A program made the translations under genes and the position numbers. The notes beneath the pieces were generated by a model. The model did no database searches, was not told where the DNA came from, and saw only the letters and a list, made by a program, of their open reading frames with translations. Of a DNA stretch of 64,000 nt, positions 1-64,000 are shown piece by piece. The number at the start of each line of letters is the position of its first letter. Within the stretch, counting starts at the first letter, position 1. The stretch is from a virus: the IMG/VR virus record IMGVR_UViG_3300038701_001167, positions 7,536 to 71,535 of that record, one strand, 5' to 3'.

Positions 1-30
1 CAGGTACTCGATAGGAGTGAAAGTCTGCAT
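1..30 (-). CDS. N4-like RNA polymerase II subunit 2 (gp16 homolog), 5' end only; gene runs off the window
   Basis: Reverse complement of 1-30 reads MQTFTPIEYL, close to the N4 gp16 N-terminus as recalled (MQTFTAREYL). AAGGA RBS upstream; lies downstream of the subunit 1 gene. Confidence 0.8.
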   Translation of the reverse strand, partial: MQTFTPIEYL

Positions 31-44
31 GGGATGTTCCTTGT

Positions 45-389
45 TTATGAGAAGAGGGATCTAGGCACTGGAGCTAACAAGAAGGATCTCACAGTTGGAT
101 ATCCTTCCAGAAGTGCTTGAGCTTTTGTGATGGCTTGGTTGATTTCGTCCCGGTGTTCATCAGGGGTTATTTGACCGAGATACGAATCGTAATACCACGC
201 ATCATGCATCCAGGTATCAAGCATGAGTGATTGTCGGAGAAGAGAGAGAACTTCTTTCATGGATGGTCGATAGATAACCTTCCATTGTTCTTTTTCAGTC
301 TGGATGTAGGCATTGATGCAGACTTGTTCAGCGTATTTTCTGATGAGAGGATGTGTGTCAACCAACCGCAGATGAGCAGTTTGTGTCAT
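45..389 (-). CDS. hypothetical protein (114 aa)
   Basis: Start moved to MTQTAHL, just after the stop of the upstream ORF at 400; tightly packed. Confidence 0.6.
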   Translation of the reverse strand: MTQTAHLRLVDTHPLIRKYAEQVCINAYIQTEKEQWKVIYRPSMKEVLSLLRQSLMLDTWMHDAWYYDSYLGQITPDEHRDEINQAITKAQALLEGYPTVRSFLLAPVPRSLFS

Positions 390-399
390 TGGATCCTTA

Positions 400-630
400 T
401 TAGATATCTGGTTCTGGTGGATGTCGAAGTTTGCGAGCAGGATTAAGATAAATCTTGGATCGATCTGCGATGAACTTTTCCTTGAGTTCCAAGATGTAGG
501 CATCACGAGCCAAGTCCTTACATATTCTTTGCGCGTGATCTCTGGCCACTTCTTTTGAAGAGAAGAACTTAAAGATGGGTTTAGTGCCATCCGGTTCTGT
601 AGTGACCACAGCGATATTTGAAAGAGCCAT
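400..630 (-). CDS. hypothetical protein (76 aa)
   Basis: ATG at 630 overlaps the TGA of 630..950 (TGATG coupling). Confidence 0.6.
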   Translation of the reverse strand: MALSNIAVVTTEPDGTKPIFKFFSSKEVARDHAQRICKDLARDAYILELKEKFIADRSKIYLNPARKLRHPPEPDI

Positions 631-950
631 CAAGGACATCCTTTTGAAACAGTGTTGGGGTGTTTGGACACGTCTTGGACATCGAAAGTTTCGGGTTGTG
701 GAACCACGAGTTGCATGTTCAGACAGGCCATGTTGTTTGCTTCTCCGTATTTGACATGACGTAGAATGATGAACCGAGCGAACTGACTTGGCCGACAAAT
801 GACTTGGAGGTCTTTGTCCCTGTTTGCGAGAACCAAGAGATGTGATCGATCGAGACCGAATACTTCGACAAGGCAATCAATGTACGCTTCACGCTTGAGG
901 TAACGTTCTGAAACTGTGAAGTGGACTCGATCATGAGACATTTTGGACAT
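630..950 (-). CDS. hypothetical protein (106 aa)
   Basis: ORF track; packed in the minus-strand operon. Confidence 0.65.
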   Translation of the reverse strand: MSKMSHDRVHFTVSERYLKREAYIDCLVEVFGLDRSHLLVLANRDKDLQVICRPSQFARFIILRHVKYGEANNMACLNMQLVVPQPETFDVQDVSKHPNTVSKGCP

Positions 951-953
951 GAG

Positions 954-1076
954 TTATTCTCCCTCATACTGCCATAAGACAGCGTTACAGTGAGCATGCA
1001 CGGCGCCGATTGTCATACCGGTGTCGTGGTTGTGGTGAAGATGGATGAGGCTGTCGAAGAAGTTGATTTCAGGCAT
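954..1076 (-). CDS. small His-rich hypothetical peptide (40 aa)
   Basis: MPEINFF...; overlaps the stop of 1069..1269 and exactly fills the gap to the next start at 950. Confidence 0.4.
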   Translation of the reverse strand: MPEINFFDSLIHLHHNHDTGMTIGAVHAHCNAVLWQYEGE

Positions 1077-1269
1077 AGAGAGCACTTTCGTAACCGTCAT
1101 TGCCTTTGACCACGTCTTCCTTGGTATAGACGTTACCGCACATCTCGACTTCATCTGGCCAATCATCCATGACTGATTCACCAAGATAGGCGTAAAGTTT
1201 TCCATCTTTCCTGCGCTGAGCTGCGAGATCAAAACCAGCGAGAAAGTGTTTTTTCATTTCTTCAGTCAT
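1069..1269 (-). CDS. hypothetical protein (66 aa)
   Basis: Start overlaps the RNAPII subunit 1 stop. Confidence 0.6.
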   Translation of the reverse strand: MTEEMKKHFLAGFDLAAQRRKDGKLYAYLGESVMDDWPDEVEMCGNVYTKEDVVKGNDGYESALYA

Positions 1270-2110
1270 TGAGTGGTTCTCCTTCTGCGAATTCGATTAC
1301 AGCTTTATTCCAGTCGTTACCTTGCGTAGTAACGTGATATCCCTGACAGTATGTCCGGCCACGCTTGTCGTACTTGTGAGTGAGCCAGAAGCGATTACCT
1401 GAGGCGATCAGTCCGTCGATCACATCTCGAGATGAAACATCATACTTCTTGAAGGCTTTCTGACGCTTCTTGAAGTCTTGGTAGAGTTCGTCCTTTTTCG
1501 GTTTGTCGAGGCGAGACCATTGGTTCTGTACGAAAGCCACCACATCTGGGTTCACAGACAAAGGGATGCTGTTCATCCGGTTTATGTGATCGAGACAAAT
1601 GTCTTCGTCGTGGTGGTTGTTCTTGAGTAAGAGTGAGCCAGGGATCGTCTGGTAACCAGTCTCCTTGTTGTTGGTGACTGGCTCAGGGTGCTCAATCATT
1701 GGCAGTGGATACTGGAACTGATCTAGTTGCTGCTGCTCCTCTTTCTGGATGTCGTGCTCGACGATGAAGACCATCATCTGAGCACCGAAGTTTACAGCAT
1801 CCACATCGACTGCCTGACAGAGCATGTCCGTACATTGCTGGACAGCTGAGGCTTCATCTGTGTCAGTGAAGTGGTGACGCAGAATGCCCACCAGAGTTAC
1901 GATGTTGGCTCGCTTGCACAGCATCATGTGAGAGAGAAGTTGGATACCAAACTCGACTGGGAGACCTAGTTCTTTGAGGGTTTCAGGATAGCCACGATCT
2001 TCACAAATCTGACGAAGGAAGGGCATCACTTGGTGCTTGGAGAAGAGACTTTCGAGCTCCTTCTGAGAGGAGAAATCCGCGGTATTTTGGGGGGTTTTAC
2101 GGTCCTGCAT
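1262..2110 (-). CDS. N4-like RNA polymerase II subunit 1 (gp15 homolog)
   Basis: C-terminal LTHKYDKRGRTYCQGYH carries the T7-type DxRGR motif; size and position match N4 gp15. Confidence 0.9.
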   Translation of the reverse strand: MQDRKTPQNTADFSSQKELESLFSKHQVMPFLRQICEDRGYPETLKELGLPVEFGIQLLSHMMLCKRANIVTLVGILRHHFTDTDEASAVQQCTDMLCQAVDVDAVNFGAQMMVFIVEHDIQKEEQQQLDQFQYPLPMIEHPEPVTNNKETGYQTIPGSLLLKNNHHDEDICLDHINRMNSIPLSVNPDVVAFVQNQWSRLDKPKKDELYQDFKKRQKAFKKYDVSSRDVIDGLIASGNRFWLTHKYDKRGRTYCQGYHVTTQGNDWNKAVIEFAEGEPLND

Positions 2111-2215
2111 GAGTGCTCCAGTGTCTTAGATGTTCTTTAGCCATCTGAGGAGTTTTTTGAGTGATTTAGGTTTTAGCCGGTCAACTCGAGAGTTGAACTT
2201 TCCAACTTGGAAAGA

Positions 2216-2228
2216 CTGTCGAAGACAG
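2216..2228 (+). promoter_or_regulatory. candidate vRNAP hairpin promoter for the RNAPII genes (template on + strand, leftward transcription)
   Basis: CTGTC-GAA-GACAG: 5-bp stem with C-GNA-G triloop, about 105 nt upstream of subunit 1. Lacks the CCAATGG flank of the two stronger copies. Confidence 0.4.
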
Positions 2229-2385
2229 CACAAAACAAGTATGGACAAACCAAGCCACTGCCTTCGTAGAAGGCACAAATACTATCTAAAGATACTTTTG
2301 TTGCTCAAGAGTATAGACTCTCTTGTCAACTCTTTCACCTAATGGCTACCTAAGGCATGAGTTGAAACTGCTTGGTGAAACTTAA

Positions 2386-2415
2386 AGTCCCACTCAGCTT
2401 GCGCTGAATGGGACT
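2386..2415 (-). terminator. intrinsic terminator after the gp2-like gene
   Basis: AGTCCCA..TCAGC/GCTGA..TGGGACT stem followed by TTT on the minus strand. Confidence 0.6.
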
Positions 2416-2448
2416 GAGTCTGTGAGAAGAGGGTTTTGTTGAGCTGAC

Positions 2449-2856
2449 TTAGGCTGCTTTCTTAGTGAAACCGAGGCGGCTCAGGTTGGAGAGATGTGGA
2501 TTCCGATCTGACGGACCTTCTTCTTGTGCTGCCTCATCTACCCGACGAACCTGAATCTGCAGGGTTTCGATGATCTCTGTCTGACCCGGTTCCATACCGG
2601 CAATCAGTTTCTGCAGCTGGTCTAGCAGTTCGTTCTTGGCAATCGTCATGTCTCGATAGTCGCTGTCCTTATTAGGGACATTGGAAGGTTTCATGGTATC
2701 AATCGCCAGACCGAGAGGCAGGCTGATAAACACATCATCACCATTCGAGTCAGTCGAGGTGAAGCCAATGTTCAACCACGACTGTGTCTTCTCACGTTCC
2801 TGACCGTTGTTGTTGTTGGAGCGTGTGTTCTGTTCGTTTGTTTTGTTCCAAGCCAT
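2449..2856 (-). CDS. N4 gp2-like ssDNA-binding activator of RNAPII
   Basis: WLNIGF...FISLPLGLAIDT...KNELLDQL...EPGQTEII..LQIQVRRV matches the N4 gp2 pattern as recalled; start moved to MAWNK. Confidence 0.85.
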   Translation of the reverse strand: MAWNKTNEQNTRSNNNNGQEREKTQSWLNIGFTSTDSNGDDVFISLPLGLAIDTMKPSNVPNKDSDYRDMTIAKNELLDQLQKLIAGMEPGQTEIIETLQIQVRRVDEAAQEEGPSDRNPHLSNLSRLGFTKKAA

Positions 2857-3113
2857 GATGAGTTCCTTTTTCGTTGGCGTGATTGGAAGGGTTGACTGTA
2901 TCCGACTACAACCATTGGCATCGTAGATGCCAGTTTTGTAAAGGGTGAAATTGTCCTTCACTCAAGAGTAATTAACTCCATAAAAACAATCTGTTAGGTT
3001 ATCTGAGTGAGGAGTATCTTGGATTGTATCTAGGTGATTGTACCGAGGAAGTATGTAAGCTAGACACAACCTGCAAGAGCAAAACTACACCAGTTAATAC
3101 AGTTACCCTTTAG

Positions 3114-3242
3114 TCAGTTTATGACCAAGAAGTAGAGACAGACCCAAGCACAGACAGTCGCCACGAAGGCGAATATGGTCTTGTCCTCGAGGTCGATCTG
3201 GTTGAGTTCGTCGATTAGAAAGTCAGTCAGTTTGGTGAGCAT
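3114..3242 (-). CDS. small membrane protein (42 aa)
   Basis: MLTKLTDF...IFAFVATVCAWVCLYFLVIN; AAAGGA RBS; below the ORF-track cutoff. Confidence 0.55.
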   Translation of the reverse strand: MLTKLTDFLIDELNQIDLEDKTIFAFVATVCAWVCLYFLVIN

Positions 3243-3280
3243 GGCTCTATCCTTTCTGATTTGGTGTGGTGTGGTGTGAA

Positions 3281-3302
3281 GAGTGAGCCTTCGGGCTCAC
3301 TC
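3281..3302. terminator. 9-bp stem-loop overlapping the stop of 3297..3671
   Basis: GAGTGAGCC-TTCG-GGCTCACTC. Confidence 0.55.
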
Positions 3303-3671
3303 AGCGTTGACGAGAGGATGAAGCTCGGCAGGCTTCATCACGCGGTTCATGAGATTCGCATCATAGAAGTCTTTCGCTTCCCTTAATCCACATCCTGTGA
3401 TCTTACGAATAAGCTTGATCCTGTTGATAGGGCCAAATGTACCGTAGGTTAGGCCGTAGAGCTCTTCCAGTGAGATGATTGGGACCGGACGACTGTTCTC
3501 ACGAACAAGCTCATCCAACTGCGCTTGTAGGTCTGTGATCTGTGTCTGTAAGGTACAAATCTGGTGATGTAGATCATCATTGTATTCAGCCAGACAGATG
3601 TTGCGTTGAGTGAGATTCTCGATCTGTTTGATCTGGTTCTCAATGATGACAGTCATGACGGATTTCTTCAT
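3297..3671 (-). CDS. coiled-coil protein with a C-terminal ribosomal protein bL12 (L7/L12)-like domain
   Basis: NRIKLIRKITGCGLREAKDFYD resembles the bL12 C-terminal motif (AIKxVRxxTGLGLKEAKDLVE). Confidence 0.7.
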   Translation of the reverse strand: MKKSVMTVIIENQIKQIENLTQRNICLAEYNDDLHHQICTLQTQITDLQAQLDELVRENSRPVPIISLEELYGLTYGTFGPINRIKLIRKITGCGLREAKDFYDANLMNRVMKPAELHPLVNAE

Positions 3672-3675
3672 TGGT

Positions 3676-3906
3676 TCAGTCCTTTCTAAGAAGGGTTTCC
3701 ATTTCGTTACAGAAGCGAGATCGAGCTTCGATCACCTGTTCTGCTATGTGTTTGGGAACACGTTGGATGATGTCCTGATCAGAGTCAGCGATATCAACAG
3801 TCCCATCAGGATGCTCACCGAAGATCATCCAATGATTAAACATGGTTGTCTCTCCGGTGAGATACTTGATCTTGTGTGGAGCTGGGTACTGAATGGGAAG
3901 CTGCAT
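3676..3906 (-). CDS. hypothetical early protein (76 aa)
   Basis: AAGGA-TCTGAACCA-ATG start at 3906. Confidence 0.6.
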   Translation of the reverse strand: MQLPIQYPAPHKIKYLTGETTMFNHWMIFGEHPDGTVDIADSDQDIIQRVPKHIAEQVIEARSRFCNEMETLLRKD

Positions 3907-3923
3907 TGGTTCAGATCCTTGGT

Positions 3924-3998
3924 TTACAGTGCTGAGAGGATGGGTGTGATGACAGCGAAGAGGATCATCCAGAAGGCGCAAGTGATGTAAAGTTTCAT
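3924..3998 (-). CDS. small hydrophobic peptide (24 aa)
   Basis: MKLYITCAFWMILFAVITPILSAL; same CTGAACCA-ATG initiation context as its neighbours. Confidence 0.45.
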   Translation of the reverse strand: MKLYITCAFWMILFAVITPILSAL

Positions 3999-4033
3999 TG
4001 GTTCAGTCTTTCTCTATCAGGTTGAAGTAAGAA

Positions 4034-4049
4034 CAGGCCTTATGGCCTG
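4034..4049 (-). terminator. short stem-loop, possible terminator
   Basis: CAGGCC-TTAT-GGCCTG followed by TTCTT on the minus strand. Confidence 0.4.
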
Positions 4050-4068
4050 CTCATGTTATGAGGTTCAA

Positions 4069-4227
4069 TCAGGCAGCCAGCCTGAGCTGTTCCTGAAGAT
4101 CGAAGTATTGCTGAGTGAGTTGTTCAGCACGGTGATCACTGATGACCGGATTGCTGAGGTACGAGAGCAACGCAGCAGACTTGGCTTTGATCTGAGCTGC
4201 AGTTGTGTTGTTGCTACGTGTGGACAT
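4069..4227 (-). CDS. early protein (52 aa), first gene after a hairpin promoter
   Basis: MSTRSNNTTAAQIKAK...; GGAGG RBS. Confidence 0.6.
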   Translation of the reverse strand: MSTRSNNTTAAQIKAKSAALLSYLSNPVISDHRAEQLTQQYFDLQEQLRLAA

Positions 4228-4248
4228 GAGAGCCTCCATTGATTTGAT

Positions 4249-4268
4249 TCCAATGGAGCCGTAGGCTC
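4249..4268 (+). promoter_or_regulatory. N4-type vRNAP hairpin promoter (template on + strand, leftward transcription)
   Basis: TCCAATG-GAGCC-GTA-GGCTC: C-GNA-G triloop hairpin with a CC start site at N4-like spacing; near-identical copy at 5084. Confidence 0.75.
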
Positions 4269-4651
4269 TGCCTACCTAAAACATAGAGATCGCACTCCTG
4301 AAGCAACTGAGAGAGTCTCAGGTACAATTCAGGTATGCTCACACACAGGGAGTTACACGACTGTGTTCCTACTCAAGTTCAACTTCATATCTACTTTTGG
4401 AGATGTGTTGACAAAGAGAGTGTGACGTAGAGGAATGTTTAGGGTGATTGTAGTGGTTTAGGTGAGGGAAGTGAGTGTTTAGGAGATGAGACCCTTGAGA
4501 TAGATGTTAGCTAGATTAGAGTGTTTTACAGCATTATTCTCCACCATTTACTCTATATGTTCGAAGATTCTTCGAATGGTTCAGACATAAGTGGGAGATT
4601 CTCCCATCTCTATCATCTCTATCAGAGAGAGTGTTGAGTGTTATTGTATTA

Positions 4652-4677
4652 GGCTCCCACCCCGAAGGATGAGAGCC
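4652..4677 (-). terminator. terminator after 4683..5048
   Basis: Minus-strand RNA GGCUCUCAUCC-UUCG-GGGUGGGAGCC, directly after the stop codon. Confidence 0.6.
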
Positions 4678-4682
4678 ATAGT

Positions 4683-5048
4683 TTATTCAGCAGCGATCTT
4701 GGTGACGTTGGTTGTGCCTTTGTATTCGGCATAGGCAGAACGGTAGCGAGAGAGGGAAGCCTCATAGTGGGACTTGAGGCGAGGATTGCCATCGAGTTGT
4801 TTGTCGAGGTCTTCATAGAAGGCAGCGTCATCGACAGCCTTTTGGTGGAAGCGACGTTCGAGAGCATCTTCTTTGTCAGCGATCATGCCGATAGCTGTGC
4901 GTTCACGGTAGTGCTCAGCGTGCATGGTGAGAGTGGATGCGTATGTTGCAGCAGCTGTAGCCACAGTCTCAAGAGCCATTGCTGATGAGGTGACAACACC
5001 AAGAGTGGAAGTAGCAGTGCGAGTAGCAGCGGTAAGTACGTTAGCCAT
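4683..5048 (-). CDS. early hypothetical protein (121 aa)
   Basis: GGAG RBS; immediately downstream of the hairpin promoter at 5084-5101. Confidence 0.75.
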   Translation of the reverse strand: MANVLTAATRTATSTLGVVTSSAMALETVATAAATYASTLTMHAEHYRERTAIGMIADKEDALERRFHQKAVDDAAFYEDLDKQLDGNPRLKSHYEASLSRYRSAYAEYKGTTNVTKIAAE

Positions 5049-5083
5049 GAGTTAACTCCATTGATTGATTGACGGTAGGTATA

Positions 5084-5101
5084 CCAATGGGGCCGTAGGC
5101 C
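5084..5101 (+). promoter_or_regulatory. N4-type vRNAP hairpin promoter (template on + strand, leftward transcription)
   Basis: CCAATGG-GGCC-GTA-GGCC; shares CCAATGG(A/G)GCCGTAGGC with 4250-4266. Confidence 0.7.
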
Positions 5102-5256
5102 AGTATCTCACAGAGAACATACCGGGGGGGTATCTCTCCTAGTGTTAGTCGAGTGTTATAGTAGTACAATCGGAAGTAACTATGAAAAATTCCCTATAGG
5201 CGGCTTACCTTAGGGAATCTCCATCTACGAACTTCACAAAAAATATGCTGAGAATT

Positions 5257-5436
5257 TTAGCTATCAGGGCCTCCGTGATCTCCACCTCTGATGCCTGAAC
5301 TCTTACCGTAGGCAATCCGATATACTATCCAGGAACCAATGCCTAAGACGGCTGCAATCCAACCAACAAACAAAGAACCAACACCCACAAGAACAGTGAG
5401 TGCAATGATCGACCAGACAAGATCTTTGGTGTTCAT
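5257..5436 (-). CDS. small membrane protein (59 aa)
   Basis: MNTKDLVWSIIALTVLVGVGSLFVGWIAAVLGIGSWIVYR...; AAAGGA RBS; below the ORF-track cutoff. Confidence 0.6.
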   Translation of the reverse strand: MNTKDLVWSIIALTVLVGVGSLFVGWIAAVLGIGSWIVYRIAYGKSSGIRGGDHGGPDS

Positions 5437-5549
5437 AGTGTAAGTTATCCTTTCATAAACAGCACTAATTTGGTGAACCAGAAGTCAGTTTCTTGACTTA
5501 CATACTCGCGCGTGGTTATACAGTTATAATCCCTATATAAACAGTTCCA

Positions 5550-5610
5550 GATAATAAGATCTTTCGAGGAGAAAGGGCGGAGCCCTTTGACGAAGGAAGA
5601 TCTTATTATC
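5550..5610. repeat. 14-bp perfect inverted repeat enclosing a C-GGA-G triloop hairpin
   Basis: GATAATAAGATCTT ... AAAGGGC-GGA-GCCCTTT ... AAGATCTTATTATC. Confidence 0.9.
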
Positions 5611-5716
5611 GTCTTATATTATATATAAGAGACCTAAGCCCAACCTAAAGGGTTCCTTACATCAAGTGCAAGCAGATAGGCGTCAAAGAGAAACAACTCT
5701 TTGAGGTTCTAAACAC

Positions 5717-5941
5717 ATGCTGACTGTAAAGATTAACACTGGGAAAAGTGTTCGCACGTTCCAGAATGTATTAACCTTCATTGAAACCAAGGCGTTCATG
5801 CAGGTGATATGGGACGATGGACCCAACACACATCACTCACTTGTCCCGATCAATGACATCGCTGGAGTAGAGATCATTGATGACAACGAAGATATGCAAG
5901 GTGAAGAACTTGGTTCGACAGGGAAGGTGGTGTTTCAATGA
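5717..5941 (+). CDS. hypothetical protein (74 aa)
   Basis: GAGG RBS; ATGA overlap with the next gene. Confidence 0.7.
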   Translation: MLTVKINTGKSVRTFQNVLTFIETKAFMQVIWDDGPNTHHSLVPINDIAGVEIIDDNEDMQGEELGSTGKVVFQ

Positions 5942-6624
5942 TCACCGTCGACGAACTCGAGGTCTGTCTCCCGGCCAATATCAAATCTGCTGCAACCCAA
6001 GAGCTGGCTGACAAGATCAATCAACTGGCTCAGGATCCGGATGTTGCAGAGCAGATCACCCGGAACTTCGTGACACTGACTTCAGTGCTGCGAGAGGGGA
6101 AGTACAAGCTCGATGACTACCTGCATGCTGTGCATTACGTGTCGTTCAAGCTGATGGGCATGACCAACAAAGATGCCTACATGTACACCTTCCCTCAGAG
6201 GTATCAGAAGCTACAGGCACGGGGAGCCAGTGAGAAGGATATCTCGGCTTACGTGGCCGGCTACAGTAAGGGTAAGTTGGTAGGGGCATTGCTTGAACAG
6301 GCTGCCATTCCTGTCTGGGTATTGAACCAGGGAGTGTATCAGGAAGCGATCAACCGTCAGGCTTACCTCATGCAGCATGCTGACAGTGAGAAGGTCCAGA
6401 CAGAGGCTGCCAACTCTTTGCTGACACATCTCAAGCGCCCTGAGACCAAACAGGTCGAGCTGTCGTTGGAAGTCGGTGAAACCGATAACATGCGAAGCAT
6501 GAAAGACATGCTTGTGAAGATGGCTGAAACACAACAGCAGCTGATCCAACAAGGGGTCAATACTCGCAAGATTGCTCATCAAAAGATGGGTGAAATGATC
6601 GATATCACGCCTGAAGAGGCGTGA
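5938..6624 (+). CDS. N4 gp69 homolog (putative terminase small subunit)
   Basis: GKYKLDDYLHAVHYVSFKLMG..NKDAY..TFPQRY and VQTEAANSLLTHLKRPE are typical of gp69; lies upstream of TerL. Confidence 0.8.
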   Translation: MITVDELEVCLPANIKSAATQELADKINQLAQDPDVAEQITRNFVTLTSVLREGKYKLDDYLHAVHYVSFKLMGMTNKDAYMYTFPQRYQKLQARGASEKDISAYVAGYSKGKLVGALLEQAAIPVWVLNQGVYQEAINRQAYLMQHADSEKVQTEAANSLLTHLKRPETKQVELSLEVGETDNMRSMKDMLVKMAETQQQLIQQGVNTRKIAHQKMGEMIDITPEEA

Positions 6625-6696
6625 GCGGTTGCTGACGTTGTGGTGTGCATGGTTCTGATCACACCAAAGCACACCACATCAAAGGGCAAGTTGCTC

Positions 6697-7851
6697 ATGC
6701 AAACCAATGATATCTTGAGAGAGCAGGCGACTTGTCTTGCTTTGAAAGAGCAAGGTCACACACGTGCAGAGATTGCCGAAGCAACAGGGCTCAGTTTTGC
6801 TCAAGTTGCTCGGCGTCTCAGCGGAGCAGCTAAAGCCGCTCGCCTCGACCCATCACTCAAACATAGGCTAGAGGAGAAGGGGATTACGGACTTTGCCGGA
6901 CTGCATTCAGGCTGGCTACTTGAAAAGGATCAATATGGTTCCGGATCCTCCCTCTATTTCTACCTCGGGCCAGACGAAGAAAAGATCGACTTTGTTGATG
7001 CCCTGACAGAAGTCCTTTCTGACATTACCAAACTACCGCCAATCCCTGAACCAGCTTACAGTGTTGCCACCCAAGATTATTGCAACTGGCTCTTTCTGGC
7101 TGATCTACACATTGGTGGGGATTACGGAGACAGTCGTCAGACTGAAGATTTCATTGTCTGTATTGATGATTTGGTACGCCGTATGCCACTGGCTCAGAAA
7201 GCAGTGCTGTGTGAGCTGGGTGATCTTCTGGATGCCAATGACCATAAGGGTGTCACACCAGCGTCAGGCAACCCCACAGACACAATCCGCGATGGCCATC
7301 TACAAAATACGATGGAGGCTATCCGGCTGCTGAAATACGCATCCTATCGGTTGCTGGAAAAGCATGAAGAAGTCGAGCTTCACCTGATCCGAGGGAACCA
7401 TGATGAGACTGCCTTCTACGCAGTTCTCTTGGCTCTCCAAGAACACTTCCGGGAAAATCCCCGTCTGAAGGTGTTCGTACCTACCTGCCCTGAAGAAGAA
7501 GAGTTCCGTGTGATCTCTTGGGGCAACTGTGCCTTCCTGCCTCACCATGGTGACAAGGCAAAGCCTGAAGGTCTGAAGGAAGTCTTCACTGATCAGTTCC
7601 CTGACGAGTTTGCCGCGGCGAAAGCCTACCGGCTTATCGCCACTGGCCACCTTCACAATCTGAAAGTCCAAAGCCTGGGAGCGGTAGAGCACCGCCAGTT
7701 CAGCACAATCCACCGTCCCAATCGCTGGGCTCGGATGAAGGGTTTTTTCAACCATGGCCGACTCTCAGTCCTCACCGTCCACAAGACCTTGGGTCTGCAG
7801 GACGAAACCATGTCGAACATCACACCAATGCTGCGGGGAAAAGTCCAATGA
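6697..7851 (+). CDS. N-terminal HTH fused to a calcineurin-like metallophosphoesterase
   Basis: HTH-like GHTRAEIAEATGLSFAQVARRL; motifs ADLHIG, GDLLD, RGNHD, HHGD, GHLH. Confidence 0.8.
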   Translation: MQTNDILREQATCLALKEQGHTRAEIAEATGLSFAQVARRLSGAAKAARLDPSLKHRLEEKGITDFAGLHSGWLLEKDQYGSGSSLYFYLGPDEEKIDFVDALTEVLSDITKLPPIPEPAYSVATQDYCNWLFLADLHIGGDYGDSRQTEDFIVCIDDLVRRMPLAQKAVLCELGDLLDANDHKGVTPASGNPTDTIRDGHLQNTMEAIRLLKYASYRLLEKHEEVELHLIRGNHDETAFYAVLLALQEHFRENPRLKVFVPTCPEEEEFRVISWGNCAFLPHHGDKAKPEGLKEVFTDQFPDEFAAAKAYRLIATGHLHNLKVQSLGAVEHRQFSTIHRPNRWARMKGFFNHGRLSVLTVHKTLGLQDETMSNITPMLRGKVQ

Positions 7852-8306
7852 GCATGAGCCAAATGCAAGAGCGTGTGAACGCTCAGATCAAACCAGACAA
7901 TCAGGATGTGAACCAAGGTGCTGCAAAGTTCGATGGAGCCAAGGTCCGTGTTGACCTGGTTCCGGCAGAGTTCACCTACGCCACAGCGGCAACCCTGACC
8001 TACGGGGCCATCAAGTACGAAGAATGGAACTGGGCCAAGGGTCTTCGCAAAGGCCGGATCATGGCCGCTCTCATGCGCCATGCCATGAAATACCTGGTTC
8101 GGGAAGAGATCGATCAGGAAAGTGGTCTTCCTCACACTTGGCACATGGCTGCCTGTCTGGCGATGCTGATTGCATCTGAGGCTCGTGGCACAGCCGTAGA
8201 GGATCGTCAGGAAGCTGTCTCTGCTCTGGAAGAAATGGAAGCTCAGTTCTCCAACATGAACGACCCCCGCAACACTGTGAAGAATGCAGGGGGATCTCTA
8301 GTATGA
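7848..8306 (+). CDS. dATP/dGTP diphosphohydrolase-like protein (DUF5664-type)
   Basis: KFDGAKVRVDLVP...LTYGAIKYEEWNWAKG...AALMRH...DQESGLPHTWHMAACL. Confidence 0.8.
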   Translation: MSMSQMQERVNAQIKPDNQDVNQGAAKFDGAKVRVDLVPAEFTYATAATLTYGAIKYEEWNWAKGLRKGRIMAALMRHAMKYLVREEIDQESGLPHTWHMAACLAMLIASEARGTAVEDRQEAVSALEEMEAQFSNMNDPRNTVKNAGGSLV

Positions 8307-8518
8307 CCACCCGCATCCGCAAAGGGGCGAGTAGCCTCAATGCCTACATCATCGCTTACGCCGATGATGAGACAGAACACATTGCTCTCGCTGTTGCCAA
8401 GAACACAGGGGAGCTCTTTGTCTGTCATCAAGTGATCTCTGTGACAGCGGATTGGTGGGAAGCCACAACGGTCTCCCCCAACCACTACAAGTGGGAATTC
8501 GTGAGGCCAGCTAAGTAA
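8303..8518 (+). CDS. hypothetical protein (71 aa)
   Basis: ATGA and TAATG coupling on both sides. Confidence 0.65.
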   Translation: MTTRIRKGASSLNAYIIAYADDETEHIALAVAKNTGELFVCHQVISVTADWWEATTVSPNHYKWEFVRPAK

Positions 8519-10212
8519 TGGCCAAGATCACTGCAGAAGAGCTGATCCCAGATGAAGAGCTTTCCGCCGTAGAGCGGGATGCTGAAGAGCTGAGTGCAGC
8601 AATGGCCGGTAGAGGCCTGATGAAACAGACCGTGGATGATTGGCTGAACCAAGTCGATTACGCGGAGCTGAACTCAGGTCACTACATGCCGTCGACCTTC
8701 TCTCTGATGTTCATGAACTTCATCAAACTGGTGAATGGTGAAGAAGGTGAGCAGAACAAAACACCCGTGGTTCACCTGGCCATGCTCGATCAGATGGCTG
8801 GGAACAAGAAACAGATCGCCAATCTGTGTCATCGAGGCTTGGGCAAGACAACAGTATTCGCTGAATACCTATTGCCATACATTGCGATATTCGAAGGGAT
8901 CGAAGGCTTCGGGGAGGTCGATGGTATCATCTACATCTCTGACTCGATGGACAACGGTGTAAAGTCCCTTCGTAAGAACCTTGAGCACCGGTACGACAAC
9001 TCGGAATACCTTCGTGAATGGCTCCCAGAAGCCAACTTCACTGACGCCTATATTGAGTTCAGAAACAAGAACGGCCGCAAGACCGGCATCAAGATGTTTG
9101 GCGCCAAGACAGGTATTCGAGGAACCAAGATCTTCGGAAACCGTCCAACGCTGTGTATTCTCGATGACCTTGTGTCGGATGATGACGCCAAGTCGAAAGC
9201 AGCAATGTCTTCGATCAAGGACACTGTCCACAAAGGTGTGAAGGCGGCTCTGCATCCAACCAAGCGGAAGATCATCTTCAACGGTACTCCGTTCAACAAG
9301 AACGACATCCTTTACGAGAGCGTTGAGTCCGGTGCTTGGCACGTCAACGTGTGGCCGGTCTGTGAGAAATTCCCGTGTTCACGTGAAGATTTCCGTGGCT
9401 CCTGGGAAGATCGTTTCACCTATGACTTTGTGCAGGAAGAATATCAGAATGCTCTGATGGAAGGTCAGCTTGGTGCCTTCATGCAAGAATACATGCTGAG
9501 GATCACTTCTGCAGAAGAACGTCTGGTTCAGGATGAAGAAATCCGTTGGTACAGCCGCATCGCTCTGCTGAAAGCTCGGAACAACTTCAACTTCTACATC
9601 ACCACAGACTTTGCCACCAAAGGCAAACAGCACAATGACTTCTCGGTCATTTCTGTCTGGGCCTACAACGCCAATGGTGACTGGTTCTGGGTGGATGGTA
9701 TCTGCGCCAAGCAGACGATGGATAAGAACATCAACGATCTGTTTCGTCTGGCTCAACAGTATCAGCCACAGTCTGTCGGGATTGAGATTTCAGGACAACA
9801 GGGTGCATTCATCCAGTGGATCCAGAATGAGATGATGGTCCGGAATGTCTGGTTCAATCTTGCCAACGGAAAGAACAACCAGCCTGGTATCCAGCCTGAA
9901 GTGGACAAGCTCAGCCGGTTTAATCTGGTCGTTCCCTGGTTCAAAGCTGGCAAGATGTATTTCCCGACAGAGATGCGGGGAACCAAGGTCATTGGAGAGT
10001 TCATCGATGAGATGACGATGGCCATGATCACTGGGTTCAAATCCAAGCACGATGATGCGGTCGATACGATATCGATGCTTGCTTACCTCAAGGCTTGGAA
10101 GCCATCCAGTGACACAAAGATGGTTGAGAGCTCAGACGCAGATGGGGTCTGGGATTTGAACGATGGATTTGAAGAAGAAGAGCTCAGTGGGCTCTCAGCT
10201 TACCTGGGATAA
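8518..10212 (+). CDS. terL: terminase large subunit (N4 gp68 homolog)
   Basis: Walker A CHRGLGKTT, Walker B ILDD, coupling motif NGTP, nuclease TTDFA and HDDAVD. Confidence 0.95.
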   Translation: MAKITAEELIPDEELSAVERDAEELSAAMAGRGLMKQTVDDWLNQVDYAELNSGHYMPSTFSLMFMNFIKLVNGEEGEQNKTPVVHLAMLDQMAGNKKQIANLCHRGLGKTTVFAEYLLPYIAIFEGIEGFGEVDGIIYISDSMDNGVKSLRKNLEHRYDNSEYLREWLPEANFTDAYIEFRNKNGRKTGIKMFGAKTGIRGTKIFGNRPTLCILDDLVSDDDAKSKAAMSSIKDTVHKGVKAALHPTKRKIIFNGTPFNKNDILYESVESGAWHVNVWPVCEKFPCSREDFRGSWEDRFTYDFVQEEYQNALMEGQLGAFMQEYMLRITSAEERLVQDEEIRWYSRIALLKARNNFNFYITTDFATKGKQHNDFSVISVWAYNANGDWFWVDGICAKQTMDKNINDLFRLAQQYQPQSVGIEISGQQGAFIQWIQNEMMVRNVWFNLANGKNNQPGIQPEVDKLSRFNLVVPWFKAGKMYFPTEMRGTKVIGEFIDEMTMAMITGFKSKHDDAVDTISMLAYLKAWKPSSDTKMVESSDADGVWDLNDGFEEEELSGLSAYLG

Positions 10213-10223
10213 CGGAGAATTTC

Positions 10224-10949
10224 ATGAAGGTATCAGAATTGTTCGAAGCGTTGTCTGTTGGAGAGCTCAACAGCTTGAGTATCTCTTTGGATGGGAGTGG
10301 AGATATTGACGACATTCAGAAATCGAAGGTGATGTATTTCGCCAACCAATCACTGACGGCACTTTACACACGATTCCCGCATAAGATTGATTATGTTAAG
10401 GTTGGTCTCTCAGGGGATGTGTATCGCTACTATCTACGAGATGAGCATACTGTCTCAAACACCGATCCGACAAACACCGCGGATCGATACATCATGGACA
10501 CTGAGGCCGATCCCTTTGAAGGCCCGATCTCCAAGATCTTGTCGATCAGGGACGATGACGCTGAGTGCTTCCGGGACCGGGACATTCTAATCAATGAACT
10601 CTCTGCTGAGAACGCTGTACGCAAGCTCTCACATGATGGGTTCCGTGTTGAGAAGCCTGTGGATGGGAACGTGTATCTGGTCGAGTACCAGGCGCTGCAT
10701 CCTAAGCTGTCTGTCACAGAGCCAAACGATGACGAGCTCATTGAACTGGCTCCAGTCTTGTATGAAGCCCTGACCACTCGCATTGCGTCCAAGGTCTACA
10801 AAGCCATGGGCAATGAAGATGCTGTCGTAAAAGCAAACCTGTTGATGCAGGATTACGAGGATATCTGTCTACGTGCAGAAGCAGATGACTCGCTACAGCT
10901 TAGTGTTTCCAACAATCACGACAAGCTGCGTGAGGGAGGCTGGAAATAA
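10224..10949 (+). CDS. N4 gp67-like virion (head-tail/tail) protein
   Basis: ELFEALSVGELNSL...NQSLTALYTRF pattern; follows TerL as in N4. Confidence 0.75.
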   Translation: MKVSELFEALSVGELNSLSISLDGSGDIDDIQKSKVMYFANQSLTALYTRFPHKIDYVKVGLSGDVYRYYLRDEHTVSNTDPTNTADRYIMDTEADPFEGPISKILSIRDDDAECFRDRDILINELSAENAVRKLSHDGFRVEKPVDGNVYLVEYQALHPKLSVTEPNDDELIELAPVLYEALTTRIASKVYKAMGNEDAVVKANLLMQDYEDICLRAEADDSLQLSVSNNHDKLREGGWK

Positions 10950-12604
10950 TGCCTCTGGATACTCTCCAACAAATCTCTGATGCCCTGGATCAACACTCTG
11001 TTCGGATCACTACGGCACAGAATTCAGCTGACTCTGCCAATACCGAAGCAGCTCGTGCGTTGTCCCGGATCTACGATGTGGATCTGGGCGCAACCATTTA
11101 TACCGATACCGAGATCGAGAAGCTCAAGACGCAGCTGAGACAAGAGTTTGATCAGTATCTGACCAACACGTTTGGTAATATTGATGCGACACTTGTCGAC
11201 AGAATCAACAACCATGTTCCTGGTCTGTTGCTCGATCGATATGGCAGCTACTCCCAAATGCAGGCACTCAATGATGCTCTGCTGCACCGGTTTGGTCAGA
11301 GTGATGCTGCCATTGCCACTCTACTTGATGAGATAATCCCAGGAATTTTGGGAACAGTGGATCAACTGTCCAATCAGTCAGACAATGTCGCACAAGACTT
11401 CGTTCTGCTGCAGAACGCTCTGAAGTCTGTATTGGTGGTCTATGCAGCTGATGCAGCTGGTTCAGATCAAAGTCTGACACCGAGCAACCGAGAGTATGTC
11501 CAATACGTCGAGTACAATGGAACTCCCCCTACTCTACCAGTGACAGGCACATTCACCAAGTTCGTGGGTGTAGGCCAGTCCACATGGCCAATCTATGCGT
11601 CAACAAGTTCTGGACAGGATCAGTCTTTTGAGCCTGGTTCAAGAACTTATGTGACTTTTTACAACTCCCCTGTGGCTCCTGATCTTCCTGTGTCTGGAGA
11701 GACCTTCGTCAAGTATGTGGGAGAAGACGGGGCATCCGGTGAACGAGGAGCCGGGGTCTGGTACGTCTCGGTATTATCCCTACCTTTGACGTCCTCGACC
11801 GCTGCCCAGGATGCCTGGAACTCTGCTGTATCCGGGGGACAGGATATTCCCACTCGGCCGAAGATACAGGATCAGGTATATTTCTATACCGGCACAGCGG
11901 GCAATCCTACCGGGCAGAGAGTATTCATCTGTCAATGGGCAACAAGCGACACCAGTCATGGATGGGATTACCAAGAGAACGTGATGAGAGGGGATCTCCT
12001 GGTTCCCGGAACTGTCACGACAAACGAGATCAACAGTCGTGGTCTCTCGATTCATGATGAGAATGGGAACGTCATACTCCAGGCAACTGGTGGATCTGCT
12101 GGGATCAACCTTAGTAAAGTTATTGGTGCCGGAAACTTCGCTGGATTGAACCAGCTGACAGCGGCAAACATTGGCACTTATATTTCTACGGCCGCCATTG
12201 GATCAGCATACATCCGAGACCTCGCGGTGGACACACTCAAGATCAAGGGCAACGCTGTCACCATACCGCTTTCACAGACTCTTACCTCCAATACTGAATT
12301 CGGAAACGGTACATTCAACGAGATCCAATGGCTAAACCATACTCTGGATTTCCCCGGAGAATTGCTGGTGCTGTGGAACGGCAAACAGGACTATATCTCA
12401 CAACCGACTCCTCACGAGATAGAAGTGCGGATTGGCGGGACGACCGTGCTTTTGCGAGGGGGGGATGAGACAAACGACTACCCCACAATTCATTACTCTG
12501 CCACTTACCCGGCAGGAACACGAAGAATAGGGATCTGGTACAAGAACAACGGTGGTGCCCGTATCCAGTCAAGAACCCTCACAATCCTTGGGGTCAAGAA
12601 GTGA
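10949..12604 (+). CDS. tail fibre / host-specificity protein
   Basis: C-terminal IGSAYIRDLAVDTLKIKGNAVT typical of fibre/J-like proteins; internal duplicated PxLPVxGxFxKxVG segment. Confidence 0.65.
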   Translation: MPLDTLQQISDALDQHSVRITTAQNSADSANTEAARALSRIYDVDLGATIYTDTEIEKLKTQLRQEFDQYLTNTFGNIDATLVDRINNHVPGLLLDRYGSYSQMQALNDALLHRFGQSDAAIATLLDEIIPGILGTVDQLSNQSDNVAQDFVLLQNALKSVLVVYAADAAGSDQSLTPSNREYVQYVEYNGTPPTLPVTGTFTKFVGVGQSTWPIYASTSSGQDQSFEPGSRTYVTFYNSPVAPDLPVSGETFVKYVGEDGASGERGAGVWYVSVLSLPLTSSTAAQDAWNSAVSGGQDIPTRPKIQDQVYFYTGTAGNPTGQRVFICQWATSDTSHGWDYQENVMRGDLLVPGTVTTNEINSRGLSIHDENGNVILQATGGSAGINLSKVIGAGNFAGLNQLTAANIGTYISTAAIGSAYIRDLAVDTLKIKGNAVTIPLSQTLTSNTEFGNGTFNEIQWLNHTLDFPGELLVLWNGKQDYISQPTPHEIEVRIGGTTVLLRGGDETNDYPTIHYSATYPAGTRRIGIWYKNNGGARIQSRTLTILGVKK

Positions 12605-13179
12605 AGTACGCACTCTACAATAAATCTGACGGGCATGTCTTGGGTCATGGATCTGCACCTGACGGTTACGATCTGGCGCAGCTTGAAGATGCGGAGACAG
12701 GAGTTATCGAGGTCAGCGAAGAGCCTGATCCCCATACGAAGGTCGTAGAAGGCTCGATCGTCCCGATGATGCCGGAAGAAATCGAGCAGGTGAAATTCCC
12801 TTCGATAAAGATGCAAGCGCCTGCGCGGGTGCGCCAAATTGTTTCGTCAGCGCGGCAGACATACATAACTGAACTTCCCGGCCAAGATGCGCTTTATCAG
12901 GCAAAAGAGACCGAGGCAAAAGCCTTTCTGGCAGAGGCAAACCCAGTCATGGCTGATTACCCGCTTCTCTCTGCCGAGACCGGCATCACTGCCCCAACGG
13001 CGGCCGAGCTTGCGAACCTTTGGATCTCAATGGGTATGCAATGGCGCAGCGTGGCCGCCCAGATCGAGGCGGCCCGCATGACGGCCAACACGGCAATCGG
13101 GGCTGCAACGACTGTCTTGGAGATCGAAGCTGCCCTCGCCGCACTGGACACCGCCATAGCAGGATTGCCGACACCATGA
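12601..13179 (+). CDS. putative tail-fibre assembly chaperone
   Basis: Follows the fibre gene; YITELPGQDALYQAKE..A motif. Confidence 0.55.
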   Translation: MKYALYNKSDGHVLGHGSAPDGYDLAQLEDAETGVIEVSEEPDPHTKVVEGSIVPMMPEEIEQVKFPSIKMQAPARVRQIVSSARQTYITELPGQDALYQAKETEAKAFLAEANPVMADYPLLSAETGITAPTAAELANLWISMGMQWRSVAAQIEAARMTANTAIGAATTVLEIEAALAALDTAIAGLPTP

Positions 13180-13194
13180 GGTTTGACCTGCGTA

Positions 13195-13602
13195 ATGCCT
13201 ACAATTGGTCCCAATTTGGAATGGCACAAAGTTCAAGCATTAGATCGAGTGAATCAAATGATTGGAGATGCCCGGAAGAAATACATTACACATATTCCGG
13301 GACAGGATGCACTCTACCAAGCAAAGAAAGATACTGCTCTCAGGTATCTTGCCGAAAACCCTGAGCCAAGTTTGTTGGATGGGTATTACTTGATAAAGAA
13401 GGAAGTCGGTAAAACGGCTCCCACGGCATATGAGTTGTGTCAGCTTTGGCTCAACATGAACCAGATGTGGGAGATGATTGCTGGAGATCTAGAGTACATA
13501 CGAGTTCCAACAAACACGGCAATCGAGAACGCAAATTCACGGAGTGAGATCGATAGCCTTGTGAACCAAGCAGAGGCAGACATTAAAATGACTGGTTACT
13601 GA
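13195..13602 (+). CDS. paralog of the preceding chaperone-like protein
   Basis: YITHIPGQDALYQAKK..A aligns with the upstream gene. Confidence 0.6.
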   Translation: MPTIGPNLEWHKVQALDRVNQMIGDARKKYITHIPGQDALYQAKKDTALRYLAENPEPSLLDGYYLIKKEVGKTAPTAYELCQLWLNMNQMWEMIAGDLEYIRVPTNTAIENANSRSEIDSLVNQAEADIKMTGY

Positions 13603-13673
13603 TAACTAGTTCCTTCCATCCTGTGTGCTGTGGTAAGACACACCATAGCACACCATAGCGAACGGAAACCCTC

Positions 13674-15428
13674 ATGACTGATTACTGTAACGTAACTGGG
13701 CAAATTTCTGACATTTTTGCAGATGCTATGGGTGAGCTGACTGTAGAGTTTCGTTCAGCTAAAAGTAGTCCTCATAGGGTTGGAAGTTTTGTTGTTTCAA
13801 CAAAACGAGTTCAAGTAAGAACAACTGAACAGGGTTTAATAGACGTTAATCTTGTTCCCGGTAATTACTATGTAAAATTAAAGACAAATGCTCGTGATAC
13901 GGACGAATTTTTAATTGCTGTTCCAAGCCAACAAAATGCACTTATTCATGAGTTATTGATTGGAACTTTTCCCGATGATATTGATTCGGTAACTCAAGCA
14001 GTTATTGATGTTCAGTCATACTTTAGCCAGACAGTTGCAATAAGAGACGAAGTACAAATTTTAGCTCAAAATTTTTCCGATGGGGAAGATGGAAACAGTG
14101 CTTATGAAGTAGCAGTGTTACAAGGGTATAGTGGAACAGTAAGTGATTGGCTCACATCTTTAGTAGGTCCCCAAGGGAATGTAGGTCCACAAGGAATACA
14201 AGGAGAGATCGGTCCCGTAGGTCCGCAAGGCATACAAGGTCTGAAAGGCGATACAGGTAATACTGGTCCCGTCGGTCCTGCAGGTGTTCAAGGTCCTCAA
14301 GGTGTGACCGGACTTACCGGTGAAACAGGGCCTGTTGGTCCACAAGGTATTCAAGGCCTGAAAGGTGATACTGGTGAGGCCGGCCCACAAGGCGTGAAAG
14401 GTGATCAAGGACGTGGGTTCACTGTTCTTGGGAATGTTACAACAGTAAGTGACCTGCCTAGTACGGGAAACACAGCTGGGGATGCTTACTCAGTTGGGTC
14501 TACATCTCCACGGGACATTTATGTCTGGGATGGAGTCAATCTACAATGGGACAACATTGGCCCCTTAGAAGGACCTATTGGTCCACAAGGCCCACAAGGT
14601 ATTCAAGGTATTCAAGGTATTCAAGGTGATACTGGCTCCCAGGGTATACAGGGACCTGCCGGACCAGCTGGCCTGAAGGGAGATAAAGGTGATGCTGGAG
14701 ATATCGGACCACAGGGTCCTCAAGGCATCCAAGGTATTGCAGGTCCACAAGGCGCTCAGGGTGCTGTCGGTGATAGTGCTTATGATGAAGCTGTCTCTGA
14801 AGGGTTTGTAGGAACCAAGGCAGAATGGTTGGTATCATTGGTTGGTCCTGAAGGGCCGACTGGACCTCAAGGTATTCAAGGCATTCAGGGTGAGCAAGGT
14901 AATACAGGGCCGGAAGGTCCACAGGGTATTCAAGGTCCACAGGGAATACAGGGACCTCAAGGAATACAGGGCGAAATCGGCCCTGCTGGAACCACTGATT
15001 ACAATCTGCTGAACAATGTCCCAACGCTGGGAACTGCTGCAGCTGAAGATACAACGGCTTTTGCTACAGCCGCTCAAGGCACCAAGGCTGACGCGGCACT
15101 GCCTCGTTCTGGCGGTGTTATGACAGGCAACATCACGCTCGATGAGGTCACGGAGAAAGTCAACGAGATTACCGGCACGGTGATCGAACCCGCAAACGGT
15201 ACGGTGCAGTGGAAGCACCTCCTTGCAAATGTGGCGTTCACAGAGAGCTTTACGAGCGGACAGAGTGTGCTGCTTCGGCTGAGTAATACGGTCACTTATG
15301 CCGTCACATGGCCCACAATAACGTGGGTGAACGACTCTGCACCGGACCTGACTACGGGCGGAGTACACGCCCTCGTGCTCTGGAAAGAAGGCTCTACGCT
15401 CTACGGGCAATATGTGGGGACTGTCTGA
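13674..15428 (+). CDS. collagen-like (Gly-X-Y) tail fibre protein
   Basis: Long GPQGxQG runs interrupted by SAY..A...G..GT...WL.SL.GP blocks. Confidence 0.85.
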   Translation: MTDYCNVTGQISDIFADAMGELTVEFRSAKSSPHRVGSFVVSTKRVQVRTTEQGLIDVNLVPGNYYVKLKTNARDTDEFLIAVPSQQNALIHELLIGTFPDDIDSVTQAVIDVQSYFSQTVAIRDEVQILAQNFSDGEDGNSAYEVAVLQGYSGTVSDWLTSLVGPQGNVGPQGIQGEIGPVGPQGIQGLKGDTGNTGPVGPAGVQGPQGVTGLTGETGPVGPQGIQGLKGDTGEAGPQGVKGDQGRGFTVLGNVTTVSDLPSTGNTAGDAYSVGSTSPRDIYVWDGVNLQWDNIGPLEGPIGPQGPQGIQGIQGIQGDTGSQGIQGPAGPAGLKGDKGDAGDIGPQGPQGIQGIAGPQGAQGAVGDSAYDEAVSEGFVGTKAEWLVSLVGPEGPTGPQGIQGIQGEQGNTGPEGPQGIQGPQGIQGPQGIQGEIGPAGTTDYNLLNNVPTLGTAAAEDTTAFATAAQGTKADAALPRSGGVMTGNITLDEVTEKVNEITGTVIEPANGTVQWKHLLANVAFTESFTSGQSVLLRLSNTVTYAVTWPTITWVNDSAPDLTTGGVHALVLWKEGSTLYGQYVGTV

Positions 15429-16087
15429 TGTTGGTATCCAGAAAACTTCTGATGAAACAGTCAGCGAATAACATCACTTATATCGGATCGGTCACAAAGT
15501 CAGTGAAAAACGCAGGTGATTGGGACACGGCTCTGGACGCGTTAGATGTTTTGAGCATCGCATCACCGGGTGATTTGGCAGTCATTGCTTTTACGTTTGA
15601 CACCAATGAAGACAGCATTTGGACTTGGAGCGGAATGCCCTTTACCGAAATCGAGCACCACGGCGGCGGAGTCGCGGGGACATATGTGGGGTATCGTTTC
15701 GTGGACGCTGCGGACAGCAACCCCTACGTCACTGACGTTGCTGGGTGGGATGGGCTGACTGTTGTGTGTTCCGTGTTCCGCAATGTTGGAGCGTATGCTG
15801 GCGGCACCACGGCAGCGGGGGGATCAGGCTTTCCAGACCCACCACTACACACAGCAAGTGCGGGTGACTTGTGGATTGCAACAGGCCACATAGACGACGA
15901 TGGGGTGACAGATTTCTCTGCACCGACAAATTACACACTGGCCGGAAGCGCCGCGTACTCCCGTGCAACCGGGTCTTCTACGGCTATCGCCTATCGGATT
16001 GAGTCTCTCTCATCAGATGATCCGTCAGCTTTTGGCGGCACGGGCGATGACGCTTGGCGGGCCTACACAATAACATTTTCGGGGTAA
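15428..16087 (+). CDS. tail-associated protein (219 aa)
   Basis: TGATG coupling to the collagen-like fibre gene. Confidence 0.6.
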   Translation: MLVSRKLLMKQSANNITYIGSVTKSVKNAGDWDTALDALDVLSIASPGDLAVIAFTFDTNEDSIWTWSGMPFTEIEHHGGGVAGTYVGYRFVDAADSNPYVTDVAGWDGLTVVCSVFRNVGAYAGGTTAAGGSGFPDPPLHTASAGDLWIATGHIDDDGVTDFSAPTNYTLAGSAAYSRATGSSTAIAYRIESLSSDDPSAFGGTGDDAWRAYTITFSG

Positions 16088-16090
16088 GAC

Positions 16091-16678
16091 ATGACAACAT
16101 ACGCAGAAAAAATCGACGGCACTTGGATCATCAAAACACCTCGCCAGTTCATGACCGAGCGAAATGCCAGCATCCCTGCCGCGCAACTTGCAGACTACGG
16201 CCTGCATGAAGTTACGACAGACCCAAGACCTGCGGGCAAATATGTCTACGGCCCCATAGAGGACCGTGACGGCCTGCCAGTCCGCACATGGGTCCAGCAG
16301 GCCGTCACTGCCAAAGACGTAAACAAGGAACGAAACCGGCGTCTTGAAAGCGACTTCGGGTTTATGGGTAAGATGTTCCAACGTGATACAAAGTCTCTCC
16401 AGCGGATCACAGGGGCCGGAACACTAGCAGGTCTTTACATGGGTAATGGGGGAGACCCCCTATCACTAAAATGGCATGCTACAACCGAGAACCCTAATCC
16501 AGAAGATTTCATGTGGATCGCCAGTGATGACACTCTGGTTCCGATGAATGCAGCAACTGTATTCACATTCTCTCGTGAGGCGGCTGCTGTGGAAACTCGC
16601 CTGATCTTCAAAGCGAAAGTATTGAGGGCAATGGACCCGATCCCCGACGATTTCAAAGACGACAAATGGTGGACCTAG
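16091..16678 (+). CDS. putative tail-fibre chaperone (DUF4376-like)
   Basis: VNKERNRRLESDF...FQRD..S..RI...WIASDDTLVPM...KWW pattern. Confidence 0.55.
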   Translation: MTTYAEKIDGTWIIKTPRQFMTERNASIPAAQLADYGLHEVTTDPRPAGKYVYGPIEDRDGLPVRTWVQQAVTAKDVNKERNRRLESDFGFMGKMFQRDTKSLQRITGAGTLAGLYMGNGGDPLSLKWHATTENPNPEDFMWIASDDTLVPMNAATVFTFSREAAAVETRLIFKAKVLRAMDPIPDDFKDDKWWT

Positions 16679-16813
16679 TGCTTTGTATCACCTTGTGCAC
16701 TCTTTTACGCACAGTCCTGCTTATTTGAAGGAAGTGGGATTGGTCGAAAGGTTGCTTACTCTATGGTTCTGCTGTCACACCACATCAAAGCACACCAGAC
16801 AGGTCAAGCTCCC

Positions 16814-17293
16814 ATGACTATTCATATCGCGGCCTACAAAGGCTCAGGTAAATTGGTGGATAAGGCGGTAAGACTTGCCTTGTCTACCTACTACCAAACA
16901 CCGGTCCCCTACGCTCATGTGGAGTTGATGAAGGGACCTCGGACATTCCCTCTTCGTGGATCAGATACATCGAGTCAGATGTGTCTTGCTGCCTCCAAGC
17001 GAGATAAAGCTCGTGTTCGGAAAGAACAGATCTTCTTCAAGCCGAACCATTGGGATTTCTACACGATTCCCCAAGATGATATTTGGGATGAAGCTCAAGC
17101 AACTCTAGGTAATGGTTATGACACCCTCGGTGCCATACTCTGCATTACACCTTGGGCTCGTCTTCACCCTAAAAAAGAATGGTGCTCTGCCCTGATCGCT
17201 GACCTGGCCGGTTGGAAAGATCCGGAGCTCTATGATCCATATTTGGTCACACTGAAGGCGATGAGCCTCGGTGGCACAGTGACGGTGGGATAA
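16814..17293 (+). CDS. permuted papain-like (NlpC/P60, YaeF/YiiX-type) amidase candidate
   Basis: His motif YAHVEL precedes GNGYD and the Cys motif EWCSAL. Confidence 0.6.
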   Translation: MTIHIAAYKGSGKLVDKAVRLALSTYYQTPVPYAHVELMKGPRTFPLRGSDTSSQMCLAASKRDKARVRKEQIFFKPNHWDFYTIPQDDIWDEAQATLGNGYDTLGAILCITPWARLHPKKEWCSALIADLAGWKDPELYDPYLVTLKAMSLGGTVTVG

Positions 17294-17296
17294 ACC

Positions 17297-17584
17297 ATGA
17301 TTGAGCATCCCACTATGCCACCGATCGATCCACTTCTGGATTTCCGTATGAAACATCTGGAAAGACTGACGATTGAGCAAGCTGAACATATCAAGCAGCT
17401 CGAAAACTCTGTCAGAGAAAACCGCTCCTATTACGACAAACGTATCCAGGAGATCAAAGACCACTACGAGGAGCAGGAACGAAGTCGACTGATGTGGGGT
17501 ATTTCCTCACTTGGTTCTTTGGTCATGCTGCTGGTTGGTATTGTCTGGAACTACAGAGCGGTGATTTTCAAAGGAAGCAGCTGA
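17297..17584 (+). CDS. coiled-coil protein with a C-terminal TM helix (holin/antiholin-like)
   Basis: C-terminal LMWGISSLGSLVMLLVGIVW; in the lysis cassette. Confidence 0.55.
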   Translation: MIEHPTMPPIDPLLDFRMKHLERLTIEQAEHIKQLENSVRENRSYYDKRIQEIKDHYEEQERSRLMWGISSLGSLVMLLVGIVWNYRAVIFKGSS

Positions 17585-17585
17585 T

Positions 17586-17795
17586 ATGACTGTTTCCAAT
17601 AAATTCCTTCGTCGAGCTCACTTTATCCTGCTCATCGGAGCTTGGATGCTGACACTGACTTTGGTGGATCGCACCCTTTTCAAGCTGTCAAGGCTTTCTC
17701 CCCCAATAGCTGCACAGATTGAATTGCCTATCTGTGACAGCTCCCTCTGCAACACTGTCTTCAACAAGGTAAATCACTATGTCACTTCTCCCTGA
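17586..17795 (+). CDS. small N-terminal TM protein
   Basis: FILLIGAWMLTLTLV; in the lysis cassette. Confidence 0.5.
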   Translation: MTVSNKFLRRAHFILLIGAWMLTLTLVDRTLFKLSRLSPPIAAQIELPICDSSLCNTVFNKVNHYVTSP

Positions 17796-18486
17796 TTGGA
17801 AAAACATTCTCAAGCATGCCTGGTCTGCTTGGCTCCTCATCGCAGCTGTCTTGCTCACTGGATTGGAGGTGGTTCTGCCCCTCATCGATCTGGGCCTGCC
17901 GAATGGTCTTTACGCAGTTCTCATGGGCGCAATAACATCCTTAGCTCTTTTGGCTCGTCTTCTGGTTCAGCCTGATGAGATCATTGAGGATTTCAAAAAG
18001 GATGAATCCGGTCGAGCATCCAAACGAGCCATTGGTGGAATAGCTGGTTCTGCTGCTGCCATTGCTGCAGCTGCTGCATTCATTGGTGCTTGGGAAGGCA
18101 AAGAGAACACCGCATACCAAGACATCGTTGGTGTTTGGACCGTCTGCTATGGTGAGACCAAAGGTGTTCGTCCTGGAGATACCTACTCTGATGCTGAGTG
18201 CTCAGAGATGCTCGAAGAGGAGATCGTCGCATATGAGAAAGGCCTCGATCGCTGCCTGACAGCAGATGTCCCTATTGGTGCCAAGATTGCCTTTGTCTCT
18301 TGGACCTACAATGTCGGCGTTGGAGCCGCCTGCCGATCTACACTGGTTCGAAAAGCCAATGCCGGTGATCTGGTAGGCGCCTGTAATGAACTACCGCGGT
18401 GGAACAGAGCAGGTGGCAAAGTCATACGTGGTCTGACCAACCGCCGAATATCTGAGCGAGAGATGTGTCTGGAGTCTCTTAAATGA
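17779..18486 (+). CDS. holin-like 2-TM domain fused to a SAR-type GH24 lysozyme
   Basis: aa 1-65 carry two TM helices; AIGGIAGSAAAIAAAAAFIGAWEG..AYQDIVGVWTVCYGET is an E-8aa-D-5aa-T lysozyme triad; ends GLTNRR. Confidence 0.85.
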   Translation: MSLLPDWKNILKHAWSAWLLIAAVLLTGLEVVLPLIDLGLPNGLYAVLMGAITSLALLARLLVQPDEIIEDFKKDESGRASKRAIGGIAGSAAAIAAAAAFIGAWEGKENTAYQDIVGVWTVCYGETKGVRPGDTYSDAECSEMLEEEIVAYEKGLDRCLTADVPIGAKIAFVSWTYNVGVGAACRSTLVRKANAGDLVGACNELPRWNRAGGKVIRGLTNRRISEREMCLESLK

Positions 18487-18785
18487 GAGCAAACCTTCTT
18501 CCTCTTATCATTGTGAGCTTCTTCGCCGGCCTGGGTTACTGGGTCGGTGTTGAGCGTACTGAGAACCAATACGAAACAGCGAGAGAGAACCTTCAGAGGG
18601 AACTTTTCGAAGTGTCTGATGATCTTTCGAAAGCAAAACAAGAACTGGAGTTTCTTCGTGCAAACCAAGCAGACCGATCCAAGAAGATTGAAGATGAAAT
18701 TCGTAATGATCCCGACACTTCTCGTCCTGGTATCAGTGCTGACGGGTTGCGCCGATTGGAACGGAGATGGACGCTTCCAGATTAG
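18483..18785 (+). CDS. i-spanin (Rz-like)
   Basis: N-terminal TM helix plus coiled coil, after the endolysin. Confidence 0.75.
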   Translation: MRANLLPLIIVSFFAGLGYWVGVERTENQYETARENLQRELFEVSDDLSKAKQELEFLRANQADRSKKIEDEIRNDPDTSRPGISADGLRRLERRWTLPD

Positions 18786-18972
18786 TGAACTTCCGGAAGC
18801 TGTATCAGAGCCCTGCCCTCACCCTCTGACATTGGTCAGTCGTGGTGGAACAGTTGCAGATGATGAGATTACTGTTGGACGGCTTGGAGATGCTCTGATC
18901 GAGTGTGGCCGGGAAAAAGAAGTGGCTGTGTATGGGTTCAACAAACTGAAACAAGTTCTGACTGATGAGTAA
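18694..18972 (+). CDS. o-spanin (Rz1-like lipoprotein)
   Basis: MKFVMIPTLLVLVSVLTGC lipobox; overlaps the i-spanin in another frame. Confidence 0.75.
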   Translation: MKFVMIPTLLVLVSVLTGCADWNGDGRFQISELPEAVSEPCPHPLTLVSRGGTVADDEITVGRLGDALIECGREKEVAVYGFNKLKQVLTDE

Positions 18973-19037
18973 TTCTCTTTGTTGGTGGTTGCTTTGGTTT
19001 GATTTGGTGTGAAAGAAGATTTCGAAACGGAGATTAC

Positions 19038-19700
19038 ATGCAAAAGAATATAGGCCCTGTTGAGATGGTTCAGATCGATCCACGAGTTGCTGAAATGCAA
19101 GCTCGTGCTCATGCTGCCATGTCTGGTGATCTTTCTGATGGGTGGTTCCAAGCATCCCTTTCCATTCCGAACCAAGACAAGGGGAAGCTCTCTCGGGATA
19201 TGCGTCAGTGGATGGATTCTCAGGGTGGAGCCCAAGGAGCACAAAATCAGCCTCGTCCAGTAGCTCGACCAGGGACTGCAGTTCAGGGATCAATGGATGA
19301 CCGGGAACTCTTGGCCAAGACTTTGATGGCTGAGGCAGGTGCTGAAGGATACGACGGTCTTCTGGCTGCTGGTGCTGTGATTGCCAACCGAGCCAACAAT
19401 CCCAAAGGAACATATGGAACTGGGTTGAGAGGCGTCATCATGAAACCCGGTCAGTTCTCTGCATGGAACTCCGTAACTGGATACGCAAACGGAGAAGGTG
19501 GTCTGAACATGGACAGGATTAGTCCAAGTGAAGCCGCCTACCGTGCCGCAGATGCCATCATGCAGGGTCAGTACCAAGACCCAACTGGTGGAGCCACTCA
19601 TTACTACAATCCCGCTGTTGCAAGCCCTGTGTGGGGTCAGACGGCTGAAGAACCATGGCAGAAGATCGGAAATCACGTCTTCGGCTGGGGCGACAGATAA
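19038..19700 (+). CDS. SleB-like cell wall hydrolase (Hydrolase_2)
   Basis: LAKTLMAEAGAE...AVIANRA...VIMKPGQFSAWN...ATHYYNP...W...IGNHVF. Confidence 0.85.
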   Translation: MQKNIGPVEMVQIDPRVAEMQARAHAAMSGDLSDGWFQASLSIPNQDKGKLSRDMRQWMDSQGGAQGAQNQPRPVARPGTAVQGSMDDRELLAKTLMAEAGAEGYDGLLAAGAVIANRANNPKGTYGTGLRGVIMKPGQFSAWNSVTGYANGEGGLNMDRISPSEAAYRAADAIMQGQYQDPTGGATHYYNPAVASPVWGQTAEEPWQKIGNHVFGWGDR

Positions 19701-19718
19701 GGACATAGGTGAAAGACC

Positions 19719-21893
19719 ATGAACCAAGAAGATCAATACGTTCACCTAAATCCGGGTGAGACCCAGAAGCTGACAGAGTGGAAGAAAGAGCCAACGATCT
19801 TGGACCTGGCTCACGATCTCAGCATTGCCAAAGAGAGTCATGATGCTCACTCAAAAAAGGTTCAGCACTGGCTCGATCTTCGTAATGTCACAGGCTCTGC
19901 CAAACCAAAGACCCTGAAGAACCGGTCTTCTGTTCAACCTCCTCTCATTCGCAAACAGAATGAGTGGCGGTATTCTGCATTGTCCGAACCTTTCTTGTCT
20001 TCTGATGGGATGTTTGAGATTTCTCCTCGGACCTGGGAAGACAAACAAGGTGCTGAGCAGAACCAACTGGTTCTCAACTGGCAGTTCCGAACGAAGATCG
20101 ACTCTGTGGACTTCATCGACAAGTTCGTCCGTACAGTGGTGGATGAAGGCACTGTTGCTGTTCGACTTGGCTGGGAACGACAAACCCGCATGGTCAAGAA
20201 GACGGTTCCTGTCTGGGGCTTCTATGTTGCCGAAGATGAAGAAGAACTCTTGGCTCTACAAGAAGCCATGCTCACCCGCAAGAATGATCCTCGTGGATTT
20301 ACCAAGCTGCCTCCTGAACTCCAGGCCGCGGCTGAATACTCCATGGAACAGGGTGTCCCGGTTGTTGCAGTACAGGTGGGTGAAGAAGAAGTTGAAGAAG
20401 AAGAGATCATTCGGAACCGTCCGACACTCGACTTCCTCCACTACGAGAACCTTTACCTCGATCCGACATGTCAGGGTGACATCAGCAAAGCACGCTTTGC
20501 GATTATTTCGTTTGAGACGTCCTATGCTGAGCTGAAGAAAGAGGGGAAGAAGTACAAGAACCTCGATCAGATCGACTACAATAGCAACAACCCTATCATG
20601 GTTCCAGACCATGAAGTTGGTGACACTCCCACATCGATCCAGTTCAAGGACAAAGCCCGTAAGCGTATCGTGGCCTATGAATACTGGGGCTGGTACGATG
20701 TTGAAGGTGATGGTGTTCTGGTTCCAATCGTTGCGACCTATGTTGGCAACACTATTATCCGCATGGAAGAGAACCCCTTCCCGGATAAGTCTCTGCCGAT
20801 CGTTCTGACCAAGTATCTCCCGGTTAAGAACTCTCTGACAGGTGAACCAGATGCAGAGCTGCTCGAAGACAACCAGAAAGTTCTGGGTGCTGTTACTCGT
20901 GGCATGATCGATCTCATGGCTCGTTCTGCAAATGGTCAGACCGGTTTTGCCAAAGGAATGCTCGATCCTGTGAACCGTCGTCGGTATGATGCTGGCGCCG
21001 ATTACGAGTTCAATCCAAACCTACAGCCCAGTGCTGGCATCTATGCTCACAAATATCCGGAAATTCCTCAATCTGCTCTGACCATGCTGTCTCTACAGAA
21101 CCAGGAAGCAGAATCCCTGACAGGCGTGAAAGCCTTCTCAGGTGGCTTGTCTGGTGAAGCTTATGGTGAAGTGGCGGCCGGTATTCGAGGCATGCTTGAT
21201 GCAGCCTCCAAGCGTGAGATGGCCATTCTTCGTCGTCTGGCAAAAGGTATCGCTGAGATCGGTAAGAAGATCATCAGTATGAACCAAGAGTTCCTCTCTG
21301 AAGAGGAAGTCATTCGTGTCACCAATGAAGACTTTGTCACGATCAGCCGTGAAGAACTTCGTGGTGATTACGATCTGAAAGTGGACATCTCCACTGCAGA
21401 AGTTGATGAAGCCAAAGCACAAGACCTGGCCTTCATGCTTCAGACCATGGGCAACAACATGGACTTCTCCATGGTTCAAATGGTTCTGGCAGAGATCGCC
21501 AAACTCAAGCGTATGCCTGAACTGGCCGAGAAAATCCTAAGCTTCCAGCCGCAGCCTGATCCTCTGGATCAACAGCTCAAACAACTGGAGATACGTAAGT
21601 TGCAGGCAGAAGTTCAGAAGACAGAAGCCGACGCTCAACTGTCGATGGCCAAAGCCCGTAAAGAACTCTCTGAAGCTGATCTCAAAGACCTCGACTACGT
21701 GGAACAAGAGACTGGAACCAAGCACGAACGGGATCGTGATCTGCACGGTGCTCAAGCTGAAGCTAACCAAAAGCATGAGATCACTAAGGCATTCTTGGCT
21801 CCTCAAAAAGAAGGTGAGAGCCGCCCAGATATTGCTGGCGCGGTTGCTTACAACCAGTTCACCAAACTACTCGATGGCGTAGTCGGTAACTAA
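19719..21893 (+). CDS. portal protein (N4 gp59 homolog)
   Basis: KLTEWKKEPT, RSSVQPPLIRKQNEWRYSALSEPFL; size and position. Confidence 0.9.
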   Translation: MNQEDQYVHLNPGETQKLTEWKKEPTILDLAHDLSIAKESHDAHSKKVQHWLDLRNVTGSAKPKTLKNRSSVQPPLIRKQNEWRYSALSEPFLSSDGMFEISPRTWEDKQGAEQNQLVLNWQFRTKIDSVDFIDKFVRTVVDEGTVAVRLGWERQTRMVKKTVPVWGFYVAEDEEELLALQEAMLTRKNDPRGFTKLPPELQAAAEYSMEQGVPVVAVQVGEEEVEEEEIIRNRPTLDFLHYENLYLDPTCQGDISKARFAIISFETSYAELKKEGKKYKNLDQIDYNSNNPIMVPDHEVGDTPTSIQFKDKARKRIVAYEYWGWYDVEGDGVLVPIVATYVGNTIIRMEENPFPDKSLPIVLTKYLPVKNSLTGEPDAELLEDNQKVLGAVTRGMIDLMARSANGQTGFAKGMLDPVNRRRYDAGADYEFNPNLQPSAGIYAHKYPEIPQSALTMLSLQNQEAESLTGVKAFSGGLSGEAYGEVAAGIRGMLDAASKREMAILRRLAKGIAEIGKKIISMNQEFLSEEEVIRVTNEDFVTISREELRGDYDLKVDISTAEVDEAKAQDLAFMLQTMGNNMDFSMVQMVLAEIAKLKRMPELAEKILSFQPQPDPLDQQLKQLEIRKLQAEVQKTEADAQLSMAKARKELSEADLKDLDYVEQETGTKHERDRDLHGAQAEANQKHEITKAFLAPQKEGESRPDIAGAVAYNQFTKLLDGVVGN

Positions 21894-21916
21894 ACCTGAA
21901 GTAAGGCAACACACCA

Positions 21917-22288
21917 ATGCAAACCAAATCAACTCTTGATGGCGTTCTAAAGTCTCCGGAAAACGAGATTGAAGAACTGCAGATTACACTGGAAGATGCA
22001 AAGCGTACTGTCGCCCTTCGTGATGACCTCATGAAGCTGGCGAAGAACAAGCTGTTCAAATCGATCATCGTCGAAGCCTACATGAAAGATGAAGCTCTTC
22101 GTCTCACCCAAATCATCGGTGAAATTCAACATGTCGAGTACCGAGATGAGATTGTCGATGCTCTGAAAGGCATTTCTCATTTTCGTCAGTGGATGGACCG
22201 CATTCTTGGAATGGGTGACGTGGCTGAACAGTCAATCAAAGAATACGAGCAGGTTCTACAGGACGCCTATGCAGAGATGGAGGAGTAA
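21917..22288 (+). CDS. N4 gp58 homolog
   Basis: Synteny between portal and gp57; size. Confidence 0.7.
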   Translation: MQTKSTLDGVLKSPENEIEELQITLEDAKRTVALRDDLMKLAKNKLFKSIIVEAYMKDEALRLTQIIGEIQHVEYRDEIVDALKGISHFRQWMDRILGMGDVAEQSIKEYEQVLQDAYAEMEE

Positions 22289-22294
22289 TCTGAC

Positions 22295-23563
22295 ATGAGC
22301 ACTCCTGATTATGAAAACATGACAGACGAGGAGTTTGCAAAGCTGGAGAGCCCCCAAGGCTCGGAAGCGGAGCAGGCTCCCGTCGATGATACAGTAGAAG
22401 AGACCCCTACCCTTCCTGAAGGATCAAGTGGTCTGTTTGCTGATGACTTTGATGAAGACGATACTGTCGAAGCATCTCTGAACACAAAAACAGAAGAACC
22501 ATCTGAAGAAGCTGATCCGGTTGAAGGGGGTGATGAAGCTCCGGACGCAGAGACCCCGGCAGAAGAGACTGCTGAGGAGAACGCTGAAGACGTTGCTGAA
22601 GATGCTGCCACTGTTCCTGGTTCAGAAGACAGTCACACCAAATCAAAGCAAACCACAGAAGCAGAGACAAAGACCGAAACACCTGCCGAGACCAAAGGCA
22701 ATGGCGGATCCAGTCTCTCTCCTGAGGATGCGTACAAGCGCATCATGGCTCCGTTCAAAGCGAACGGCAAAGAGTTCACACCCAAAGATCCGGATGAAGT
22801 CATCCGTCTGATGCAGATGGGTGCGGGCTACAATCGCAAGATGGCAGAACTCAAGCCGAACCTTCGCATGATGAAGATGCTTGAGAAGAAAGGATTGCTT
22901 GATGAAGGGAAGCTCAACTTCCTCATCGACGTGAATGACCGCAACCCTGCGGCCATACAGAAGCTCCTTCATGACTCCAAGATCGATCCCCTCGATCTCG
23001 ATACGTCGGAAGAGCCGAAGTACCAACCAACCAACCACTCTGTAAGTGATGAGGAATACACTTTCACAGAAACCCTTAACGCAATTAAGCGTGAAGAAGG
23101 TGGAAGCGAAACTGTAAACGTCATCAACCAGCAGTGGGATCGTGCCTCGAAAGAGGAAGTGTTCAAAGAACCGAGCATCATCGGTTTGATCCACGAACAG
23201 CGGCAGAATGGAATTTACGACAAGATCACCGCTGAACTTGATCGACAGAAGATGCTGGGCGCCTTTGAAGGCGAGCCATTTATCTACGCTTACAAAGCTG
23301 TTGGAGACTACCTCCATTCCCGTGGTGAACTGATCCCCGCATCCACCGAAACATCTTCGGCTGGCCCTGCAGAGACCACTTCGAAGCCTCGTGAAATGGT
23401 CGAGACACGCACAGCGACACAGAAAGCGAAATTGGCAAACAGCGACCGGGTACAGGCAGCAGCCTCCCCTCGGTCAAATCCTGGTCAACCGAAAGCTCCC
23501 TTCGATCCGGTCAACATGTCGGACGAAGAGATCATGCGGATGACCCGTCCCCCAAGTTCGTAA
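22295..23563 (+). CDS. N4 gp57 homolog (scaffold-like)
   Basis: Acidic N-terminus; PFKANGKE...LMQMGAGY..KM motif. Confidence 0.8.
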   Translation: MSTPDYENMTDEEFAKLESPQGSEAEQAPVDDTVEETPTLPEGSSGLFADDFDEDDTVEASLNTKTEEPSEEADPVEGGDEAPDAETPAEETAEENAEDVAEDAATVPGSEDSHTKSKQTTEAETKTETPAETKGNGGSSLSPEDAYKRIMAPFKANGKEFTPKDPDEVIRLMQMGAGYNRKMAELKPNLRMMKMLEKKGLLDEGKLNFLIDVNDRNPAAIQKLLHDSKIDPLDLDTSEEPKYQPTNHSVSDEEYTFTETLNAIKREEGGSETVNVINQQWDRASKEEVFKEPSIIGLIHEQRQNGIYDKITAELDRQKMLGAFEGEPFIYAYKAVGDYLHSRGELIPASTETSSAGPAETTSKPREMVETRTATQKAKLANSDRVQAAASPRSNPGQPKAPFDPVNMSDEEIMRMTRPPSS

Positions 23564-23575
23564 GGAAATCGCCAA

Positions 23576-24781
23576 GTGCAAACCTACAATGATCCCGCTG
23601 GTGGAACACAGTCGTCTATCGAAGGCGCTGGCTCCACTCAAATGAACACCTTCTTCTGGCAGAAAAAAGCTCTTATCGAGGCTGCCAAAGAAATGTTCTT
23701 CTCCCCGTTGGCCGATGTGACCAACATGCCGAAGCATTATGGTAAGACGATCAAAGTCTACCACTACATGCCTCTGCTCGATGATCGCAACGTCAACGAC
23801 CAAGGTCTTGATGCGAACGGTGCATCGTATGCCAACGGTAACCTGTATGGCTCGTCCAAGGATATCGGCACCATCGATGGTCGTCTTCCGACGCTCACCG
23901 AGAATGGTGGTCGTGTGAACCGCGTTGGTTTCACCCGTATCCAGATCGAAGGAACCATGCAGAACTTCGGTCTCTTCCATGAGTTCTCGGAAGACAGCAT
24001 CCAGTTCGACTCGGACGAAGATCTGTATTCGCACCTCTCCCGTGAGATGGTGACGGGTGCAACTCAGCTGTCCGAAGCTGTGCTGCAGAAAGAACTGTTG
24101 GCAGGTGCAGGTATCACTATCTGGACTGGTGACGCCACATCGAACGTCACAGTGTCTGGTGAATCCGCTGATCCGGCAGTTGCCACCTACGAAGACCTGA
24201 TGGCTCTGAACCGTATTCTGAACGACAACCGCACTCCGATGCAGACGAAAGTCATCACCGGTTCGCGTATGATCGACACGAATACGATTGGTGCTGGCCG
24301 TGTCCTCTACATTGGTTCCGAACTGGAATCGATTGTTAAGGGCATGACTGACCTCTTCAATGATCCGGCATTCGTTCCGGTCCACAAGTATGCAGCTGCT
24401 CAGACCACTCTGAACGGTGAGATTGGTACTGTCGATCACTTCCGTATCGTCGTGGTTCCGGAAATGCTGCATTGGGCTGCTGCTGGTGCTGCTGCAACTG
24501 CATCGAACCCTGGCTACGAAACCTCCGACATGGGTGCTGGTGAGAAGTACAACATCTACCCGATGCTCGTCGTTGGCGGTGGTTCGTTCACTACCATTGG
24601 TTTCCAGACCGGTGGTAAGTCGATGAAGTTCAAGATCATCACCAAGAAGCCGGGTGAGAAGACCGCTGACCGTAACGATCCTTACGGGAAGATGGGCTTC
24701 AGCTCGATCGCTTGGTGGCACGGTACGATGATCCTCCGTCCGGAGCGTCTGGCTGTCGTGAAGACCCTGGCCAAGATCTAA
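23576..24781 (+). CDS. major capsid protein (N4 gp56 homolog)
   Basis: [47 protein letters not shown]. Confidence 0.95.
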
Positions 24782-24794
24782 TCTGAGCCAATGA

Positions 24795-24816
24795 GAGAAG
24801 GGCTTAGGCCCTTCTC
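24795..24816 (+). terminator. stem-loop after the capsid gene
   Basis: GAGAAGGGC-TTAG-GCCCTTCTC. Confidence 0.65.
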
Positions 24817-24852
24817 CACCTCCCCCAATTTTTCCCTTATAGGACCGTCACA

Positions 24853-25455
24853 ATGTCTGAAGACAAAACAAACACCCCTGAAGATCAGAACAACATCGAG
24901 AACCAGCCGACCAAGGAAGAGCTTCTGGCTGGCCTGAAGCGCAAAGCAGATCTGCTTGGTGTGACCTACTCGAACAACATCGGCATAGACTCGCTGCGTA
25001 CTCGTATTGCTGAAGCACAGGCCGAGAACAAACCGGACGAAGAGACAGAAGAAGTTGCTGCTCCCAAGCTCACGTCGAAGATGGCCATTCGCCAGAAACA
25101 GCGTGCTGAACAGCTGAAACTGGTTCGCTGCCGTATCGTGAACATGAACCCGAACAAGTCTGAGATCACTGGCGAATTCGTCACGGTCCGGACCAAGTAT
25201 CTGGGTACAGTGTCTAAGATGATCCCGTTTGGTGATGAGACCGACAACGGATATCACATCCCGTACATCCTCTACAAAGAGCTCAAAAACCGTCAGTTCC
25301 TGCAGACCAAGGTCAAGAAGTCCAAGAATGGTCAGCAGCGTTTGCCGGTTTCTCGCTGGGTCAACGAGTTCAACATCGAAGTGCTTCCGCCCCTGACACC
25401 GGAAGAGCTCAAGAAGCTGGCTGCCCAACAGGCTGCATCGGCTGGGATTGAGTAA
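24853..25455 (+). CDS. N4 gp55 homolog
   Basis: LKRKADLLGV..SNNIG..LR..I; KLVRCRI.NMNPNK; LPPLT.EEL..LA..Q. Confidence 0.8.
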   Translation: MSEDKTNTPEDQNNIENQPTKEELLAGLKRKADLLGVTYSNNIGIDSLRTRIAEAQAENKPDEETEEVAAPKLTSKMAIRQKQRAEQLKLVRCRIVNMNPNKSEITGEFVTVRTKYLGTVSKMIPFGDETDNGYHIPYILYKELKNRQFLQTKVKKSKNGQQRLPVSRWVNEFNIEVLPPLTPEELKKLAAQQAASAGIE

Positions 25456-25643
25456 TGAGCAAACCAAGTACACTGCCTGAATTTAACCCTTCTGGTTCTG
25501 ATGTTGTAAAAGAGATTAAATCCAAGACCGAAGATCTCCTAAAGTACATCGAACAGAACGTACCGGCAAACCGTGAACGTAGCATTGCCCTTACCAACTA
25601 TGAGCAAGCCGCAATGTGGGCTGTTAAAGCAAACTTCACCTAA
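25455..25643 (+). CDS. Acb2/Tad1-like helical-hairpin protein (candidate cyclic-nucleotide sponge)
   Basis: NRERSIALTNYEQAAMWAVKA resembles the Tad1 motif (SRENACALTHVEEALMW) and the Acb2 C-terminal helix. Confidence 0.65.
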   Translation: MSKPSTLPEFNPSGSDVVKEIKSKTEDLLKYIEQNVPANRERSIALTNYEQAAMWAVKANFT

Positions 25644-25646
25644 AAA

Positions 25647-25671
25647 GTAGGGGAGCCAATGGCTCCCCTAC
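25647..25671 (+). terminator. terminator
   Basis: GTAGGGGAGCC-AAT-GGCTCCCCTAC. Confidence 0.7.
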
Positions 25672-25700
25672 CCTTATAAATAACTGGAATTGAGGTAAAC

Positions 25701-26804
25701 ATGTCCAGCACCACTTGCGGCAGTGATGTAGCAGCCAACACTCTCTTTAATAATCTGGTTGATCCAACGGACTTTGCTCTTCCAGTCATCGACCTTACAG
25801 ACCCACAGTTTCAAATCCCTGACACCAGCAACAACGCAGTCTACGAGACCGCGGATAAGCTGACGGAAGCTGACCTCACAGAACGTAAGGTTGGCGGGGC
25901 AGGTATGTTTGATGCTCTCATGGAAGCCAACAAGCGGCATCTCCATGAAGAGTTCGCAGCAGGGCGTATCAGCTCAGCGATGTATTCAGAGACCTATGTG
26001 GCAATGACCACAGCCGTCATGAGTGCAGCTGTTCAGTATCTCCTGCAGAAAGACAATGCCTACTACCAATCTCTCCTGGTTCAGAAACAAGCAGAAGCAG
26101 CTGAGATTGGTGTGGTTCAGGCAAAGGTACAGCTTGAGGGAACCAAGGCGGATCTGGTTCGTCAACGTGTTCTGGCCAAGACAGCCTCTGCTCAATATGC
26201 ACACACCAAGCTGATGATCGCTACTGAGGATGCCAAGCGGTGCCTGACAGAAGCGCAATCTGAACAAACAAAGTACGAGACTGAGTTTGTGTTGCCGAAG
26301 CAGGTTGAGACAGCAACAGCACAAATCTCTAAGCTAACAGCAGACAAAGATCAGGTGCTCTATCAGACTTCTGCAATCCTGCCGGCACAGCTTGCAGGTA
26401 TCCAAGCAGATACAAACAACAAGGTCTACACGCACGAAAACGTACTCCCGGCACAGGTGGCAAACACTACTGCCGATACTGAGATCAAGGACTTCACGCA
26501 TACGTTCATTCAGCCTGTCCAGAAGGACAATCTGCTCGAGCAGTGGGAAGCAAACCGGGCTCAGACCAAAGACACTCGTTCGGATGGCTCTCCTGTGAAT
26601 GGTTCTATTGGCAAGCAGAAAGAGCTGCACTCTCAGCAGATTGAAAGCTACCAGCGTGACCAAGAGTGGAAGGTTGCCAAGGGTCTTATTGATGTGTGGA
26701 TTACAACCAAGTCTCTTGACGAAGGAACCCTCACACCTTCAAGCCTGAATGAAGGTGCCGTCAACTCTGTGATGGGTAATGTCCGGACAAACTTGGGCAT
26801 CTAA
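25701..26804 (+). CDS. N4 gp54 homolog (structural)
   Basis: LTERKVGGAGMFDALM, G.IGKQKEL..QQI.SY. Confidence 0.8.
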   Translation: MSSTTCGSDVAANTLFNNLVDPTDFALPVIDLTDPQFQIPDTSNNAVYETADKLTEADLTERKVGGAGMFDALMEANKRHLHEEFAAGRISSAMYSETYVAMTTAVMSAAVQYLLQKDNAYYQSLLVQKQAEAAEIGVVQAKVQLEGTKADLVRQRVLAKTASAQYAHTKLMIATEDAKRCLTEAQSEQTKYETEFVLPKQVETATAQISKLTADKDQVLYQTSAILPAQLAGIQADTNNKVYTHENVLPAQVANTTADTEIKDFTHTFIQPVQKDNLLEQWEANRAQTKDTRSDGSPVNGSIGKQKELHSQQIESYQRDQEWKVAKGLIDVWITTKSLDEGTLTPSSLNEGAVNSVMGNVRTNLGI

Positions 26805-29134
26805 TGGGCCTGTTTGCTGACAAGATAAGCACCGTCGTTGCGTCGAGTGCCTATAACCTGGCTGGGGATGAAAGTTCCCAGCCAGACCCTGTGAAGTCAG
26901 CAATCATAAGTTCAGTGCTTGCAGACCGGACGGATCAGATCGGTAAGGTCTTGAGCCAGTCTATCACGCAGGGGACAGTTGTGTCTCAGAAGCGGTTTCT
27001 TCGTTTCATGGAAGAGAACCATTCTGATTACATGATCACTGGTTCAGTCAACAGCTTCACCACTGTCCAAGCTCAAGACATCGTGGCTCCGGTATCGACG
27101 CTGTTGGGATTGAACCAAGATCAAATCCTCAGGATCGCTGCAGCAAAGATCGATGTGGGTGAGATCGATTATTGGGCCGAAGACTGGGTAGGAAAGAACC
27201 ACCCTGATCTGGAGCGAGATGATTGGTTCGCTGAGTTCATTGATGCGTCCAACACGATCAGGATCAACTTGCCTGGGCAGGTGAGCGTCGACATTGCTGC
27301 CCCTAGTGATTTGCTTTGGGCTACGGCGCCTCAGACTGGCTTAGAATTACGCAAGCTTCTCTACGTGGCGTACACGGTGGTGGAACCAGGTGAGACTAAT
27401 GAGGAAGCGGCTGAGAGCTCTCTCGACTTGTTTGTGTATCGGATGGGATCGGGCAATGCTGTTTTGGATGCTTTGACTGGTTCATCTCAGGTGATGACAG
27501 AGTTCTATCCATCCTTGCCTGTTCGGTTGAGAAACCGGAGTTTGCGGCATGAGGATTACACGGCCGAATATGCCATCGCAAAGACAGCCTACAAAAAACT
27601 GACCGGACAAAAGCTCGATGATCTTCTCGACACAGTGGAAGACAACGAGAACATTGATGATATTGACTACGCGTTCATCACGATGGGAGTGGCTCTCAAC
27701 ACCCAGAACCAGACAGCCAAAGAGTATCTCTACAAGTTCCTGGCTCAGCTGAAAAACACACAGTCTGCTACCAAGGTGGAGTATGACACGTTCAAAGACC
27801 GTGTAGTTGCAGCTGAAAGATCTCGCCTGGAATGGGAACGGTATCTTAGTCGACAAGAGCAAGGGATTGGTTGGAACTTTGGGGAAGAGCCTCCCGAAGA
27901 ACCTCAGGAAGTGGCTACGGTTCCTCCCCTCAATACGTTTGAGATGAATTCCCCGGCTTTGGATAATCTTCGTCAGCGTCTGTCATGGTGCTTCATGACG
28001 GAGAGCCAAAGAGTTGGAAACTGTAATCGCTTTGATGGGGACCCAAACCGCACCAAAGCAAAGAAAGGTGATTACTTCATTCATGTTGGTTCTCCCTATC
28101 AGTTTGAGACCCGGTACAAGAGAGTAGGCCAAGGCGAAGATGGATATGTAGAAAGGTACTTTTGGAAGACAGTGGATCTTCCCCGTATCTTTTTGTTCCA
28201 TCAGACTGGGGAGTTCACGTACACTCAGCTTGAGATCGTTGGCTTCAAGCATGAGAACTTCGTCTACAAAACAGAAGCTGTTGAGATCACGGCTCAGGAA
28301 GCTCTGGAAGAAACCGATGAAACTGGTTTCATAATTCCATTGCATGCCCCTACCCTGACTGAAATGGGAATGTCTAAGGCTACCCGTATGTCGGGCAGTG
28401 TGAGCCACATTGTGTTCAACAGCTATGAGCGTGTTCGACAGAAGTGGTATGAGAAGACCGTCTTCAAGATCTTGCTTGTGGTGGTTGCTGCTGCTCTGAG
28501 TGTGATTATCCCTGGATTGGGTGGAGCCGCAGCCTCTGGTATTCTTGGTTCCAATGTCGCCGTTGGCATTTCACTAGGGATGACCACTGCTTTCTCTGCT
28601 GCCCTTGCTGGTGCCATTGCCAATGCTCTGGCTGCTGTTGTCATCACAACACTCATCTCAACTGGTTCAACAGCTGTGTTCGGAGAGAAGATTGGTGCTG
28701 TGATCGGAACCATCGCCTCGTTTGTGGTCATGAGCTATGGATCGTTCAACACCACTACGAATACCTTCAGCGTAGACTGGAGCCAGATGATGAGGGCAGA
28801 GAATATCCTCAAACTGGCTGATGCAGCTTCTGATGCAATCTCTCGGTTTATGGCTGCCGAGGTTGTTGAGATGCAGGGAGACCTGAGTGACTTGAGTGCT
28901 GATTACGCTCAAGAGCTTGAAGACATGCAGGACCTGACACAGAAGGTACTTGGTTCCACTGGTGTCGAACTGGATTTCAGCATTATTCAGGATGCCTCTT
29001 TGAATTATGGAGAGTCTCGGGATGCGTTCCTAAGCAGGACGTTGCTGACAGGAACTGACGTCGTTAAAATATCACAGAACATGATCTCGGATTTTGCTGA
29101 GATCTCATTGAGGCTACCAAAGGCGTTTGTCTAA
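26804..29134 (+). CDS. N4 gp53 homolog (structural, hydrophobic C-terminal region)
   Basis: MGLF start; QKWYEK..FK followed by TM-like segments; synteny. Confidence 0.75.
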   Translation: MGLFADKISTVVASSAYNLAGDESSQPDPVKSAIISSVLADRTDQIGKVLSQSITQGTVVSQKRFLRFMEENHSDYMITGSVNSFTTVQAQDIVAPVSTLLGLNQDQILRIAAAKIDVGEIDYWAEDWVGKNHPDLERDDWFAEFIDASNTIRINLPGQVSVDIAAPSDLLWATAPQTGLELRKLLYVAYTVVEPGETNEEAAESSLDLFVYRMGSGNAVLDALTGSSQVMTEFYPSLPVRLRNRSLRHEDYTAEYAIAKTAYKKLTGQKLDDLLDTVEDNENIDDIDYAFITMGVALNTQNQTAKEYLYKFLAQLKNTQSATKVEYDTFKDRVVAAERSRLEWERYLSRQEQGIGWNFGEEPPEEPQEVATVPPLNTFEMNSPALDNLRQRLSWCFMTESQRVGNCNRFDGDPNRTKAKKGDYFIHVGSPYQFETRYKRVGQGEDGYVERYFWKTVDLPRIFLFHQTGEFTYTQLEIVGFKHENFVYKTEAVEITAQEALEETDETGFIIPLHAPTLTEMGMSKATRMSGSVSHIVFNSYERVRQKWYEKTVFKILLVVVAAALSVIIPGLGGAAASGILGSNVAVGISLGMTTAFSAALAGAIANALAAVVITTLISTGSTAVFGEKIGAVIGTIASFVVMSYGSFNTTTNTFSVDWSQMMRAENILKLADAASDAISRFMAAEVVEMQGDLSDLSADYAQELEDMQDLTQKVLGSTGVELDFSIIQDASLNYGESRDAFLSRTLLTGTDVVKISQNMISDFAEISLRLPKAFV

Positions 29135-29186
29135 ATGGTGTGACATCACACCAAATCACACCACGTAAGGAGACATGAGGTGAAAT

Positions 29187-29720
29187 ATGGGACTTAATCT
29201 AATCCCCGCTCAACCGGCAGGATCCGGGTTGGACTCGATGTTCAACTACGGCCAGCCCTACAACATGGGAATGCCTGCAGGCCCTGCCCCGGCTGCCAAT
29301 GCTGCTCCGACAGTACCTTCGGTGCCTGGTGTTATGCCATCAGCTCCTGGGATGAATACAGGTGTTGGGCTCACTCCAGATGCTGTTGCGAACTGGTCTG
29401 TGCCAACTGCTGAGACTGCACCGGGAAATTTGGCTCAGGGAATGACATGGGGAACCATGCCAATGGCCAACAAGATGCAGACCATCTTTGGTGGCATCTC
29501 GACACTGGGCAAACTCTATTCGGCATTCCAGTCCCACAAGCTGGCTCGTGACTCGTTGGACTTCCAGAAGAAGAGCTACAAAGAGAACCTGAACAATCAG
29601 CGGACCTCTTTTAACATGGCTCTGGAAGATCGAGCCAATGCTCGTGCGTCTTACTCTGCGTCTGATACCGCTCAACAGGATGCCGAAGCCTACATCGAAA
29701 AGCATCGGCTGGGAGGCTAA
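29187..29720 (+). CDS. N4 gp52 homolog (virion/ejection protein)
   Basis: Synteny; LARDSLDFQK...N.Q..SFN.ALEDR; no Cys seen. Confidence 0.7.
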   Translation: MGLNLIPAQPAGSGLDSMFNYGQPYNMGMPAGPAPAANAAPTVPSVPGVMPSAPGMNTGVGLTPDAVANWSVPTAETAPGNLAQGMTWGTMPMANKMQTIFGGISTLGKLYSAFQSHKLARDSLDFQKKSYKENLNNQRTSFNMALEDRANARASYSASDTAQQDAEAYIEKHRLGG

Positions 29721-29723
29721 ACC

Positions 29724-31412
29724 ATGCGTGGACGTATTACTTGGCAGAACGTCGCTGCCCCGGATTTTCGTGATGCTCTCATGGGGACACGTCAGGCTGG
29801 GGATTCGTTCTCGGAAGCTTTTGGAACCCTGGCCGGATTGGCCGGGGATTATCGCAATCTCCAAAAGGAAACTGCATCAAATGATGCCATCACCAAAGCA
29901 TTGGGGATCACTGACCCTAATGTTTTGGCTCAAGCTGCTGCAAATGGCGGTCTGTTCAATCCTCAGGATATGACGGCAGAAGCCATGGACTTTTTCCAGA
30001 ACCGCCGAACTACATTGCTTGGGGATCAGAACACTCAAGCAAGCACTGCTGGTACTCGGGCCAGAACTGCAAAGACTTTGGCTGACACAGCTTGGGATGC
30101 TCAACGTCGTCCTGTTGAAGCTGCTCGTGAAGATGCACTGTGGTATGACAGTCGGATTGATAGGGAGTTTACACTAGATCAGCGGAAACTTGGGGTTGAA
30201 CGGGATGATGTGAATTGGTATGACAGTCGCATTGATAGACAATTCGAACTGGATCAGCGGGAACGTGATGCGGGACGTGCTGATGTAAGCTGGAATGATA
30301 ACCGGATCGATCGGGAGTTTGCACTGGATCAACGTGAACGCGGGATTGCAGCTCAAAACAAAGCAGATGCTACCGCAGCACTCCAAAGCGAAGCACGTCG
30401 AGTTGCCAACACTGTGGCAGATGGCTCATTGAACTTGGAAGAAGCAAAAGGACATATTATCCGAATGGGTCTGGCTCCTGATGCAGAACAGTTTGCTCTG
30501 GCAGAACTAGACAAGGTTGATCCAGCTCAGTGGGCAATCTCAGACACAACTCGTCGTGAAGTGGCTGCAAAACCTGTCTTCAATCAGTTGGGTGAAAGCC
30601 TGGACAGCCGTCGTGCTGAGATGAACATCGCTTTTGGTGCTGACGCAGATACTCGTCTTTGGGCAACATCGATCGATCGTTTTGAGGGAAGCTCAAACCC
30701 AATTCTTGATGTGATTGAAGGGCAGTTCAGCGGTAAGGCTGAGTCGCCGGAACTCAACGAGAGCCGGAACTCAATTGTGTCGGCATATGAAAGACTGAAC
30801 AAGCAGTTTGATCTACCTCCCGAAGTGATTGCCGGTGTTGTTGAAGAGTCTCTCACAGATGGCGGTTGGTTCTCTGATGGTAAGCTCGAAGTGGATGAAC
30901 GAGCTGCTGCACAACGTCTTGCTGCTATGTCTACCCCAAAAAAGCGCAATCGTCTTGAGAGTGCTCGTCAGGCCTATCTCCGGGAAGACCGGAACATTGG
31001 AGACATTGAAAGCAAGTATGAACGCTTGCTGGAGCAGGCTGCCAAAGCAACACGGGATGGTAAACCTGAAAAGGCACGGGAGTTTGAAGAAGACGCAAAA
31101 GAACTCTTTGATGACTTCGTGAAGTACCGCCGAGCTGCCCCGGTAGACGGATTGATGATTGAAAAAGAAAGTCGTAAAGACGAAGTAAGCCAAGCAGATG
31201 CAGCGTTCCAAGCCGCAGCTCAACAAGCGGCACAGAACCCCAATCAATCCTTGGCTCTCCCAATGGGTCCGACTGCTGATGGAGTAGCCAATACTTCAAC
31301 CGCACGAGGCGTGGACTACACACAAAGCATTGCAGCCAACCCAGGAAATAGAGGGATAAATTTCTGGGATCGTTTTATGTCAGAGCTGAGGGGTGGTTCG
31401 GCATACGATTGA
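29724..31412 (+). CDS. N4 gp51-position ejection protein with three 25-aa repeats
   Basis: ITWQNVAAP start; immediately upstream of vRNAP; no Cys seen. Confidence 0.7.
   Translation: MRGRITWQNVAAPDFRDALMGTRQAGDSFSEAFGTLAGLAGDYRNLQKETASNDAITKALGITDPNVLAQAAANGGLFNPQDMTAEAMDFFQNRRTTLLGDQNTQASTAGTRARTAKTLADTAWDAQRRPVEAAREDALWYDSRIDREFTLDQRKLGVERDDVNWYDSRIDRQFELDQRERDAGRADVSWNDNRIDREFALDQRERGIAAQNKADATAALQSEARRVANTVADGSLNLEEAKGHIIRMGLAPDAEQFALAELDKVDPAQWAISDTTRREVAAKPVFNQLGESLDSRRAEMNIAFGADADTRLWATSIDRFEGSSNPILDVIEGQFSGKAESPELNESRNSIVSAYERLNKQFDLPPEVIAGVVEESLTDGGWFSDGKLEVDERAAAQRLAAMSTPKKRNRLESARQAYLREDRNIGDIESKYERLLEQAAKATRDGKPEKAREFEEDAKELFDDFVKYRRAAPVDGLMIEKESRKDEVSQADAAFQAAAQQAAQNPNQSLALPMGPTADGVANTSTARGVDYTQSIAANPGNRGINFWDRFMSELRGGSAYD
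30126..30350 (+). repeat. 3 x 75-nt intragenic tandem repeat
   Basis: REDALWYDSRIDREFTLDQRKLGVE / RDDVNWYDSRIDRQFELDQRERDAG / RADVSWNDNRIDREFALDQRERGIA. Confidence 0.9.
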
Positions 31413-31455
31413 TAAGCAAAGCTTGCTTACACACTCTTCTGTAAAAGATACGCAT

Positions 31456-31478
31456 AGGGAGCCTTAGGGCTCCCTTTT
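31456..31478 (+). terminator. intrinsic terminator directly upstream of vRNAP
   Basis: AGGGAGCC-TTAG-GGCTCCCT-TTT. Confidence 0.7.
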
Positions 31479-31501
31479 GCTGTTGAAGAAGTGGAACAAT
31501 A

Positions 31502-34500
31502 ATGTCCGGCATCGATCTCAACTTTGGAAACCAACCCAAAGTGAACCAAACCAAATCAAATCAAAAGCAGGCACAGGTGGAAGACACCTCACTCGCCAAG
31601 AAGCTTCAGTTTGGTTCTCAGCAGGATCAGTGGGCTCTGGCTACAGCCATGCAGAATGGCAATGCCATTTCCCAAGATGAGTTCATGCGAGACATGACCA
31701 ATGCCAGCGACACAGATATCGCTGCAAAATATGGCTTTGAGGTGGTTCAGAATCGTGCCGGATACCTTCAACAGTATCGTGATCTGGAAGCCTTCAAGCA
31801 AAGCTCAGGTGAGCCAGTAGACATTGCAAACGATACCGCAGTGTCTGTTACCAAAGGAGCTATGAACACAGCTGGAGCCATGGGATCGATCGCTGCCTCT
31901 GCATGGGATGCCGTAACAGCCGGTCCTCGTGCTCTGGGTGAGCAAATTCATGGCCAGGCTCAGACACCTCTGAGTGAGGTTGCTGCAGAAGGATTGAACT
32001 GGGCCAATGAAGCAGTAGACGGACTGAAGTCGGATCGGTCTGTTGAGATGCGGAACCAGTTTGCTTTGGAACAATCCCTGGATCAGCAAGATCGGGATGC
32101 AGAATTCGAAGCTGGCGAGACCAAAGGGTTCGTGGATCAGGCCATCACTGAAGCCAAGAAGTTTGGTGACACAATCGCAAACCTTGCTGACAATCCGTAT
32201 ACGGCAATGGAAACTGTTGCTGAAGGTATTGGCTCACTTGGCCCAATAGCAAAGACCATTCAAGGTCTGGCTCGTGCAAACACAGCTCGAAAGCTTGTTG
32301 CCGAAGGAATGACCAAAAAAGAAGCTCGTGATCTGATACAAAGGGATGCTGGTCAGGCACTGGTTCAAGAAGAAGCTCTTCGTCTGGTACCCACAGTTAC
32401 TGCTCTCACTGAAGGTGGAAGTGCTGGTCTTCAGGCTCGTCAAGAAATTCTGGCCATGTCCGAAGAAGAGCTGATGCAGTCTCCTGAATATCAGAAGATG
32501 ATTGAGGACGGGATGGATCCGGATCAGGCACGATCCAAACTCATCGAGATGGCAGGCCGCCCTGCAGAACTGACTGGTGCCACTCTCGGTTTGTTGACAG
32601 GTCGTATCAGCAGAGCGTTCGAAGCCTCTCCCGGTAAGGTTGGTTCCGGCGCTGGTGCAGGCAAGACAGTGGCTCTGGAGACCGGTGAAGAAGCTCTACA
32701 AGAAGCCTCGAACCAAGCTGCCTCGAATGTGGGTGTGAATGCTGCAGGCTTTGAACGTGAGATCACAGATGGACTTGGTGAAGCAGCTGCCATGGGTGCC
32801 GCAGGTGGATTGGGAACAGCCGGTGTCATGCAGGCGCCTGGAGCAGCAGCCACAGCCGTTGTTGAGACAGCCAAGGCCACAGGTCGAGCAGCAGAAGCCG
32901 GGTTCAAAGCTCGTATGAATTCTATCGAGCAGGCAACTGATGATGCCAGCCCAGTTGGTCAGAAAGCCGTTTCTGGAACCAGTGAGCAGATGCGCAAGGA
33001 TGCAGCTGTGATCTCTGAAGTGGCAGCAAATGAAACCACACCAGAGCAAATCAAAGCACTTGATACCAAAGTACAGGAAGCCCTGTATCTGCCAGATGAA
33101 GATGCTGACAGCTACATCGAGAGCTTGCCTGCTCTGGCTCAAGTGAAAGAGTCCACCGGGAAAGTCGATCGATACTCGCTCATCAACGAAGTCTCTCCGA
33201 TCATCACCAATGAAGAAATCGCTCCGGTAGATCGTCTGGGAGCAGCTGTGCTTGTGATGGAGTCCTTCGATGCACTCCGGTCGCTGGACAATGATGAGAG
33301 CAATGCACTGGTTCAGTCATTGGAAGCTGGAGATCAGACTGGTTCTCGCTTTGGTCGACTAAAGAAAGACGTGAACAAGCTGACGTCTTCTCCGGCAGTG
33401 AAGCGTGCTGAAGAGATCATCCGTACTCTTGAGCCTGAGATGATCAATGCAGTGTTTCCTCTTACTGAGAATGCTGATGCTGCAACTCTGCAGGCCTACC
33501 GTACAATCAGCCGGTACAATACTCTGGCCATCGATGAGAGCCAGTATGACATGGTTCTGGAACAGGTGAGTGAGAACGACGCTCTTCGAAAGGAGTTCAC
33601 TGCAGGCAAAGAAGCTCGCAAGATCTTCGACGAGGCTGACAAAGCAAAAGCGTCTCTCTCAGAAGAGGTAGGTGGTTCCTACAACACCAAGTCCATGGTG
33701 CGTGAACAGATCTTGTCTACCGGCAACAAGAACAATGACATGCCATCGATTGTGGAACATTACCGCAATGTGATGGATAACATGGCCATTGGTCGTAAAG
33801 AAGAAGCAGCCGCAGCACTGGTTGAATTGCGTGAGTTTGCGCAGTCCCAAGTGAACAAGACCGTTGCATTCAACACAGCTGCAGATACTGGCGTGACCAA
33901 TGCAGCAGACGGTATTGGCTATGAAGCTTACGGACCGTTCAAGAATTACTTCCGCAAAGAGGGCGGAGCCTGGTTCAACAAGAACTCTCCCAACTCTGTT
34001 GCTCTGGCTCGTGATGTCCATGTGGACACAACAGCAGTGGCAAACACATACAACACTCTGGCTGAGATTTATCCCGAACTGGTGAGCAACGGTGAGACTC
34101 GGATTGATGTTCCTGAGCTGAGTCAGATAATCACCGAATCCAAATCTGCACCGATTGAGACCGATCCAGTTGAGCCTGAAAAGGCAGAACGTCGTATTCG
34201 TAAAGACGCAAAGCCGGATGCTTCTTTGACAGATGCAGTCACACCGGAAGGGCAGGCTGTTAAAGATGCTGTGACGAAAAAGGCAAAAGCTCAGAAGCGT
34301 ACCACAGCAAAGCAAACCACACCCAAACCAACCAAGTCAGAACCAGTCAAAGCAGAGGAGCCGGTCGAAAGCACCACGAAGGTGGAGGCAGAGCCGGAAC
34401 CTGAAGTGATTGCTGAAGACAAGGCGGATGTGGAAGAGTTGATCTCTGAAGCAGACACCATTGCCGAAGTCGAAGAGACACCTGAGACAGAACAAAAGTC

Positions 34501-37500
34501 TCTGGCAGATGTGTTCCCGAACCTCATCAAAGAGAACGGAAACAACTGGTTCCTCAAGACCTTCAGCCGTCGTGAAAATGGCTCCAAGTTTCTAGATCAA
34601 GACAGCCCTATGGAAACCCTGTTGCGTGAAGTGACCGGGCTCAATGCAGAGCAGTCCAATGAACTGAAGACCCTCAAAGATGTTCTGGCTCCGAAGCTCC
34701 AGGAGTATCTGGATGGGATGGCCAAAGACGGATTGCTCAATCCGAAGATGGGCTGGCTCAAGAGCCTGATGGAAGGAACCAAGGACGTTCTGGGATACAA
34801 GAACGCTTCCTCACTCAACTTCCGCAGCACAGTCGATGGGAAAGGTCAGTTTGATCCGAAAGTGATCGAAGCCTTCACCATGGCTGTTGGGGAATGGATG
34901 CTGAAATCTGAAGCGCGTTTGCCGCGGCAACTGGACAATGAAGAGATCAATAAGCGGTTCGGCCGCAACCGTGATCATGCCGTCACTGACTTTGAACGTC
35001 AGCTGGTGAACCTTGGTGGTATCCAGCTTCAGTCAGTGATCGATGACATCAGTGGTTCCGCCATGAAACTGATGGGCGTCACAGCTGACAAGTCTCAGCC
35101 GGTGAAGTTCTCTCAAGGTATCTTCCGGGGTATGGCTGCCAACGTGCTGGAAGCTCTGGCTGATAGTGAAGGTGCCGACTGGATTGGGATCACCCAGTAT
35201 GACTATGACGTGAATGGCTCCAAGCGGACCTACACCTCGATCCAACTCAACAAGGATGTGGATGCGGTCAAAGACTTCACTCAAGCACTAAAAGGCCGAC
35301 AGGACCTGTTTGAAAAGGTGTTCTTGGAAGCGCCAGAAGCAGATTACTTCTTTGAGCCAATTCAAGAGACACCTCGCTCTGTCACACGTCAGCGGTTCAA
35401 TGAAGTTCAGCCGATTGCCGAGAAGGTTATCAAACGGCTCCAAAGCACACCAAACCGCTTTGTAGCACCGATGATGGAATTTCGTAGTGCTTTGGGAGAT
35501 GACGTGTTCAAGCGTCTGGCAGGGTTCCGTGACTTCGATCCGAAGACCACAAATGAAGCGCATGCTACCAGCATTCAGTCCAAGAACCGGTCCATTGAAC
35601 GGGCTCTGGATGGGATCGATCAGCACTATGCTCGTGCAGAAGCCTATGCGGCAGAGCAGGGCAAGACAGCTGAGCAGACTGATCTGTTCTTCAAGTGGAA
35701 CATTTCGAGCGTGGGACGTCTTCAGCAGGAAGGGTACATCACACCTCAGGGTGACAAGATTGCCCGTGAAATGATCTCTTCCACCATGTCGACACTGGAT
35801 CTCAACAATGAGAACCATGTGAAAGCGATCTGGCTCGCTGCAGCACAGGCATTTGATATCAAGCCTGGTATCGAGAAGCAGTCACATGAAAAGTCTGTTC
35901 GGGACATTCAGGAACTCTTCAACGGTGATCTGAAGCCAGCCATGGAGCTGGTCAAAGACTGGATGATCTCTGGTGAGATGACAGATGCCGATGCACTGGA
36001 AGCAGCTTTGATCAACTCTGGTGCAGACATCTCTATGAAATCTGTTCACGCTCTGTTGACCGTGGCCCAGATGGAATACGTGCTTGAAAATGACCCAGAA
36101 GGTGCAGGAATTTTCCAAACATCTTTGGCTCTTGAAGCGGACGGCAAGACTGATGGTCCGATTAATGCGATGATCAACGTGGGCTTTGGACAATTCACAC
36201 CCCATCAAATCAAAGTAATGGCCAAGGGTGGTCTGATCGTCTCTGGTTCAGAGATGAGCCTGAACCGGTACATCGAAGGCGATGCAGAACACACAGGGGA
36301 CAAAGAAGACCTCTACGAAGTGGCTGCACAGAGCCTGGAACGGAACCTGGGATCGTACACAGCTGAGAATGCTCCGGTGATCTTTGACCTGATGGACACA
36401 TTCCTGAAAGGTTTTTCCTTCAAAGACGGCAAGCTCGACATTGGCCGGAACCTGATCAAGAACCCTCTGACGGTGTTGCTCTATGGTTCGGGCAAAGCAG
36501 GTATCGCATCCAAGCTGGCGTCTGCCATCAAAGACGAACTGCATGCGTTGATGAGTGACATCGCTGAGTCCGGTAAGCCGTGGCATCAGCATCCGAAGTT
36601 CATTGAGAACCCGGCTCTGGTTGATACCCTGAAAGCTGTGTTTGGGAACCAGATCATTTCACTGCTGGAAAACCCAATCAAATCCAAGATCGAGGGACCT
36701 CTTGAGAAAGCTCTGAGTGGTCAGATCGACGAGACGATAGGGGAAGCCCTTGTAGAAGCGATCGACGAAGCCACAGGTGGCCTGCGTGAAGCCATGGAGC
36801 TTGTTCGGACTGCAACCCAGATCCAAGGAATTGCTTTCGAGGATGCCTATGACAAGGCCATCGAGCGTATCCGGACCGAGAAAGGTCTCAAGAAGAGCCA
36901 GCTGAGTGAGAAGGATTACGAGACAGCTTTCGTGGAAGCATCTCAAGTGGCTCCGATCTACAACAACGGTGCTCAGGAATTCCACATCGTTGCATCTGAG
37001 AAATACTCCAGCGAGAACCAGATCTCATCTTCGTTGCGGGAACGGTTGTCCAGTGGTGCCACTATTCCGAAGCCTGGTGCCGTGGGTGTGAAGGGTCAGC
37101 CTTATCTGGTGATTGGTACTGGTGATGGTAGGATGATCATCAACATCCTTGAAGCCGGCGATGCAGATATGGACCGGACACTGATGGTGTTCGATGGTGT
37201 GGAAATTGCTCTCGACAACGTCTTCAGTGCATCCCGTCAGATCAACCAAGCTGTCTGGAAAGGATGGCAGGAAGAGAGCGTGACCACATTGGTTCACGAT
37301 GGCTATCAGAACTTCCTGCGTCAGTTCAAACCCGATGAGTTGGGTGAGAAAGGCAAAGAAGCGCTCAACAAGCTGGCCAAGTCCAACAAGACTGGTGTGG
37401 ACAATCTGATCTCTGGTGTTGGTTCCCAACTGCAAGCTAAGTCGGCTCAGAACCTGGCTCGTAAGAAAGCCCTGTCCAAAGTCCAAGCCTACATCGATCA

Positions 37501-40500
37501 CATGGCCGGTGCCGAAGCGCCTCATATGAATGAAGGTGAAGTGGTTGAAAGTTCTGTTCCGTTTGATCCTGAGCTGATCGCTGAGAAGCTGAACCAGTTC
37601 TATCAAGAAGCTTTGGAAGAAGCTCGGGAAGGTATTCGAACAGAGCGTCGTGCAGCTACTATTCAGGCGCCGAGTGCCAAGCTGATGAACCAGCTCAAGA
37701 AGATCGGTGAGCAGGTAGAAGGAACAGAAGCGGTCAAGCTTACTGGTTCCCAACTGACACAAGACGTCTTCAAGATGAGCAACGATGCAAGTCGTGAGCA
37801 GAACTCTGTGTTCTGGAAGCTGCTGTCTGAGCAAGACAGTCTTGCAGATTACACCTTCTATGTCGGTGAACAGGCTGACCTGGAAGACATCCGGTCTGAT
37901 CTGGGAATTGACTCCTCGGTGAGCATCAAAGCCGGTGCCATGTATCCGAAGAACAAAGTAGTGTTCATTGCCAATGCGTCTCCGGAAACACTGCTGCATG
38001 AAGCTCTGCACACACAGACGGCTCGGACATTGGTCGATCACTATGCGGACCCGGAGAACAGTGCTGACTATGTGGCAGATGCCATTGGCCGGTTGGAGAA
38101 CCTCAAAGACTTCTTCATGAACATGAGCTTCACCAAAGACACGGCTGAAGATCGGGCAGCCAATCTGTTGAAGGAACAGCTCACAGAGAAGGCGAATGAT
38201 CCAGCTGCTGCAATGTCAGAGTTCATCTCTTGGACTTTGTCGAACCAGAAGCTGATCAAGATTGGTCAGGACACCAAGGTCTACTCTCCACTGCAGAATG
38301 TCGGCCGCAAGGTACTGGCTCTGTTGGGTCGTCTATTGGGGATCAAAACTCGACCGGGCAAAACCCTGTTTGAGAAGGTCCGTTTCAACAGCGAGATCAT
38401 CATCAAGAGCCAAGACAAAGGCAGCAACAATCTCGATCTGCTCAAGCAAGAAGCCGAAACACAAGCTGTGTTTGAACAGGCTTACGGAGAAGATACCAAT
38501 CTGGATCGTCTGGAGAGCAAGTTCCAGCGTCGGATCCAGTCTGCATTGGAAGCGGCTGTCCGTCGTGTAGATGATCCGATGAGCACAGAGAGCGATAGCT
38601 CCGTGGTCAAGCGGGCAGGGGACCTCACTGCTATGGCCGAGAAAGCGGCTGAGCAAGTCGAGAGCTTTGGGTTTGCAATGAACCAGCGTGAGAAGGCTGT
38701 ATTCATGAGCATTCACACAGGCATGATGACGGATTTTGAAAGCAATCCGGCTGCACAGCGCAAAGCCTATGAGCTCTACTCTCACATGCTGAAGAATGCC
38801 AAGCCCGGATCACTGAGTGTGTTGGCCGGCAAAGGTGGATTGCGACAAACCAGTGAAGGTCAGACAGACCTGCTGGCAACCTTTGTGGCATTGGGCATGG
38901 TTCATCCTGGCTTCAAAGCTGAGCTTGCTGAGATGGACGGACCCAAGAACATGGTCGAGTATGAGCGCAGTGTAGATGGCACCCTGAGATGGTTGGCCAA
39001 CAGCTCGATCAACTATCTGACTCAGTCTGCCATTGCGATGAAGAAGTCCGGCAAGAAGATGGACACTCAACTTCTGGCTCTGGAAAACGCTCTGTCGACC
39101 TATCAAGTAGAGCGCCGTCATACAGCTGACCGGATTGCGATGAAGCCTCAGGAAGTGCTCGATCAGAAACTGTCTGTTCTTCTGGATCGTGGTTCCAAGA
39201 AGGCAGTGGCTTTCCTACGGTCCAAACAAAAGCCCACAGATGGTGTGCTCAAGTCTGGTGCTTTCGTCAGTGCTGAACTGATTGCAGCTATGGGATCGAA
39301 AGAGAGCATGGAAGATGTGGGCAATGGCCTGACCTACATGCTTAATGAGCTTGAGCCCTTCAAAGCTCTGCAAGAAATCTGGACCGATCTGCAGGGTGTG
39401 ACCAAATCCAATGCAGCTGTGATGGATCTGGTCAACAAGGTGAAGAGCCATGTCGATGCCATGCGTCAGGATTACCGGGAGAAGATCCCTCAAATCCTGT
39501 CCGAGAAGTTCACTCGCAAGATCACCCGTGATGAGTGGACACAGATGTTCGAGGGCATCTCTCAGACCGATCTGACCACATTGGGTAACAAGCAGGCTCT
39601 GACCCTGCTGAAAGACCTGACCCAACTGCCTGTGAAGATCAAACGAGCAGAGGCACTGGTTTCCGAATTGGCAAGCAACAACGGGACCCTTTACAAGAAG
39701 AAAGCCAACGCACTTGCACACTGGATGGTCAACAAGGAAGCCATCTCAACCAATCTGCTACGTAATGCAGAAGCCATCGCCAATCTCTACGGTGAAGGTG
39801 TTCAGGTTGGTTCTGAAATCACACCCGATCTGATCGAAGCCATTGACGATCTGACAACCCTCTATGCGTTGGACAAGGTGAGCCAAGAGACCAAGGACAC
39901 ATTGCAGGACTTGGCCAATACCGCAGAGGAAGGCCTGAAGTTCATCATTGGGTATCAGGCTTCTACCAAAGGTCTGGAGCTACAGCGTATTGCTGATGGA
40001 GAAGATGGGGCTGTGTCTCGGATCAACGGCTGGAAAGGCTATGCTCCTGTGACGGCTGCTGCTGGCAACTCGTTGGTTGTTCGAGACGACGTAGACTTCA
40101 AAGAGATGGTGAAACTCGGTTACGAACGTGTTGGTGACTACGAAGGAGATGCTCAGGAGAACTACCGTGGCAGCCGTGGATATTACCAGTCCACAGTGGG
40201 TGGTCGGTCTGCATATCGTCAGGGTGTAGCTCAGACTGTTCATGCTACGTTCCAAGGTGTTGATCCTCGAACTGGTGTGTCTCGGACAGGTGAGATGGCA
40301 GGGTTCATCTCCGGTCGGAAAGCTGAACTGGCAAAGAGAGCCAAGAAGCGAGTGAACAACGATCTGGCACCGGGCAATGGTGAAGTCATGGTTCCTGTCT
40401 ATGGCGCCAATGGAGACATCACCGGGTATGAGCTGACCATGGACCCCAAGCGTCGGGAAGCGTTGCAGGAAGACAAGCACATGGCTCGGATGCTCGGTGC

Positions 40501-41791
40501 CTGGTCTGGCCGTATCGTGGAAGAAACCATGTCGGATCGCTACAACAAGACCTTGGTTCAAACCCTGAAAGCTCAGTGGGATGAAGCAAGCCCTGAAGAG
40601 CGTCGGACCCAGTTCACCAATGTGGCGGATCCCAAGCACAAAGATGCTGTCATTCGAGATGCTTGGAACACCATGGGTTTCGGGATCAAAGATGCTGCTC
40701 GTGATGTGTTCAATGAGAGTGATACTCTCATGGTTCGCAAAGATCTGGTGAATGATGCACTGGGCTTCCACCAAGCGTCTGTCCGGGATGCCTTCACAGG
40801 AACGTCTCGTTGGTCTCCTGAGACACAGCAAGCTTTGGTGACGGCTGCTACAGCTGTCATGGGCAAGGATGCCTATAAGTACATGGTCAAAGCTGAAGAC
40901 GGAATTGGTGATCTGGTGTCCTATGCCAAGACCACAATCGTGGTTCGATCGATGACTGTGATCTGGGAGAACTTGCTGTCCAACAACCTGCACCTGCTGA
41001 CATGGGGTGTAGGACCGGTAGAGCTGGTCAAGGCACAGAGAGCCAAGTTCATTGAGATCAATCAGTATGTAAAGAACCAGGAGCGTATTCTGGAACTGAA
41101 CGCTGAACTGGCAGCCAACATCGAAAATGCAAGCAAAGCTCGTCGGATCACTGCTGAGTTGCGAATGCTCGATGATGCCAATCAGAAGCTGAGCATTCGT
41201 CCTCTGCTGGAAGCCGGTGAATTCTCAACAGTCTCTGAGAGCCTCACTGAAGCCGATCAGGCCATTCGGGAAGGGAAGCTCAGTGACTTCTTTGAGAAGG
41301 CTGCTGACAGGCTGCCTGGTGGCGTGCAGACAGCATTCAAGAACTTTGCCATCACCAAAGACACTGCATTGTTCCAAGGTCTCAACCGGGCTGTCCAGTA
41401 TGGGGACTTTGTGTCCAAGGCTGTGCTCTACGATCACCTGACAAAAGTGAAAGGCAAGACCGAAGCTGAAGCGATGGATGTGATCAAGGAAGAGTTCGTG
41501 AACTATAACCGCCTGTCTGGTCGAGATCGGGATTACCTGGAAAGCACAGGCATGCTCTGGTTCATGAACTATAAGATCCGGATCATGAAGATCATGGCTC
41601 GGATGGTACGTGAACGGCCAGCCTCCGCTCTGTTCTATGCTGGTGGGGTAGGTCCGATGGCAGACATTGACACAGTTGTAACTGGTTCAGGTCTGGGGGC
41701 TTATCTCGACAATCGCCTCGGATACGCGATTGGGCCTGAAATGGGTGTAAACGGGATCTTCATGAACCCGTGGAATAGCTTGGTGAACTGA
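31502..41791 (+). CDS. virion-encapsidated RNA polymerase (N4 gp50 homolog)
   Basis: 3,429 aa; SSVGRLQ, motif A EADGKTDGPINA, motif B RNLIKNPLTVLLYGSG, motif C VFDG; LLHEALH zincin-like motif; no Cys seen on reading. Confidence 0.97.
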   Translation: MSGIDLNFGNQPKVNQTKSNQKQAQVEDTSLAKKLQFGSQQDQWALATAMQNGNAISQDEFMRDMTNASDTDIAAKYGFEVVQNRAGYLQQYRDLEAFKQSSGEPVDIANDTAVSVTKGAMNTAGAMGSIAASAWDAVTAGPRALGEQIHGQAQTPLSEVAAEGLNWANEAVDGLKSDRSVEMRNQFALEQSLDQQDRDAEFEAGETKGFVDQAITEAKKFGDTIANLADNPYTAMETVAEGIGSLGPIAKTIQGLARANTARKLVAEGMTKKEARDLIQRDAGQALVQEEALRLVPTVTALTEGGSAGLQARQEILAMSEEELMQSPEYQKMIEDGMDPDQARSKLIEMAGRPAELTGATLGLLTGRISRAFEASPGKVGSGAGAGKTVALETGEEALQEASNQAASNVGVNAAGFEREITDGLGEAAAMGAAGGLGTAGVMQAPGAAATAVVETAKATGRAAEAGFKARMNSIEQATDDASPVGQKAVSGTSEQMRKDAAVISEVAANETTPEQIKALDTKVQEALYLPDEDADSYIESLPALAQVKESTGKVDRYSLINEVSPIITNEEIAPVDRLGAAVLVMESFDALRSLDNDESNALVQSLEAGDQTGSRFGRLKKDVNKLTSSPAVKRAEEIIRTLEPEMINAVFPLTENADAATLQAYRTISRYNTLAIDESQYDMVLEQVSENDALRKEFTAGKEARKIFDEADKAKASLSEEVGGSYNTKSMVREQILSTGNKNNDMPSIVEHYRNVMDNMAIGRKEEAAAALVELREFAQSQVNKTVAFNTAADTGVTNAADGIGYEAYGPFKNYFRKEGGAWFNKNSPNSVALARDVHVDTTAVANTYNTLAEIYPELVSNGETRIDVPELSQIITESKSAPIETDPVEPEKAERRIRKDAKPDASLTDAVTPEGQAVKDAVTKKAKAQKRTTAKQTTPKPTKSEPVKAEEPVESTTKVEAEPEPEVIAEDKADVEELISEADTIAEVEETPETEQKSLADVFPNLIKENGNNWFLKTFSRRENGSKFLDQDSPMETLLREVTGLNAEQSNELKTLKDVLAPKLQEYLDGMAKDGLLNPKMGWLKSLMEGTKDVLGYKNASSLNFRSTVDGKGQFDPKVIEAFTMAVGEWMLKSEARLPRQLDNEEINKRFGRNRDHAVTDFERQLVNLGGIQLQSVIDDISGSAMKLMGVTADKSQPVKFSQGIFRGMAANVLEALADSEGADWIGITQYDYDVNGSKRTYTSIQLNKDVDAVKDFTQALKGRQDLFEKVFLEAPEADYFFEPIQETPRSVTRQRFNEVQPIAEKVIKRLQSTPNRFVAPMMEFRSALGDDVFKRLAGFRDFDPKTTNEAHATSIQSKNRSIERALDGIDQHYARAEAYAAEQGKTAEQTDLFFKWNISSVGRLQQEGYITPQGDKIAREMISSTMSTLDLNNENHVKAIWLAAAQAFDIKPGIEKQSHEKSVRDIQELFNGDLKPAMELVKDWMISGEMTDADALEAALINSGADISMKSVHALLTVAQMEYVLENDPEGAGIFQTSLALEADGKTDGPINAMINVGFGQFTPHQIKVMAKGGLIVSGSEMSLNRYIEGDAEHTGDKEDLYEVAAQSLERNLGSYTAENAPVIFDLMDTFLKGFSFKDGKLDIGRNLIKNPLTVLLYGSGKAGIASKLASAIKDELHALMSDIAESGKPWHQHPKFIENPALVDTLKAVFGNQIISLLENPIKSKIEGPLEKALSGQIDETIGEALVEAIDEATGGLREAMELVRTATQIQGIAFEDAYDKAIERIRTEKGLKKSQLSEKDYETAFVEASQVAPIYNNGAQEFHIVASEKYSSENQISSSLRERLSSGATIPKPGAVGVKGQPYLVIGTGDGRMIINILEAGDADMDRTLMVFDGVEIALDNVFSASRQINQAVWKGWQEESVTTLVHDGYQNFLRQFKPDELGEKGKEALNKLAKSNKTGVDNLISGVGSQLQAKSAQNLARKKALSKVQAYIDHMAGAEAPHMNEGEVVESSVPFDPELIAEKLNQFYQEALEEAREGIRTERRAATIQAPSAKLMNQLKKIGEQVEGTEAVKLTGSQLTQDVFKMSNDASREQNSVFWKLLSEQDSLADYTFYVGEQADLEDIRSDLGIDSSVSIKAGAMYPKNKVVFIANASPETLLHEALHTQTARTLVDHYADPENSADYVADAIGRLENLKDFFMNMSFTKDTAEDRAANLLKEQLTEKANDPAAAMSEFISWTLSNQKLIKIGQDTKVYSPLQNVGRKVLALLGRLLGIKTRPGKTLFEKVRFNSEIIIKSQDKGSNNLDLLKQEAETQAVFEQAYGEDTNLDRLESKFQRRIQSALEAAVRRVDDPMSTESDSSVVKRAGDLTAMAEKAAEQVESFGFAMNQREKAVFMSIHTGMMTDFESNPAAQRKAYELYSHMLKNAKPGSLSVLAGKGGLRQTSEGQTDLLATFVALGMVHPGFKAELAEMDGPKNMVEYERSVDGTLRWLANSSINYLTQSAIAMKKSGKKMDTQLLALENALSTYQVERRHTADRIAMKPQEVLDQKLSVLLDRGSKKAVAFLRSKQKPTDGVLKSGAFVSAELIAAMGSKESMEDVGNGLTYMLNELEPFKALQEIWTDLQGVTKSNAAVMDLVNKVKSHVDAMRQDYREKIPQILSEKFTRKITRDEWTQMFEGISQTDLTTLGNKQALTLLKDLTQLPVKIKRAEALVSELASNNGTLYKKKANALAHWMVNKEAISTNLLRNAEAIANLYGEGVQVGSEITPDLIEAIDDLTTLYALDKVSQETKDTLQDLANTAEEGLKFIIGYQASTKGLELQRIADGEDGAVSRINGWKGYAPVTAAAGNSLVVRDDVDFKEMVKLGYERVGDYEGDAQENYRGSRGYYQSTVGGRSAYRQGVAQTVHATFQGVDPRTGVSRTGEMAGFISGRKAELAKRAKKRVNNDLAPGNGEVMVPVYGANGDITGYELTMDPKRREALQEDKHMARMLGAWSGRIVEETMSDRYNKTLVQTLKAQWDEASPEERRTQFTNVADPKHKDAVIRDAWNTMGFGIKDAARDVFNESDTLMVRKDLVNDALGFHQASVRDAFTGTSRWSPETQQALVTAATAVMGKDAYKYMVKAEDGIGDLVSYAKTTIVVRSMTVIWENLLSNNLHLLTWGVGPVELVKAQRAKFIEINQYVKNQERILELNAELAANIENASKARRITAELRMLDDANQKLSIRPLLEAGEFSTVSESLTEADQAIREGKLSDFFEKAADRLPGGVQTAFKNFAITKDTALFQGLNRAVQYGDFVSKAVLYDHLTKVKGKTEAEAMDVIKEEFVNYNRLSGRDRDYLESTGMLWFMNYKIRIMKIMARMVRERPASALFYAGGVGPMADIDTVVTGSGLGAYLDNRLGYAIGPEMGVNGIFMNPWNSLVN

Positions 41792-42003
41792 ATAGGGTAG
41801 GGAAGGATGTGAAAGGCCATCCTCCCCTACATCTATGACAGCCACGACTGCAATGCAGACTGTCACAGAATATTTGTCTCTCTCAAGAGCCACTGGGTCA
41901 TGAAGCCATATGGATGACTACGAGAAGAGAGACAGGACGCCTTGCAAGTAGGCTAGTTATGCACTTAGCCACGCCCTAACTGAATGAGTATAAGGAGCCA
42001 GGA

Positions 42004-42321
42004 TCAATCACCTGACTGCTCCTTAGATTCAATGAAAGTCATCACGCGGCGCTCAAACTCAGCTTGTGCCGCAGCCATGGCGCTATCCACATCGGGATAG
42101 GTATGATCTTTCATTCCGATATTAAGCGTGACGCCCAATTTACGTTTCACGCGAGGGTCAACAATCTTTGTGATGTTAAAGTCGCTTGCCAAGAACCGTG
42201 GGGCGGCACTCCAATGCTCACTCGACGGTACAGACTTGCGCTCTGTGCGGTCGTCGTTCCAAACATCAACTGTCAAAATGTCGTGCGACCATTGCAGTTT
42301 TTTGACCTGAACGTCAGTCAT
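42004..42321 (-). CDS. hypothetical protein (105 aa)
   Basis: GGAGGG RBS before MTDVQ. Confidence 0.6.
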   Translation of the reverse strand: MTDVQVKKLQWSHDILTVDVWNDDRTERKSVPSSEHWSAAPRFLASDFNITKIVDPRVKRKLGVTLNIGMKDHTYPDVDSAMAAAQAEFERRVMTFIESKEQSGD

Positions 42322-42338
42322 CTCTGGCCCTCCTTGGT

Positions 42339-42674
42339 TCAAACTGGTGCGTGGTGCATGGTCACACCTTCGCTATGGGCAACATATGCCTCAGCTTCTT
42401 CCTGAGAGAAGAGGCCAGCTTTCAGATGTGTGCCGGTGTAGCCTTTGGCTCCAGGACGGAAGTAATAGCCGTTCTTGCGAAGAAAGAATTTGTTGCCGGG
42501 ATTGTATTTGGCCTTGAGTGTATCTTCATAACCATGCCACGCGATTCCAGCGTTAATGAGAGCTTCAGCCTGGGTGTTTCCAAGTCCAGAGTGACCTGGA
42601 CCATCATTGATGACACAGAGCCATTTGTGTCCGTAGACATGACCGTCAAGAAATTTGATTGTTGGAGTATTCAT
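42339..42674 (-). CDS. hypothetical protein (111 aa)
   Basis: AAAGGA RBS. Confidence 0.65.
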   Translation of the reverse strand: MNTPTIKFLDGHVYGHKWLCVINDGPGHSGLGNTQAEALINAGIAWHGYEDTLKAKYNPGNKFFLRKNGYYFRPGAKGYTGTHLKAGLFSQEEAEAYVAHSEGVTMHHAPV

Positions 42675-42686
42675 GGTGGTTCCTTT

Positions 42687-42944
42687 TTATTGAACCGCTT
42701 CAATCACTTGTTCGATGAAGTAAGCACAAGCAGTCCATTGTTGTTCAGTATCGAATGATCTGTCACGAAGGAAGGAAACACATCTTTCAAGAGAGGGCTG
42801 GTTAATCCTCCAAGAAATTTGAGATTTTCCTAAGTTCATGTAGGTATCCATGGCCATTTGAGTGATGCCAATAAAGCCAACAACAGCACCAAAAAGAAAG
42901 CCTAACCCAAGACCAATCAGTGTGAATATAGAAGGTTCTTTCAT
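42687..42944 (-). CDS. N-terminal TM protein (85 aa)
   Basis: MKEPSIFTLIGLGLGFLFGAVVGFIGI; AAAGG RBS. Confidence 0.6.
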   Translation of the reverse strand: MKEPSIFTLIGLGLGFLFGAVVGFIGITQMAMDTYMNLGKSQISWRINQPSLERCVSFLRDRSFDTEQQWTACAYFIEQVIEAVQ

Positions 42945-42964
42945 AGTTTTGATACCTTTTTCTG

Positions 42965-43478
42965 ATGTCCGATAATACAAGATTATTGGACATATAAGTG
43001 TGGTGAAGGGTGGGGCGCTTTCATACTTAATTGAACCAATAAAGCGCCATGACAGCTTTCTGTGGGGCCTGAGTCTGCCAAGGTGTATCGGCACCAAGGG
43101 ATCGCTCTCCGATAAGAACCGGCCCTCCACGGACCGCTCAGGCTACCCAGAAAACTGTCATGGAAACAAAAGACTGAATGAAAGTGCAGGCTCACATTGA
43201 GCTATCTCCAACCTCCGCGGTTAGCGGGTTAAGCAGGTAATGGGTCTCAGTGGTACGTGCATGATATCCTACACGTTCTTAAGAGCACCTTCCCTCGCAA
43301 CCAGATCCACCTCCGTCGAGGTCGTCATCATCCGGTTCACAGTTCCCTACTGCACATTTATTTAGTCTTGGGGTTACTTACATTGGTTAAGGGTCATACG
43401 TGTGAAGCATCGACGCTTACTCCAGTTTTCCCCCTCGTGTGGTTAGTGTTGATTTTCACATCTTCAGTGTGACCGGCT
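42965..43478 (-). ncRNA. candidate large structured non-coding RNA of unknown class
   Basis: Gap of over 500 nt with no convincing ORF, tiled by consecutive helices (see findings). Confidence 0.45.
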
Positions 43479-43505
43479 GGGCTCCCCTCTATTTGAGGGG
43501 AGTCC
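43479..43505 (-). terminator. stem-loop after the 43514 gene
   Basis: GGGCTCCCCTC-TATTT-GAGGGGAGTCC. Confidence 0.6.
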
Positions 43506-43513
43506 TACCTGGT

Positions 43514-43702
43514 TCAACCAAGTGGATCGTTTGAATCATTGGGCGTTTTATCGGTGACGCCTTGATAACAAATCGATCCGATGAGTAGCAGACCGGCGAT
43601 AGCACCGATCTGCACAATGATCATCCAAGCCATCGAGAGCACGTTTGAAACGAGCAACCCGATGACGAGGAGATAAAGACCGATGACTGTTTTCCAGAGC
43701 AC
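43514..43702 (-). CDS. small 2-TM membrane protein (62 aa)
   Basis: Two hydrophobic helices. Confidence 0.6.
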   Translation of the reverse strand: MLWKTVIGLYLLVIGLLVSNVLSMAWMIIVQIGAIAGLLLIGSICYQGVTDKTPNDSNDPLG

Positions 43703-43708
43703 AGCTGA

Positions 43709-44158
43709 TTAGCTGGCCTTGGAGAAGATCGACTTGCCACCAGCAGGCTTCGAAGCGGAAGCTTCAGCTTTGCCACCGAAGATCGATTTGCCCGAAGTGG
43801 ATTCTGCCGGAGCTTCATCTTCTTCTGAGGTCTCGGGTTCAGTGCTGTCGGTGCCAACATCCGGTTCAGCTTCTTCTTCTGCTTCTTCCGGCTGAGCTTC
43901 AGTCTCAGGGGTCGGTTCCGGTTCAGCAGCAGGAGCAGGAGTGTTTTTTACTGCTTTCGGTGCAGTCCGGGTCGGTGCCGATTCAGGAGCAGCAACGGGA
44001 GCTGCAGACCGGATATCGATTGCAGCTGTGAGACCATTGGGTCCACGGCCAGCGGTGAAATCGATCGAGAACTTTTGGCCTTCTGCGATGTTGATCTGGC
44101 TGTGCAGATACATTTCAACGGCCGAGTTGATCTCGTCTTGGTTCAGTGTGATTTGCAT
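43709..44158 (-). CDS. N4-family conserved protein with a low-complexity acidic linker
   Basis: MQITLNQDEI..AVE.YL...I...FTAGRG..GLTA.IDI N-terminus, recalled from N4-like phages at this position. Confidence 0.7.
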   Translation of the reverse strand: MQITLNQDEINSAVEMYLHSQINIAEGQKFSIDFTAGRGPNGLTAAIDIRSAAPVAAPESAPTRTAPKAVKNTPAPAAEPEPTPETEAQPEEAEEEAEPDVGTDSTEPETSEEDEAPAESTSGKSIFGGKAEASASKPAGGKSIFSKAS

Positions 44159-44184
44159 GTGTTTTTCTTTCTTATTAGAATAGG

Positions 44185-44652
44185 TTAGAGAAGTTTCTCT
44201 TTGCCGTAGAGAGCCAACAAAGCAGCTTCGGCTCGTCCATCATCCTTCTTTCGGGAGAACAGATCAGCATTGGCTGGAAAGCGTTCAGAGGCAAGTTTGC
44301 GTGAACCATCTTTGTCTTTTCCAAGCTTGAAGTGCTTCTTCCAAACATTGGGTGTGGGATTGTGGAACTCATGACCATGGCCGATCAGAGCCATTCGGAG
44401 AGCTCCGTAACAATCACCGAAGCGGAATGCGCTGGAGATGCCTTGACCTTGGAAAGCCCAGACTTTTTCCAGTACAGCCATGCTCCTTGGTTCATCCGAA
44501 GACAGGAGCGTTCCTACCATGTGGCAGTTCAGTTCTGTCTTCGAATTGGAACCAGGCAAGATCGGCATGTCATGGACCTCAAGCGCCCATGTGTCGGAGT
44601 TCAGTAGAGCGATTGCTCCACTGAATCCTGGGTCTATGCCGATGATGAGCAT
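44185..44652 (-). CDS. RuvC-like Holliday junction resolvase
   Basis: IIGIDPG..GAIA, VLEKV, WKK, DGRAEAALLA. Confidence 0.85.
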   Translation of the reverse strand: MLIIGIDPGFSGAIALLNSDTWALEVHDMPILPGSNSKTELNCHMVGTLLSSDEPRSMAVLEKVWAFQGQGISSAFRFGDCYGALRMALIGHGHEFHNPTPNVWKKHFKLGKDKDGSRKLASERFPANADLFSRKKDDGRAEAALLALYGKEKLL

Positions 44653-45401
44653 CAGCCGAAGAGTTTCTTCTTCGGAGTGGCTTCACCGGAAGTGCCTGCA
44701 GAACCAGGTGTACCGGTTCCTGAAGTGCCTGCACCGCCACCTTCAATGACTTGGAACTTGTTCAGATCTTTGTCACCGAAACGGTTGGTCCATTCAGTCA
44801 TCCAGACCGGATCTTCGATCTCCTGCATGTACTCGTTCACAGTGCGGGAAGTTTCCGGGTGCATGAACTTCACGATCTCGTTGATGGTACGAGACTCGTT
44901 GATCGGTTCATAGCGACCACTGTTGGTGTCTTTCTGGGTTTTGTTCTCGATCTTACGGAACAGGGCAACTTTGACCGGCTGACCGAGCATCGCAGTGATA
45001 ACAGGAACTTCGGTCGGGACTTCACCCTGAGCTTCCTTGTTGTAGATTTTGACCATCTTGTTTTCCATCTCGACTTCAGCGAGGTGGGTTTCAGTGGTCA
45101 GCAAGCAGAGCTCATCAATGGTGGTGAAGCCCGGCATCGGACGACGGGTCTTGTTGTCGTTTTTGTCGATGTAGAAGTTTTCACCAGTCTTTTTGGTAAC
45201 ATAGACGGTTTCACGGACTTCCTTGCCACCGACGTCGAGGATCAGGGAGACGCCCTTGGCTCCACCAGCAGAAGTGATGGCATATGCCAGCTTGACGATT
45301 GCATCATAGACGCCTGTGGGAATCGGATCGAAGTTGCCGCCACCGACGACGTCTTCTGCTTTTTCCATACCTTCAGTGGTGAGATTGGAAAACATACTCA
45401 T
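44652..45401 (-). CDS. single-stranded DNA-binding protein (N4 gp45 homolog)
   Basis: Synteny; MPGF..I..LCLL; C-terminal KKKLFG. Confidence 0.85.
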   Translation of the reverse strand: MSMFSNLTTEGMEKAEDVVGGGNFDPIPTGVYDAIVKLAYAITSAGGAKGVSLILDVGGKEVRETVYVTKKTGENFYIDKNDNKTRRPMPGFTTIDELCLLTTETHLAEVEMENKMVKIYNKEAQGEVPTEVPVITAMLGQPVKVALFRKIENKTQKDTNSGRYEPINESRTINEIVKFMHPETSRTVNEYMQEIEDPVWMTEWTNRFGDKDLNKFQVIEGGGAGTSGTGTPGSAGTSGEATPKKKLFG

Positions 45402-45439
45402 ATGAGTTTCCTTGTTTTGGCTTGAATTGGTGTGGTGTG

Positions 45440-46171
45440 TTAGGCGGCTTTAGAGGCGCCGTAGTAGGACTTCAGGCGATCAAAGACGAGGTTGACATCG
45501 TTGTCGATGTAGAGCTCTTCCCGATTCCAGAAGCCAATGGGAGCACGCATCTTTTCACCAGGATGATCCTTGGTGACACGGGTGGTGAAGACGTATTTGA
45601 CGCCATCCTCTTCTTCTTCATCGGTGATGTTGAGAAGGGCGTTCTCGTGCTTTTTGAGCTTGGTCACAGGCATTTGCTTGGTTCCAAGAATGGTGGTGAA
45701 GTCAGCTTCTACGCCAACTTTACCCACGGCACCTTTGATCGGCACCTTGGTCTCGTTTGTAAGAGTGGCTTCATTATAGACGGTGTCTTCGTGAGCCAGG
45801 ATCACATAGTCCTTGGTTCCAGATTTGATAGCGTGAATGAAGTCACGGTAGAAGTTGCCGTAGTTGCCCCAGGCTTTCTGGGTGTCTTTGGCTGTTGCGA
45901 CGTTCTGGCGCTCATACATCATCATCAGGAAGGTGACGGTATCGAGCACAGCACCGGTGATACCGGGGTTGGTTTCGATCTCCTGAATGAATTCCAGGAT
46001 GTCGGTTGCATTGGAGATTTCTGCCTCAGCCGCGAAACGAGACTGGAAGGGAATTTCTTTGAGGTCTGTGTTGAGATAGACCATCGATTCCATCGGCAGG
46101 TTGCGAAGCGAACTGGATTTGCCAGTGTTCGGTCGGCCCATGATGAGAACAATGTTTTTGTTCTGGCTCAT
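45440..46171 (-). CDS. AAA ATPase (N4 gp44, Sak4-like)
   Basis: GRPNTGKSSSL; VLDTVTFLM..YE. Confidence 0.85.
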   Translation of the reverse strand: MSQNKNIVLIMGRPNTGKSSSLRNLPMESMVYLNTDLKEIPFQSRFAAEAEISNATDILEFIQEIETNPGITGAVLDTVTFLMMMYERQNVATAKDTQKAWGNYGNFYRDFIHAIKSGTKDYVILAHEDTVYNEATLTNETKVPIKGAVGKVGVEADFTTILGTKQMPVTKLKKHENALLNITDEEEEDGVKYVFTTRVTKDHPGEKMRAPIGFWNREELYIDNDVNLVFDRLKSYYGASKAA

Positions 46172-46242
46172 ACGATTTCCTTTGTTTTCTTGATTTGTTC
46201 TTCACGCAAAAACGCTCAGAGGTAAGATTGGAGAGACCTCAA

Positions 46243-48399
46243 TTAAGGGGTCTTCTCTTCGATCCGTTTTGCTGCTGTGACCAACACCGTGGACTTGAGC
46301 TCATTGATATCGAGCTTGTCCGTGAGCTTGTCGTTGAACTCGATGACACTGCGTTCAACCGTCAGGTAATCCATTCCGCTATCGACAAGAGCCAATGCGA
46401 ACTTGATCATCTGATTGTTCCGGTTGCCGTTTGCCATACGTTCCGCGAACCAACGCTCAAGGTTGTCCAAGCTGGCCAGTTCTTTGTTCCGCTCATGGAA
46501 GGCATCGTTGCGGGATGTCTTCGGGATGAACGGCAGAATATCCACCAGCTTGCCATGGTTTATATGATAGGTGCCTTTGGGATTGGTCATCCACTTACGG
46601 CTCCGTTGCATGGCTTGCTCATCGACCTTGATCGGGAGCCACTGAAGGAAGTTCTTGATGAACTGGTCAAAGTCTTCCTGGTCGAGATTAAGCTCATAGT
46701 TCATTGGGAAGATCAGGCGGAAACGGTGTTCTGTCTGCGTATGACGCTTGGTGGTGTACGTCATGAACGTGTAGTCTTCGAGCAAAGCATGGGTTTGATC
46801 CATGTCTGCTGTTCCGTCTACATCCACAACCAGGAGATTGAAGCCTGGAATGACATTGTCTTCAGAGCGGTGCTCATTCAGAAATGCGTGGTTTGCCCAA
46901 TGAAAGCCATCCAACTGGGTCAACCTGTGAAGCTCATCAAAGGGAGCCTCATCTGCTGTATAGCCAGCAGCATAGTCGGTTGAGTAGGAGATCTTCACAG
47001 AGTTCAGATCAGTCTCTTTGAGGGACTCACCTGAAAAGAACTCGATCCCATCCGAAAAGGTTTTCCGCATGATGACGTTGTTCCGGTAACCCCAAGCGAT
47101 TGCTAGACCCATGAGTTCGTTACGGGCAGTGGCACTCTTGGGATAGAACGGTAGCTCATCCACCAGATCGGCATGGGTGAGTTCCCGGTCCACGTCAGCG
47201 ACGTGCTTTGCAAGCTTCATGTGAGGCTTGTCCCGTGAGAGCAGTTCTTTGAATGCTTCCCCTGACTCTTCCACCAGTTTGATGGCTGAGTTGAGGTGAT
47301 CCATGGTGACAACAGAGGACTCATCAATGAAGGCAAATGCCCCTGCAAGCTTGAGAGCTTTGAAGTACCGGTGCATCATCTCTGCACGACGAATGCTGTC
47401 GTACCGAGGCATCATGTCTGCCAGAGTTTCACAGTGGATTTTGTACTCAAGTAGAGCGATCCCCTCATCATCAGGCAGTTCCATAAGCCAGTTATGCTTG
47501 TCTGGATCAGCCAGATAGGTGAAATGAGTGGACCACTTTGCGATATCTGAACCAGTCGCAGGATTGATCAGTTCTTGATAGATCTCGGCCGCAGTCTTTT
47601 CCTGGGCTGCTCGTTTGGGTTTACCAAAAGCGAAGAGTGAGCGACGGGCATAACCGGTCTCAAGCATTGAGTAGAATGCTTCTTCAATCTTGGCTCCATC
47701 TAGAAGCTTGTCAGGAGAACCGAACCAGAAAGAGTTGGCGGGTGTTTTGCCATGAATCTCTTCTGTCCGCTTGTTGTCGGCTCCGTTCTTGGTGAGCTTG
47801 TTCTTGATCAGGCCCTGGTCATAGAGTTCCAGGTACGTGGTCATTGCCTCTATAACATGGCCCTGACCGAACTTGAGACCGATCTCATCGATCTGCAAGT
47901 TGATGGAACCAATGTCAGCAAGCAGAAGCTTTTGACGTACCTGTTTGATGGCAGCTTCAGAGCCACCATCAAAAGAGAACGGGTAGGCACCGGTGCTTTT
48001 GAACTCTTTCTCCAGACCATCATATTCGTCTTGAGCTTCTGTCTGGTTCCGAGCAGAGCGGCTCATGGCATGACGCCACAAGGTCCGTTCAGCAATGATG
48101 GGAAGGGTCTCTGTGGTGAAGCGATCACGGAAGCCTTCAAGGAATGAGTTCTCCATGAGGCCTGTAGAGTAGCCTTTGCCGGCGCCAGATGTGGCGAGAG
48201 CAATAGCATAGCAGTTCACAGGGATTTCACCGCGGTCTTTGGTGGAGACACGGGCTCGCATAGAAGAGCCAATGGTGGTGAGATAATAGGCTGCGATCAC
48301 ACGAAAGAAGTGACGGTCGTTGTTCTGCAGGCGAGCGCAGAGAACGTCAGTGATCTCTTCGATAGCCGGGTGGTGGGGAACTTGGTCGAAATCAACCAT
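46243..48399 (-). CDS. primase (N4 gp43 homolog)
   Basis: ATSGAGKG, QIDEIG, DVDG, YTTKRH, RFRL, GNRNN. Confidence 0.85.
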   Translation of the reverse strand: MVDFDQVPHHPAIEEITDVLCARLQNNDRHFFRVIAAYYLTTIGSSMRARVSTKDRGEIPVNCYAIALATSGAGKGYSTGLMENSFLEGFRDRFTTETLPIIAERTLWRHAMSRSARNQTEAQDEYDGLEKEFKSTGAYPFSFDGGSEAAIKQVRQKLLLADIGSINLQIDEIGLKFGQGHVIEAMTTYLELYDQGLIKNKLTKNGADNKRTEEIHGKTPANSFWFGSPDKLLDGAKIEEAFYSMLETGYARRSLFAFGKPKRAAQEKTAAEIYQELINPATGSDIAKWSTHFTYLADPDKHNWLMELPDDEGIALLEYKIHCETLADMMPRYDSIRRAEMMHRYFKALKLAGAFAFIDESSVVTMDHLNSAIKLVEESGEAFKELLSRDKPHMKLAKHVADVDRELTHADLVDELPFYPKSATARNELMGLAIAWGYRNNVIMRKTFSDGIEFFSGESLKETDLNSVKISYSTDYAAGYTADEAPFDELHRLTQLDGFHWANHAFLNEHRSEDNVIPGFNLLVVDVDGTADMDQTHALLEDYTFMTYTTKRHTQTEHRFRLIFPMNYELNLDQEDFDQFIKNFLQWLPIKVDEQAMQRSRKWMTNPKGTYHINHGKLVDILPFIPKTSRNDAFHERNKELASLDNLERWFAERMANGNRNNQMIKFALALVDSGMDYLTVERSVIEFNDKLTDKLDINELKSTVLVTAAKRIEEKTP

Positions 48400-49357
48400 G
48401 GGTGTACAAATCCTTCTGGGTGCAGATGGGAGCAGCGTCACAGTAGCCACATGCTTTCACGACACCGGGAACCTCGATCACAACTCCCTTCCCACCTTTG
48501 TCTTGCATAAAGCGGTAGGCTTGGGCTTTGTCGTCGAAGTTCTTGGTGGATCGACCATCTGTTTTGTTGGGATTGGAGTAGTATTTCCAAACTGTTTCGC
48601 TGCGCCAAAGAGCTTCTTCAGGACAGAAGGGGAGCTCACTTTCAGGCTTGTCGGCATTCATTTCCAAAGAACGAATACGCTCTTTGATCCACTTCTCTGT
48701 CTCCTCAAGAGACATGAGCTGGACACGATGTTCCTTCACACGTTGAGACGGGTAGTTCGGGTTGGCTTTGGCCATTCCCCGCTGCCAATCAGTAAAGATG
48801 AAGTTGATCGTGATGTAATCGGAGGTGATCTTTTCTGGGTGGATCCAGCGATAAATGCTGCCTTGGAGACAGTAATCTTCTTCTTTGGAGCCATTGAGCC
48901 AGGTGTAGACTGAAGTGGTCTTGAAGTCGTTCAGCTCGCCATCGACAACAATGTCGAATTTGCCTGAGATGATGTATCCCATGATTTCACGAGAGCCACG
49001 AAGCTCAAGGTAGACAGGGAGATCTCCATCTTCGACGGTCTCGGGATTGATCCTTACTCGATCGATGACTTGCTGGGGATATCCCAGCTTCTGCATGGCG
49101 TCTTGATAGGAGGTTTTCCAAGACTGCTCGATACCGTCATGGATCGAATGACCCAAGCGAGAAGCAATGTAATCGGCAAGGTCGGGTGTCTTTTCAACCT
49201 TCTCTGTCAGCCGTTCTTTCAACAGAATCTGTCGAACAGGCTTGAGAAGGGATGTGGCTGAAATAGACCGATTGTCTGGTGTAAAGTCGTAGCCATCAGA
49301 TGCCAGCCAGACGGCCATGGGCAGGCCGATGCCTGTGATGTTGGTGATTTTTCCCAT
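48392..49357 (-). CDS. PD-(D/E)xK exonuclease-like protein (N4 gp42 homolog)
   Basis: ISATSLLKP.RQ, G..IH..IE, ISGKFD...DFKTTS, C.YC. Confidence 0.8.
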   Translation of the reverse strand: MGKITNITGIGLPMAVWLASDGYDFTPDNRSISATSLLKPVRQILLKERLTEKVEKTPDLADYIASRLGHSIHDGIEQSWKTSYQDAMQKLGYPQQVIDRVRINPETVEDGDLPVYLELRGSREIMGYIISGKFDIVVDGELNDFKTTSVYTWLNGSKEEDYCLQGSIYRWIHPEKITSDYITINFIFTDWQRGMAKANPNYPSQRVKEHRVQLMSLEETEKWIKERIRSLEMNADKPESELPFCPEEALWRSETVWKYYSNPNKTDGRSTKNFDDKAQAYRFMQDKGGKGVVIEVPGVVKACGYCDAAPICTQKDLYTHG

Positions 49358-49452
49358 GAGTGTATTCCCCCTGGCTCTATGGTTTGATGTGCTTTGGTGT
49401 GATGGTGGTTGGTCCTAAACCCCAGATAGGGATGTGACCAACCACCGATCGA

Positions 49453-49821
49453 TCAGCTTTTCACTGTTTCTGGAACAGCGGAAGCTTTAGAGAAGTCTTC
49501 CTGCGTGGTGTAAGCAAGCGGGAAGATGTTTAGGAGAACGATGTCTCGGAGTTGATCCGGAGTGACATCGTTCTCCTTATTCAAACGTGCCATGACACCC
49601 TGGTTCGCCTTGTCGAGATCGTCTCGGAGAATGTTGGGTGACGATGTGATCAACATGATGTTGACCGTGCGCTGTTTGAGTTGGTCATCTTTTGAGTAGA
49701 TGGCCTGAGCTGCAACAAGGTGAAAATATTCCTTCACCTCGCCTTGTGGGGTATCAGCAGCTTTGCTCGATGCTTTCTTGTTTTTTGGAGCTGTGTCCGT
49801 TCCTGGATATAGAGGATTCAT
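49453..49821 (-). CDS. hypothetical protein (122 aa)
   Basis: Coupled to the polymerase stop. Confidence 0.7.
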   Translation of the reverse strand: MNPLYPGTDTAPKNKKASSKAADTPQGEVKEYFHLVAAQAIYSKDDQLKQRTVNIMLITSSPNILRDDLDKANQGVMARLNKENDVTPDQLRDIVLLNIFPLAYTTQEDFSKASAVPETVKS

Positions 49822-52430
49822 TAAGCAGCTTTCTTTCCTGTTTTGTTGAGGTCATCGAGATGTTCCGAGATGCAATCAAAGATCGTGTCATTGCTTGCAT
49901 GGTTCGGGATTTCCTTCTCGTAAGCCCATGAGGGCCAGAAGATGGAGAGCTCCCCACCCAGCTTTACCTGGTCATGTGCAATAGCAGGATGTTCTTGCCA
50001 CTGTACGGCTTTAACCAAGTGCTCATTGACATATTGAACCACGTCAATGTCATCTGGGATGAGGAAGTATTGCGCATCATGGATATGCGCTATTGGCCGG
50101 ATCAGCAGGCGATAAGGGCTTCGACGCACCTTGCCCATAAACTCAGTGCTTGCGCGAGAGTTCAGGAGACACCAGGACTGTCCTAGTGCATTGCCTGCTG
50201 TCCGACCTTCGGCCGCAGCTTCATAGGGCGTCTTGGACGTCCCTCTGATGACCTGATGGAGTAGGGGAGTCCGAACCCTCAGGCCAAACGCTGCCGTGAT
50301 ATAGCCAGTATGTGAAGCCTCTTCGAGCTGCTCATCTACCCATTCATCACTCACTCGGTAGAGTTCATGATATCTGGCTTCGATGCTGCGAGCTTCCTCT
50401 TCAGAGAACCCGCATTTCGCCATCAGGGTGATGTATGTACCCTGATAAGTTAATGCGAAGGTTGGCGTCTTGGACGCCTGCCGAAGCGGCTTGTATTTTC
50501 CAGCAATGGAATTGATGCTCTCAACAGTGTCTTCGATATCTGGCATCTGCTCCCGGAAGTAGGAGAATGCCCGCATCGAGTGACCGTCGTACCCATCCGT
50601 GTAGACCTTCAATTTGTTGGGGTCTTTGGTGGTGAGAGCAGAGATCCGGTCTTCAAGTGAAGCGAAATCCAGTCCAATCATCAAGTAGCCCTTTGGCGCA
50701 CGGAAACAGTCCTTGATCAGTTTCGCGTACTTGGATCCGGTGGCTGGGATGGTCTGAAGATTGGGCCCGGATGAACTCAACCGGCCAGAGACAGTGCCTC
50801 CGAGGTTGAAGTTACCGAACAGGTAGTAGGCGCCATCAGATGCTTTGATGGCTTCTTCCATTGCAGGAATGAACGTCCCATAGATTTTGTCCACGGCTTT
50901 GAAGTCGAGAACAGCATCCAAGAAAGCTTTGATGGCTGGCTCTTCTGTGAAAGCTTTGAGCTTCTCCAGAATTTCCGCACCAGTGGCTGGCTGTTTGGAC
51001 TTGGTTCGTTCAATGACTGGCAGGCCCAGTTCTTCGTAGAGAAGACGCTGAACCTGGTCTGGCGAGTTTGGATTAAACTCCTTGTCGAAATTACCAGACG
51101 TGTAGGCTCTCACCTTGGTTCCGGCTGCCTTACGGTTGAGCCATGCTTGATAGCGTTCTGTTTCGGCTTCCTCGTTCAGTTTGTGAACAAATTCCCGAAC
51201 CAGTGCATGACCATGGATCCGCTTGAGCGAGTCGTCCCGGTCCACTTCCAAGAGCAGCTTGGTCTCTTTGACCTTGTCCATGTCCAAAGGCATGCCCGTG
51301 AGCTGCATTTGAATGATGTCCAAGATCGCTGGCTTGAAGAGTGTCTCGTAGATGTGAAGCTGCTCATCAGCCACCATGGTGGCATAGTGCTTGTGGTAGA
51401 CATACCAGGTGGCACAGGCGTCAATGAGGTTGTATTCAAGAAGCTCAGCCATCGGAATTGACCGAATGTCTTTGATCTCTTCAACCGCATAGTTGCCGGT
51501 GAATTCTTGGCTCTGGTCCTTGAGGCCGAGGCTGTTGCCTGCACAGGAGTTTGTTGCCAAGTAGGTGATGAGCTTGGTGTCTTCCCAGTTCTTGAGCATG
51601 ACGTCCATGCCATCGAGCAGACCTTCCGTATCCAAGAGATCGGACATGAAAAGCTGGTAGATGAGAATGTAGACGTCATAGCTAATGTTGTGGAAAATCA
51701 ACTTGTGCTTCATCTCGTGGAAGAAAGTCCGAAGCATTTCCCGAACAGTTTCCGGGTTGGGCCCACGATCAACAGGGAAAGCAATCCCTTCATGCTGGTT
51801 CCAAGCAAACGAGATCGTACCAATCCCGGCTGAATAGTGCTTCAGTGAGAAGGCCTCGATGTCACAGGTGAGGTCACACTGCATGTCCAGCAGCTTGGCG
51901 AGCCATGCAGCGATATCGACCGTAGAGGTGGGGTAGGCGGCATGCTTGAGGATTGCATGCCCTGGTTCCTGGTATTGGCCGATACGATGATCCCAGAGAG
52001 CCTTGAAGGCATCCTGAATCTTCAAACGGGTCGGCTCAGGATTATAGAAGACCTGGCGATAGTTTGGAATGAAGATGACGTTGAACCTTCCTTGCAGGCT
52101 CTCCGGGTATTTGTTGGGCAGAACGTATCCTGCATAGGCTTGGGCTTTCTTCACACCGGTGAGGGTCTTGAAGTAATCCCCATCTGTGACCATCAGGTAC
52201 TCTGTTCCGATGGTTGTCAGGGCAGGTAGGAGCTCATCGAGGAACTCCTTTTGGTCAGCCACAGATGTTTTCTTACCAGTGATGTGCAGCTGGTAGGCCA
52301 CCACTTCTTCTGGCTTGAGGCCGCTTTCCCCGAAATACTCTCTGACCATTCCATCCTTTTCGAGTTTGGGAGCCAGAAAGCAGATCGGGAAAGTTGACGG
52401 CTGAGTGTCGGTGAAAGTTTGGTATCGCAT
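49821..52430 (-). CDS. family A DNA polymerase (N4 gp39 homolog)
   Basis: Exo CDIE, FHN..YD, YN..D; pol motifs DFASLE, RQASK..TFALTYQG, IHDA. Confidence 0.95.
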   Translation of the reverse strand: MRYQTFTDTQPSTFPICFLAPKLEKDGMVREYFGESGLKPEEVVAYQLHITGKKTSVADQKEFLDELLPALTTIGTEYLMVTDGDYFKTLTGVKKAQAYAGYVLPNKYPESLQGRFNVIFIPNYRQVFYNPEPTRLKIQDAFKALWDHRIGQYQEPGHAILKHAAYPTSTVDIAAWLAKLLDMQCDLTCDIEAFSLKHYSAGIGTISFAWNQHEGIAFPVDRGPNPETVREMLRTFFHEMKHKLIFHNISYDVYILIYQLFMSDLLDTEGLLDGMDVMLKNWEDTKLITYLATNSCAGNSLGLKDQSQEFTGNYAVEEIKDIRSIPMAELLEYNLIDACATWYVYHKHYATMVADEQLHIYETLFKPAILDIIQMQLTGMPLDMDKVKETKLLLEVDRDDSLKRIHGHALVREFVHKLNEEAETERYQAWLNRKAAGTKVRAYTSGNFDKEFNPNSPDQVQRLLYEELGLPVIERTKSKQPATGAEILEKLKAFTEEPAIKAFLDAVLDFKAVDKIYGTFIPAMEEAIKASDGAYYLFGNFNLGGTVSGRLSSSGPNLQTIPATGSKYAKLIKDCFRAPKGYLMIGLDFASLEDRISALTTKDPNKLKVYTDGYDGHSMRAFSYFREQMPDIEDTVESINSIAGKYKPLRQASKTPTFALTYQGTYITLMAKCGFSEEEARSIEARYHELYRVSDEWVDEQLEEASHTGYITAAFGLRVRTPLLHQVIRGTSKTPYEAAAEGRTAGNALGQSWCLLNSRASTEFMGKVRRSPYRLLIRPIAHIHDAQYFLIPDDIDVVQYVNEHLVKAVQWQEHPAIAHDQVKLGGELSIFWPSWAYEKEIPNHASNDTIFDCISEHLDDLNKTGKKAA

Positions 52431-52939
52431 CAGTAGAGGATCCGGCTTGAGAGATAATACTGGAGCAGTTGTTCGGTCTTCTCGAACTGGCTCAGCAGCA
52501 TCGGGTTATCTTGGAGGGTCCAAGCAACAGGTCTGGTGCGTTGTAAGGAACCCAGCTCAGGCAAAATCATTCGAACTGCGTTTGGTAGAGCATCCCTGAC
52601 ATCCTGTTGGTTAGAGCAACCACGCAGAACGACGGAGAGACCTTGCCGAAGCCTGGTTTTGTCTCTCTGGAACTCATCGATGGATTTGGCGAGGCTCTCG
52701 CCAAGTTCATGAAGAGAGGGATGTAGAGGAAGCTTCTTGGTAGTCCGTTGCTCTTTGATAGAGAGCAGGCTGTAGAAGCGACCTCCAAAAAGAAAGCCCT
52801 CCCGATTGTTGGAGAGCTCAGCGTTTTGTTGAATGATTGTCTCGATTTCCCGATTGAACATCAGGGCATCGGCTTCTCCGATACCGTCAATGATGCGGGT
52901 GAGATACTCATTCTGCAGCGAGGGAGTTGGTTGTGGCAT
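52430..52939 (-). CDS. N4 gp38-position protein
   Basis: Between helicase and polymerase; QDVRDALP motif; start moved to MPQPT. Confidence 0.7.
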   Translation of the reverse strand: MPQPTPSLQNEYLTRIIDGIGEADALMFNREIETIIQQNAELSNNREGFLFGGRFYSLLSIKEQRTTKKLPLHPSLHELGESLAKSIDEFQRDKTRLRQGLSVVLRGCSNQQDVRDALPNAVRMILPELGSLQRTRPVAWTLQDNPMLLSQFEKTEQLLQYYLSSRILY

Positions 52940-54263
52940 GGTAATCTGGTCCTTGGTACTTGTAGGGGAGGTCCCCATAGAAGAAGACCTGTGAAGTGGC
53001 CCTGGACGCAGCGACGAAGAGCATACGAGCAACCATCTCTGCATCGTGGCAGCAGCCGATATTGCCCAGATCAACGAAGACCGTTTCGTAGGTGCTTCCT
53101 TGAGACTTGTGGACAGTGCAGGCTTCCTTGCCGCGAAGATCGGCCATGAAGTTTTTCAGCTCGAAATACCGGCCCCATTCTTTACGCTTCTTGAGCACTT
53201 TGAGTGTGGCAGCCACATGAGCAGGACGAACGGCTACTGGGACTTCCACTGGCTCCATGAAAGAAGCACGAGGAGTGATCCCAAGGTTTCGGTATTCGAT
53301 TTCTTGGCCGTCCGAAGTGACATCAGCATACCCAAACTTGTAGATTTGAGGATCAACACTGTGGACGTAGACTTCCCGTTCCACGTTGAGAACCAGTTTG
53401 CCACGGGCAAAAGTTGTGGCAACGACGAGCTGGTCTCCTTTAACGAACTCCTTGGGCAATCCGCGGATTTCACGGATGTACTCATTATAGTCGCTGACCC
53501 TGTTGTTGCTGTAGCAAAGGATACGAGCAGAGTCGTTTTGCTCCAGGAAGTACTCGTTCATCTTCTCTTCCATCTGGGTAGGATTGAGGAACTGAATGGC
53601 TGGAGCATTGGGACGGATACGGTAGAACTGCTCTGTTTCCACGGTTTCTCGTAGCTGCTTACACAGGTCGACCAATGCCGGTGTGTTGGCATTACGGACA
53701 GGCTGTGTGAGGTGGACAAAGTAGTTTGGATCCACGTTGAGATAGACCGGTGAGATCTCTTCTCCGATAGGGGAGAGCTGAGACTTGTCCCCAACGAAGA
53801 CGATCTTGCTGTCGACCACATGCTTGAGAATGATCTCGTAAAGCTCTGTGGAAATCATCGAAGATTCATCGATGAACAAAATGATCTGACGATGTGTCTT
53901 GGTGTTGTGAGATGTCTCAATCTTGGTCTTGCCGGACTTGTAATCGTCCCAGACTCTCAGACCCAAGAAAGAGTGGATGGTTTGAACAGGCTGGTTCACA
54001 GACCGCTCAAGCACCTCTCCAGCCTTGTTGGTGGTGGCTGTGAAGTGGATGTTGTAGGGGACTGAATCAATTCCCATGATACCACAGGAACGCTCATAGG
54101 TTTGCATGAGATCGTTGCTGAGATAGTTCATGAGGAACGTCTTGCCGACACCGGCACCACCAGACAGAACGAAGGTGGAAGCGTCAGATACAAGAAACTC
54201 AAAGAAGGCATCGACGGCCACCTGCTGATCTGCAGTGAGTTGTGCTTTGGTAGGTGTAGGCAT
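52908..54263 (-). CDS. SF1 (Dda/RecD-like) DNA helicase (N4 gp37 homolog)
   Basis: GGAGVGKT, TIHSFL, IDESSMI, VGD..QL.P, TVHKSQGST. Confidence 0.92.
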   Translation of the reverse strand: MPTPTKAQLTADQQVAVDAFFEFLVSDASTFVLSGGAGVGKTFLMNYLSNDLMQTYERSCGIMGIDSVPYNIHFTATTNKAGEVLERSVNQPVQTIHSFLGLRVWDDYKSGKTKIETSHNTKTHRQIILFIDESSMISTELYEIILKHVVDSKIVFVGDKSQLSPIGEEISPVYLNVDPNYFVHLTQPVRNANTPALVDLCKQLRETVETEQFYRIRPNAPAIQFLNPTQMEEKMNEYFLEQNDSARILCYSNNRVSDYNEYIREIRGLPKEFVKGDQLVVATTFARGKLVLNVEREVYVHSVDPQIYKFGYADVTSDGQEIEYRNLGITPRASFMEPVEVPVAVRPAHVAATLKVLKKRKEWGRYFELKNFMADLRGKEACTVHKSQGSTYETVFVDLGNIGCCHDAEMVARMLFVAASRATSQVFFYGDLPYKYQGPDYHATTNSLAAE

Positions 54264-54272
54264 TGTGTGTCC

Positions 54273-54554
54273 TTAGGCTGCTTTGCGCTTTTTGACTGGG
54301 AGCCAGACAAGACGACCTTGCTCGGTGGTGTAGTCACCTTCCGAGAGCTGAATATCTCGCCAGTAGGTTCCGGATTTGCTGGTGGAGTTTCCGTTGGGAG
54401 CAAGCTTGATGAAGGTTTTTCTGACCTGAGCAAAAAGCTCATGGTTTCGGTGGAAGAGGGGTGCTTCGAAGTATTCCCCGTTGCGACTCATCAGAGCATG
54501 CGAATCAACTATAGGGGTGAAGAAGTTTGAGATGTGTTCAACTTTAGAGGACAT
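54273..54554 (-). CDS. hypothetical protein (93 aa)
   Basis: GGAG RBS. Confidence 0.65.
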   Translation of the reverse strand: MSSKVEHISNFFTPIVDSHALMSRNGEYFEAPLFHRNHELFAQVRKTFIKLAPNGNSTSKSGTYWRDIQLSEGDYTTEQGRLVWLPVKKRKAA

Positions 54555-54635
54555 TTTGGTCTCCTGATTTGGTGGGGTAAGTAGTATCTTTTGATGTAAG
54601 CAAGAATAAACTTTAAATAGTTTTCAGTACGTTAG

Positions 54636-54656
54636 TATAATCTGGTGTGGTGTGAT
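54636..54656 (+). promoter_or_regulatory. putative parA promoter (-10) with an adjacent TGGTGTGGTGTGAT motif
   Basis: TATAAT at 54636-54641 immediately followed by the dispersed repeat. Confidence 0.5.
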
Positions 54657-54722
54657 GCGATTTAACGTGACAGCACGTCATACGCTGTGTCAACTTGACC
54701 TCGGGAAAACTTGGAGCATGAT

Positions 54723-55433
54723 ATGCCGGTACTTACCTTCGCATCGTCTAAAGGAGGGGCAGGGAAAACAACCTCTGCAATCATCTTGGCGACGACACTA
54801 TGTCGTGACCACAAAGTGTGTCTGATTGATGCTGATCCAGCCAAACGATTGATGGGCTGGTCAGAAAAGGGGAAGCTTCCTCTTCGTCTTGAAGTCATGA
54901 GCACTCGTGGAGAGAAGCACATCCACGAAGAGATCGAGGCAGCCAAAGAACGGGCTGAGTTCGTGATCATCGATTTGGAAGGTGCAGCAACTCGCCTGAA
55001 CGCATTTGCTATGGGAGAAAGTGATTTGGTCATCATCCCGATGGGAGATGAGCAGCAGGACGCTGAGGGAGCCATTGAGACAATGTCTGAGCTGGCTCTG
55101 GAAGCTCGTCAGATGCGTCGGGAGATCCCGGTACGCATCTTGTTTGCTCGTACTCAGGCCGCGGTTAAATCGCGTCTGGAGAAGTCTTTGAATGAGCAGG
55201 TACGTGATAAGGTAGGAGCATTTGCCACAGAGCTTCATCGCAGGACTGCATTCTCTTCACTGCACAACCTTGGTGGTTCGCTCTACCAGATGAATACGAA
55301 TGAAGTGACTGGTGTGGCTAAGGCCATCGCCAATGCAGAGCTGTTTGCAGAAGAGTTGAAGAAAGACCTGAAGGTGATCGATCGTATGCGCAAGTCACCT
55401 CGCAAGATCAATGGGGAGATGAAGCATGCCTAA
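54723..55433 (+). CDS. parA: ParA partition ATPase (short, type Ib/ParF-like)
   Basis: Deviant Walker A SSKGGAGKTT, IDADP, IIDLEG; no N-terminal HTH. Confidence 0.93.
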   Translation: MPVLTFASSKGGAGKTTSAIILATTLCRDHKVCLIDADPAKRLMGWSEKGKLPLRLEVMSTRGEKHIHEEIEAAKERAEFVIIDLEGAATRLNAFAMGESDLVIIPMGDEQQDAEGAIETMSELALEARQMRREIPVRILFARTQAAVKSRLEKSLNEQVRDKVGAFATELHRRTAFSSLHNLGGSLYQMNTNEVTGVAKAIANAELFAEELKKDLKVIDRMRKSPRKINGEMKHA

Positions 55434-55677
55434 GGCGATGGATTTTAAGAAACTGGATCAACTGAAAGAGTCAGAGCGTCGTGAACTTGAACGGGGACGT
55501 TGGAAGTCTCGTGACATCAATCCAACTGTGCAGATGTCTATCCGGATAGAAGAGGAAGAGTATCTTCGCTTCAGGGCTCTATGCAAAGCAGAGCGTCGAA
55601 CCAATGGTGAGATGCTTATTCACTTGATGAATGCGTATCTGTCCACCACCGAGGAGCGAACGGAACAACCCCGGTGA
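55426..55677 (+). CDS. ribbon-helix-helix partition/centromere-binding protein (ParG-like)
   Basis: Overlaps the parA stop; VQMSIRI strand followed by two helices. Confidence 0.7.
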   Translation: MPKAMDFKKLDQLKESERRELERGRWKSRDINPTVQMSIRIEEEEYLRFRALCKAERRTNGEMLIHLMNAYLSTTEERTEQPR

Positions 55678-55751
55678 TGGACAGAAGGGAGGAGTGCTCC
55701 AGGTGTACCTGGTGACGTCCTCAAAGCCTGACCGGGAAAGGAACGAACCGG

Positions 55752-55940
55752 TCAGGTATCTTTAGAAAGAGAGCCATCGCTCTGGCTCTCCATATGCTTT
55801 AAATCCTGTACGGCTTTTTTCCGAGACCAGTATTCTTTATAAGCGTGATCAAGCTGTAGCTTTGACTTCTCTAACTGTACTTCAGCCCATGTAGTCTTGA
55901 GGCGAGACCATGCTCTTGATGTGATGGGAAATTGCATCAT
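55752..55940 (-). CDS. hypothetical protein (62 aa)
   Basis: ATGA coupling. Confidence 0.5.
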   Translation of the reverse strand: MMQFPITSRAWSRLKTTWAEVQLEKSKLQLDHAYKEYWSRKKAVQDLKHMESQSDGSLSKDT

Positions 55941-56167
55941 TCTGACTGCTCCCCGGATTCAATCGCTTCTTTTATTTTGACGCGCGTGTCAGATGCAAAT
56001 TTCATGGTCGCATGGAGTTCGCCCGCATAGGCGTGTCTTTGTGCAAATTCAGCGTCCCGCGCCAAAGTTCGTAAGACACCGCGTAGCCGTTCAATCTCGG
56101 CCATCAACTCAGCCTCGCGCGGCGCCGGTGGCAGTTTCACGTCTTGGCGTGGCATGGGGTCAAGCAT
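55937..56167 (-). CDS. hypothetical protein (76 aa; AEIERLR motif)
   Basis: Overlap coupling with 56160..56387. Confidence 0.55.
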   Translation of the reverse strand: MLDPMPRQDVKLPPAPREAELMAEIERLRGVLRTLARDAEFAQRHAYAGELHATMKFASDTRVKIKEAIESGEQSE

Positions 56168-56387
56168 CGCTCTGGCCCTCCTTGGATTCACAGTCAACAT
56201 CGCCTACGAGGCGCGAGTTTTTCGGCATCAGCGCGCAGTACCCCACCTCGCGTATCAGGTTGGCTGCATCGTTTCGTAAAGGCTCATCGCTGATCCACCA
56301 GCGCCGAAAGAAGCCGCGCCAGCCCGTGCGCTCAACTGCCATGTTGTGAAGAATACAAAGCGCCCGCATTTGCTGTTCTCGGGTCAT
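56160..56387 (-). CDS. hypothetical protein (75 aa)
   Basis: ATGA coupling. Confidence 0.55.
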   Translation of the reverse strand: MTREQQMRALCILHNMAVERTGWRGFFRRWWISDEPLRNDAANLIREVGYCALMPKNSRLVGDVDCESKEGQSDA

Positions 56388-56611
56388 TCTGCCTCCCCGG
56401 ATTCACTCATTGCGGCGTCCCATCCAGCGTTGAAACCCATAACGTAGGGTCTATCGCTTTTCATCCTGACCAATTCGTCACGAAGGTGCTCAATCTCTTT
56501 TGCAGCATCCAGCATGATCGCTTGACCAGTATCAAACGTGCCAGTCTCAGCCATGACACGCGCAGCGTCTTTTAGGTCTTTGGTGAGACCGTGATCGGTC
56601 ATGGCGCTCAT
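56384..56611 (-). CDS. hypothetical protein (75 aa)
   Basis: AAGGAG RBS. Confidence 0.55.
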   Translation of the reverse strand: MSAMTDHGLTKDLKDAARVMAETGTFDTGQAIMLDAAKEIEHLRDELVRMKSDRPYVMGFNAGWDAAMSESGEAE

Positions 56612-56630
56612 TCTGACTGCTCCTTAGTAA

Positions 56631-56781
56631 GATTCTACTTGTTCTGATTCAAAGATTCATGGTGATAAAACACTCGAAAAAACAAACTGTTAGCGGCCTA
56701 AACATAACCAATCTGGGGCAAGCCATAACGAATATGGGGTGAAAGATAACGGATCTGGGCTGAACTATAACCAATCTGGGG
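56631..56781. repeat. putative plasmid origin: 3 GANTC sites, AT-rich stretch, 4 iterons at 21-bp period
   Basis: ATAAC(C/G)(A/G)AT(C/A)TGGG(G/C) at 56704, 56725, 56746 and 56767; GATTC at 56631, 56646 and 56654. Confidence 0.85.
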
Positions 56782-56785
56782 AAGA

Positions 56786-57664
56786 TCAGTCTTCGTCGAT
56801 CACATCAGACTTGAGAGACTGTCTTGTGGTCTTTCCGACGCTTGGCATTGGGTCCAAAACATAACTGACTGTGTTGGTGATACGAGCTTTGCGGCCGACT
56901 TTTGGTTGCTGCAGTTCTTGGAAAGCTGACTTGATCTCATCGATGTTTTTCTTCCACCAACCCAGGCGAATGTGAGTTACCTTTCGACCGGTCTTGATGG
57001 GAGCCACTGAGATGTGGAAGTCGGCAAGAGCATTGATCTCTTGTACTGCAGGCTTGATCACTTTCTGAGCTAGGTTCCCATAGGAAGGATATTTGTCTGC
57101 CTCCACACCCAAGAGAGTTCTGAACTCATCTAGTGTGTATGTGTGACTTATCTTGTGATCGAGCCCAGAGAGTTGAGCAGCATTTTCATAGAGAGAAATA
57201 CCGTATTTGGAGGAGAGAGACAACAGAACAGGAAAGCTGATCTTCCCCCAAATAGTTGAGTTGCTTAGGATTTTGGTGAGACGCTTGTCAAAGGAGTAGG
57301 TCAAAGTTCCGGCTGGCCGATCTGGAGAATCCAGATCGTTACCACCAAGGAACTGGACCCGTGTGGTTGATCCATCGGCATGTTTGACAGTGACCAGGGT
57401 TTTCATCAGAGCCTCAATGGACTCGACAACAATCTCATATCCCTTGTGTCGTGAACCAATGAGATCAGAGATCTCGATGGTGTAATCCTTGTTCTCTTGG
57501 ATCCCCTGAGAATGGGCGTTGTGCCATAGCAAGGTAATCGATCGACGAGCAGCAAGAGAGAGGTTCTCATGTCCTGTTACCTGGATCAATTCAGCAGGCT
57601 TCTTTGCCTCTCCGGGAAGAGGGCGCTGATCGATAACGAGGTATGAGGACTTTGATTCAGACAT
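56786..57664 (-). CDS. Rep_3-family plasmid replication initiator (Rhodobacteraceae type)
   Basis: KPAELIQVTGH..LSL.ARR.I..LWHNAH, RVQFLGGND, LTYSFD, SKY...LYE, TLDEFR.LLGV...KY, VIKPAV.EIN, KTGRKVT. Confidence 0.92.
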   Translation of the reverse strand: MSESKSSYLVIDQRPLPGEAKKPAELIQVTGHENLSLAARRSITLLWHNAHSQGIQENKDYTIEISDLIGSRHKGYEIVVESIEALMKTLVTVKHADGSTTRVQFLGGNDLDSPDRPAGTLTYSFDKRLTKILSNSTIWGKISFPVLLSLSSKYGISLYENAAQLSGLDHKISHTYTLDEFRTLLGVEADKYPSYGNLAQKVIKPAVQEINALADFHISVAPIKTGRKVTHIRLGWWKKNIDEIKSAFQELQQPKVGRKARITNTVSYVLDPMPSVGKTTRQSLKSDVIDED

Positions 57665-57674
57665 TCCCCAAATG

Positions 57675-57741
57675 TAACCAATCTGGGGAAGTATGTAAGA
57701 GGAAAAGGGGAGCCAGTTACAGTTCCCCAGATTTGTTATAG
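57675..57741. promoter_or_regulatory. inverted pair of iteron half-sites upstream of rep (candidate autorepression operator)
   Basis: TAACCAATCTGGGGAA at 57675 and inverted TTCCCCAGATTTGTTA at 57723. Confidence 0.7.
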
Positions 57742-57844
57742 TTGACAGCAAGTCCCTAGCTGTCTCTCCTCTCTCGAGGTCGCCCTTACAGGTGCCTTTC
57801 CCTGGGCTCGGGAGGATCCGAACCTGCTCCGGATTGAAATTCTA

Positions 57845-58189
57845 TCAAACGTCTCCGACGAAGGTGTAGAGACATCCTTCTTTGGTTCGTTCTGTGCGAA
57901 TGAAACCAACCTTGTCGAGATCACGGCAGACCCTACGAAGGTTGGGAGCCTGTGCATCTGATATGTTGGTGAGAAGGTCCTTGGTGGTCACTGGACCGGG
58001 TGAGTTCTTGAGATAAGCCATAACGTCTTTCTTGATACGGCTGGGAGGAGGAACATGGTGCTTCATTCCTGAAGCAGGCAAGCGTGGCTTGTGTCCCTCT
58101 GCCTCAGTCAACTTTTTCATCATGTTTCCAAACATGGCCTCAACGGCCTGGTATTGGGTTTGTACGGTAGTGTCCAAACTAGCCCTCAT
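57845..58189 (-). CDS. winged-helix DNA-binding protein
   Basis: IKKDVMAYLKNSPGPVTTKDLL...LRRVCRDLDKVGFIRTER....YT. Confidence 0.65.
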   Translation of the reverse strand: MRASLDTTVQTQYQAVEAMFGNMMKKLTEAEGHKPRLPASGMKHHVPPPSRIKKDVMAYLKNSPGPVTTKDLLTNISDAQAPNLRRVCRDLDKVGFIRTERTKEGCLYTFVGDV

Positions 58190-58466
58190 ATGTTTGCAGT
58201 GAGTGAAACTGCTTTGGTGTGATGTGGTGTGGAATACATCAACCATATGAGAGAAGGGGTCAAGAGGTGTTGGGCAGTTAGTCGCATGCCCAGGCCAGAT
58301 TTGCTCTATCTATCTTAACTGGTTTCCCATTTCCGAGACCAGAACTCGGCGGGTAATGAGTTAAGATGTGCTGATACTTCCTTGATAAAAGAAAGTTTTT
58401 CAGCAGGAAATGTGATGACACTGACGAGAGCGAATATCAGTAGGAGCATCACAGAAAACATAAACA

Positions 58467-58664
58467 TTAGACGAATCCAGCCTCTATGGCTGCACTCTCT
58501 TCGATTTCGAAGGTCCCGATCATGCCGGGAACTAAGTACGTGTCATCATAGTCGACATGTGATTTTGAGATGAACTCAGCAGTGCCATCTTCGGAGTCTT
58601 TCACAAGGATGGCTGCATCTGTCTCGTGGATGAAGATAAGATCAAGGGCGACACGATCCGTCAT
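58467..58664 (-). CDS. hypothetical protein (65 aa)
   Basis: ATGA coupling to dcd. Confidence 0.6.
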   Translation of the reverse strand: MTDRVALDLIFIHETDAAILVKDSEDGTAEFISKSHVDYDDTYLVPGMIGTFEIEESAAIEAGFV

Positions 58665-59176
58665 ACTGCACCTTCAAAGATTGCTTCAACCGGACGATCT
58701 GCTTGATCCTGATACTTTCCATTGTAGGCTGCAGGGTTGGCAATCTGGGAGAAGAGAATCTGTGCAATGCCTGCACCGGCAGGAATGTGAAGGAATTCAT
58801 TACCGTGATAAACAAGTTCCAAAGTCAAAAAACCTTTCCATCCTGGTTCGATTACTGTGTTAAAGACTGACAGGCCTGTTCGAGCCCATGTCGATTTGTC
58901 ATGCACCACACCAACGAGATCTTCAGGGACCTGAAACTCTTCGATGGCAGAAGCGATTGTGAACCGGCTGTACTGTACCGGCCCAGAGTTCACGGTGACG
59001 TGCATGCCACCATGACGGGAAGGAGAAAAAACAACATCCTGAGCGATGCGGATATCGTATCCGGCTTCTGCAAGACCATGACTGACACCATGTGTTCGCT
59101 GCTTTGTGTCGGACATGTTTGCAATCGGTGCCTTCTCAAGAAGGGCTTGGCGATTGATGATCATGGTTCCACTCAT
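58661..59176 (-). CDS. dcd: dCTP deaminase/dUTPase family protein (N4 gp26 homolog)
   Basis: AGYDIR, DKSTWARTG, VIEPGWKGFLTLEL, GIAQ, KYQ.Q. Confidence 0.88.
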   Translation of the reverse strand: MSGTMIINRQALLEKAPIANMSDTKQRTHGVSHGLAEAGYDIRIAQDVVFSPSRHGGMHVTVNSGPVQYSRFTIASAIEEFQVPEDLVGVVHDKSTWARTGLSVFNTVIEPGWKGFLTLELVYHGNEFLHIPAGAGIAQILFSQIANPAAYNGKYQDQADRPVEAIFEGAV

Positions 59177-59189
59177 TGAGTAAAGAAAA

Positions 59190-59211
59190 AGGCACCTCCG
59201 AAGAGATGCCT
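59190..59211 (-). terminator. intrinsic terminator
   Basis: Minus-strand AGGCAUCUC-UUCG-GAGGUGCCU-UUUU. Confidence 0.7.
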
Positions 59212-59243
59212 TGGTTGTGATTGGTCAGAGTAATGTAAGGAAG

Positions 59244-60446
59244 TCAGGCTGCCAGATCTTCTCGATCCAGGTGAATCATCTTCCCGAAGTGCGTTTGAGC
59301 ATCGGAGTTGTCCATGACAACCCAGACAATCGGAACACCGGGATTGTCCACCATTGGTTCAACATAGAGATCTGAGAAGACCACTGCTGCTGTGGGTTTG
59401 TTCTCTTTGATGTGGGCTTGGACACACTCAAGACAGGTTCCACCTCGACCATGCACTTCGATCCTGTCGAAAGGTTGTTCTTTGGTGATCTTGTAGATGT
59501 CGTGCAGCTCAGTATCAAAGGTCACAAGTGTGAGAAGCTCAGGCTTCAGGTTCTTATGGATGGCTCTGACTTCAGAGTTGAAGCGTTTGATTTCTCCATC
59601 AGAGATCGAACCAGACACATCGAGGTAGTAGACGATGTGTTCGAGACCGTTGTCACCCACAAGAGAGGGCAGGTACTCATCCGATCTACGAGATGGCCGG
59701 CGCCATGAATAATCATCTTTGCTGAGTGCCGTGAAATACTTCCGCAAGATCTTCCTCCAGTCCAGTTTTGGCTTGAGGAAAGAGTCGATCATGAGGGTGA
59801 CTTCACCGGGAAGAGCCCCGGCCTGGTTAGCTTGGATGGCAGCCTGTTGTGCTGCAATCATGGTTCCAACAACTTCCTGAACAGCCGCATCATGTGCAGC
59901 AGAGCCAGGAACACCCGGAAGGTCTTTCACATCACCAAAGAGAGGAACACCTGACATATCCGGCATATCGAAAGGCTTCATGCCTTCACTGATGAGAATG
60001 TCATAGACCTGTTCTGTGGTCATGTTGTCGAAGCGGTGATCCATGTAAAGCTTGAAGCCCACATCGAGATCGTAGCCCTGACTGTCGAGCATGTTGTTGA
60101 TCACGTAGTCTGCAGCGATGTTCCAGATATCCGGACACCGACCCTGACGACGAATGTGGTGGCCGTAGCCTGTGTGCCAAAGCTCATGAGCCAAGACGAA
60201 CACACGAGCAGTGGGACGGAGACGGATAAAGAAGTTGGCATCATGGCAGATGGTTTTGCCATCACACCAAGCTGTCGCTCCTGTCAGTTCCCATGTGAAC
60301 TTGTGGTTACACAGGAGGGAGCCAAGATAAGCTGCTCCCGGCATGTTAAAAAGCTGTCCCTTAATACGGGACAGCATTGTGTTGAGTTTATCGACTGTGC
60401 CGCGGTCAAGCTGCGTTATCGAAGGTCTCGTCATCGTCGTCTGCAT
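59244..60446 (-). CDS. vWA-domain putative metallopeptidase (N4 gp25 homolog)
   Basis: VLAHELWH, WNIAADYVIN, DVSGSIS, GRGGT. Confidence 0.85.
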   Translation of the reverse strand: MQTTMTRPSITQLDRGTVDKLNTMLSRIKGQLFNMPGAAYLGSLLCNHKFTWELTGATAWCDGKTICHDANFFIRLRPTARVFVLAHELWHTGYGHHIRRQGRCPDIWNIAADYVINNMLDSQGYDLDVGFKLYMDHRFDNMTTEQVYDILISEGMKPFDMPDMSGVPLFGDVKDLPGVPGSAAHDAAVQEVVGTMIAAQQAAIQANQAGALPGEVTLMIDSFLKPKLDWRKILRKYFTALSKDDYSWRRPSRRSDEYLPSLVGDNGLEHIVYYLDVSGSISDGEIKRFNSEVRAIHKNLKPELLTLVTFDTELHDIYKITKEQPFDRIEVHGRGGTCLECVQAHIKENKPTAAVVFSDLYVEPMVDNPGVPIVWVVMDNSDAQTHFGKMIHLDREDLAA

Positions 60447-61461
60447 AGAAGAACTCCGTCAGATGTTGTTGACTTTTGACAAATTTCGGGTGTTTCCGAA
60501 TAGTCGGTTGCCGATTGACAGCACCACGGAAGAAAACGACCTGCATCTCTTTGGGCATGCGGTGCATGTATTTGACGACGTCTTCGAAGTTTTTGTCATC
60601 AAACTTGGCAATAAGCATAGAGATAACAGCAAACTGAGTTCCATTATCACGAGGAATTTCAATACCTTCTGGATCCCTCAAGATAGAAGCAAACGTAGGC
60701 AGTTTATTATATTCCTTACAGAACGCATGAAAGCTCTGGGCTGGTCCGGCAGAGATGATACCTGAGAGGGTTCGAAGACTAATCTCATCATGGGTTTTAC
60801 CTTTGATGAACTTCGAGGTGAACTCCCAAGTCCGAGGACATGCAAAAGTGTGTTCCACTTCATCCGGATTGAATGAGTGCAAGAGTTGTGGCTGGAATTC
60901 CAGAAAACCCATGATCCGGTTGTCAAAGCCAGCCTTGTAGGCATAGGCAATGAAATCATCTGGATCAGGACGCATTCCAAGGTGAACCACACGAGATTGC
61001 AAAGCTGTGCCAATGTCGTTGACAATGGCGTTGTCTTCTTCCCGGTTACCAGCAAGAAGGATTTTGGTTTTGGGGTGCAACTTCTTCATACCGACAACAC
61101 GGTCATAGACAATCTTGTAGGCTGCAGCGAGCACACCACGGGGAGCAGAGTTGAACTCATCGAGGAAGATGAGGAACCCGTCTTTGCCTTCAGGAAGCTG
61201 TGTGTCTTCGTCGGGGAAGACATCGAAGGGAACGAACTGAGCCCGGTCTCCAACACGCATAGGCAAGCCCATGAGATCTTCAGGAGTACACTGGCTCAAT
61301 CGAATGTCGATCAGCTCCAGACCAAATTCTTCAGCAATCTGCGCTGCAATAGCAGACTTTCCCAGACCAGGACCGGATGTGACAAAGGGAACCAGATCAC
61401 GAATAAGGAGATCGATGATCTCGTCTTTGAGTTCTGAAGGCTTGAAGTCAAGGTTGGACAT
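60406..61461 (-). CDS. MoxR-like AAA ATPase (N4 gp24 homolog)
   Basis: GPGLGKS, DLMGLP, FLDEFNSA, AGNR, ALQSR, CPRTWE. Confidence 0.88.
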   Translation of the reverse strand: MSNLDFKPSELKDEIIDLLIRDLVPFVTSGPGLGKSAIAAQIAEEFGLELIDIRLSQCTPEDLMGLPMRVGDRAQFVPFDVFPDEDTQLPEGKDGFLIFLDEFNSAPRGVLAAAYKIVYDRVVGMKKLHPKTKILLAGNREEDNAIVNDIGTALQSRVVHLGMRPDPDDFIAYAYKAGFDNRIMGFLEFQPQLLHSFNPDEVEHTFACPRTWEFTSKFIKGKTHDEISLRTLSGIISAGPAQSFHAFCKEYNKLPTFASILRDPEGIEIPRDNGTQFAVISMLIAKFDDKNFEDVVKYMHRMPKEMQVVFFRGAVNRQPTIRKHPKFVKSQQHLTEFFYADDDDETFDNAA

Positions 61462-61644
61462 GAGGTTTCTCCAATAAGTGAGCGGAAGCATTGAAGAAAT
61501 CAGCTTCTTCATTGGCTCGACGCAGGACATATTCTTCCCAGTCCCGGTCACTCATTGGTGCAGGGTTGGGCTGTGTGATTGGTAGGGGAGGGAATGAAGT
61601 GTGTTTCATGGGCCAAGTCCTTTCGGAAAAAGCCCATGAATGAG

Positions 61645-61884
61645 TTAAGGATCGATTGGCCCAATGATGGAATTAGTTGGCCATGCTTCCTGTTTTGTAA
61701 AAGGGACAGGGGCCGTAATATCCCGATTCATGCCTCTCGGATCACGCCAGTAGGCCGGATAAAAGCAAAGTCCTTTGAGAGAAAGCCCTGCTCTAAACAG
61801 ACGATTCCAAGTGACGCCTTCAGCATTACCGGCCATTTGACTGACAAAGCTGAGACCGTTGAGATAGGTTTGCTCGTTCATCAT
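61645..61884 (-). CDS. hypothetical protein (79 aa)
   Basis: ATGA coupling. Confidence 0.55.
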   Translation of the reverse strand: MMNEQTYLNGLSFVSQMAGNAEGVTWNRLFRAGLSLKGLCFYPAYWRDPRGMNRDITAPVPFTKQEAWPTNSIIGPIDP

Positions 61885-62219
61885 TTGCTTACGAGCTCGT
61901 CATCGAACCGGGACATAATCACTGCCATAGCCACGCTCAGATCCTTCAGGGGAGCCTTCTGGAGCATTTCACGAAGACGAGCCCATTCAGGAGACTTGGT
62001 GCTCTCAGCGACTTGCTGAGCGGCTTGTGTTATCTCTTCTGGTTCAGGCTTCTGTGGTTCTTCTCCCAGCATCTCACCAATGAGGTTGATGGCTGGTTCG
62101 AGCATGGTCCACATGTCTTCTCGGTCGATGTTGTTGGAGGCACCGGATTTCTGAAGAAGAGCCAGGGTATCAACGATTTTCTGAACCCGGCCAGCGTTGG
62201 TTTGGTTATGAAAGCTCAT
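61881..62219 (-). CDS. hypothetical protein (112 aa)
   Basis: ATGA coupling. Confidence 0.65.
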   Translation of the reverse strand: MSFHNQTNAGRVQKIVDTLALLQKSGASNNIDREDMWTMLEPAINLIGEMLGEEPQKPEPEEITQAAQQVAESTKSPEWARLREMLQKAPLKDLSVAMAVIMSRFDDELVSK

Positions 62220-62410
62220 ACTGTCTCATTTGCGATGGCAAAGGTCTGCCGGTTGGTGCAGTCTTCTCGGACTGCTTCATTGTCTTCGGGATAGTTGACG
62301 ATCTGATCTTCGAAGATGTTGCAGGCTTCTTCTTCACACTGAGCTTCAACTTCAGTGACGAAAGTGGAGGTCACAGTTTCAGTGACTGTCACGGTGAATA
62401 GAGGCATCAC
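62216..62410 (-). CDS. hypothetical protein (64 aa)
   Basis: Overlap coupling. Confidence 0.6.
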   Translation of the reverse strand: MMPLFTVTVTETVTSTFVTEVEAQCEEEACNIFEDQIVNYPEDNEAVREDCTNRQTFAIANETV

Positions 62411-62796
62411 GCACCGCCTTCCTTGGCTGCGGTGTAGGCGGCTAACTCAGACAGGCAACGAGACAACCTAAGCCCCCATACAACAGAACTATCTGTTGGC
62501 TTCAAATTTCCGAAGTCATCTACAGCTTCCGCCAGCGCATCCGCCGCTTTGACTTGGCGCTCCAGCTTATCAAACTTCGTATCGTGACGGCGATGTGTTT
62601 CTGCCTCACGATCAAGGTAGGTTTTGATAGTTTGTTCAAGATTTCGCCGCGCCCATTTGTATTCTTCTTCGATCGCTTCATGGTCTTCGACCATAGCCAT
62701 TCCTATGAACGAGTAATCGCGATGTGAAGTCTCAAATCGGGTGATCATTGCTTTGATGGGCGCCGGAATATCGACGTGATAGTTTGGATCACTCAT
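62407..62796 (-). CDS. hypothetical protein (129 aa)
   Basis: TAATG coupling. Confidence 0.6.
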   Translation of the reverse strand: MSDPNYHVDIPAPIKAMITRFETSHRDYSFIGMAMVEDHEAIEEEYKWARRNLEQTIKTYLDREAETHRRHDTKFDKLERQVKAADALAEAVDDFGNLKPTDSSVVWGLRLSRCLSELAAYTAAKEGGA

Positions 62797-63338
62797 TAGT
62801 AGTCTCCTTCAGCGACTTGGCAGCAAAGCAGACCTTCAGAACGCCACATGGTTGTGTCGTCTTTGCGATCTTCGAACACGAGAGTTGGGTTGAATCCGTC
62901 AGCACGGGCTTTGTTGAGAAGATCTCGTTTGACTTCATGGCTTGGTCGACGGTCGCTGTTGGAGCGCATGTAGAGAAGAGGGCCAATTGGCCTTCCCTGA
63001 TATTCAGAGCGACGACGCCAAATGGCGACAGCGTAGGCGCGAACATCGCACTTGCCATCTGTGAGCCACTTGATGGTCATATCCCTGGTGCTCTCCTTGC
63101 GACCGGTGATGAAGATCACGCGATAGCTTTGAGGATCATCAAGCATGGACTCGAGAATAGCCCATGTCTGAGGAATTGGTGCATCTTTGGCCACCTGCTC
63201 ATCCGACAGGAAAGTATCCCAGTCAGGTTTGAGGTCACGAGTGACTCCACCCGGTTTGAAATAGGCTATGTCCTTGATGAAGTGGAGACGGTGCGAAGCG
63301 TCAGCGAGAGTACCGTCGATATCAAAAATAACGTCCAT
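62796..63338 (-). CDS. HAD-family phosphatase (PNKP/PseT phosphatase-domain-like)
   Basis: FDIDGTLAD, FITGR, LYMR...D.R....VK, VFEDR......W...G..C.QV..GDY. Confidence 0.85.
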   Translation of the reverse strand: MDVIFDIDGTLADASHRLHFIKDIAYFKPGGVTRDLKPDWDTFLSDEQVAKDAPIPQTWAILESMLDDPQSYRVIFITGRKESTRDMTIKWLTDGKCDVRAYAVAIWRRRSEYQGRPIGPLLYMRSNSDRRPSHEVKRDLLNKARADGFNPTLVFEDRKDDTTMWRSEGLLCCQVAEGDY

Positions 63339-63341
63339 GGT

Positions 63342-63653
63342 TCAATTCCTTTTCAGAGCTTCTTCAGCATCTTTGATGGCTCGATCGATAGCTCCGTCTT
63401 CATCTTTGAAGAGGCCACGCATCATTTCGACTTGATCAAGTAGCTGACCTAGACTGGCTTCCAGCTCTCGTACTTTAGTGATTTGAGGGATGATTTCTGC
63501 AGCCATAAGCATGCAGGCCTGAGTATTGGCGATGCGATGTTCACCGGCCCGATCATGATTGTCTTCGGCATCGTACCAGATGTCGTAGAATGGGCCATTA
63601 CGGAGAGCTCGGATGATCCGTGAAAGGACTTTTTTGTTCGTAATCGTAGTCAT
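63342..63653 (-). CDS. hypothetical protein (103 aa)
   Basis: GGAGG RBS. Confidence 0.65.
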   Translation of the reverse strand: MTTITNKKVLSRIIRALRNGPFYDIWYDAEDNHDRAGEHRIANTQACMLMAAEIIPQITKVRELEASLGQLLDQVEMMRGLFKDEDGAIDRAIKDAEEALKRN

Positions 63654-63999
63654 GTTGGTCCTCCTTTGGAATTTTGGGGGAAGCGAAGATGAGATATGTA
63701 AGATCGTCTTGAGCTCTTGTGAGACGGGCTTTGCAGCCAGCGATGTGCCGCTCTTTGCGAGCTACACAATCTTGCCAAGCGGTCTCTCTGGTAGGGCAGG
63801 CGAACTGCTTCTTGCCTTTGCCCATGACTAGCCAGGGACCGATAAAGAGGTTCTGGATATCTTTCCCCATCCAACGATCTGGATCGGTGTCTCCCATTGA
63901 GGTTTCCGTGAGCCAGACACCTTTGGGAGTTTGTTTGATGACGCCGAATTTGCGCCAAATGATACGGGTAGAAGAACCTACGACGTCTTCATAATAAGG
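63598..63999 (-). CDS. hypothetical protein, 5' end outside the window
   Basis: Frame stays open to the window edge (PYYEDVV...VIKQTPKGVWL...). Confidence 0.55.
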   Translation of the reverse strand, partial: PYYEDVVGSSTRIIWRKFGVIKQTPKGVWLTETSMGDTDPDRWMGKDIQNLFIGPWLVMGKGKKQFACPTRETAWQDCVARKERHIAGCKARLTRAQDDLTYLIFASPKIPKEDQHDYDYEQKSPFTDHPSSP

Positions 64000-64000
64000 A

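Follow-up and report, generated by a model that had tools for sequence, protein, structure and literature searches.

The plasmid prophage N15 has partition sites (sopC) scattered among phage genes, as is proposed for the phage described here, but its SopB is a type Ia helix-turn-helix ParB with palindromic sites, unlike the arrays reported below. In the type Ib system of TP228, the ParG site consists of repeats upstream of the ATPase gene, again as in this phage; dispersed sites are, to our knowledge, not a feature of ParG. The omega protein of pSM19035 is both a centromere binder and a global regulator, and its sites comprise 7 to 10 contiguous 7-bp repeats, in direct or inverted pairs, that overlap promoters (PMC9499535). 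The temperate mycobacteriophage L5 has >20 asymmetric stoperators, the sites of the cluster A immunity repressor, across its genome, at promoters and in short intergenic gaps; their orientation correlates with the direction of transcription, and lytic genes are silenced in the lysogen (PMC9283540).

In the window (the 64,000-nt stretch of DNA that was analyzed), which belongs to a marine N4-like phage, about a dozen arrays of pentamers (CACCA and its kin) adjoin gene starts. The 72-kb genome of this phage also has plasmid partition and replication genes. Our preferred, though tentative, reading is that the arrays are double-stranded DNA binding sites for a ParG-like ribbon-helix-helix (RHH) protein of 83 aa, the partner of a type Ib ParA; a promoter for phage RNA polymerase II and a CA-rich mRNA leader are weaker rivals. 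If this reading is true, a small partition protein is a genome-wide regulator.

Pentamer arrays and gene starts

The array unit is the tandem pentamer MANCA (M = A or C), as in CACCA, AAGCA, AATCA, CATCA, and AACCA; in register, the intergenic arrays hold 19 CACCA, 4 AAGCA, 3 AATCA, and 3 CATCA. The pattern (MANCA)x3+ matched 11 times, compared to 0.15 ± 0.41 expected (maximum, 2) from 200 dinucleotide shuffles. TCACACCA has 15 copies in the window versus 3.8 expected, a count that 0 of 100 shuffles reached, and CACACCA has 38 versus 12 expected. Within intergenic arrays, CA-to-CA spacing peaks at lags of 5, 10, and 15, and the bases are A (44%), C (43%), T (9%), and G (4%). All 11 sites listed by a first-pass annotation were recovered at the same coordinates and strands, together with four further arrays in coding sequence (22631-22660, 31544-31563, 33024-33058, and 34300-34324). 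The motif is indeed concentrated between genes: intergenic DNA makes up 7.7% of the window and holds 10 of the 15 arrays (binomial p = 1.5e-8). Arrays and adjoining segments outside the parA gap are as follows.

3257..3281, minus strand: array TCA-CACCA-CACCA-CACCA-AATCA, 14 nt ahead of the ATG of an early-region 42-aa ORF
6639..6648, plus strand: reverse-complement unit TGTGGTGTGC, which can pair with GCACACCACA at 6669-6678
6657..6684, plus strand: array ATCA-CACCA-AAGCA-CACCA-CATCA, 15 nt before ATG 6697 of a DNA-repair exonuclease-like gene
13618..13632, plus strand: reverse-complement units CCTGTGTGCTGTGGT, upstream of the 13638 array
13638..13659, plus strand: array ACA-CACCA-TAGCA-CACCA-TAGC, 14 nt before ATG 13674 of a tail-fibre-like gene
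16775..16797, plus strand: array TCA-CACCA-CATCA-AAGCA-CACCA, 16 nt before ATG 16814
18987..19012, minus strand: reversed array, 25 nt upstream of a plus-strand endolysin-like gene (ATG 19038)
21907..21933, plus strand: array CAACA-CACCA-ATGCA-AACCA-AATCA, in the gap between the portal and phrog_2346 genes
22631..22660, plus strand: array within a 422-aa gene (22295-23563)
29136..29164, plus strand: inverted pair TGGTGTGA-CA-TCACACCA, then AATCA-CACCA, 22 nt before ATG 29187
45423..45440, minus strand: array ACA-CACCA-CACCA-ATTCA, upstream of the SSB gene (ATG 45401)
49380..49404, minus strand: array CATCA-CACCA-AAGCA-CATCA-AACCA, 22 nt ahead of the ATG (49357) of the exonuclease gene
about 49405..49447, minus strand: 11-bp hairpin GGTGGTTGGTC/GACCAACCACC, stopping 3 nt before the exonuclease array
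58210..58232, minus strand: array CCA-CACCA-CATCA-CACCA-AAGCA, 20 nt before ATG 58189 of a 114-aa gene preceding rep

Proximity to start codons, as first claimed, is borne out: seven arrays (3257, 6658, 13638, 16775, 29136, 49381, and 58210) stop 14 to 23 nt ahead of a same-strand start. Exceptions to this spacing are the 54643 array, 88 nt from its same-strand gene, and the array at 18987-19012, which is reversed relative to its gene and likewise reversed in relatives L075, L077, L079, L080, and G404. About 80% of arrays are co-directional with the gene that follows (10 of 11 in the window), as are 24 of 24 in the replication-region loci of metagenome relatives. Arrays vary from 3 to 8 units and include both direct and inverted repeats; the inverted pairs noted earlier hold up at 29136/29146, 6639/6670, and 13618/13641, and the 16-mer ATCACACCAAAGCACA is common to 6658(+) and 49403(-), as proposed. 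The 6639/6669 duplex (TGTGGTGTGC/GCACACCACA) has an energy of −23 kcal (z, −3.4), a 9-bp hairpin directly precedes the 3257 array, and the 45423 array extends as AGCCA-AAACA almost to the Shine-Dalgarno (SD) sequence. The 6657 array stands at the head of a variable gene cassette, and the start codon downstream of the 21907 array is ambiguous. Loci with a homologue of the 422-aa gene (L105, L106, L126, and L133) hold similar arrays, a match at the level of the locus.

Placement so close to start codons could reflect a role in RNA. An unstructured CA-rich tract in the tobacco mosaic virus (TMV) Omega leader raises translation through protein S1, and in T4 gene 32 the leader carries repeats that serve a cooperative RNA-binding regulator as its operator. 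By analogy, the arrays would be either a G-poor, translation-raising tract in the 5′ leader or such an operator, and complementary segments upstream would mask them in read-through transcripts. In addition to the 14- to 23-nt spacing, the A+C content of 87% and the arrays that abut the SD or the ATG itself in L012, L069, L077, and L080 are consistent with this, as are upstream duplexes of −12 kcal or better at 12 of 50 arrays, compared to 2 of 50 downstream (p = 2e-5 versus shuffles). We nevertheless consider a leader element unlikely. Several arrays are without a nearby start (in convergent gaps past parB, inside the 422-aa gene, and in the parA gap, 74 to 88 nt from the gene), and the conserved reversed arrays would give a GU-rich tract in the leader. 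SD strength does not differ significantly between array genes and others (−4.8 versus −6.1 kcal; p = 0.10), the non-array genes have ordinary SD sites without CA-rich context, and 401 bacterial genomes are almost free of arrays.

Conservation among N4-like relatives

At least 14 marine N4-like relatives share conserved arrays at orthologous positions, and each of these relatives has type Ib ParA and a small RHH (ParG-like) protein, although this co-occurrence rests on one clade and is a single evolutionary event. Every ParAB-bearing relative examined has arrays (L011, L012, L061-L071, G403, and G404). In about 50 par-less N4-like loci, among them L030 and L047, which span the syntenic place, neither ParA/ParB nor arrays were found. 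This joint occurrence counts in favor of the ParG-like protein. The first-pass annotation had weighed its partition role against equal motif frequency in par-less lytic relatives; the par-less loci instead lack arrays.

The array upstream of the exonuclease gene is present in 14 of 14 relatives and that upstream of SSB in 10 of 11, and orthologous arrays persist where exonuclease identity is only 55 to 65%. In par-less relatives, only a terminator-like hairpin precedes the exonuclease gene; in the window, the hairpin is followed by the array, and its loop (containing CTATCTGGGG) resembles the CTTTTCTNGGG loop of the hairpin in par-less relatives. The arrays look like an addition to the ancestral layout, this one apparently inserted after a retained hairpin, which also counts in favor of the ParG-like protein.

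No sequence-specific reader would be needed if the arrays were pentanucleotide microsatellites that arose by slippage, or linkers for recombination where modules meet. Lone (CACCA)n tracts do turn up sporadically in unrelated phages and bacteria, one array heads a variable cassette, and two window sites have a 16-mer in common. Such an origin is nonetheless very improbable: the units are mixed (CACCA, AAGCA, and AATCA), unlike pure microsatellites, orthologous positions persist across the divergence given above, and, judged by eye, the pentamer pattern is kept in 5 of 6 changes relative to a 97%-identical relative.

The parA promoter and promoter models

54612..54641, plus strand: sigma-70-like parA promoter, TTTAAA-18-TATAAT, 10 of 12 matches
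54643..54662, minus strand: array ATCA-CACCA-CACCA, 65 to 80 nt ahead of the parA ATG; candidate operator of parA and candidate centromere
54723..55433, plus strand: type Ib ParA, 236 aa, a Walker ATPase matching VirC1, AAA_31, CbiA, and MipZ
55426..55677, plus strand: 83-aa ParG-like RHH protein, candidate array binder

The parA promoter is the best sigma-70-like promoter in the 44- to 60-kb region, and the array abuts its −10 box as described in the first-pass annotation, beginning 1 nt downstream. No sigma-70-like promoter was found beside any other array, and the proposed role of promoter operator is therefore retained at parA and dropped elsewhere. The separation between the parA-upstream array and the parA start codon is 65 to 95 nt in 11 of 13 relatives, while that between the array and the divergent gene ranges from 10 to 88 nt. 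In L061/L062 and L070, parAB is present without an array upstream of parA. A strong array stands directly past parB in G403, G404, and L071, in a convergent gap without a gene start, and L064, L065, L068, and L128, which have just one or two perfect arrays each, retain one at parAB. Orientation may flip: the array in the portal/phrog_2346 gap is co-directional in the window and G404 but reversed in G403, and in G404 reversed arrays lie 21 to 33 nt ahead of three late-gene starts. The position upstream of parA, the convergent arrays past parB, and the flipped orientation together favor double-stranded sites for the ParG-like protein.

N4 RNA polymerase II acts on single-stranded templates with the cofactor gp2, and in LUZ7 the middle promoters consist of hairpins that precede the start site by about 15 bp (PMC4496689, PMC9163698). 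The arrays might accordingly be a promoter element for such a polymerase or for its single-strand-binding cofactor, with the CA-rich or GT-rich strand read in opened DNA and transcripts starting at or just after the array. This phage encodes the polymerase (putative small subunit at 45-590 on the minus strand of the window; large subunit at 5406-7565 of locus L009), and the arrays stand at the head of gene groups, mostly on the gene strand. Strong hairpins lie ≤5 nt before about one-quarter of arrays, the replication region has few host-type promoters (8 versus 11.3 expected), and the arrays that lie within a gene or past parB could serve as promoters of internal or antisense transcripts. We regard this as rather unlikely, if the least so of the rivals. 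A single-subunit polymerase promoter would be expected to fix both array length, which ranges from 3 to 8 units, and the base after the array, which is not fixed. Further, reversed arrays lie at equal distance from late-gene starts, an orthologous gap shows an orientation flip, par-less N4-like relatives have the same polymerase without arrays, and the parA-upstream array is fixed in position relative to parA, not to the gene at which it points.

Candidate binding proteins

ParA and the 83-aa protein are kept in every array-bearing relative. The 83-aa protein has the strand-helix-helix order of the RHH topology, and its top Foldseek match is ParG, a type Ib centromere-binding protein (1p94; E 0.16, weak), followed by other RHH proteins; weak E values are common for domains of this size. 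Across 12 relatives, the strand is unchanged at Q36, S38, and R40 and almost unchanged at T34, in keeping with the conserved pentamer positions A2, C4, and A5. The earlier suggestion of either an RHH or a winged helix-turn-helix (wHTH) binder thus survives in its RHH half: the wHTH protein (57845), whose sole homologue is in the 97%-identical relative, is unlikely to bind a clade-wide motif. Rep3 iterons were rejected as the same element, as the iteron repeat differs from the pentamer arrays.

The DNA-level evidence for the ParG-like protein applies equally to another DNA-binding protein that would activate or repress from double-stranded sites, such as a conserved early protein of 170 aa (2449-2961). 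This protein has homologues in G403 and G404 and an RHH_1 match (E 0.015), but the match falls below the cut-off and, unlike parAB, the gene has no positional link to the arrays; we consider such a binder improbable.

For the preferred ParG-like protein, we infer that RHH dimers would bind cooperatively, either to adjoining 5-bp units or to alternate units 10 bp apart, whether these are direct or inverted. Direct and inverted units in variable number were counted in favor of RHH binding, as pSM19035 omega sites behave likewise. The partition module would have both its operator and its centromere in the array adjoining the parA promoter. The other arrays, roughly ten in number, lie between a gene end and the ribosome site of the next gene, where the protein might, in the manner of omega or of the stoperators, hold replication, structural, and lysis operons in check genome-wide during maintenance of the phage as a plasmid. 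Several points were counted against RHH binding: the co-occurrence with ParAB is that of one clade, L061/L062 and L070 have parAB but no parA-upstream array, most arrays lie at 0 to 35 nt from a start codon, where the DNA probably encodes a leader, a host-type promoter adjoins the array at parA only, and orientation is biased, which a symmetric dimer does not predict. We also know of no RHH site with a 5-bp unit. Sites of a DNA-bound repressor can be orientation biased, as L5 stoperators are (PMC9283540).

Comparison with known systems

The phage arrays resemble L5 stoperators in being dispersed in short intergenic gaps with orientation correlated to transcription. In L5, however, each site is a single 13-mer, recognized by a helix-turn-helix repressor that is monomeric, and loses its function when reversed, whereas the phage has repeat arrays, a candidate RHH dimer as binder, and some conserved sites that are reversed. 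As in TP228 ParF/ParG, the phage has a short ParA, whose family matches are all to Walker ATPases, and ParG (1p94) is the best structural match of the 83-aa protein. The likeness to pSM19035 omega lies in a small RHH partner of a ParA ATPase and in several dispersed arrays of short, nonpalindromic, contiguous repeats that overlap the promoter of a parA-like gene and others. In contrast to pSM19035, the unit is 5 bp rather than 7 bp, the arrays are biased toward the direction of transcription, the likeness of the 83-aa candidate binder is one of fold, and the sites, about 11 to 15 in number, lie mostly by lytic gene starts rather than plasmid maintenance promoters.

Pentamer arrays in the window

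The pentamer sites that the first-pass annotation had listed ahead of about 11 genes are all present in the window. Their unit is MANCA: CACCA is the commonest form and as a rule comes first at the 5' end, with AAGCA, AATCA, CATCA, or AACCA after it, while ATCACA is confined to the 5' edge of some arrays. Each site holds 3 to 8 contiguous units, about 15 loci carry one, and inverted pairs occur at 29136 and 6639. Runs of at least three tandem units number 11, against 0.15 expected, and TCACACCA has 15 copies, against 3.8 expected; CA-to-CA spacing has maxima at 5, 10, and 15, and A+C makes up 87% of array bases. Intergenic sequence makes up 7.7% of the window but holds 10 of 15 arrays (p = 1.5e-8), and seven arrays stop 14 to 23 nt short of a start codon on their own strand. 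No match at gathering score to Rfam 15 was found anywhere in the window, and no report of the array motif was found in the literature.

An mRNA leader element would account for the nearness to ribosome sites and for the high A+C content. Some arrays, however, have no nearby start codon, reversed arrays are conserved, and other genes have ordinary Shine-Dalgarno (SD) sites with no CA-rich context; we consider a leader function quite unlikely. The SD was not significantly weaker at array genes. Chi-like, rut-like, tRNA-CCA mimic, and 16S (1406-1413) look-alike readings were dropped, as neither a position at gene starts nor a link to parAB follows from any of them.

One array (22631-22660) lies inside a 422-aa gene, itself 5' of a 401-aa gene (23576-24781). 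Arrays of this type occur in four other loci (L105, L106, L126, and L133) with a homologue of the 422-aa gene (∼50% protein identity); if the in-gene position were the same there, selection would act on DNA or RNA, not on protein. A different word, TGAACCAA, is also enriched in the window, with 18 sites against 3.3 expected [e.g., 3671-3678(-), 3906-3913(-), and 42334-42341(-)]. It often makes a stop-ACCA-start junction (..CTGAACCAATG) or stands before the SD (GAACCAAGGAGG), and it is also found in distant N4-like relatives.

Genome organization and the plasmid-like module

The virus record is 72,475 bp long with overlapping ends, and the window spans 64 kb of it. A virion RNA polymerase of 3,429 aa [31502-41791(+)] identifies the genome as N4-like. 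Structural genes lie 5' of this gene on the + strand, N4-type replication genes (SSB, exonuclease, primase, DNA polymerase A, and helicase) on the - strand, and RNA polymerase II genes at the left edge of the window and beyond. A plasmid-like module separates the helicase gene from a block of small genes (gene calls here and throughout are our own rough ones):

54723-55433, + strand: ParA, 236 aa (Pfam VirC1, 2.5e-17; AAA_31, CbiA, and MipZ)
55426-55677, + strand: ribbon-helix-helix (RHH) gene of 83 aa (parB), overlapping parA
56786-57751: Rep_3 initiator, with its own iterons of ∼21-22 bp

The array at 54643 begins 1 nt past the -10 box of the parA promoter, the best sigma-70-like promoter of the region. 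The four Rep_3 iterons (CCCCAGATTGGTTAT-like, with a spacing of about 21-22 bp) occupy about 56700-56785 within the stretch 56612-56785, immediately beyond the stop codon of rep. They were considered as a form of the pentamer motif and rejected: CCCCAGATTGGTTAT is a separate, unrelated repeat.

The nearest isolate phage has a DNA polymerase identity of ≤58%, and only 46%-identical relatives were seen in metagenome-assembled genomes, of Aquabacterium and Haliea. Phage DNA came from algal, marine, and estuarine samples. Metatranscriptome contigs over 42-62 kb (X8, X9, X11, and X13) belong to relatives about 93 to 95% identical; no transcript starts were seen in them, and contig breaks near arrays are accounted for by strain variation.

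Three features of the genome lie apart from the arrays. First, the stretch 55778-56627 (848 bp, four small - strand ORFs) is missing in the ∼93%-identical relative X11, where 16 other letters replace it. Second, the gene for the large subunit of RNA polymerase II is split into two ORFs of 167 and 262 aa, matching phrog_2051 positions 1-140 and 141-401 (5406-7565 of the whole record, left of the window), with an endonuclease VII/HNH-like ORF (6340-6936) between them; this looks like a homing-endonuclease insertion. Third, a 124-aa early-region protein [3297-3671(-)] weakly matches, at a subthreshold score, the C-terminal domain of ribosomal L7/L12 (E = 2.5e-4; 21.7 bits, with the cutoff at 25.9; residues 82-105).

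Conservation and distribution of the arrays

Exonuclease-encoding loci were fetched from viral and metagenome collections for comparison. An array stands 5' of the exonuclease gene in all 14 relatives of 55 to 97% identity and 5' of SSB in 10 of 11, and the intergenic sequence of these relatives is otherwise unalignable, with G+C content ranging from 38 to 58%. Relatives of low G+C content use AAGCA and AATCA units, keeping A2, C4, and A5. That sites conserved in this way should have no specific reader seems scarcely credible.

In 48 N4-like loci of lower identity (≤52%), no arrays were found. Strong arrays, sought in 2.9 million viral contigs, occurred at 36 loci, about a third of them from the clade of the window; the remainder hold a single (CACCA)n tract each, in phages without ParA. 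Four-unit arrays are present in 10 of 401 Pseudomonadota genomes, mostly as pure microsatellites distant from gene starts. Because of this distribution, dispersed multicopy arrays are taken as a trait of this phage clade, rather than of its host or of phages generally. A host-wide translation signal was rejected on the Pseudomonadota count, and an element common to unrelated phages was rejected because the non-N4 contigs have one tract each and no ParA. In one unrelated 49.7-kb phage (L122 and L139; about 3292-3340 in L122), a stretch that lacks an ORF contains, in this order, a hairpin, a (CACCA)4 tract, and an intrinsic terminator, and its layout looks like that of a small RNA gene.

Association with ParA and a ParG-like protein

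ParA and the small downstream protein are encoded by all array-bearing relatives whose sequence spans the region, the complete genomes G403 and G404 among them. The first-pass annotation had tied a partition or operator role to a difference from par-less lytic relatives, and such a difference is seen: the distant array-less loci have neither ParA nor the small protein, including two loci that span the syntenic interval. The association of arrays with ParAB is nevertheless a single evolutionary event. Rep_3 is found in part of the clade (L011, L062, L065, L070, and G403). Retention of ParA and the RHH protein across the marine N4-like clade (L061-L071, G403, and G404) suggests a phage-plasmid lineage, not a one-off acquisition.

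In 11 of 13 relatives an array lies 65 to 95 nt 5' of the parA start, read on the parA strand, while its distance to the divergent gene that it faces varies from 10 to 88 nt. A strong array is likewise present directly past parB, in the gap between convergent genes, in G403, G404, and L071, and relatives with just one or two perfect arrays in 14 to 21 kb retain one at parAB. No repeat other than the pentamer arrays was seen beside parAB. In type Ib systems the centromere consists of short repeats beside the operon, which the partner protein binds while stimulating ParA; the arrays at parAB are a candidate for such a centromere.

The two proteins resemble those of type Ib partition systems: ParA is a short Walker-type ATPase of 236 aa with no further domain, and its partner is an 83-aa RHH protein encoded directly 3' of parA, overlapping the parA stop. 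An AlphaFold2 model of this partner, built with 12 homologues, has a strand (residues 34-41) and two helices (43-56 and 60-79), with a pLDDT of about 90 in the core. Foldseek matched the model to ParG first and then to CopA, PutA, ParD, AmrZ, and Arc, all RHH proteins; the Pfam RHH_10 match (E = 0.002) is below the curated cutoff. Residues Q36, S38, and R40 of the strand are invariant, and T34 is nearly so; changes in the strand include V35K in L069 and TMQTS in L062/L065.

The arrays are possibly duplex DNA sites for this ParG-like protein, a reading that we favor tentatively because it covers the clade-wide co-occurrence, the fixed position at parA, and the sites past parB. A second binder suggested by the first-pass annotation, a winged helix-turn-helix (wHTH) protein, is an improbable one, as outside the window this 114-aa wHTH-like protein was seen in the 97%-identical relative only; the clade yielded no conserved HTH repressor. 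We regard sites for another DNA-binding protein as very unlikely.

Orientation, hairpins, and transcription

Arrays are codirectional with the next gene in 10 of 11 cases in the window, in 24 of 24 in the replication-region loci of metagenome relatives, and in ∼80% overall. The array at 18987, before an endolysin-like gene, is reversed relative to the following gene, and it is reversed in five lineages. Reversed arrays stand 21 to 33 nt ahead of three late genes in G404, and the array in the portal/phrog_2346 gap is codirectional in the window and G404 but reversed in G403. Such tolerance of inversion, together with the occurrence of both direct and inverted units and the variation in copy number, is a further reason for favoring DNA sites.

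The arrays might instead be promoters for phage RNA polymerase II, which would agree with N4 biology (PMC4496689, PMC7145618, and PMC9163698) and with the fact that host-type promoters are scarce. Arrays other than that of parA had no sigma-70-like promoter, and the parA promoter is itself predicted. Against this, array length varies with no fixed start context, reversed copies stand at equal distance from gene starts, and par-less relatives with the same polymerase have no arrays, so that we judge a promoter unlikely. Middle and late promoters have proved elusive even for N4-like phages in culture (PMC9163698), and arrays acting as promoter or leader elements would give a large uncultured marine N4-like clade its first defined signal for middle or late expression.

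A complementary segment lies 5' of the array in 12 of 50 cases, against 2 of 50 on the 3' side. A universal upstream hairpin was not supported, as stems of at least 7 bp accompany 40% of arrays and 26% of shuffled controls, a modest enrichment. At the exonuclease site, par-less relatives have a terminator-like hairpin only, and the window keeps a similar hairpin with the array added after it. In the par-less loci (L013-L060 and L103) this hairpin lies 30 to 80 nt 5' of the gene and combines variable stems with a conserved loop, CTTTTCTNGGG, an unusual feature for a terminator; a T-rich tail follows, and TGAACCAAG often precedes. The hairpin of the window (about 49405-49447) has the loop ..CTATCTGGGG...

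A possible switch between plasmid and lytic states

If the arrays are partition-protein sites, a type Ib ParB would also serve as the switch by which the whole genome passes between plasmid carriage and lytic growth. This would fall within the N4-like phages (Schitoviridae), a family regarded as strictly lytic. The ParG-like RHH protein would polymerize on 5-bp-phased arrays between operon signals and ribosome sites, merging the principle of pSM19035 omega (centromere and regulator) with that of mycobacteriophage L5 stoperators (elongation block). That the lineage persists as plasmids, silencing its replication, structural, and lysis operons by such polymerization, is a more doubtful proposal than the binding itself. 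The grammar of RHH sites would also be extended to a 5-bp unit; we know of no RHH protein with such a unit. With a protein of 83 aa and sites of 15 to 40 bp, the question is directly testable.

Comparison with known systems

Among known systems, omega/parS of pSM19035, ParG of TP228, and the L5 stoperators come closest to the arrays. Like omega sites, which have at least 2 to 4 repeats each, the arrays are contiguous nonpalindromic repeats, direct or inverted, at several loci; direct and inverted units, variable copy number, and tolerance of inversion are traits of omega sites (PMC9499535). Unlike the 7-bp omega unit, WATCACW, the array unit is 5 bp (lags of 5, 10, and 15). Omega sites overlap the promoters that they regulate; among sigma-70-like promoters, such an overlap was seen at the predicted parA promoter only. 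L5 stoperators, asymmetric sites where a repressor binds DNA, are found in short gaps between genes and follow the direction of transcription (PMC9283540); they provide a precedent for the orientation bias. Of the arrays, about 80% are codirectional, but conserved reversed arrays exist, and the L5 reader is a monomeric HTH immunity repressor, no conserved counterpart of which was found in the array clade. Since the likeness fails at both the 7-bp omega unit and the monomeric HTH reader, the arrays belong to neither class and, by analogy, may work like a blend of both.

Follow-up and report, generated by a model that had tools for sequence, protein, structure and literature searches.

A modular non-coding RNA locus in an N4-like phage and a probably tRNA-derived RNA family carried by very different phages

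What occupies the gene-free gap at positions 42948-43513 of an N4-like phage genome, where a preliminary description had seen a row of long helices and had proposed either one large RNA of about 540 nt or a structural element of single-stranded DNA? The window, i.e., the whole stretch of 64,000 nucleotides analysed here, represents most of a 72,475-bp IMG/VR virus record, and a 3,429-aa ORF at 31502-41791 on the plus strand, together with an N4-type SSB, identifies its source as an N4-like phage, described as marine and originating from an algae-associated community. The genes to the right of the gap and the small genes adjoining it on either side lie on the minus strand (Table 1); the 86-aa gene is the first of three small minus-strand genes at 42004-42947, and farther to the left, the convergent polymerase gene comes to its end. 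Neither the 62-aa and 86-aa flanking genes nor the small ORFs of the gap itself matched a Pfam or PHROG family. ARAGORN reported no tRNA or tmRNA in the gap, scans for promoters and terminators returned nothing above chance, and in a blastn search, none of 50,697 phage records was matched by the gap; a wider, 3.6-kb query recovered nothing but the SSB gene of N4-like phages of Erwinia and Pseudomonas. Our analysis indicates that non-coding RNA modules make up the gap, that they are read from the minus strand along with the operon of replication genes ending there, and that the best characterized of its parts belongs to an RNA family with homologs in phages of very different types.

Table 1. 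Features of the gene-free gap and of the genes around it (positions are those of the window)
Feature	Position	Strand	Remarks
86-aa gene, no family	42687-42947	-	ATG at 42947; downstream flank; from the ORF list
Hairpin TGTCCGATAAT/ATTATTGGACA	42965-42993		-8.6 kcal/mol, z -2.4; adjoins the 86-aa minus-strand ORF (upstream)
Hairpin GGCGCTTT/AAAGCGCC	43014-43048		-13.4 kcal/mol, z -2.9; similar hairpin at the same place in L002
Second structured module	43047-43163	-	18-bp and 7-bp helices close three hairpins
Core structured RNA	43170-43369	-	Covariance-model match 43182-43357; closing helix P1 extends out to 43170/43369
Variable P3 hairpin inside the core	43236-43297	-	Replaced by unrelated sequence in L002/L019
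Stretch that separates the core from the stop of the 62-aa gene	43370-43513	-	Includes the GC-rich hairpin 43479-43505
62-aa gene, no family	43514-43702	-	Upstream flank, in the orientation of the RNA; kept in L002; from the ORF list
149-aa gene	right of the gap	-	
Holliday-junction resolvase	44185-44652	-	Right of the gap
N4-type SSB	44652-45401	-	PHROG 743, E 7e-65

All of the helices named in the preliminary description are present in the sequence, and the region as a whole (42950-43520) folds far better than dinucleotide-shuffled versions of itself, with -219.2 kcal/mol (z -6.4) on the plus strand and -201.6 kcal/mol (z -4.75) on the minus strand; neither value was reached by any shuffle. 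Taken over the whole gap, the plus strand thus folds somewhat better than the minus strand. At the gathering threshold, Rfam 15 had no match in the window, in line with the earlier impression that the structured RNA is uncatalogued, and relaxing the cutoff to E values of up to 10 yielded noise only, as in the case of a BTH_s39 hit of 13 bits (threshold 77) on the module at 43047-43163.

The idea of a single unit of 540 nt did not survive comparison with the closest relative, a sister N4-like phage represented by one IMG/VR contig (L002, identical to L019 and L022), in which the neighbouring genes show 87-95% DNA identity to those of the window. The sister phage keeps 43170-43520 and both of the small hairpins to the left and lacks the module at 43047-43163 as well as the three small genes; moreover, a long plus-strand hairpin within 43388-43476 is not kept there, and its z-score is about 0 on both strands. 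Because of the missing module and the lost hairpin, the gap is better described as a row of separate pieces, among which covarying homologs were found only for a core of about 190 nt at 43170-43369. In the sister phage, the copy of this core comes last in the operon, on its 3′ side, opposite the point where the convergent polymerase gene ends. The two loci differ by indels of 1 nt and 4 nt and by substitutions that fall in blocks rather than at third codon positions; given these indels, there is no conserved reading frame. On its own, the comparison of the window with L002 says little about selection since the two genomes are about 90% alike everywhere.

The core is closed by the helix AAGACT..GTGCAG / CTGCAC..AGTCTT (P1), and its folding energy is modest when taken alone (z -2.4), whereas the homologs described below support the structure by covariation. 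Of the 20 pairs of P1, 17 are formed on the minus strand, and two A-C mismatches of the outer part of this helix on the minus strand correspond to G-U pairs on the plus strand. Read 5′ to 3′ on the minus strand, the core starts with P1, followed by U-A, a 4-bp D-like stem, an A, and two hairpins, P2 and the variable P3, that are inserted in the D-loop. After P3 come GCUUA, the 3′ strand of the D-like stem, a G, the arm CUAACC-GCGGA-GGUUGG, AGAUA, a T-like hairpin and the 3′ strand of P1. The sequence on both sides of P3 within the core is 92-97% identical between the window and L002/L019, and the hairpin itself, exchanged in the sister phage, appears to act as a swappable tip of the core; in the alignment of the whole family, helix 5 is the most variable helix. 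No further copies of the core are repeated within the window genome. Judging from its sequence and those of its homologs, the core is predicted to encode a structured and stable RNA with a length of about 175-200 nt.

The homologs were reached through short conserved words. A search that started from a 20-nt word of the core led to two phage records of 159 kb, those of the Stenotrophomonas phages IME-SM1 and Moby, where the match lies directly after tRNA-Gly in a tRNA cluster, on the tRNA strand, and forms part of a helix-closed non-coding unit of about 200 nt. The orientation of this unit relative to the tRNAs implies that the sense strand of the element in the window is the minus strand. Mendera and Bhz51, which are Stenotrophomonas phages of the genus Menderavirus, carry variants with compensatory changes, also after tRNA-Gly, and a degenerate pattern identified a 105-kb viral contig with the RNA directly after tRNA-Thr. 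Six sequences served to build a covariance model, R1, which recognized eight true members among 74 matches to the pattern in metagenomes; all 23 matches of a 24-nt pattern in bacterial genomes were rejected by the same model as local chance matches. In the window, R1 has a sole match, at 43182-43357 on the minus strand (143.7 bits, E 5e-38, model positions 1-172), a score to which the window sequence itself contributed as one of the six training sequences, the independent support being the 18 members found later.

A second pattern, taken from a separate and independent part of the RNA (GCUUA ... CCGNGGAGG), uncovered 22 further viral contigs, every one of which was confirmed by R1 at 55-126 bits. 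Most of these contigs are prophage-type records with 57-65% G+C, and they correspond to 14 temperate phages of Pseudomonas aeruginosa, e.g., Ab31 and YA3, whose copies match R1 at 55-77 bits. In Ab31, the RNA is unannotated and shares the strand of the genes; its place is an island of the early operon that is free of genes and separates the repressor genes from the bet/exo recombination genes. No Rfam model matched the RNA in IME-SM1 or in six of the prophage-type loci, and our search of the full-text literature found no description of it. Thus, judged by sequence comparison, these elements appear to constitute a phage RNA family without a match in Rfam 15 that occurs across N4-like, Stenotrophomonas and Pseudomonas phages.

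The family is scattered rather than widespread. The whole RNA was present in none of the 151 sampled genomes of one gammaproteobacterial order, which contained a single partial match, and it is not a host gene. Sixteen more distant N4-like loci, located through the neighbouring 149-aa protein, lack a copy of the RNA, which is therefore not a general feature of N4-like phages; taken together, its sparse occurrence in the bacterial sample and among the other N4-like loci marks it as a sporadic accessory gene of phages. Two kinds of genomic setting recur. In Menderavirus and five tRNA arrays, the RNA shares the strand of the tRNAs, from which it is separated by 0-16 nt, and in three of the loci (L100, L077 and L126) it touches the preceding or the following tRNA. 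In the N4-like and temperate phages, it belongs to an early or middle operon, either inside it or as its last element. The loci share no neighbouring protein gene, apart from HNH homing endonucleases, whose genes are at most 1 kb away from the RNA in three lineages (three loci) and may help to explain its spread.

The strongest argument for a conserved structure comes from the alignment of 24 members drawn from the sister N4-like phage, Menderavirus, the temperate phages of P. aeruginosa and uncultured phage contigs. Across these sequences, 91.7% of the alignment cells are paired, compared with 31-47% when the partners are slid along the alignment, and 30 of 37 pairs have changed on both sides, figures that are to be read with the bias toward the model structure inherent in alignments fitted to it. 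The covariation score is 0.566, against 0.07-0.10 for the slid controls, and none of 500 shuffles reached 0.566. Covariation was also counted on a 14-member set, in which the invariance of P2 is partly a matter of ascertainment because the first search pattern had fixed the motif of this hairpin. The members from temperate phages, however, were found without the P2 motif and have a different P2, yet keep all helices. The fourth pair of the arm CCANCC-GYGGA-GGNUGG (N) covaries through A-U, G-C, U-A and C-G.

Besides the helices, the consensus contains a set of nearly invariant columns. P1 is followed by U in 23 of the 24 members, a purine (R) in all 24 and a 4-bp stem that starts with G in all 24. 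After the first strand of this D-like stem come A (22/24), G/C-U-G-U, P2 and the variable P3; GCUU (24/24) and a further A (22/24) precede the 3′ strand of the stem, which is followed by R in 23 of 24. The remainder consists, after this R, of the 6-bp arm with its GYGGA loop, A-G-R-U-N, a hairpin of 4-5 bp and the 3′ strand of P1. The copy in the window displays the features that define the family, namely, a full-length R1 match, the five conserved helices, GCUUA and CC-GYGGA-GG. Two specific readings of an internal loop with UGAUGA were considered and rejected. As a k-turn or box C/D motif, it has G in half of the members where an A is essential, and the motif is missing from the members in temperate phages; as a hammerhead, it lacks C3 and the GAAA element.

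The suspicion that the region harbours a real structured non-coding RNA is thus borne out by folding and, for the core, by strong covariation among phage homologs, and the minus strand, at which an earlier count of G-U wobbles had hinted, is supported by homologs that are co-oriented with tRNAs or genes. That the family is real, structured and encoded on the minus strand is, in our view, highly probable.

What kind of RNA is this? The preliminary description had stated that the region matches no tRNA, and as far as tRNA-finding models are concerned, the statement is correct: ARAGORN called no tRNA in the window or at the RNA in the other loci, and the tRNA model RF00005 had no match in the region at E values of up to 10. 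The scaffold of the core is, nevertheless, very probably tRNA-derived. As in a tRNA, four stems are arranged around one junction in a cloverleaf, with an acceptor-like P1, a D-like stem of 4 bp, an anticodon-like stem of 5-6 bp, a variable loop of 5 nt (AGGUC type) and, stacked on the closing helix, a T-like stem. When nucleotides are equated by their position in the fold, the U, R and G that follow P1, the A on either side of the D-loop insertion and the R after the D-like stem, all conserved at the frequencies given above, are the counterparts of U8, R9, G10, A14, A21 and R26. The RNA also takes the place of a tRNA in phage arrays. With filters off, a search of the T4 tRNA cluster with R1 produced its best match at tRNA-Pro (8.7 bits, E 0.013), in an alignment that superimposes the acceptor, D, anticodon and T stems on P1, Px, helix 6 and helix 7, respectively, and deletes an insertion of 101 positions; tRNA-Arg and tRNA-Thr ranked high as well.

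The departures from a tRNA are equally consistent. The D-loop of the core holds about 100 nt, including two hairpins, compared with 7-11 nt with GG in tRNAs, and the T-like loops are 3-7 nt long (AAUGU, GUUGU, UAGU, AUAAGUA) in place of the 7-nt loop with UUCRA. The anticodon-like arm has an invariant, C-G-closed GYGGA loop, with G at the place of U33 in 23 of 24 members, and the closing helix, which reaches up to 20 bp, comes without CCA or a discriminator pattern. Because the UUCRA T-loop, U33 and CCA are missing and the loop is fixed, the RNA cannot decode. Hence, it is tRNA-like in shape, yet stands outside the tRNA family. If the arm is read with a 7-nt loop, Y-G-G would fall at the anticodon positions, as in tRNA-Pro, the best-scoring tRNA of T4.

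Non-decoding RNAs that accompany or imitate tRNAs have precedents. The species 1 and 2 RNAs of phage T4 (rnaC and rnaD) are stable RNAs cut from a tRNA precursor, and like the RNA described here, they are non-tRNA RNAs encoded where a phage tRNA cluster ends. The last part of rnaC is a T-arm like that of a tRNA. The T4 RNAs are, however, shorter (119 and 139 nt), with no match in sequence or structure, and we rejected a kinship with them given that R1, with filters off, scored at most 0.5 bits on rnaC and 0.9 bits, on the opposite strand, on rnaD. Y RNAs of the YrlA type are non-decoding tRNA mimics of bacteria and phages that serve as substrates of tRNA-processing enzymes and are bound by Ro/Rsr; their 5′ and 3′ ends form a Ro-binding stem where the anticodon arm would be, and they retain a true T-arm. 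By contrast, the ends of the core form the acceptor-like helix, the T-loop is lost, and no Rfam match connects the two; we saw no Ro-like gene near the RNA. GOLLD and ROOL, too, are large ornate RNAs borne by phages and often located beside tRNA genes. They are 3-4 times larger than the core and lack a tRNA-like scaffold, and their Rfam models were unmatched here. A paper is available on these RNAs of phages and prophages (10.1101/2024.12.08.627333).

The other pieces of the gap are less widely distributed than the core. The module at 43047-43163 is the most stable of them, with -64.7 kcal/mol (z -7.2) on the minus strand versus -57.1 kcal/mol (z -5.1) on the plus strand, and one of its hairpins repeats the CC-GUGGA-GG loop of the anticodon-like arm of the core. 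Absent from L002, the module has a counterpart of about 93% identity in a DNA contig (run X3), beyond which no homolog was detected; the two copies show 8 differences, and one pair (43106/43117) has undergone a compensatory change from A-U to G-C. In that contig, 311 other letters lie between the module and the core. From these comparisons, the module appears to be lineage-specific, and its presence, absence and separation from the core by an insertion among close relatives would fit a slot for interchangeable RNA cassettes.

As for the stretch at 43370-43513, it is 90% identical in L002, and no homologs were found beyond close relatives. We dropped the notion of its special conservation given that the neighbourhood is 87-95% identical between both phages throughout. 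The GC-rich hairpin that it includes is kept in both the window phage and L002 and is real, although the label of a terminator does not hold: no T-run (U-run in the transcript) follows the stem on either strand, and the terminator scan did not list it. There is likewise no U-run at the hairpin at 43014-43048. In L002, the counterpart of the hairpin at 42965-42993 adjoins the convergent gene for the virion RNA polymerase, at the end of this gene.

Is the RNA made and, if so, how? A metatranscriptome contig of 567 nt from an estuary corresponds to 43173-43732, with about 89% identity. It breaks off where the 3′ side of P1 ends, a point beyond which a DNA contig of another run continues. This contig is a weak hint of expression of the core, since it derives from a relative and DNA carry-over is possible. 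No RNA copy of the exact window phage was present in the sequencing runs examined, and one metatranscriptome run (X9) covered the neighbouring genes and not the RNA. With regard to maturation, the position that the RNA takes in arrays, that of a tRNA with abutting neighbours, makes tRNA-processing enzymes the most likely means of its release. In the arrays, cleavage by RNase P would expose the 5′ end of the following tRNA, and possibly that of the RNA itself, with 3′ trimming in addition, and in the window phage, the RNA would be cut from the operon transcript. We consider the chances of maturation by the tRNA-processing machinery to be about even.

With respect to function, we favour a trans-acting role as a tRNA mimic for an RNA that is unable to decode, retains the core of a tRNA, presents invariant surfaces and is located among tRNAs or early accessory genes. 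The family very probably evolved from a tRNA that lost the T-loop, U33 and CCA and gained two hairpins, about 100 nt, in the D-loop. The product might occupy or divert a host or phage factor that recognizes the shape of tRNA, with the invariant CC-GYGGA-GG arm and the D-loop insertion as putative contact surfaces, and a role in counter-defence or host takeover would fit its genomic location. That the RNA is such a trans-acting mimic or decoy is a tentative proposal, which we hold with less than even confidence. The account as a whole, i.e., a modular locus with a tRNA-derived core RNA that is matured by the tRNA machinery and acts in trans as a mimic, is the best explanation that we can offer, and, on balance, we lean slightly toward it.

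The main rival is a role in cis, in which the RNA would be a processing or stability element, its tRNA-shaped fold being either a cleavage signal (‘punctuation’) for RNase P or RNase E or a protector of the 3′ end of the operon mRNA; the released RNA would then have no task of its own. The location of the RNA inside operons, on the gene strand, in the window phage and Ab31 speaks for such a role, as does the contig from the RNA library that stops at the 3′ end of P1, and for the copy in the sister phage, at the very 3′ end of the operon, protection of this end is an equally good explanation. However, tight tRNA arrays need no added punctuation, the RNA being already flanked by tRNAs, and a cleavage signal would have no need for an insertion and a GYGGA arm that are conserved in sequence across very different phages. 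Therefore, the cis role seems unlikely to us, if less so than the other alternatives. A catalytic or self-assembling RNA, that is, a ribozyme or a multimeric particle like those of the large ornate phage RNAs, would account for the many invariant nucleotides in the junction and loops, for the complex multi-helix junction and for the vicinity of tRNAs. The last trait is one that GOLLD and ROOL have in common with the RNA. Given, on the other side, that no known ribozyme or ornate RNA was matched in Rfam, that ROOL and GOLLD are 3-4 times the size of the RNA and that nothing points to a cleavage site, we find this reading distinctly improbable.

The GYGGA arm invites a narrower explanation. A GGA in a C-G-closed hairpin loop resembles the binding sites of CsrA/RsmE, and GGAGG is the core of the Shine-Dalgarno sequence, so that the invariant C-GYGGA-G hairpin, of which the module at 43047-43163 contains a second copy, could be a sponge for a protein of the CsrA/RsmA type or an anti-Shine-Dalgarno bait that works through its GGAGG. 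Yet, most members have one such hairpin only, the loop is one nucleotide shorter than ANGGAN and begins with G instead of A, and the rest of the scaffold would be left unexplained; a sponge is accordingly still less probable than a ribozyme. The DNA-level alternatives, namely, an origin, an ssDNA structure as considered in the preliminary description, a MITE-like insertion or a target of homing endonucleases, draw on the somewhat better folding of the plus strand of the gap, the HNH homing endonuclease genes near the RNA and the presence or absence of the module at 43047-43163 among close relatives. The RNA, however, always points in the direction of tRNAs or flanking genes, and it is not repeated within the genome. 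Moreover, G-U pairs, which would be C-A mismatches on the opposite strand, are kept on one strand only, and the compensatory changes preserve RNA helices, all of which makes a DNA element highly improbable. Finally, a small protein-coding ORF can hardly account for the region: there are ORFs of 41-71 codons on both strands of the gap, but they match no family, their frames are broken in the sister phage by the 1-nt and 4-nt indels and by the loss of 43047-43163, the substitutions fall in blocks instead of third positions, and homologs of high G+C content keep the helices and not the frame.

Returning to the trans-acting tRNA mimic, its genomic setting has been linked to the evasion of host defences that cleave tRNAs, which phage tRNA genes have been proposed or shown to counter (PMC10264068, PMC11555353). 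In its most far-reaching form, which is speculative and to our minds somewhat unlikely, the proposal is that a horizontally mobile, tRNA-derived RNA family, common to lytic N4-like phages, large phages rich in tRNAs and temperate Pseudomonas phages, serves as a counter-defence or takeover factor that, as a tRNA look-alike unable to decode, binds and neutralizes a host enzyme recognizing tRNA, and that the loci are slots for interchangeable cassettes of RNA ‘payload’. The enzyme might be an anticodon nuclease, a toxin of another kind directed at tRNAs, or an enzyme that binds tRNA and is keyed to G35-G36, as found in tRNA-Pro.

Phage tRNA arrays have come to be regarded as weapons against tRNA-cutting host enzymes, and non-tRNA RNAs that travel with such arrays have been known since the discovery of the T4 species 1 and 2 RNAs. 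The present family combines a clear origin, a tRNA with a remodelled elbow, with strong covariation, traits that make it useful, and some of its carriers are easily grown, including the Stenotrophomonas phages Moby and IME-SM1 and the P. aeruginosa phages Ab31 and YA3. The family accounts for a recurrent ‘gene-free structured gap’ in several phage groups, and it indicates that an RNA gene, and not just protein genes, moves among phages of very different types.

Genes for homing endonucleases that combine HNH_3 and AP2 domains lie less than 1 kb from the gene for the tRNA-derived structured RNA in three lineages, namely, the sister N4-like phage and two temperate-phage lineages. The homing endonuclease gene found beside the RNA in the sister phage is missing from the window. 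The sister phage lacks the three small genes located to the left of the RNA locus in the window, and in its genome the RNA locus faces the virion RNA polymerase gene end directly.

Features around the RNA gene in the window and in related or other carrier contigs
Feature	Location	Strand	Remarks
Three small genes (112, 111 and 86 aa)	window 42004-42947	-	without credible family
149-aa ORF	window 43709-44158		variable central part, 43733-43896
HNH_3 + AP2 homing endonuclease gene, sister phage	L002:5425-5970	+	PHROG 99, E ~1e-57
HNH_3 + AP2 homing endonuclease gene, temperate-phage lineage	L137:8468-8986		PHROG 99, E ~1e-57
HNH_3 + AP2 homing endonuclease gene, second temperate-phage lineage	L145:12417-12893		PHROG 99, E ~1e-57
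Proteo-phage-1 RNA	L145:3926-4004	-	RF03044, 85 bits
41-nt piece between tRNA-His and the RNA	L126 ~734-774	-	
Region between tRNA-Val and the RNA, with two segments bearing T-arm-like motifs	L056:2372-2798	+	

In contigs of relatives from three sequencing runs, the central part of the 149-aa ORF is replaced by ~90-104 unrelated letters, and the encoded protein is only 69% identical to its sister-phage counterpart; thus, the middle of this gene is hypervariable. Among runs X1-X12, which comprise metagenomes and metatranscriptomes, the best DNA holders of window 42600-44200 are algae-associated metagenomes, and estuary and marine runs contain relatives sharing parts of this region, which together suggests a marine host for the phage.

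Some carriers of the RNA contain further tRNA-like or structured elements. The short piece in L126, a locus with neighboring tRNA genes, resembles a tRNA 3′ half, with the T-arm and acceptor strand, and may be a leftover of rearrangement in the tRNA array. The two segments in L056, another such locus, carry GGTTCAATTCC / GGTTCGAGTCC T-arm-like motifs and may represent additional tRNA-like RNAs; ARAGORN called no tRNA at either. Finally, in the temperate-phage contig L145, the Proteo-phage-1 RNA is located ~9 kb from the new RNA, so that such temperate phages carry several structured RNA genes.

Follow-up and report, generated by a model that had tools for sequence, protein, structure and literature searches.

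Between the genes for dCTP deaminase and a DNA helicase, the phage genome described here carries a cassette which consists of a ParF-like ParA, an overlapping ParG-like ribbon-helix-helix (RHH) protein and a Rep_3 replication initiator with iterons. The window, i.e. the whole stretch of DNA that was analysed, covers 64 kb of a self-closing N4-like genome of 72.5 kb (72,475 bp). The features at the locus are the following, with positions given in the window.

52908 to 54263, minus strand: N4 gp37-type SF1 DNA helicase, the phage-side border (Pfam AAA_30/AAA_19/UvrD_C_2; 36% identical to the N4 helicase)
54273 to 54554, minus strand: 93-aa ORF in the interval between helicase and parA
54612 to 54641, plus strand: sigma-70-like parA promoter candidate, TTTAAA-18-TATAAT (consensus scan, 10/12)
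54643 to 54656, minus strand: copy of the dispersed TGGTGTGA motif of the phage, facing the helicase operon and divergent from parA
54668 to 54692, plus strand: near-palindrome TGACAGC-N10-GCTGTGTCA, candidate parA -35 element or operator
54723 to 55433, plus strand: ParF-like ParA ATPase of type Ib, 236 aa (ORF open from TTG 54711)
55426 to 55677, plus strand: ParG-like RHH partner, its start overlapping the parA stop
55752 to 56611, minus strand: variable cassette, four small ORFs in translational coupling (62, 87, 75 and 75 aa)
55769 to 55790, plus strand: terminator-like hairpin 3' of the parA-RHH operon (consensus scan only)
56631 to 56654: three clustered GANTC sites (CcrM-type) at the origin
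56655 to 56694: T-rich/AT-rich stretch, flanked by the GANTC cluster and the iterons; candidate for the unwinding element
56695 to 56781: oriV iterons, four direct repeats with an exact 21-bp spacing and the core ATAACCAATCTGGGG, directly 3' of rep
56786 to 57664, minus strand: Rep_3 (WH1+WH2) replication initiator, 292 aa
57665 to 57743: inverted iteron pair directly at the rep start (57665-57688 and 57723-57743), candidate operator for autorepression
57743 to 57766: palindrome GACAGC-N9-GCTGTC, candidate rep promoter/operator, resembling the site upstream of parA
57845 to 58246, minus strand: small protein upstream of rep (p133), probably 96 aa from M38, sublineage-specific
58661 to 59176, minus strand: dCTP deaminase, the second phage-side border

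The cassette is small and well delimited. The parA-RHH operon is oriented opposite to the phage middle genes and has a sigma-70-like promoter candidate and a terminator-like hairpin of its own; the promoter scan as a whole did not rise above chance, and the parA candidate is aptly placed. The block GGTTTGGTGTGATTT upstream of parA is kept in all lineages, and the GTGACA box within the near-palindrome is conserved throughout the clade. The rep gene is oriented like the phage middle genes, and a phage promoter-like motif is found upstream of the gene block containing it; rep may thus also be expressed in lytic growth.

The genome belongs to the Schitoviridae (N4-like phages), and the N4 hallmarks claimed in the preliminary description are all there. 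The giant virion RNA polymerase (vRNAP) is encoded by the ORF at 31502-41791 (3429 aa), which matches phrog_2206 (virion RNA polymerase) from end to end with 1951 bits. The DNA polymerase (DNAP) is 57% identical to its N4 counterpart, the helicase, primase, SSB, AAA ATPase, vWA protein, major capsid protein, portal and TerL were all found in N4 synteny, and a fragment of an RNAPII-type, T7-like RNA polymerase is present at L009:7062-7565. The full N4 replication set (DNAP, helicase, primase and SSB) is retained, so that Rep is not a substitute for a lost phage function.

The preliminary description had reported the absence of integrase and protelomerase from the window, and it named an integrase in the unseen part of the genome and a chimeric assembly at the module borders as objections to its reading. 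The ends of the record overlap by 128 nt and its completeness is 98% by CheckV. Searches of the whole self-closing 72,475-bp record gave zero matches to integrase (PF00589), resolvase (PF00239; serine recombinase) and protelomerase (PF16684), and no integrase was found in the five relatives searched. An independent Logan contig of 37.6 kb covers both module borders (46000-61393) with 0 mismatches, and the chimeric assembly was rejected. Three further runs from other studies contain an identical or 95%-identical arrangement, and the synteny is common to at least 22 contigs. The artefact explanation, according to which a phage contig was chimerically joined to a plasmid fragment or the integrase of a temperate phage lies beyond the window, has a probability close to nil and is refuted as far as sequence data allow. 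The data support a plasmid-type replicon and partition cassette which is complete and truly part of the phage genome.

The ORF of the initiator opens at 57751, and the relatives together with the likely ATG give a protein of 292 aa. Its two domains, Rep3_N and Rep3_C (WH1 and WH2), score 40.1 bits (PF01051) and 68.1 bits (PF21205), both above the Pfam cut-offs, and the iterons claimed to match it are present as four 21-bp-spaced copies and an inverted pair. These six clustered matches and one stray match elsewhere make up the total in the window, where 1.27 are expected by chance; none of 100 shuffles reached 7. In the relatives L004, L011 and L048 iterons occur at the same position and with the same period, and number, phase and position are kept across the relatives examined while the iteron sequence is peculiar to each lineage. 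An inverted copy precedes rep in L004 and L048 as well, and the inverted copies at the rep start are a candidate site for autoregulation. The T-rich stretch reaches an AT content of 70% in 40-nt windows. GANTC occurs genome-wide at 0.41 of expectation, and the cluster at the origin is one of only two such clusters; it adjoins the iterons in six of the ten relatives examined, two more having one site and two none, and likewise in Pukyongiella plasmid p4. At the origin of this copy there is no DnaA box with fewer than 2 mismatches.

The short ParA and its coupled RHH partner were likewise correctly described. ParA matches the Pfam families VirC1, CbiA and AAA_31, its deviant Walker A motif KGGAGKT is invariant among the relatives, and ParF of TP228 is its best match among solved structures (4dzz; E=4.5e-18 over residues 1-197). 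It is a small Walker-type protein without an N-terminal HTH, as is characteristic of type Ib. The Pfam RHH_10 match of the partner is weak in this copy (E=2e-3); 7 of 14 family members match, the best with 1.6e-6. The AlphaFold model has a strand-helix-helix topology with a core pLDDT above 94, its best fold match in the PDB is ParG, and the top matches are all RHH proteins. With a flexible basic N-terminal tail (RWKSR) followed by a C-terminal ribbon-helix-helix domain, the partner is predicted to be a ParG-like RHH protein, coupled directly downstream of parA. The ParF-ParG-parH system of TP228 is similar in that a small ParA lacking an N-terminal DNA-binding domain is translationally coupled to a small protein built from a flexible N-terminal tail and an RHH domain. 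It differs in that no centromere array is identified in the phage and in that the sequence identity between the partner and ParG is below detection. No repeat array or large palindrome was found upstream of parA in any phage lineage, in contrast to the large palindromic array at this place in the plasmids Thioclava p5 and Pukyongiella p4. Candidate sites for a putative centromere are 54668-54692 and the inverted repeat at 55638-55685.

The nearest relatives of Rep and ParA are 55-63% identical and come from small plasmids of cultured Alphaproteobacteria. For Pukyongiella litopenaei p4 (NZ_CP043622.1) and Thioclava sp. p5 (NZ_CP149930.1) the identities are 55-60% for Rep and 40-56% for ParA, and they reach up to 63% for other plasmids. 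The trio of parA, small partner and rep is the annotated replication and partition set of both plasmids, and the phage has this trio too. Their iterons have a period of 21-22 bp and share the CCCC/GGGG end with those of the phage, and p4 also has the same succession of rep, iterons, T-rich stretch and a GANTC-containing GAATCTT...ATAAAAGAACGG element. The phage cassette differs by its location inside a 72-kb virion-encoding N4-like genome and by a rep gene inverted relative to parA; furthermore, both plasmids have a perfect DnaA box, which this phage copy lacks, though it is found in the relatives L011 and L046. The Rep_3/iteron replicons of these Rhodobacterales plasmids we take to be the "RepB-type" of the roseobacter plasmid nomenclature. 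Judging from the closest relatives of Rep and ParA and from the origin layout shared with the plasmids, the host would be alphaproteobacterial and probably a member of the Rhodobacterales; the Rhodobacteraceae host proposed earlier is compatible with this.

A search for Rep_3 plus ParA at the dcd-helicase locus of N4-like phages, which the preliminary description had recommended along with a tree of Rep against plasmid replicases, found the order helicase-ParA-RHH-Rep-dcd in no fewer than 22 N4-like contigs; these are independent of one another, come from many metagenomes and all carry the cassette at this locus. One of the contigs bearing the module is a genome of 70.7 kb with direct terminal repeats, rated 100% complete. 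In the helicase tree 16 of 16 module-bearing phages fall on one side of a 100/99 branch, with five cultured genera on the other. All phage Reps (14/14) are likewise separated from the plasmid cluster by a branch with an SH-aLRT of 96% (starred). The dN/dS ratios are 0.08 for parA (against L003), 0.06 for the RHH gene and 0.08 for rep, compared to 0.09 for the helicase and 0.04 for the DNAP; the purifying selection on the cassette equals that on the phage helicase in strength. The cassette is a vertically inherited trait of a whole uncultured marine clade, which was overlooked at first. The record of L076, a 100%-complete relative, has kept ParA and its partner and has neither Rep_3 nor iterons; the partition pair thus has a value without the replicon.

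In Escherichia phage N4, Xoxocotlavirus and the Rhodovirinae the middle region runs as in the present genome: AAA ATPase, vWA protein, dcd or thyX-like gene, helicase, gp38-like gene, DNAP, gp42, primase, SSB. In these cultured N4-like phages, and also in the nearest uncultured outgroup L084, rIIA-rIIB is found directly upstream of the helicase, whereas the present clade has rep-oriV-RHH-parA there, and rIIA/rIIB is not detectable anywhere in its genome. Judged by gene order, rep-oriV-RHH-parA replaces rIIA/rIIB at this locus, another point that had been overlooked. The genes rIIA/rIIB are linked to conflicts with resident elements, and their exchange for the cassette at one locus offers a natural comparison for studying the role of rIIA/rIIB in N4-like phages.

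The region is best explained as a complete and, from its sequence, presumably functional alphaproteobacterial plasmid maintenance cassette which has long been part of an uncultured N4-like lineage. Its presence suggests plasmid persistence of N4-like phages supposed to be strictly lytic. We consider a facultative plasmid-like persistence, as a phage-plasmid or a stabilised carrier state, to be the best reading and give it a probability of roughly 55%. From the parts, their conservation and selection, their plasmid ancestry and the absent integration machinery we infer how it might work. The injected, terminally redundant genome would circularise, and the host RNA polymerase would read rep and the oppositely oriented parA-RHH operon, each from its own promoter. 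Rep monomers would bind the four phased iterons and open the adjoining T-rich region, which would allow the host replisome to duplicate the phage DNA roughly once in each cell cycle; a coupling to CcrM methylation is suggested by the GANTC cluster. Rep dimers on the inverted iteron pair would repress rep. The ParG-like protein would bind the putative centromere and stimulate the ParF-like ATPase, whereby copies would reach both daughter cells, and the low-copy episome would persist whenever the vRNAP-driven lytic cascade is idle.

A stricter version postulates that this N4-like lineage, having the replicon in place of rIIA/rIIB, can be passed on as a low-copy plasmid with no repressor involved. 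Only hairpin promoters read by vRNAP delivered with the virion would start the lytic cascade, and with no active vRNAP in the cell a resident copy would be silent by default, while rep and parA, driven by the host polymerase, would maintain its replication and segregation. We regard this version as unlikely; if true, it would be a new route to lysogeny without a repressor in a family regarded as strictly lytic.

The preliminary description had proposed that the virus persists as a circular plasmid prophage. The replicon and partition genes and the lack of integration machinery agree with this, but a host-borne copy was found neither in PLSDB nor in GTDB: none of the PLSDB plasmids has an N4 gp53-like structural protein, the only match among the GTDB species genomes is a whole-phage contig binned into a Verrucomicrobiota MAG, and zero of the phage-side Reps come from NCBI genomes. 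The phage contig reaches a word depth of 566 in what is probably its source run, which comprises 245 million letters; this is about a sixth or more of the data, an abundance which fits virions or lytic replication (productive growth) and not a low-copy plasmid. Among about 50 ORFs searched against Pfam and PHROGs no repressor, antirepressor or addiction module was recognised, and a palindromic centromere of the kind seen in the plasmids was not found either. A rival explanation is a role in the lytic cycle. Rep and iterons would then be an extra theta origin, dependent on the host replisome and used early in infection, ParA-RHH would position or space the replicating genomes or have a regulatory function during the long latent period of the N4 type, and there would be no heritable plasmid state. 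The dominance of the phage in its source sample, the origin of all finds from metagenomes or viral contigs and none from a host replicon, the lack of a recognised repressor, the complete relative with ParA-RHH and no Rep_3, and the co-orientation of rep with the middle genes downstream of a phage promoter-like motif all fit this explanation. However, the whole N4 replication machinery is still in the genome, and parA-RHH forms a unit of its own, oriented the opposite way and with a promoter candidate of the host type. The function of type Ib ParA/ParG pairs and autoregulated iteron replicons is low copy number control and inheritance, which serve no purpose in a lysing cell, and the candidate operator, the phased iterons and the GANTC cluster are conserved features of copy control and timing. 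We consider a purely lytic role somewhat unlikely.

The cassette could also be a weapon or hijacking device directed against plasmids with replicons of its own family, its iterons, Rep or ParA titrating or disturbing resident RepB-type plasmids by incompatibility or handcuffing while the phage infects. Plasmids of the presumed hosts often carry replicons of this family, and the cassette replaces genes tied to conflicts with resident elements. Nevertheless, within every phage lineage Rep and iterons vary together, forming a closed, self-specific pair that has a candidate autoregulatory operator, the phage Reps have their own side of the tree and do not track host plasmids, and no observation speaks specifically for interference, which makes such a weapon very improbable.

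Facultative plasmid-like persistence would place the clade beside the known phage-plasmids P1, N15 and SSU5; a 2021 census reportedly distinguished groups of phage-plasmids which include these three. Like them, the clade unites genes for the virion, for lysis and for plasmid replication and partition in a single replicon free of integrase. Unlike them, it has a Schitoviridae backbone, in which a giant vRNAP is injected and three polymerases act in a cascade; a repressor or immunity region was not recognised in it, and none of its members has been observed in a host as a plasmid. N4-like phages are textbook examples of obligately lytic phages; they are abundant in coastal seas and are candidates for therapy on the assumption that they are lytic. 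If plasmid-like persistence is true, a new phage family is added to the phage-plasmids, there is a concrete genetic basis for the carrier states or pseudolysogeny long suspected of marine phages and their hosts, and the question arises how a cascade dependent on an injected polymerase is silenced and restarted.

That temperate N4-like genomes had been predicted before, as the preliminary description stated, is borne out by Zheng et al. (2023, mSystems, PMC10654107), who reported predicted lysogenic N4-like viruses among uncultured IMG/VR genomes. Their prediction rested on integrated proviruses as well as on genes for integrase, transposase and DGR, and the words "plasmid" and "partition" are absent from the paper. 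Both groups of viruses carry genes suggesting a non-lytic option; the present clade has a replicon instead of integrase, transposase or DGR genes. The literature searched held no paper tying N4-like phages or Schitoviridae to phage-plasmids, iterons or partition, and no earlier description of replicon-based N4-like persistence was found in it.

The locus has further small genes. The 93-aa ORF next to the helicase has homologs in L041, L042, L044-L047 and L053 and no match in Pfam or PHROG. The p133 protein, present in L003 and L044 only, gives no match in Pfam or PHROG either, and its weak winged-helix-like Atlas features are a lead only. The four small ORFs of the variable cassette have no Pfam match; this cassette is missing from a 95%-identical relative and is polymorphic inside the source sample.

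The genome is N4-like. An ORF of 3429 aa aligns from end to end with the virion RNA polymerase (vRNAP) family, major capsid, portal and large terminase proteins of N4 type were found, and the N4 order of AAA ATPase, vWA protein, dCTP deaminase, helicase, primase, SSB and RuvC-like resolvase is kept; a fragment of a T7-like RNAPII lies just beyond the window edge. The closest cultured phages are remote, the top DNA polymerase identities (to N4 and to several other Schitoviridae genera) all being about 57%. The source IMG/VR record of 72,475 bp, of which the window covers bases 7536-71535, is estimated by CheckV to be 98% complete, and its first 128 nt are repeated at its end (99% identity, one gap). 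The assembly is thus self-closing and nothing substantial lies outside view. An ATP-dependent DNA ligase gene (PF01068) is found outside the window at bases 3379-4584 of this record (L009, also G000), and a DNA ligase homolog lies near rep in the related contig L060. The ligase could be a candidate for helping to circularise the injected linear genome.

Between the dCTP deaminase (dcd) and helicase genes lies a cassette with the make-up of a low-copy plasmid:

54612-54641, candidate sigma-70-like promoter of parA-RHH
54711/54723-55433, + strand, ParA, a 236-aa Walker ATPase with VirC1, CbiA and AAA_31 matches
55426-55677, + strand, RHH partner gene, its start overlapping the parA stop
55769-55790, terminator-like hairpin after parA-RHH
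55779-56611, block of small translationally coupled ORFs (816-831 bp) between the RHH gene and the iterons
56695-56781, four iterons with exact 21-bp spacing, directly after the rep stop
56786-57664, - strand, Rep_3 of 292 aa, both winged-helix domains over the Pfam cut-offs
57665-57743, two inverted iteron copies abutting the rep start

By kind the cassette is a Rep_3 iteron replicon, with a ParF/ParG-like character in two out of three components. In the whole window the iteron core has six clustered matches and one stray, compared to 1.27 expected by chance. Past the iterons follow a T-rich stretch and then three GANTC sites in 24 bp (56631-56654). Genome-wide this site occurs at 0.41 of expectation (1.59 per kb vs 3.89 expected from base composition), and clusters of three within 40 bp are found only twice, at the origin and inside the vRNAP gene (34096-34136). 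The related contigs L004, L011 and L048 have about four iterons at 21-22-bp spacing directly after rep, with an inverted copy 5' of rep in L004 and L048, and the iteron-adjacent GANTC cluster is also present in L003, L004, L005, L011 (six sites), L048 and L038. The iteron sequence itself is lineage-specific, the only common part being a GGGG(A) end; the origin, which is of plasmid type, co-evolves. A phmmer search of the PDB sequences gave no match to Rep.

The nearest solved relative of ParA is ParF of TP228 (E=4.5e-18, full length), and the deviant Walker A motif is identical in all relatives. The window copy of the partner falls under the RHH_10 cut-off, which 7 of the 14 family members match (best 1.6e-6), and the top PDB sequence match of the family profile is McdB, another ParA partner. 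In the AlphaFold model an extended segment leads into two helices (pLDDT >94), and the N-terminal tail, of low confidence, bears a conserved RWKSR motif. In a fold search with this model ParG was best and all top matches were RHH proteins, with the weak E-values of a very small domain. A complex prediction with two copies each of ParA and partner, folded without alignments, scored 0.12, which weighs neither for nor against binding. The parA-RHH pair forms its own transcription unit in the orientation opposite to rep. A palindrome is common to the parA and rep upstream regions; the GTGACA box is the only part of it kept in relatives, and with conservation so limited the idea that it is an alphaproteobacterial-type promoter, or an operator shared by both genes, was dropped. 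The large palindromes which precede parA in real plasmids are found at none of the phage loci examined, and the phage centromere was for this reason not located. Directly 5' of the parA start lies a leader, GGGAAAACTGGAG (54700-54722), kept in all phage lineages and absent from the related plasmids, which may be a candidate translation signal or binding site.

The block of small ORFs is variable. It is missing from L003, a 95%-identical relative, and from sequencing run X4, and it is polymorphic in the source sample, where joints skip 201, 202, 370 or 414 nt; these joints are mostly backed by just 20-27 nt on one side. Near-identical 16-nt stop/RBS/start junctions link the ORFs and look like recombination points for cassette shuffling. 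A separate 2.9-kb contig of depth ~2007 in X1, the likely source run, has only the 28-nt junction sequence at 55936-55963 in common with the block.

A chimeric assembly at the cassette can be ruled out: one 37.6-kb Logan contig from the likely source run spans 46000-61393 with 0 mismatches, the identical sequence is present in a second run from another study, and a 95%-identical relative has the same gene order in two more runs. The preliminary description found no integrase or protelomerase in the window. This was borne out and holds over the whole self-closing record of 72,475 bp, in which the tyrosine integrase, serine recombinase and telomere resolvase families gave no match at thresholds at which control genomes do match, so a hidden integrase beyond the window is also ruled out. 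An integrase is likewise absent from the five relatives examined, one of which is a 70.7-kb direct-terminal-repeat genome rated 100% complete.

The cassette is a property of a clade. At least 22 independent N4-like contigs from many metagenomes, collected by protein-guided scans of IMG/VR (Rep, ParA, helicase), one GTDB scan and two exact look-ups, have the common order dcd - (thyX-like) - rep - iterons - RHH - parA - helicase - DNAP. All helicase relatives of at least 44% identity with upstream sequence available have ParA and partner, and in the helicase tree 16 module-bearers are on one side of a 100/99 branch, with N4, Xoxocotlavirus, Plymouthvirus, Waedenswilvirus and Zurivirus on the other. 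Of 137 Rep proteins placed in a tree, the 14 in N4 context all group to one side of a branch (SH-aLRT 96%, starred in the tree output), opposite an 89-row cluster with the plasmid and NCBI-named sequences. This unrooted tree fits, but does not prove, one acquisition with vertical descent thereafter. The genes are under purifying selection as strong as the phage helicase, dN/dS between the window and the 95%-identical relative being 0.08 for parA, 0.06 for RHH and 0.08 for rep, and 0.09 for helicase and 0.04 for DNAP. Across the clade ParA is better conserved than the helicase (44-54% identity), at 69-73% in most lineages and 56% in a Rep-less relative. This relative, L076 (IMGVR_UViG_3300048833_000100, 73,895 bp, 100% complete), keeps ParA and a small partner beside the helicase and has neither a Rep_3 gene nor iterons anywhere in the record; three small ORFs without known identity occupy their place. 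The partition pair therefore has a value of its own.

N4, a Sinorhizobium N4-like phage and a roseophage each have genes resembling rIIA and rIIB immediately 5' of the helicase. Among the genomes compared (L063, L064, L065, L084) this neighbourhood is found in N4, Xoxocotlavirus, Rhodovirinae and L084, the nearest uncultured outgroup (helicase 43% identical), which reads dcd - rIIA - rIIB - helicase. Neither gene is detectable in the source genome, and a roseophage rIIA query found no match in four relatives. The plasmid cassette therefore sits in the rIIA/rIIB slot.

Rep and ParA are 55-63% identical to small-plasmid proteins of cultured Paracoccus, Pukyongiella, Thioclava, Roseivivax, Acuticoccus and Acidibrevibacterium. 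Plasmid p4 of Pukyongiella litopenaei, whose replication and partition genes are by annotation parA, a "stability/partitioning determinant" and rep, has the same layout as the phage: rep, iterons and then a GAATCTT...ATAAAAGAACGG element near-identical to the one in phage L038. The parA-partner-rep trio also occurs in Thioclava p5, with 21-bp iterons. Because of this kinship of Rep, ParA and origin to plasmids, and of the CcrM-type sites, the host is probably an alphaproteobacterium, Rhodobacterales being the most likely order. The samples of origin are algal, estuarine and marine metagenomes; in the algae metagenome run X1 the phage is a dominant component (window 46000-62000, word depth ~566).

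The full N4 replication set is retained. Rep thus fills no gap in lytic replication, and the most likely reading is therefore that the cassette serves episomal persistence. The autoregulated initiator and the phased iterons would provide copy control, the methylation sites could couple origin firing to the cell cycle, and the ParF/ParG-type pair, expressed from its own transcription unit, would take care of segregation, so that the injected genome could be maintained and passed on as an episome while the lytic cascade is idle. In N4 the early promoters depend on vRNAP brought in by injection; on a more speculative reading a resident copy might stay silent by default.

A serious rival is that the cassette has a role in the lytic cycle. 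The complete replication set speaks against it, and a number of observations agree with it. No copy of the phage was seen in any host replicon among PLSDB, the GTDB species genomes and the Rep homologs; a tblastn search of PLSDB gave no match to the N4 gp53-like structural protein, and a helicase-profile scan of the GTDB species genomes yielded a single relevant contig. In the source run a word depth of 566 over ~72 kb, in a run of 245 million letters, amounts to about one sixth or more of the letters. This exceeds the share of any host chromosome, and the phage was therefore growing or present as virions in the sample. No repressor, antirepressor or toxin-antitoxin (addiction) module was recognised among the small ORFs searched; a 133-aa protein 5' of rep gives a weak winged-helix lead and is restricted to this sublineage. 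The phage's dispersed promoter-like motif occurs near both cassette borders, so that rep may also be transcribed in lytic growth. The missing plasmid-type palindromes and the Rep_3-less complete relative point the same way. As for episomal persistence, the genome qualifies as a phage-plasmid by gene content but not by observation, and a plasmid-type lifestyle of this N4-like clade is suggested by its genes.

No N4-like phage-plasmid is described in the literature searched, which did not include one relevant estuarine N4-like virome paper and which nowhere links N4-like phages or Schitoviridae to phage-plasmids, iterons or partition genes. The sole study predicting lysogenic N4-like viruses builds on integrases, transposases and DGRs and contains no mention of plasmids (PMC10654107). 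Among the N4-like phages in the August 2025 GenBank phage collection none has a Rep_3 homolog or matches the cassette (blastn) or Rep (tblastn), and the only phage matches in these searches were two Clostridioides phages at 30% identity. Two contigs filed as viral but without N4 genes, L051 (IMGVR_UViG_3300035698_014120, 45.8 kb) and L008, have a plasmid-branch parA-RHH-rep trio and could be either misfiled plasmids or further phage-plasmids.

Two further differences were seen among the relatives. The DNA polymerase gene is split by 0.7-1.9 kb of unrelated sequence in several of them (L004 at 14473-17803; L048, L011, L043), the inserts being intein- or homing-endonuclease-like, and the thyX-like gp30 homolog has 655 aa in L004 vs 352 aa in the window.
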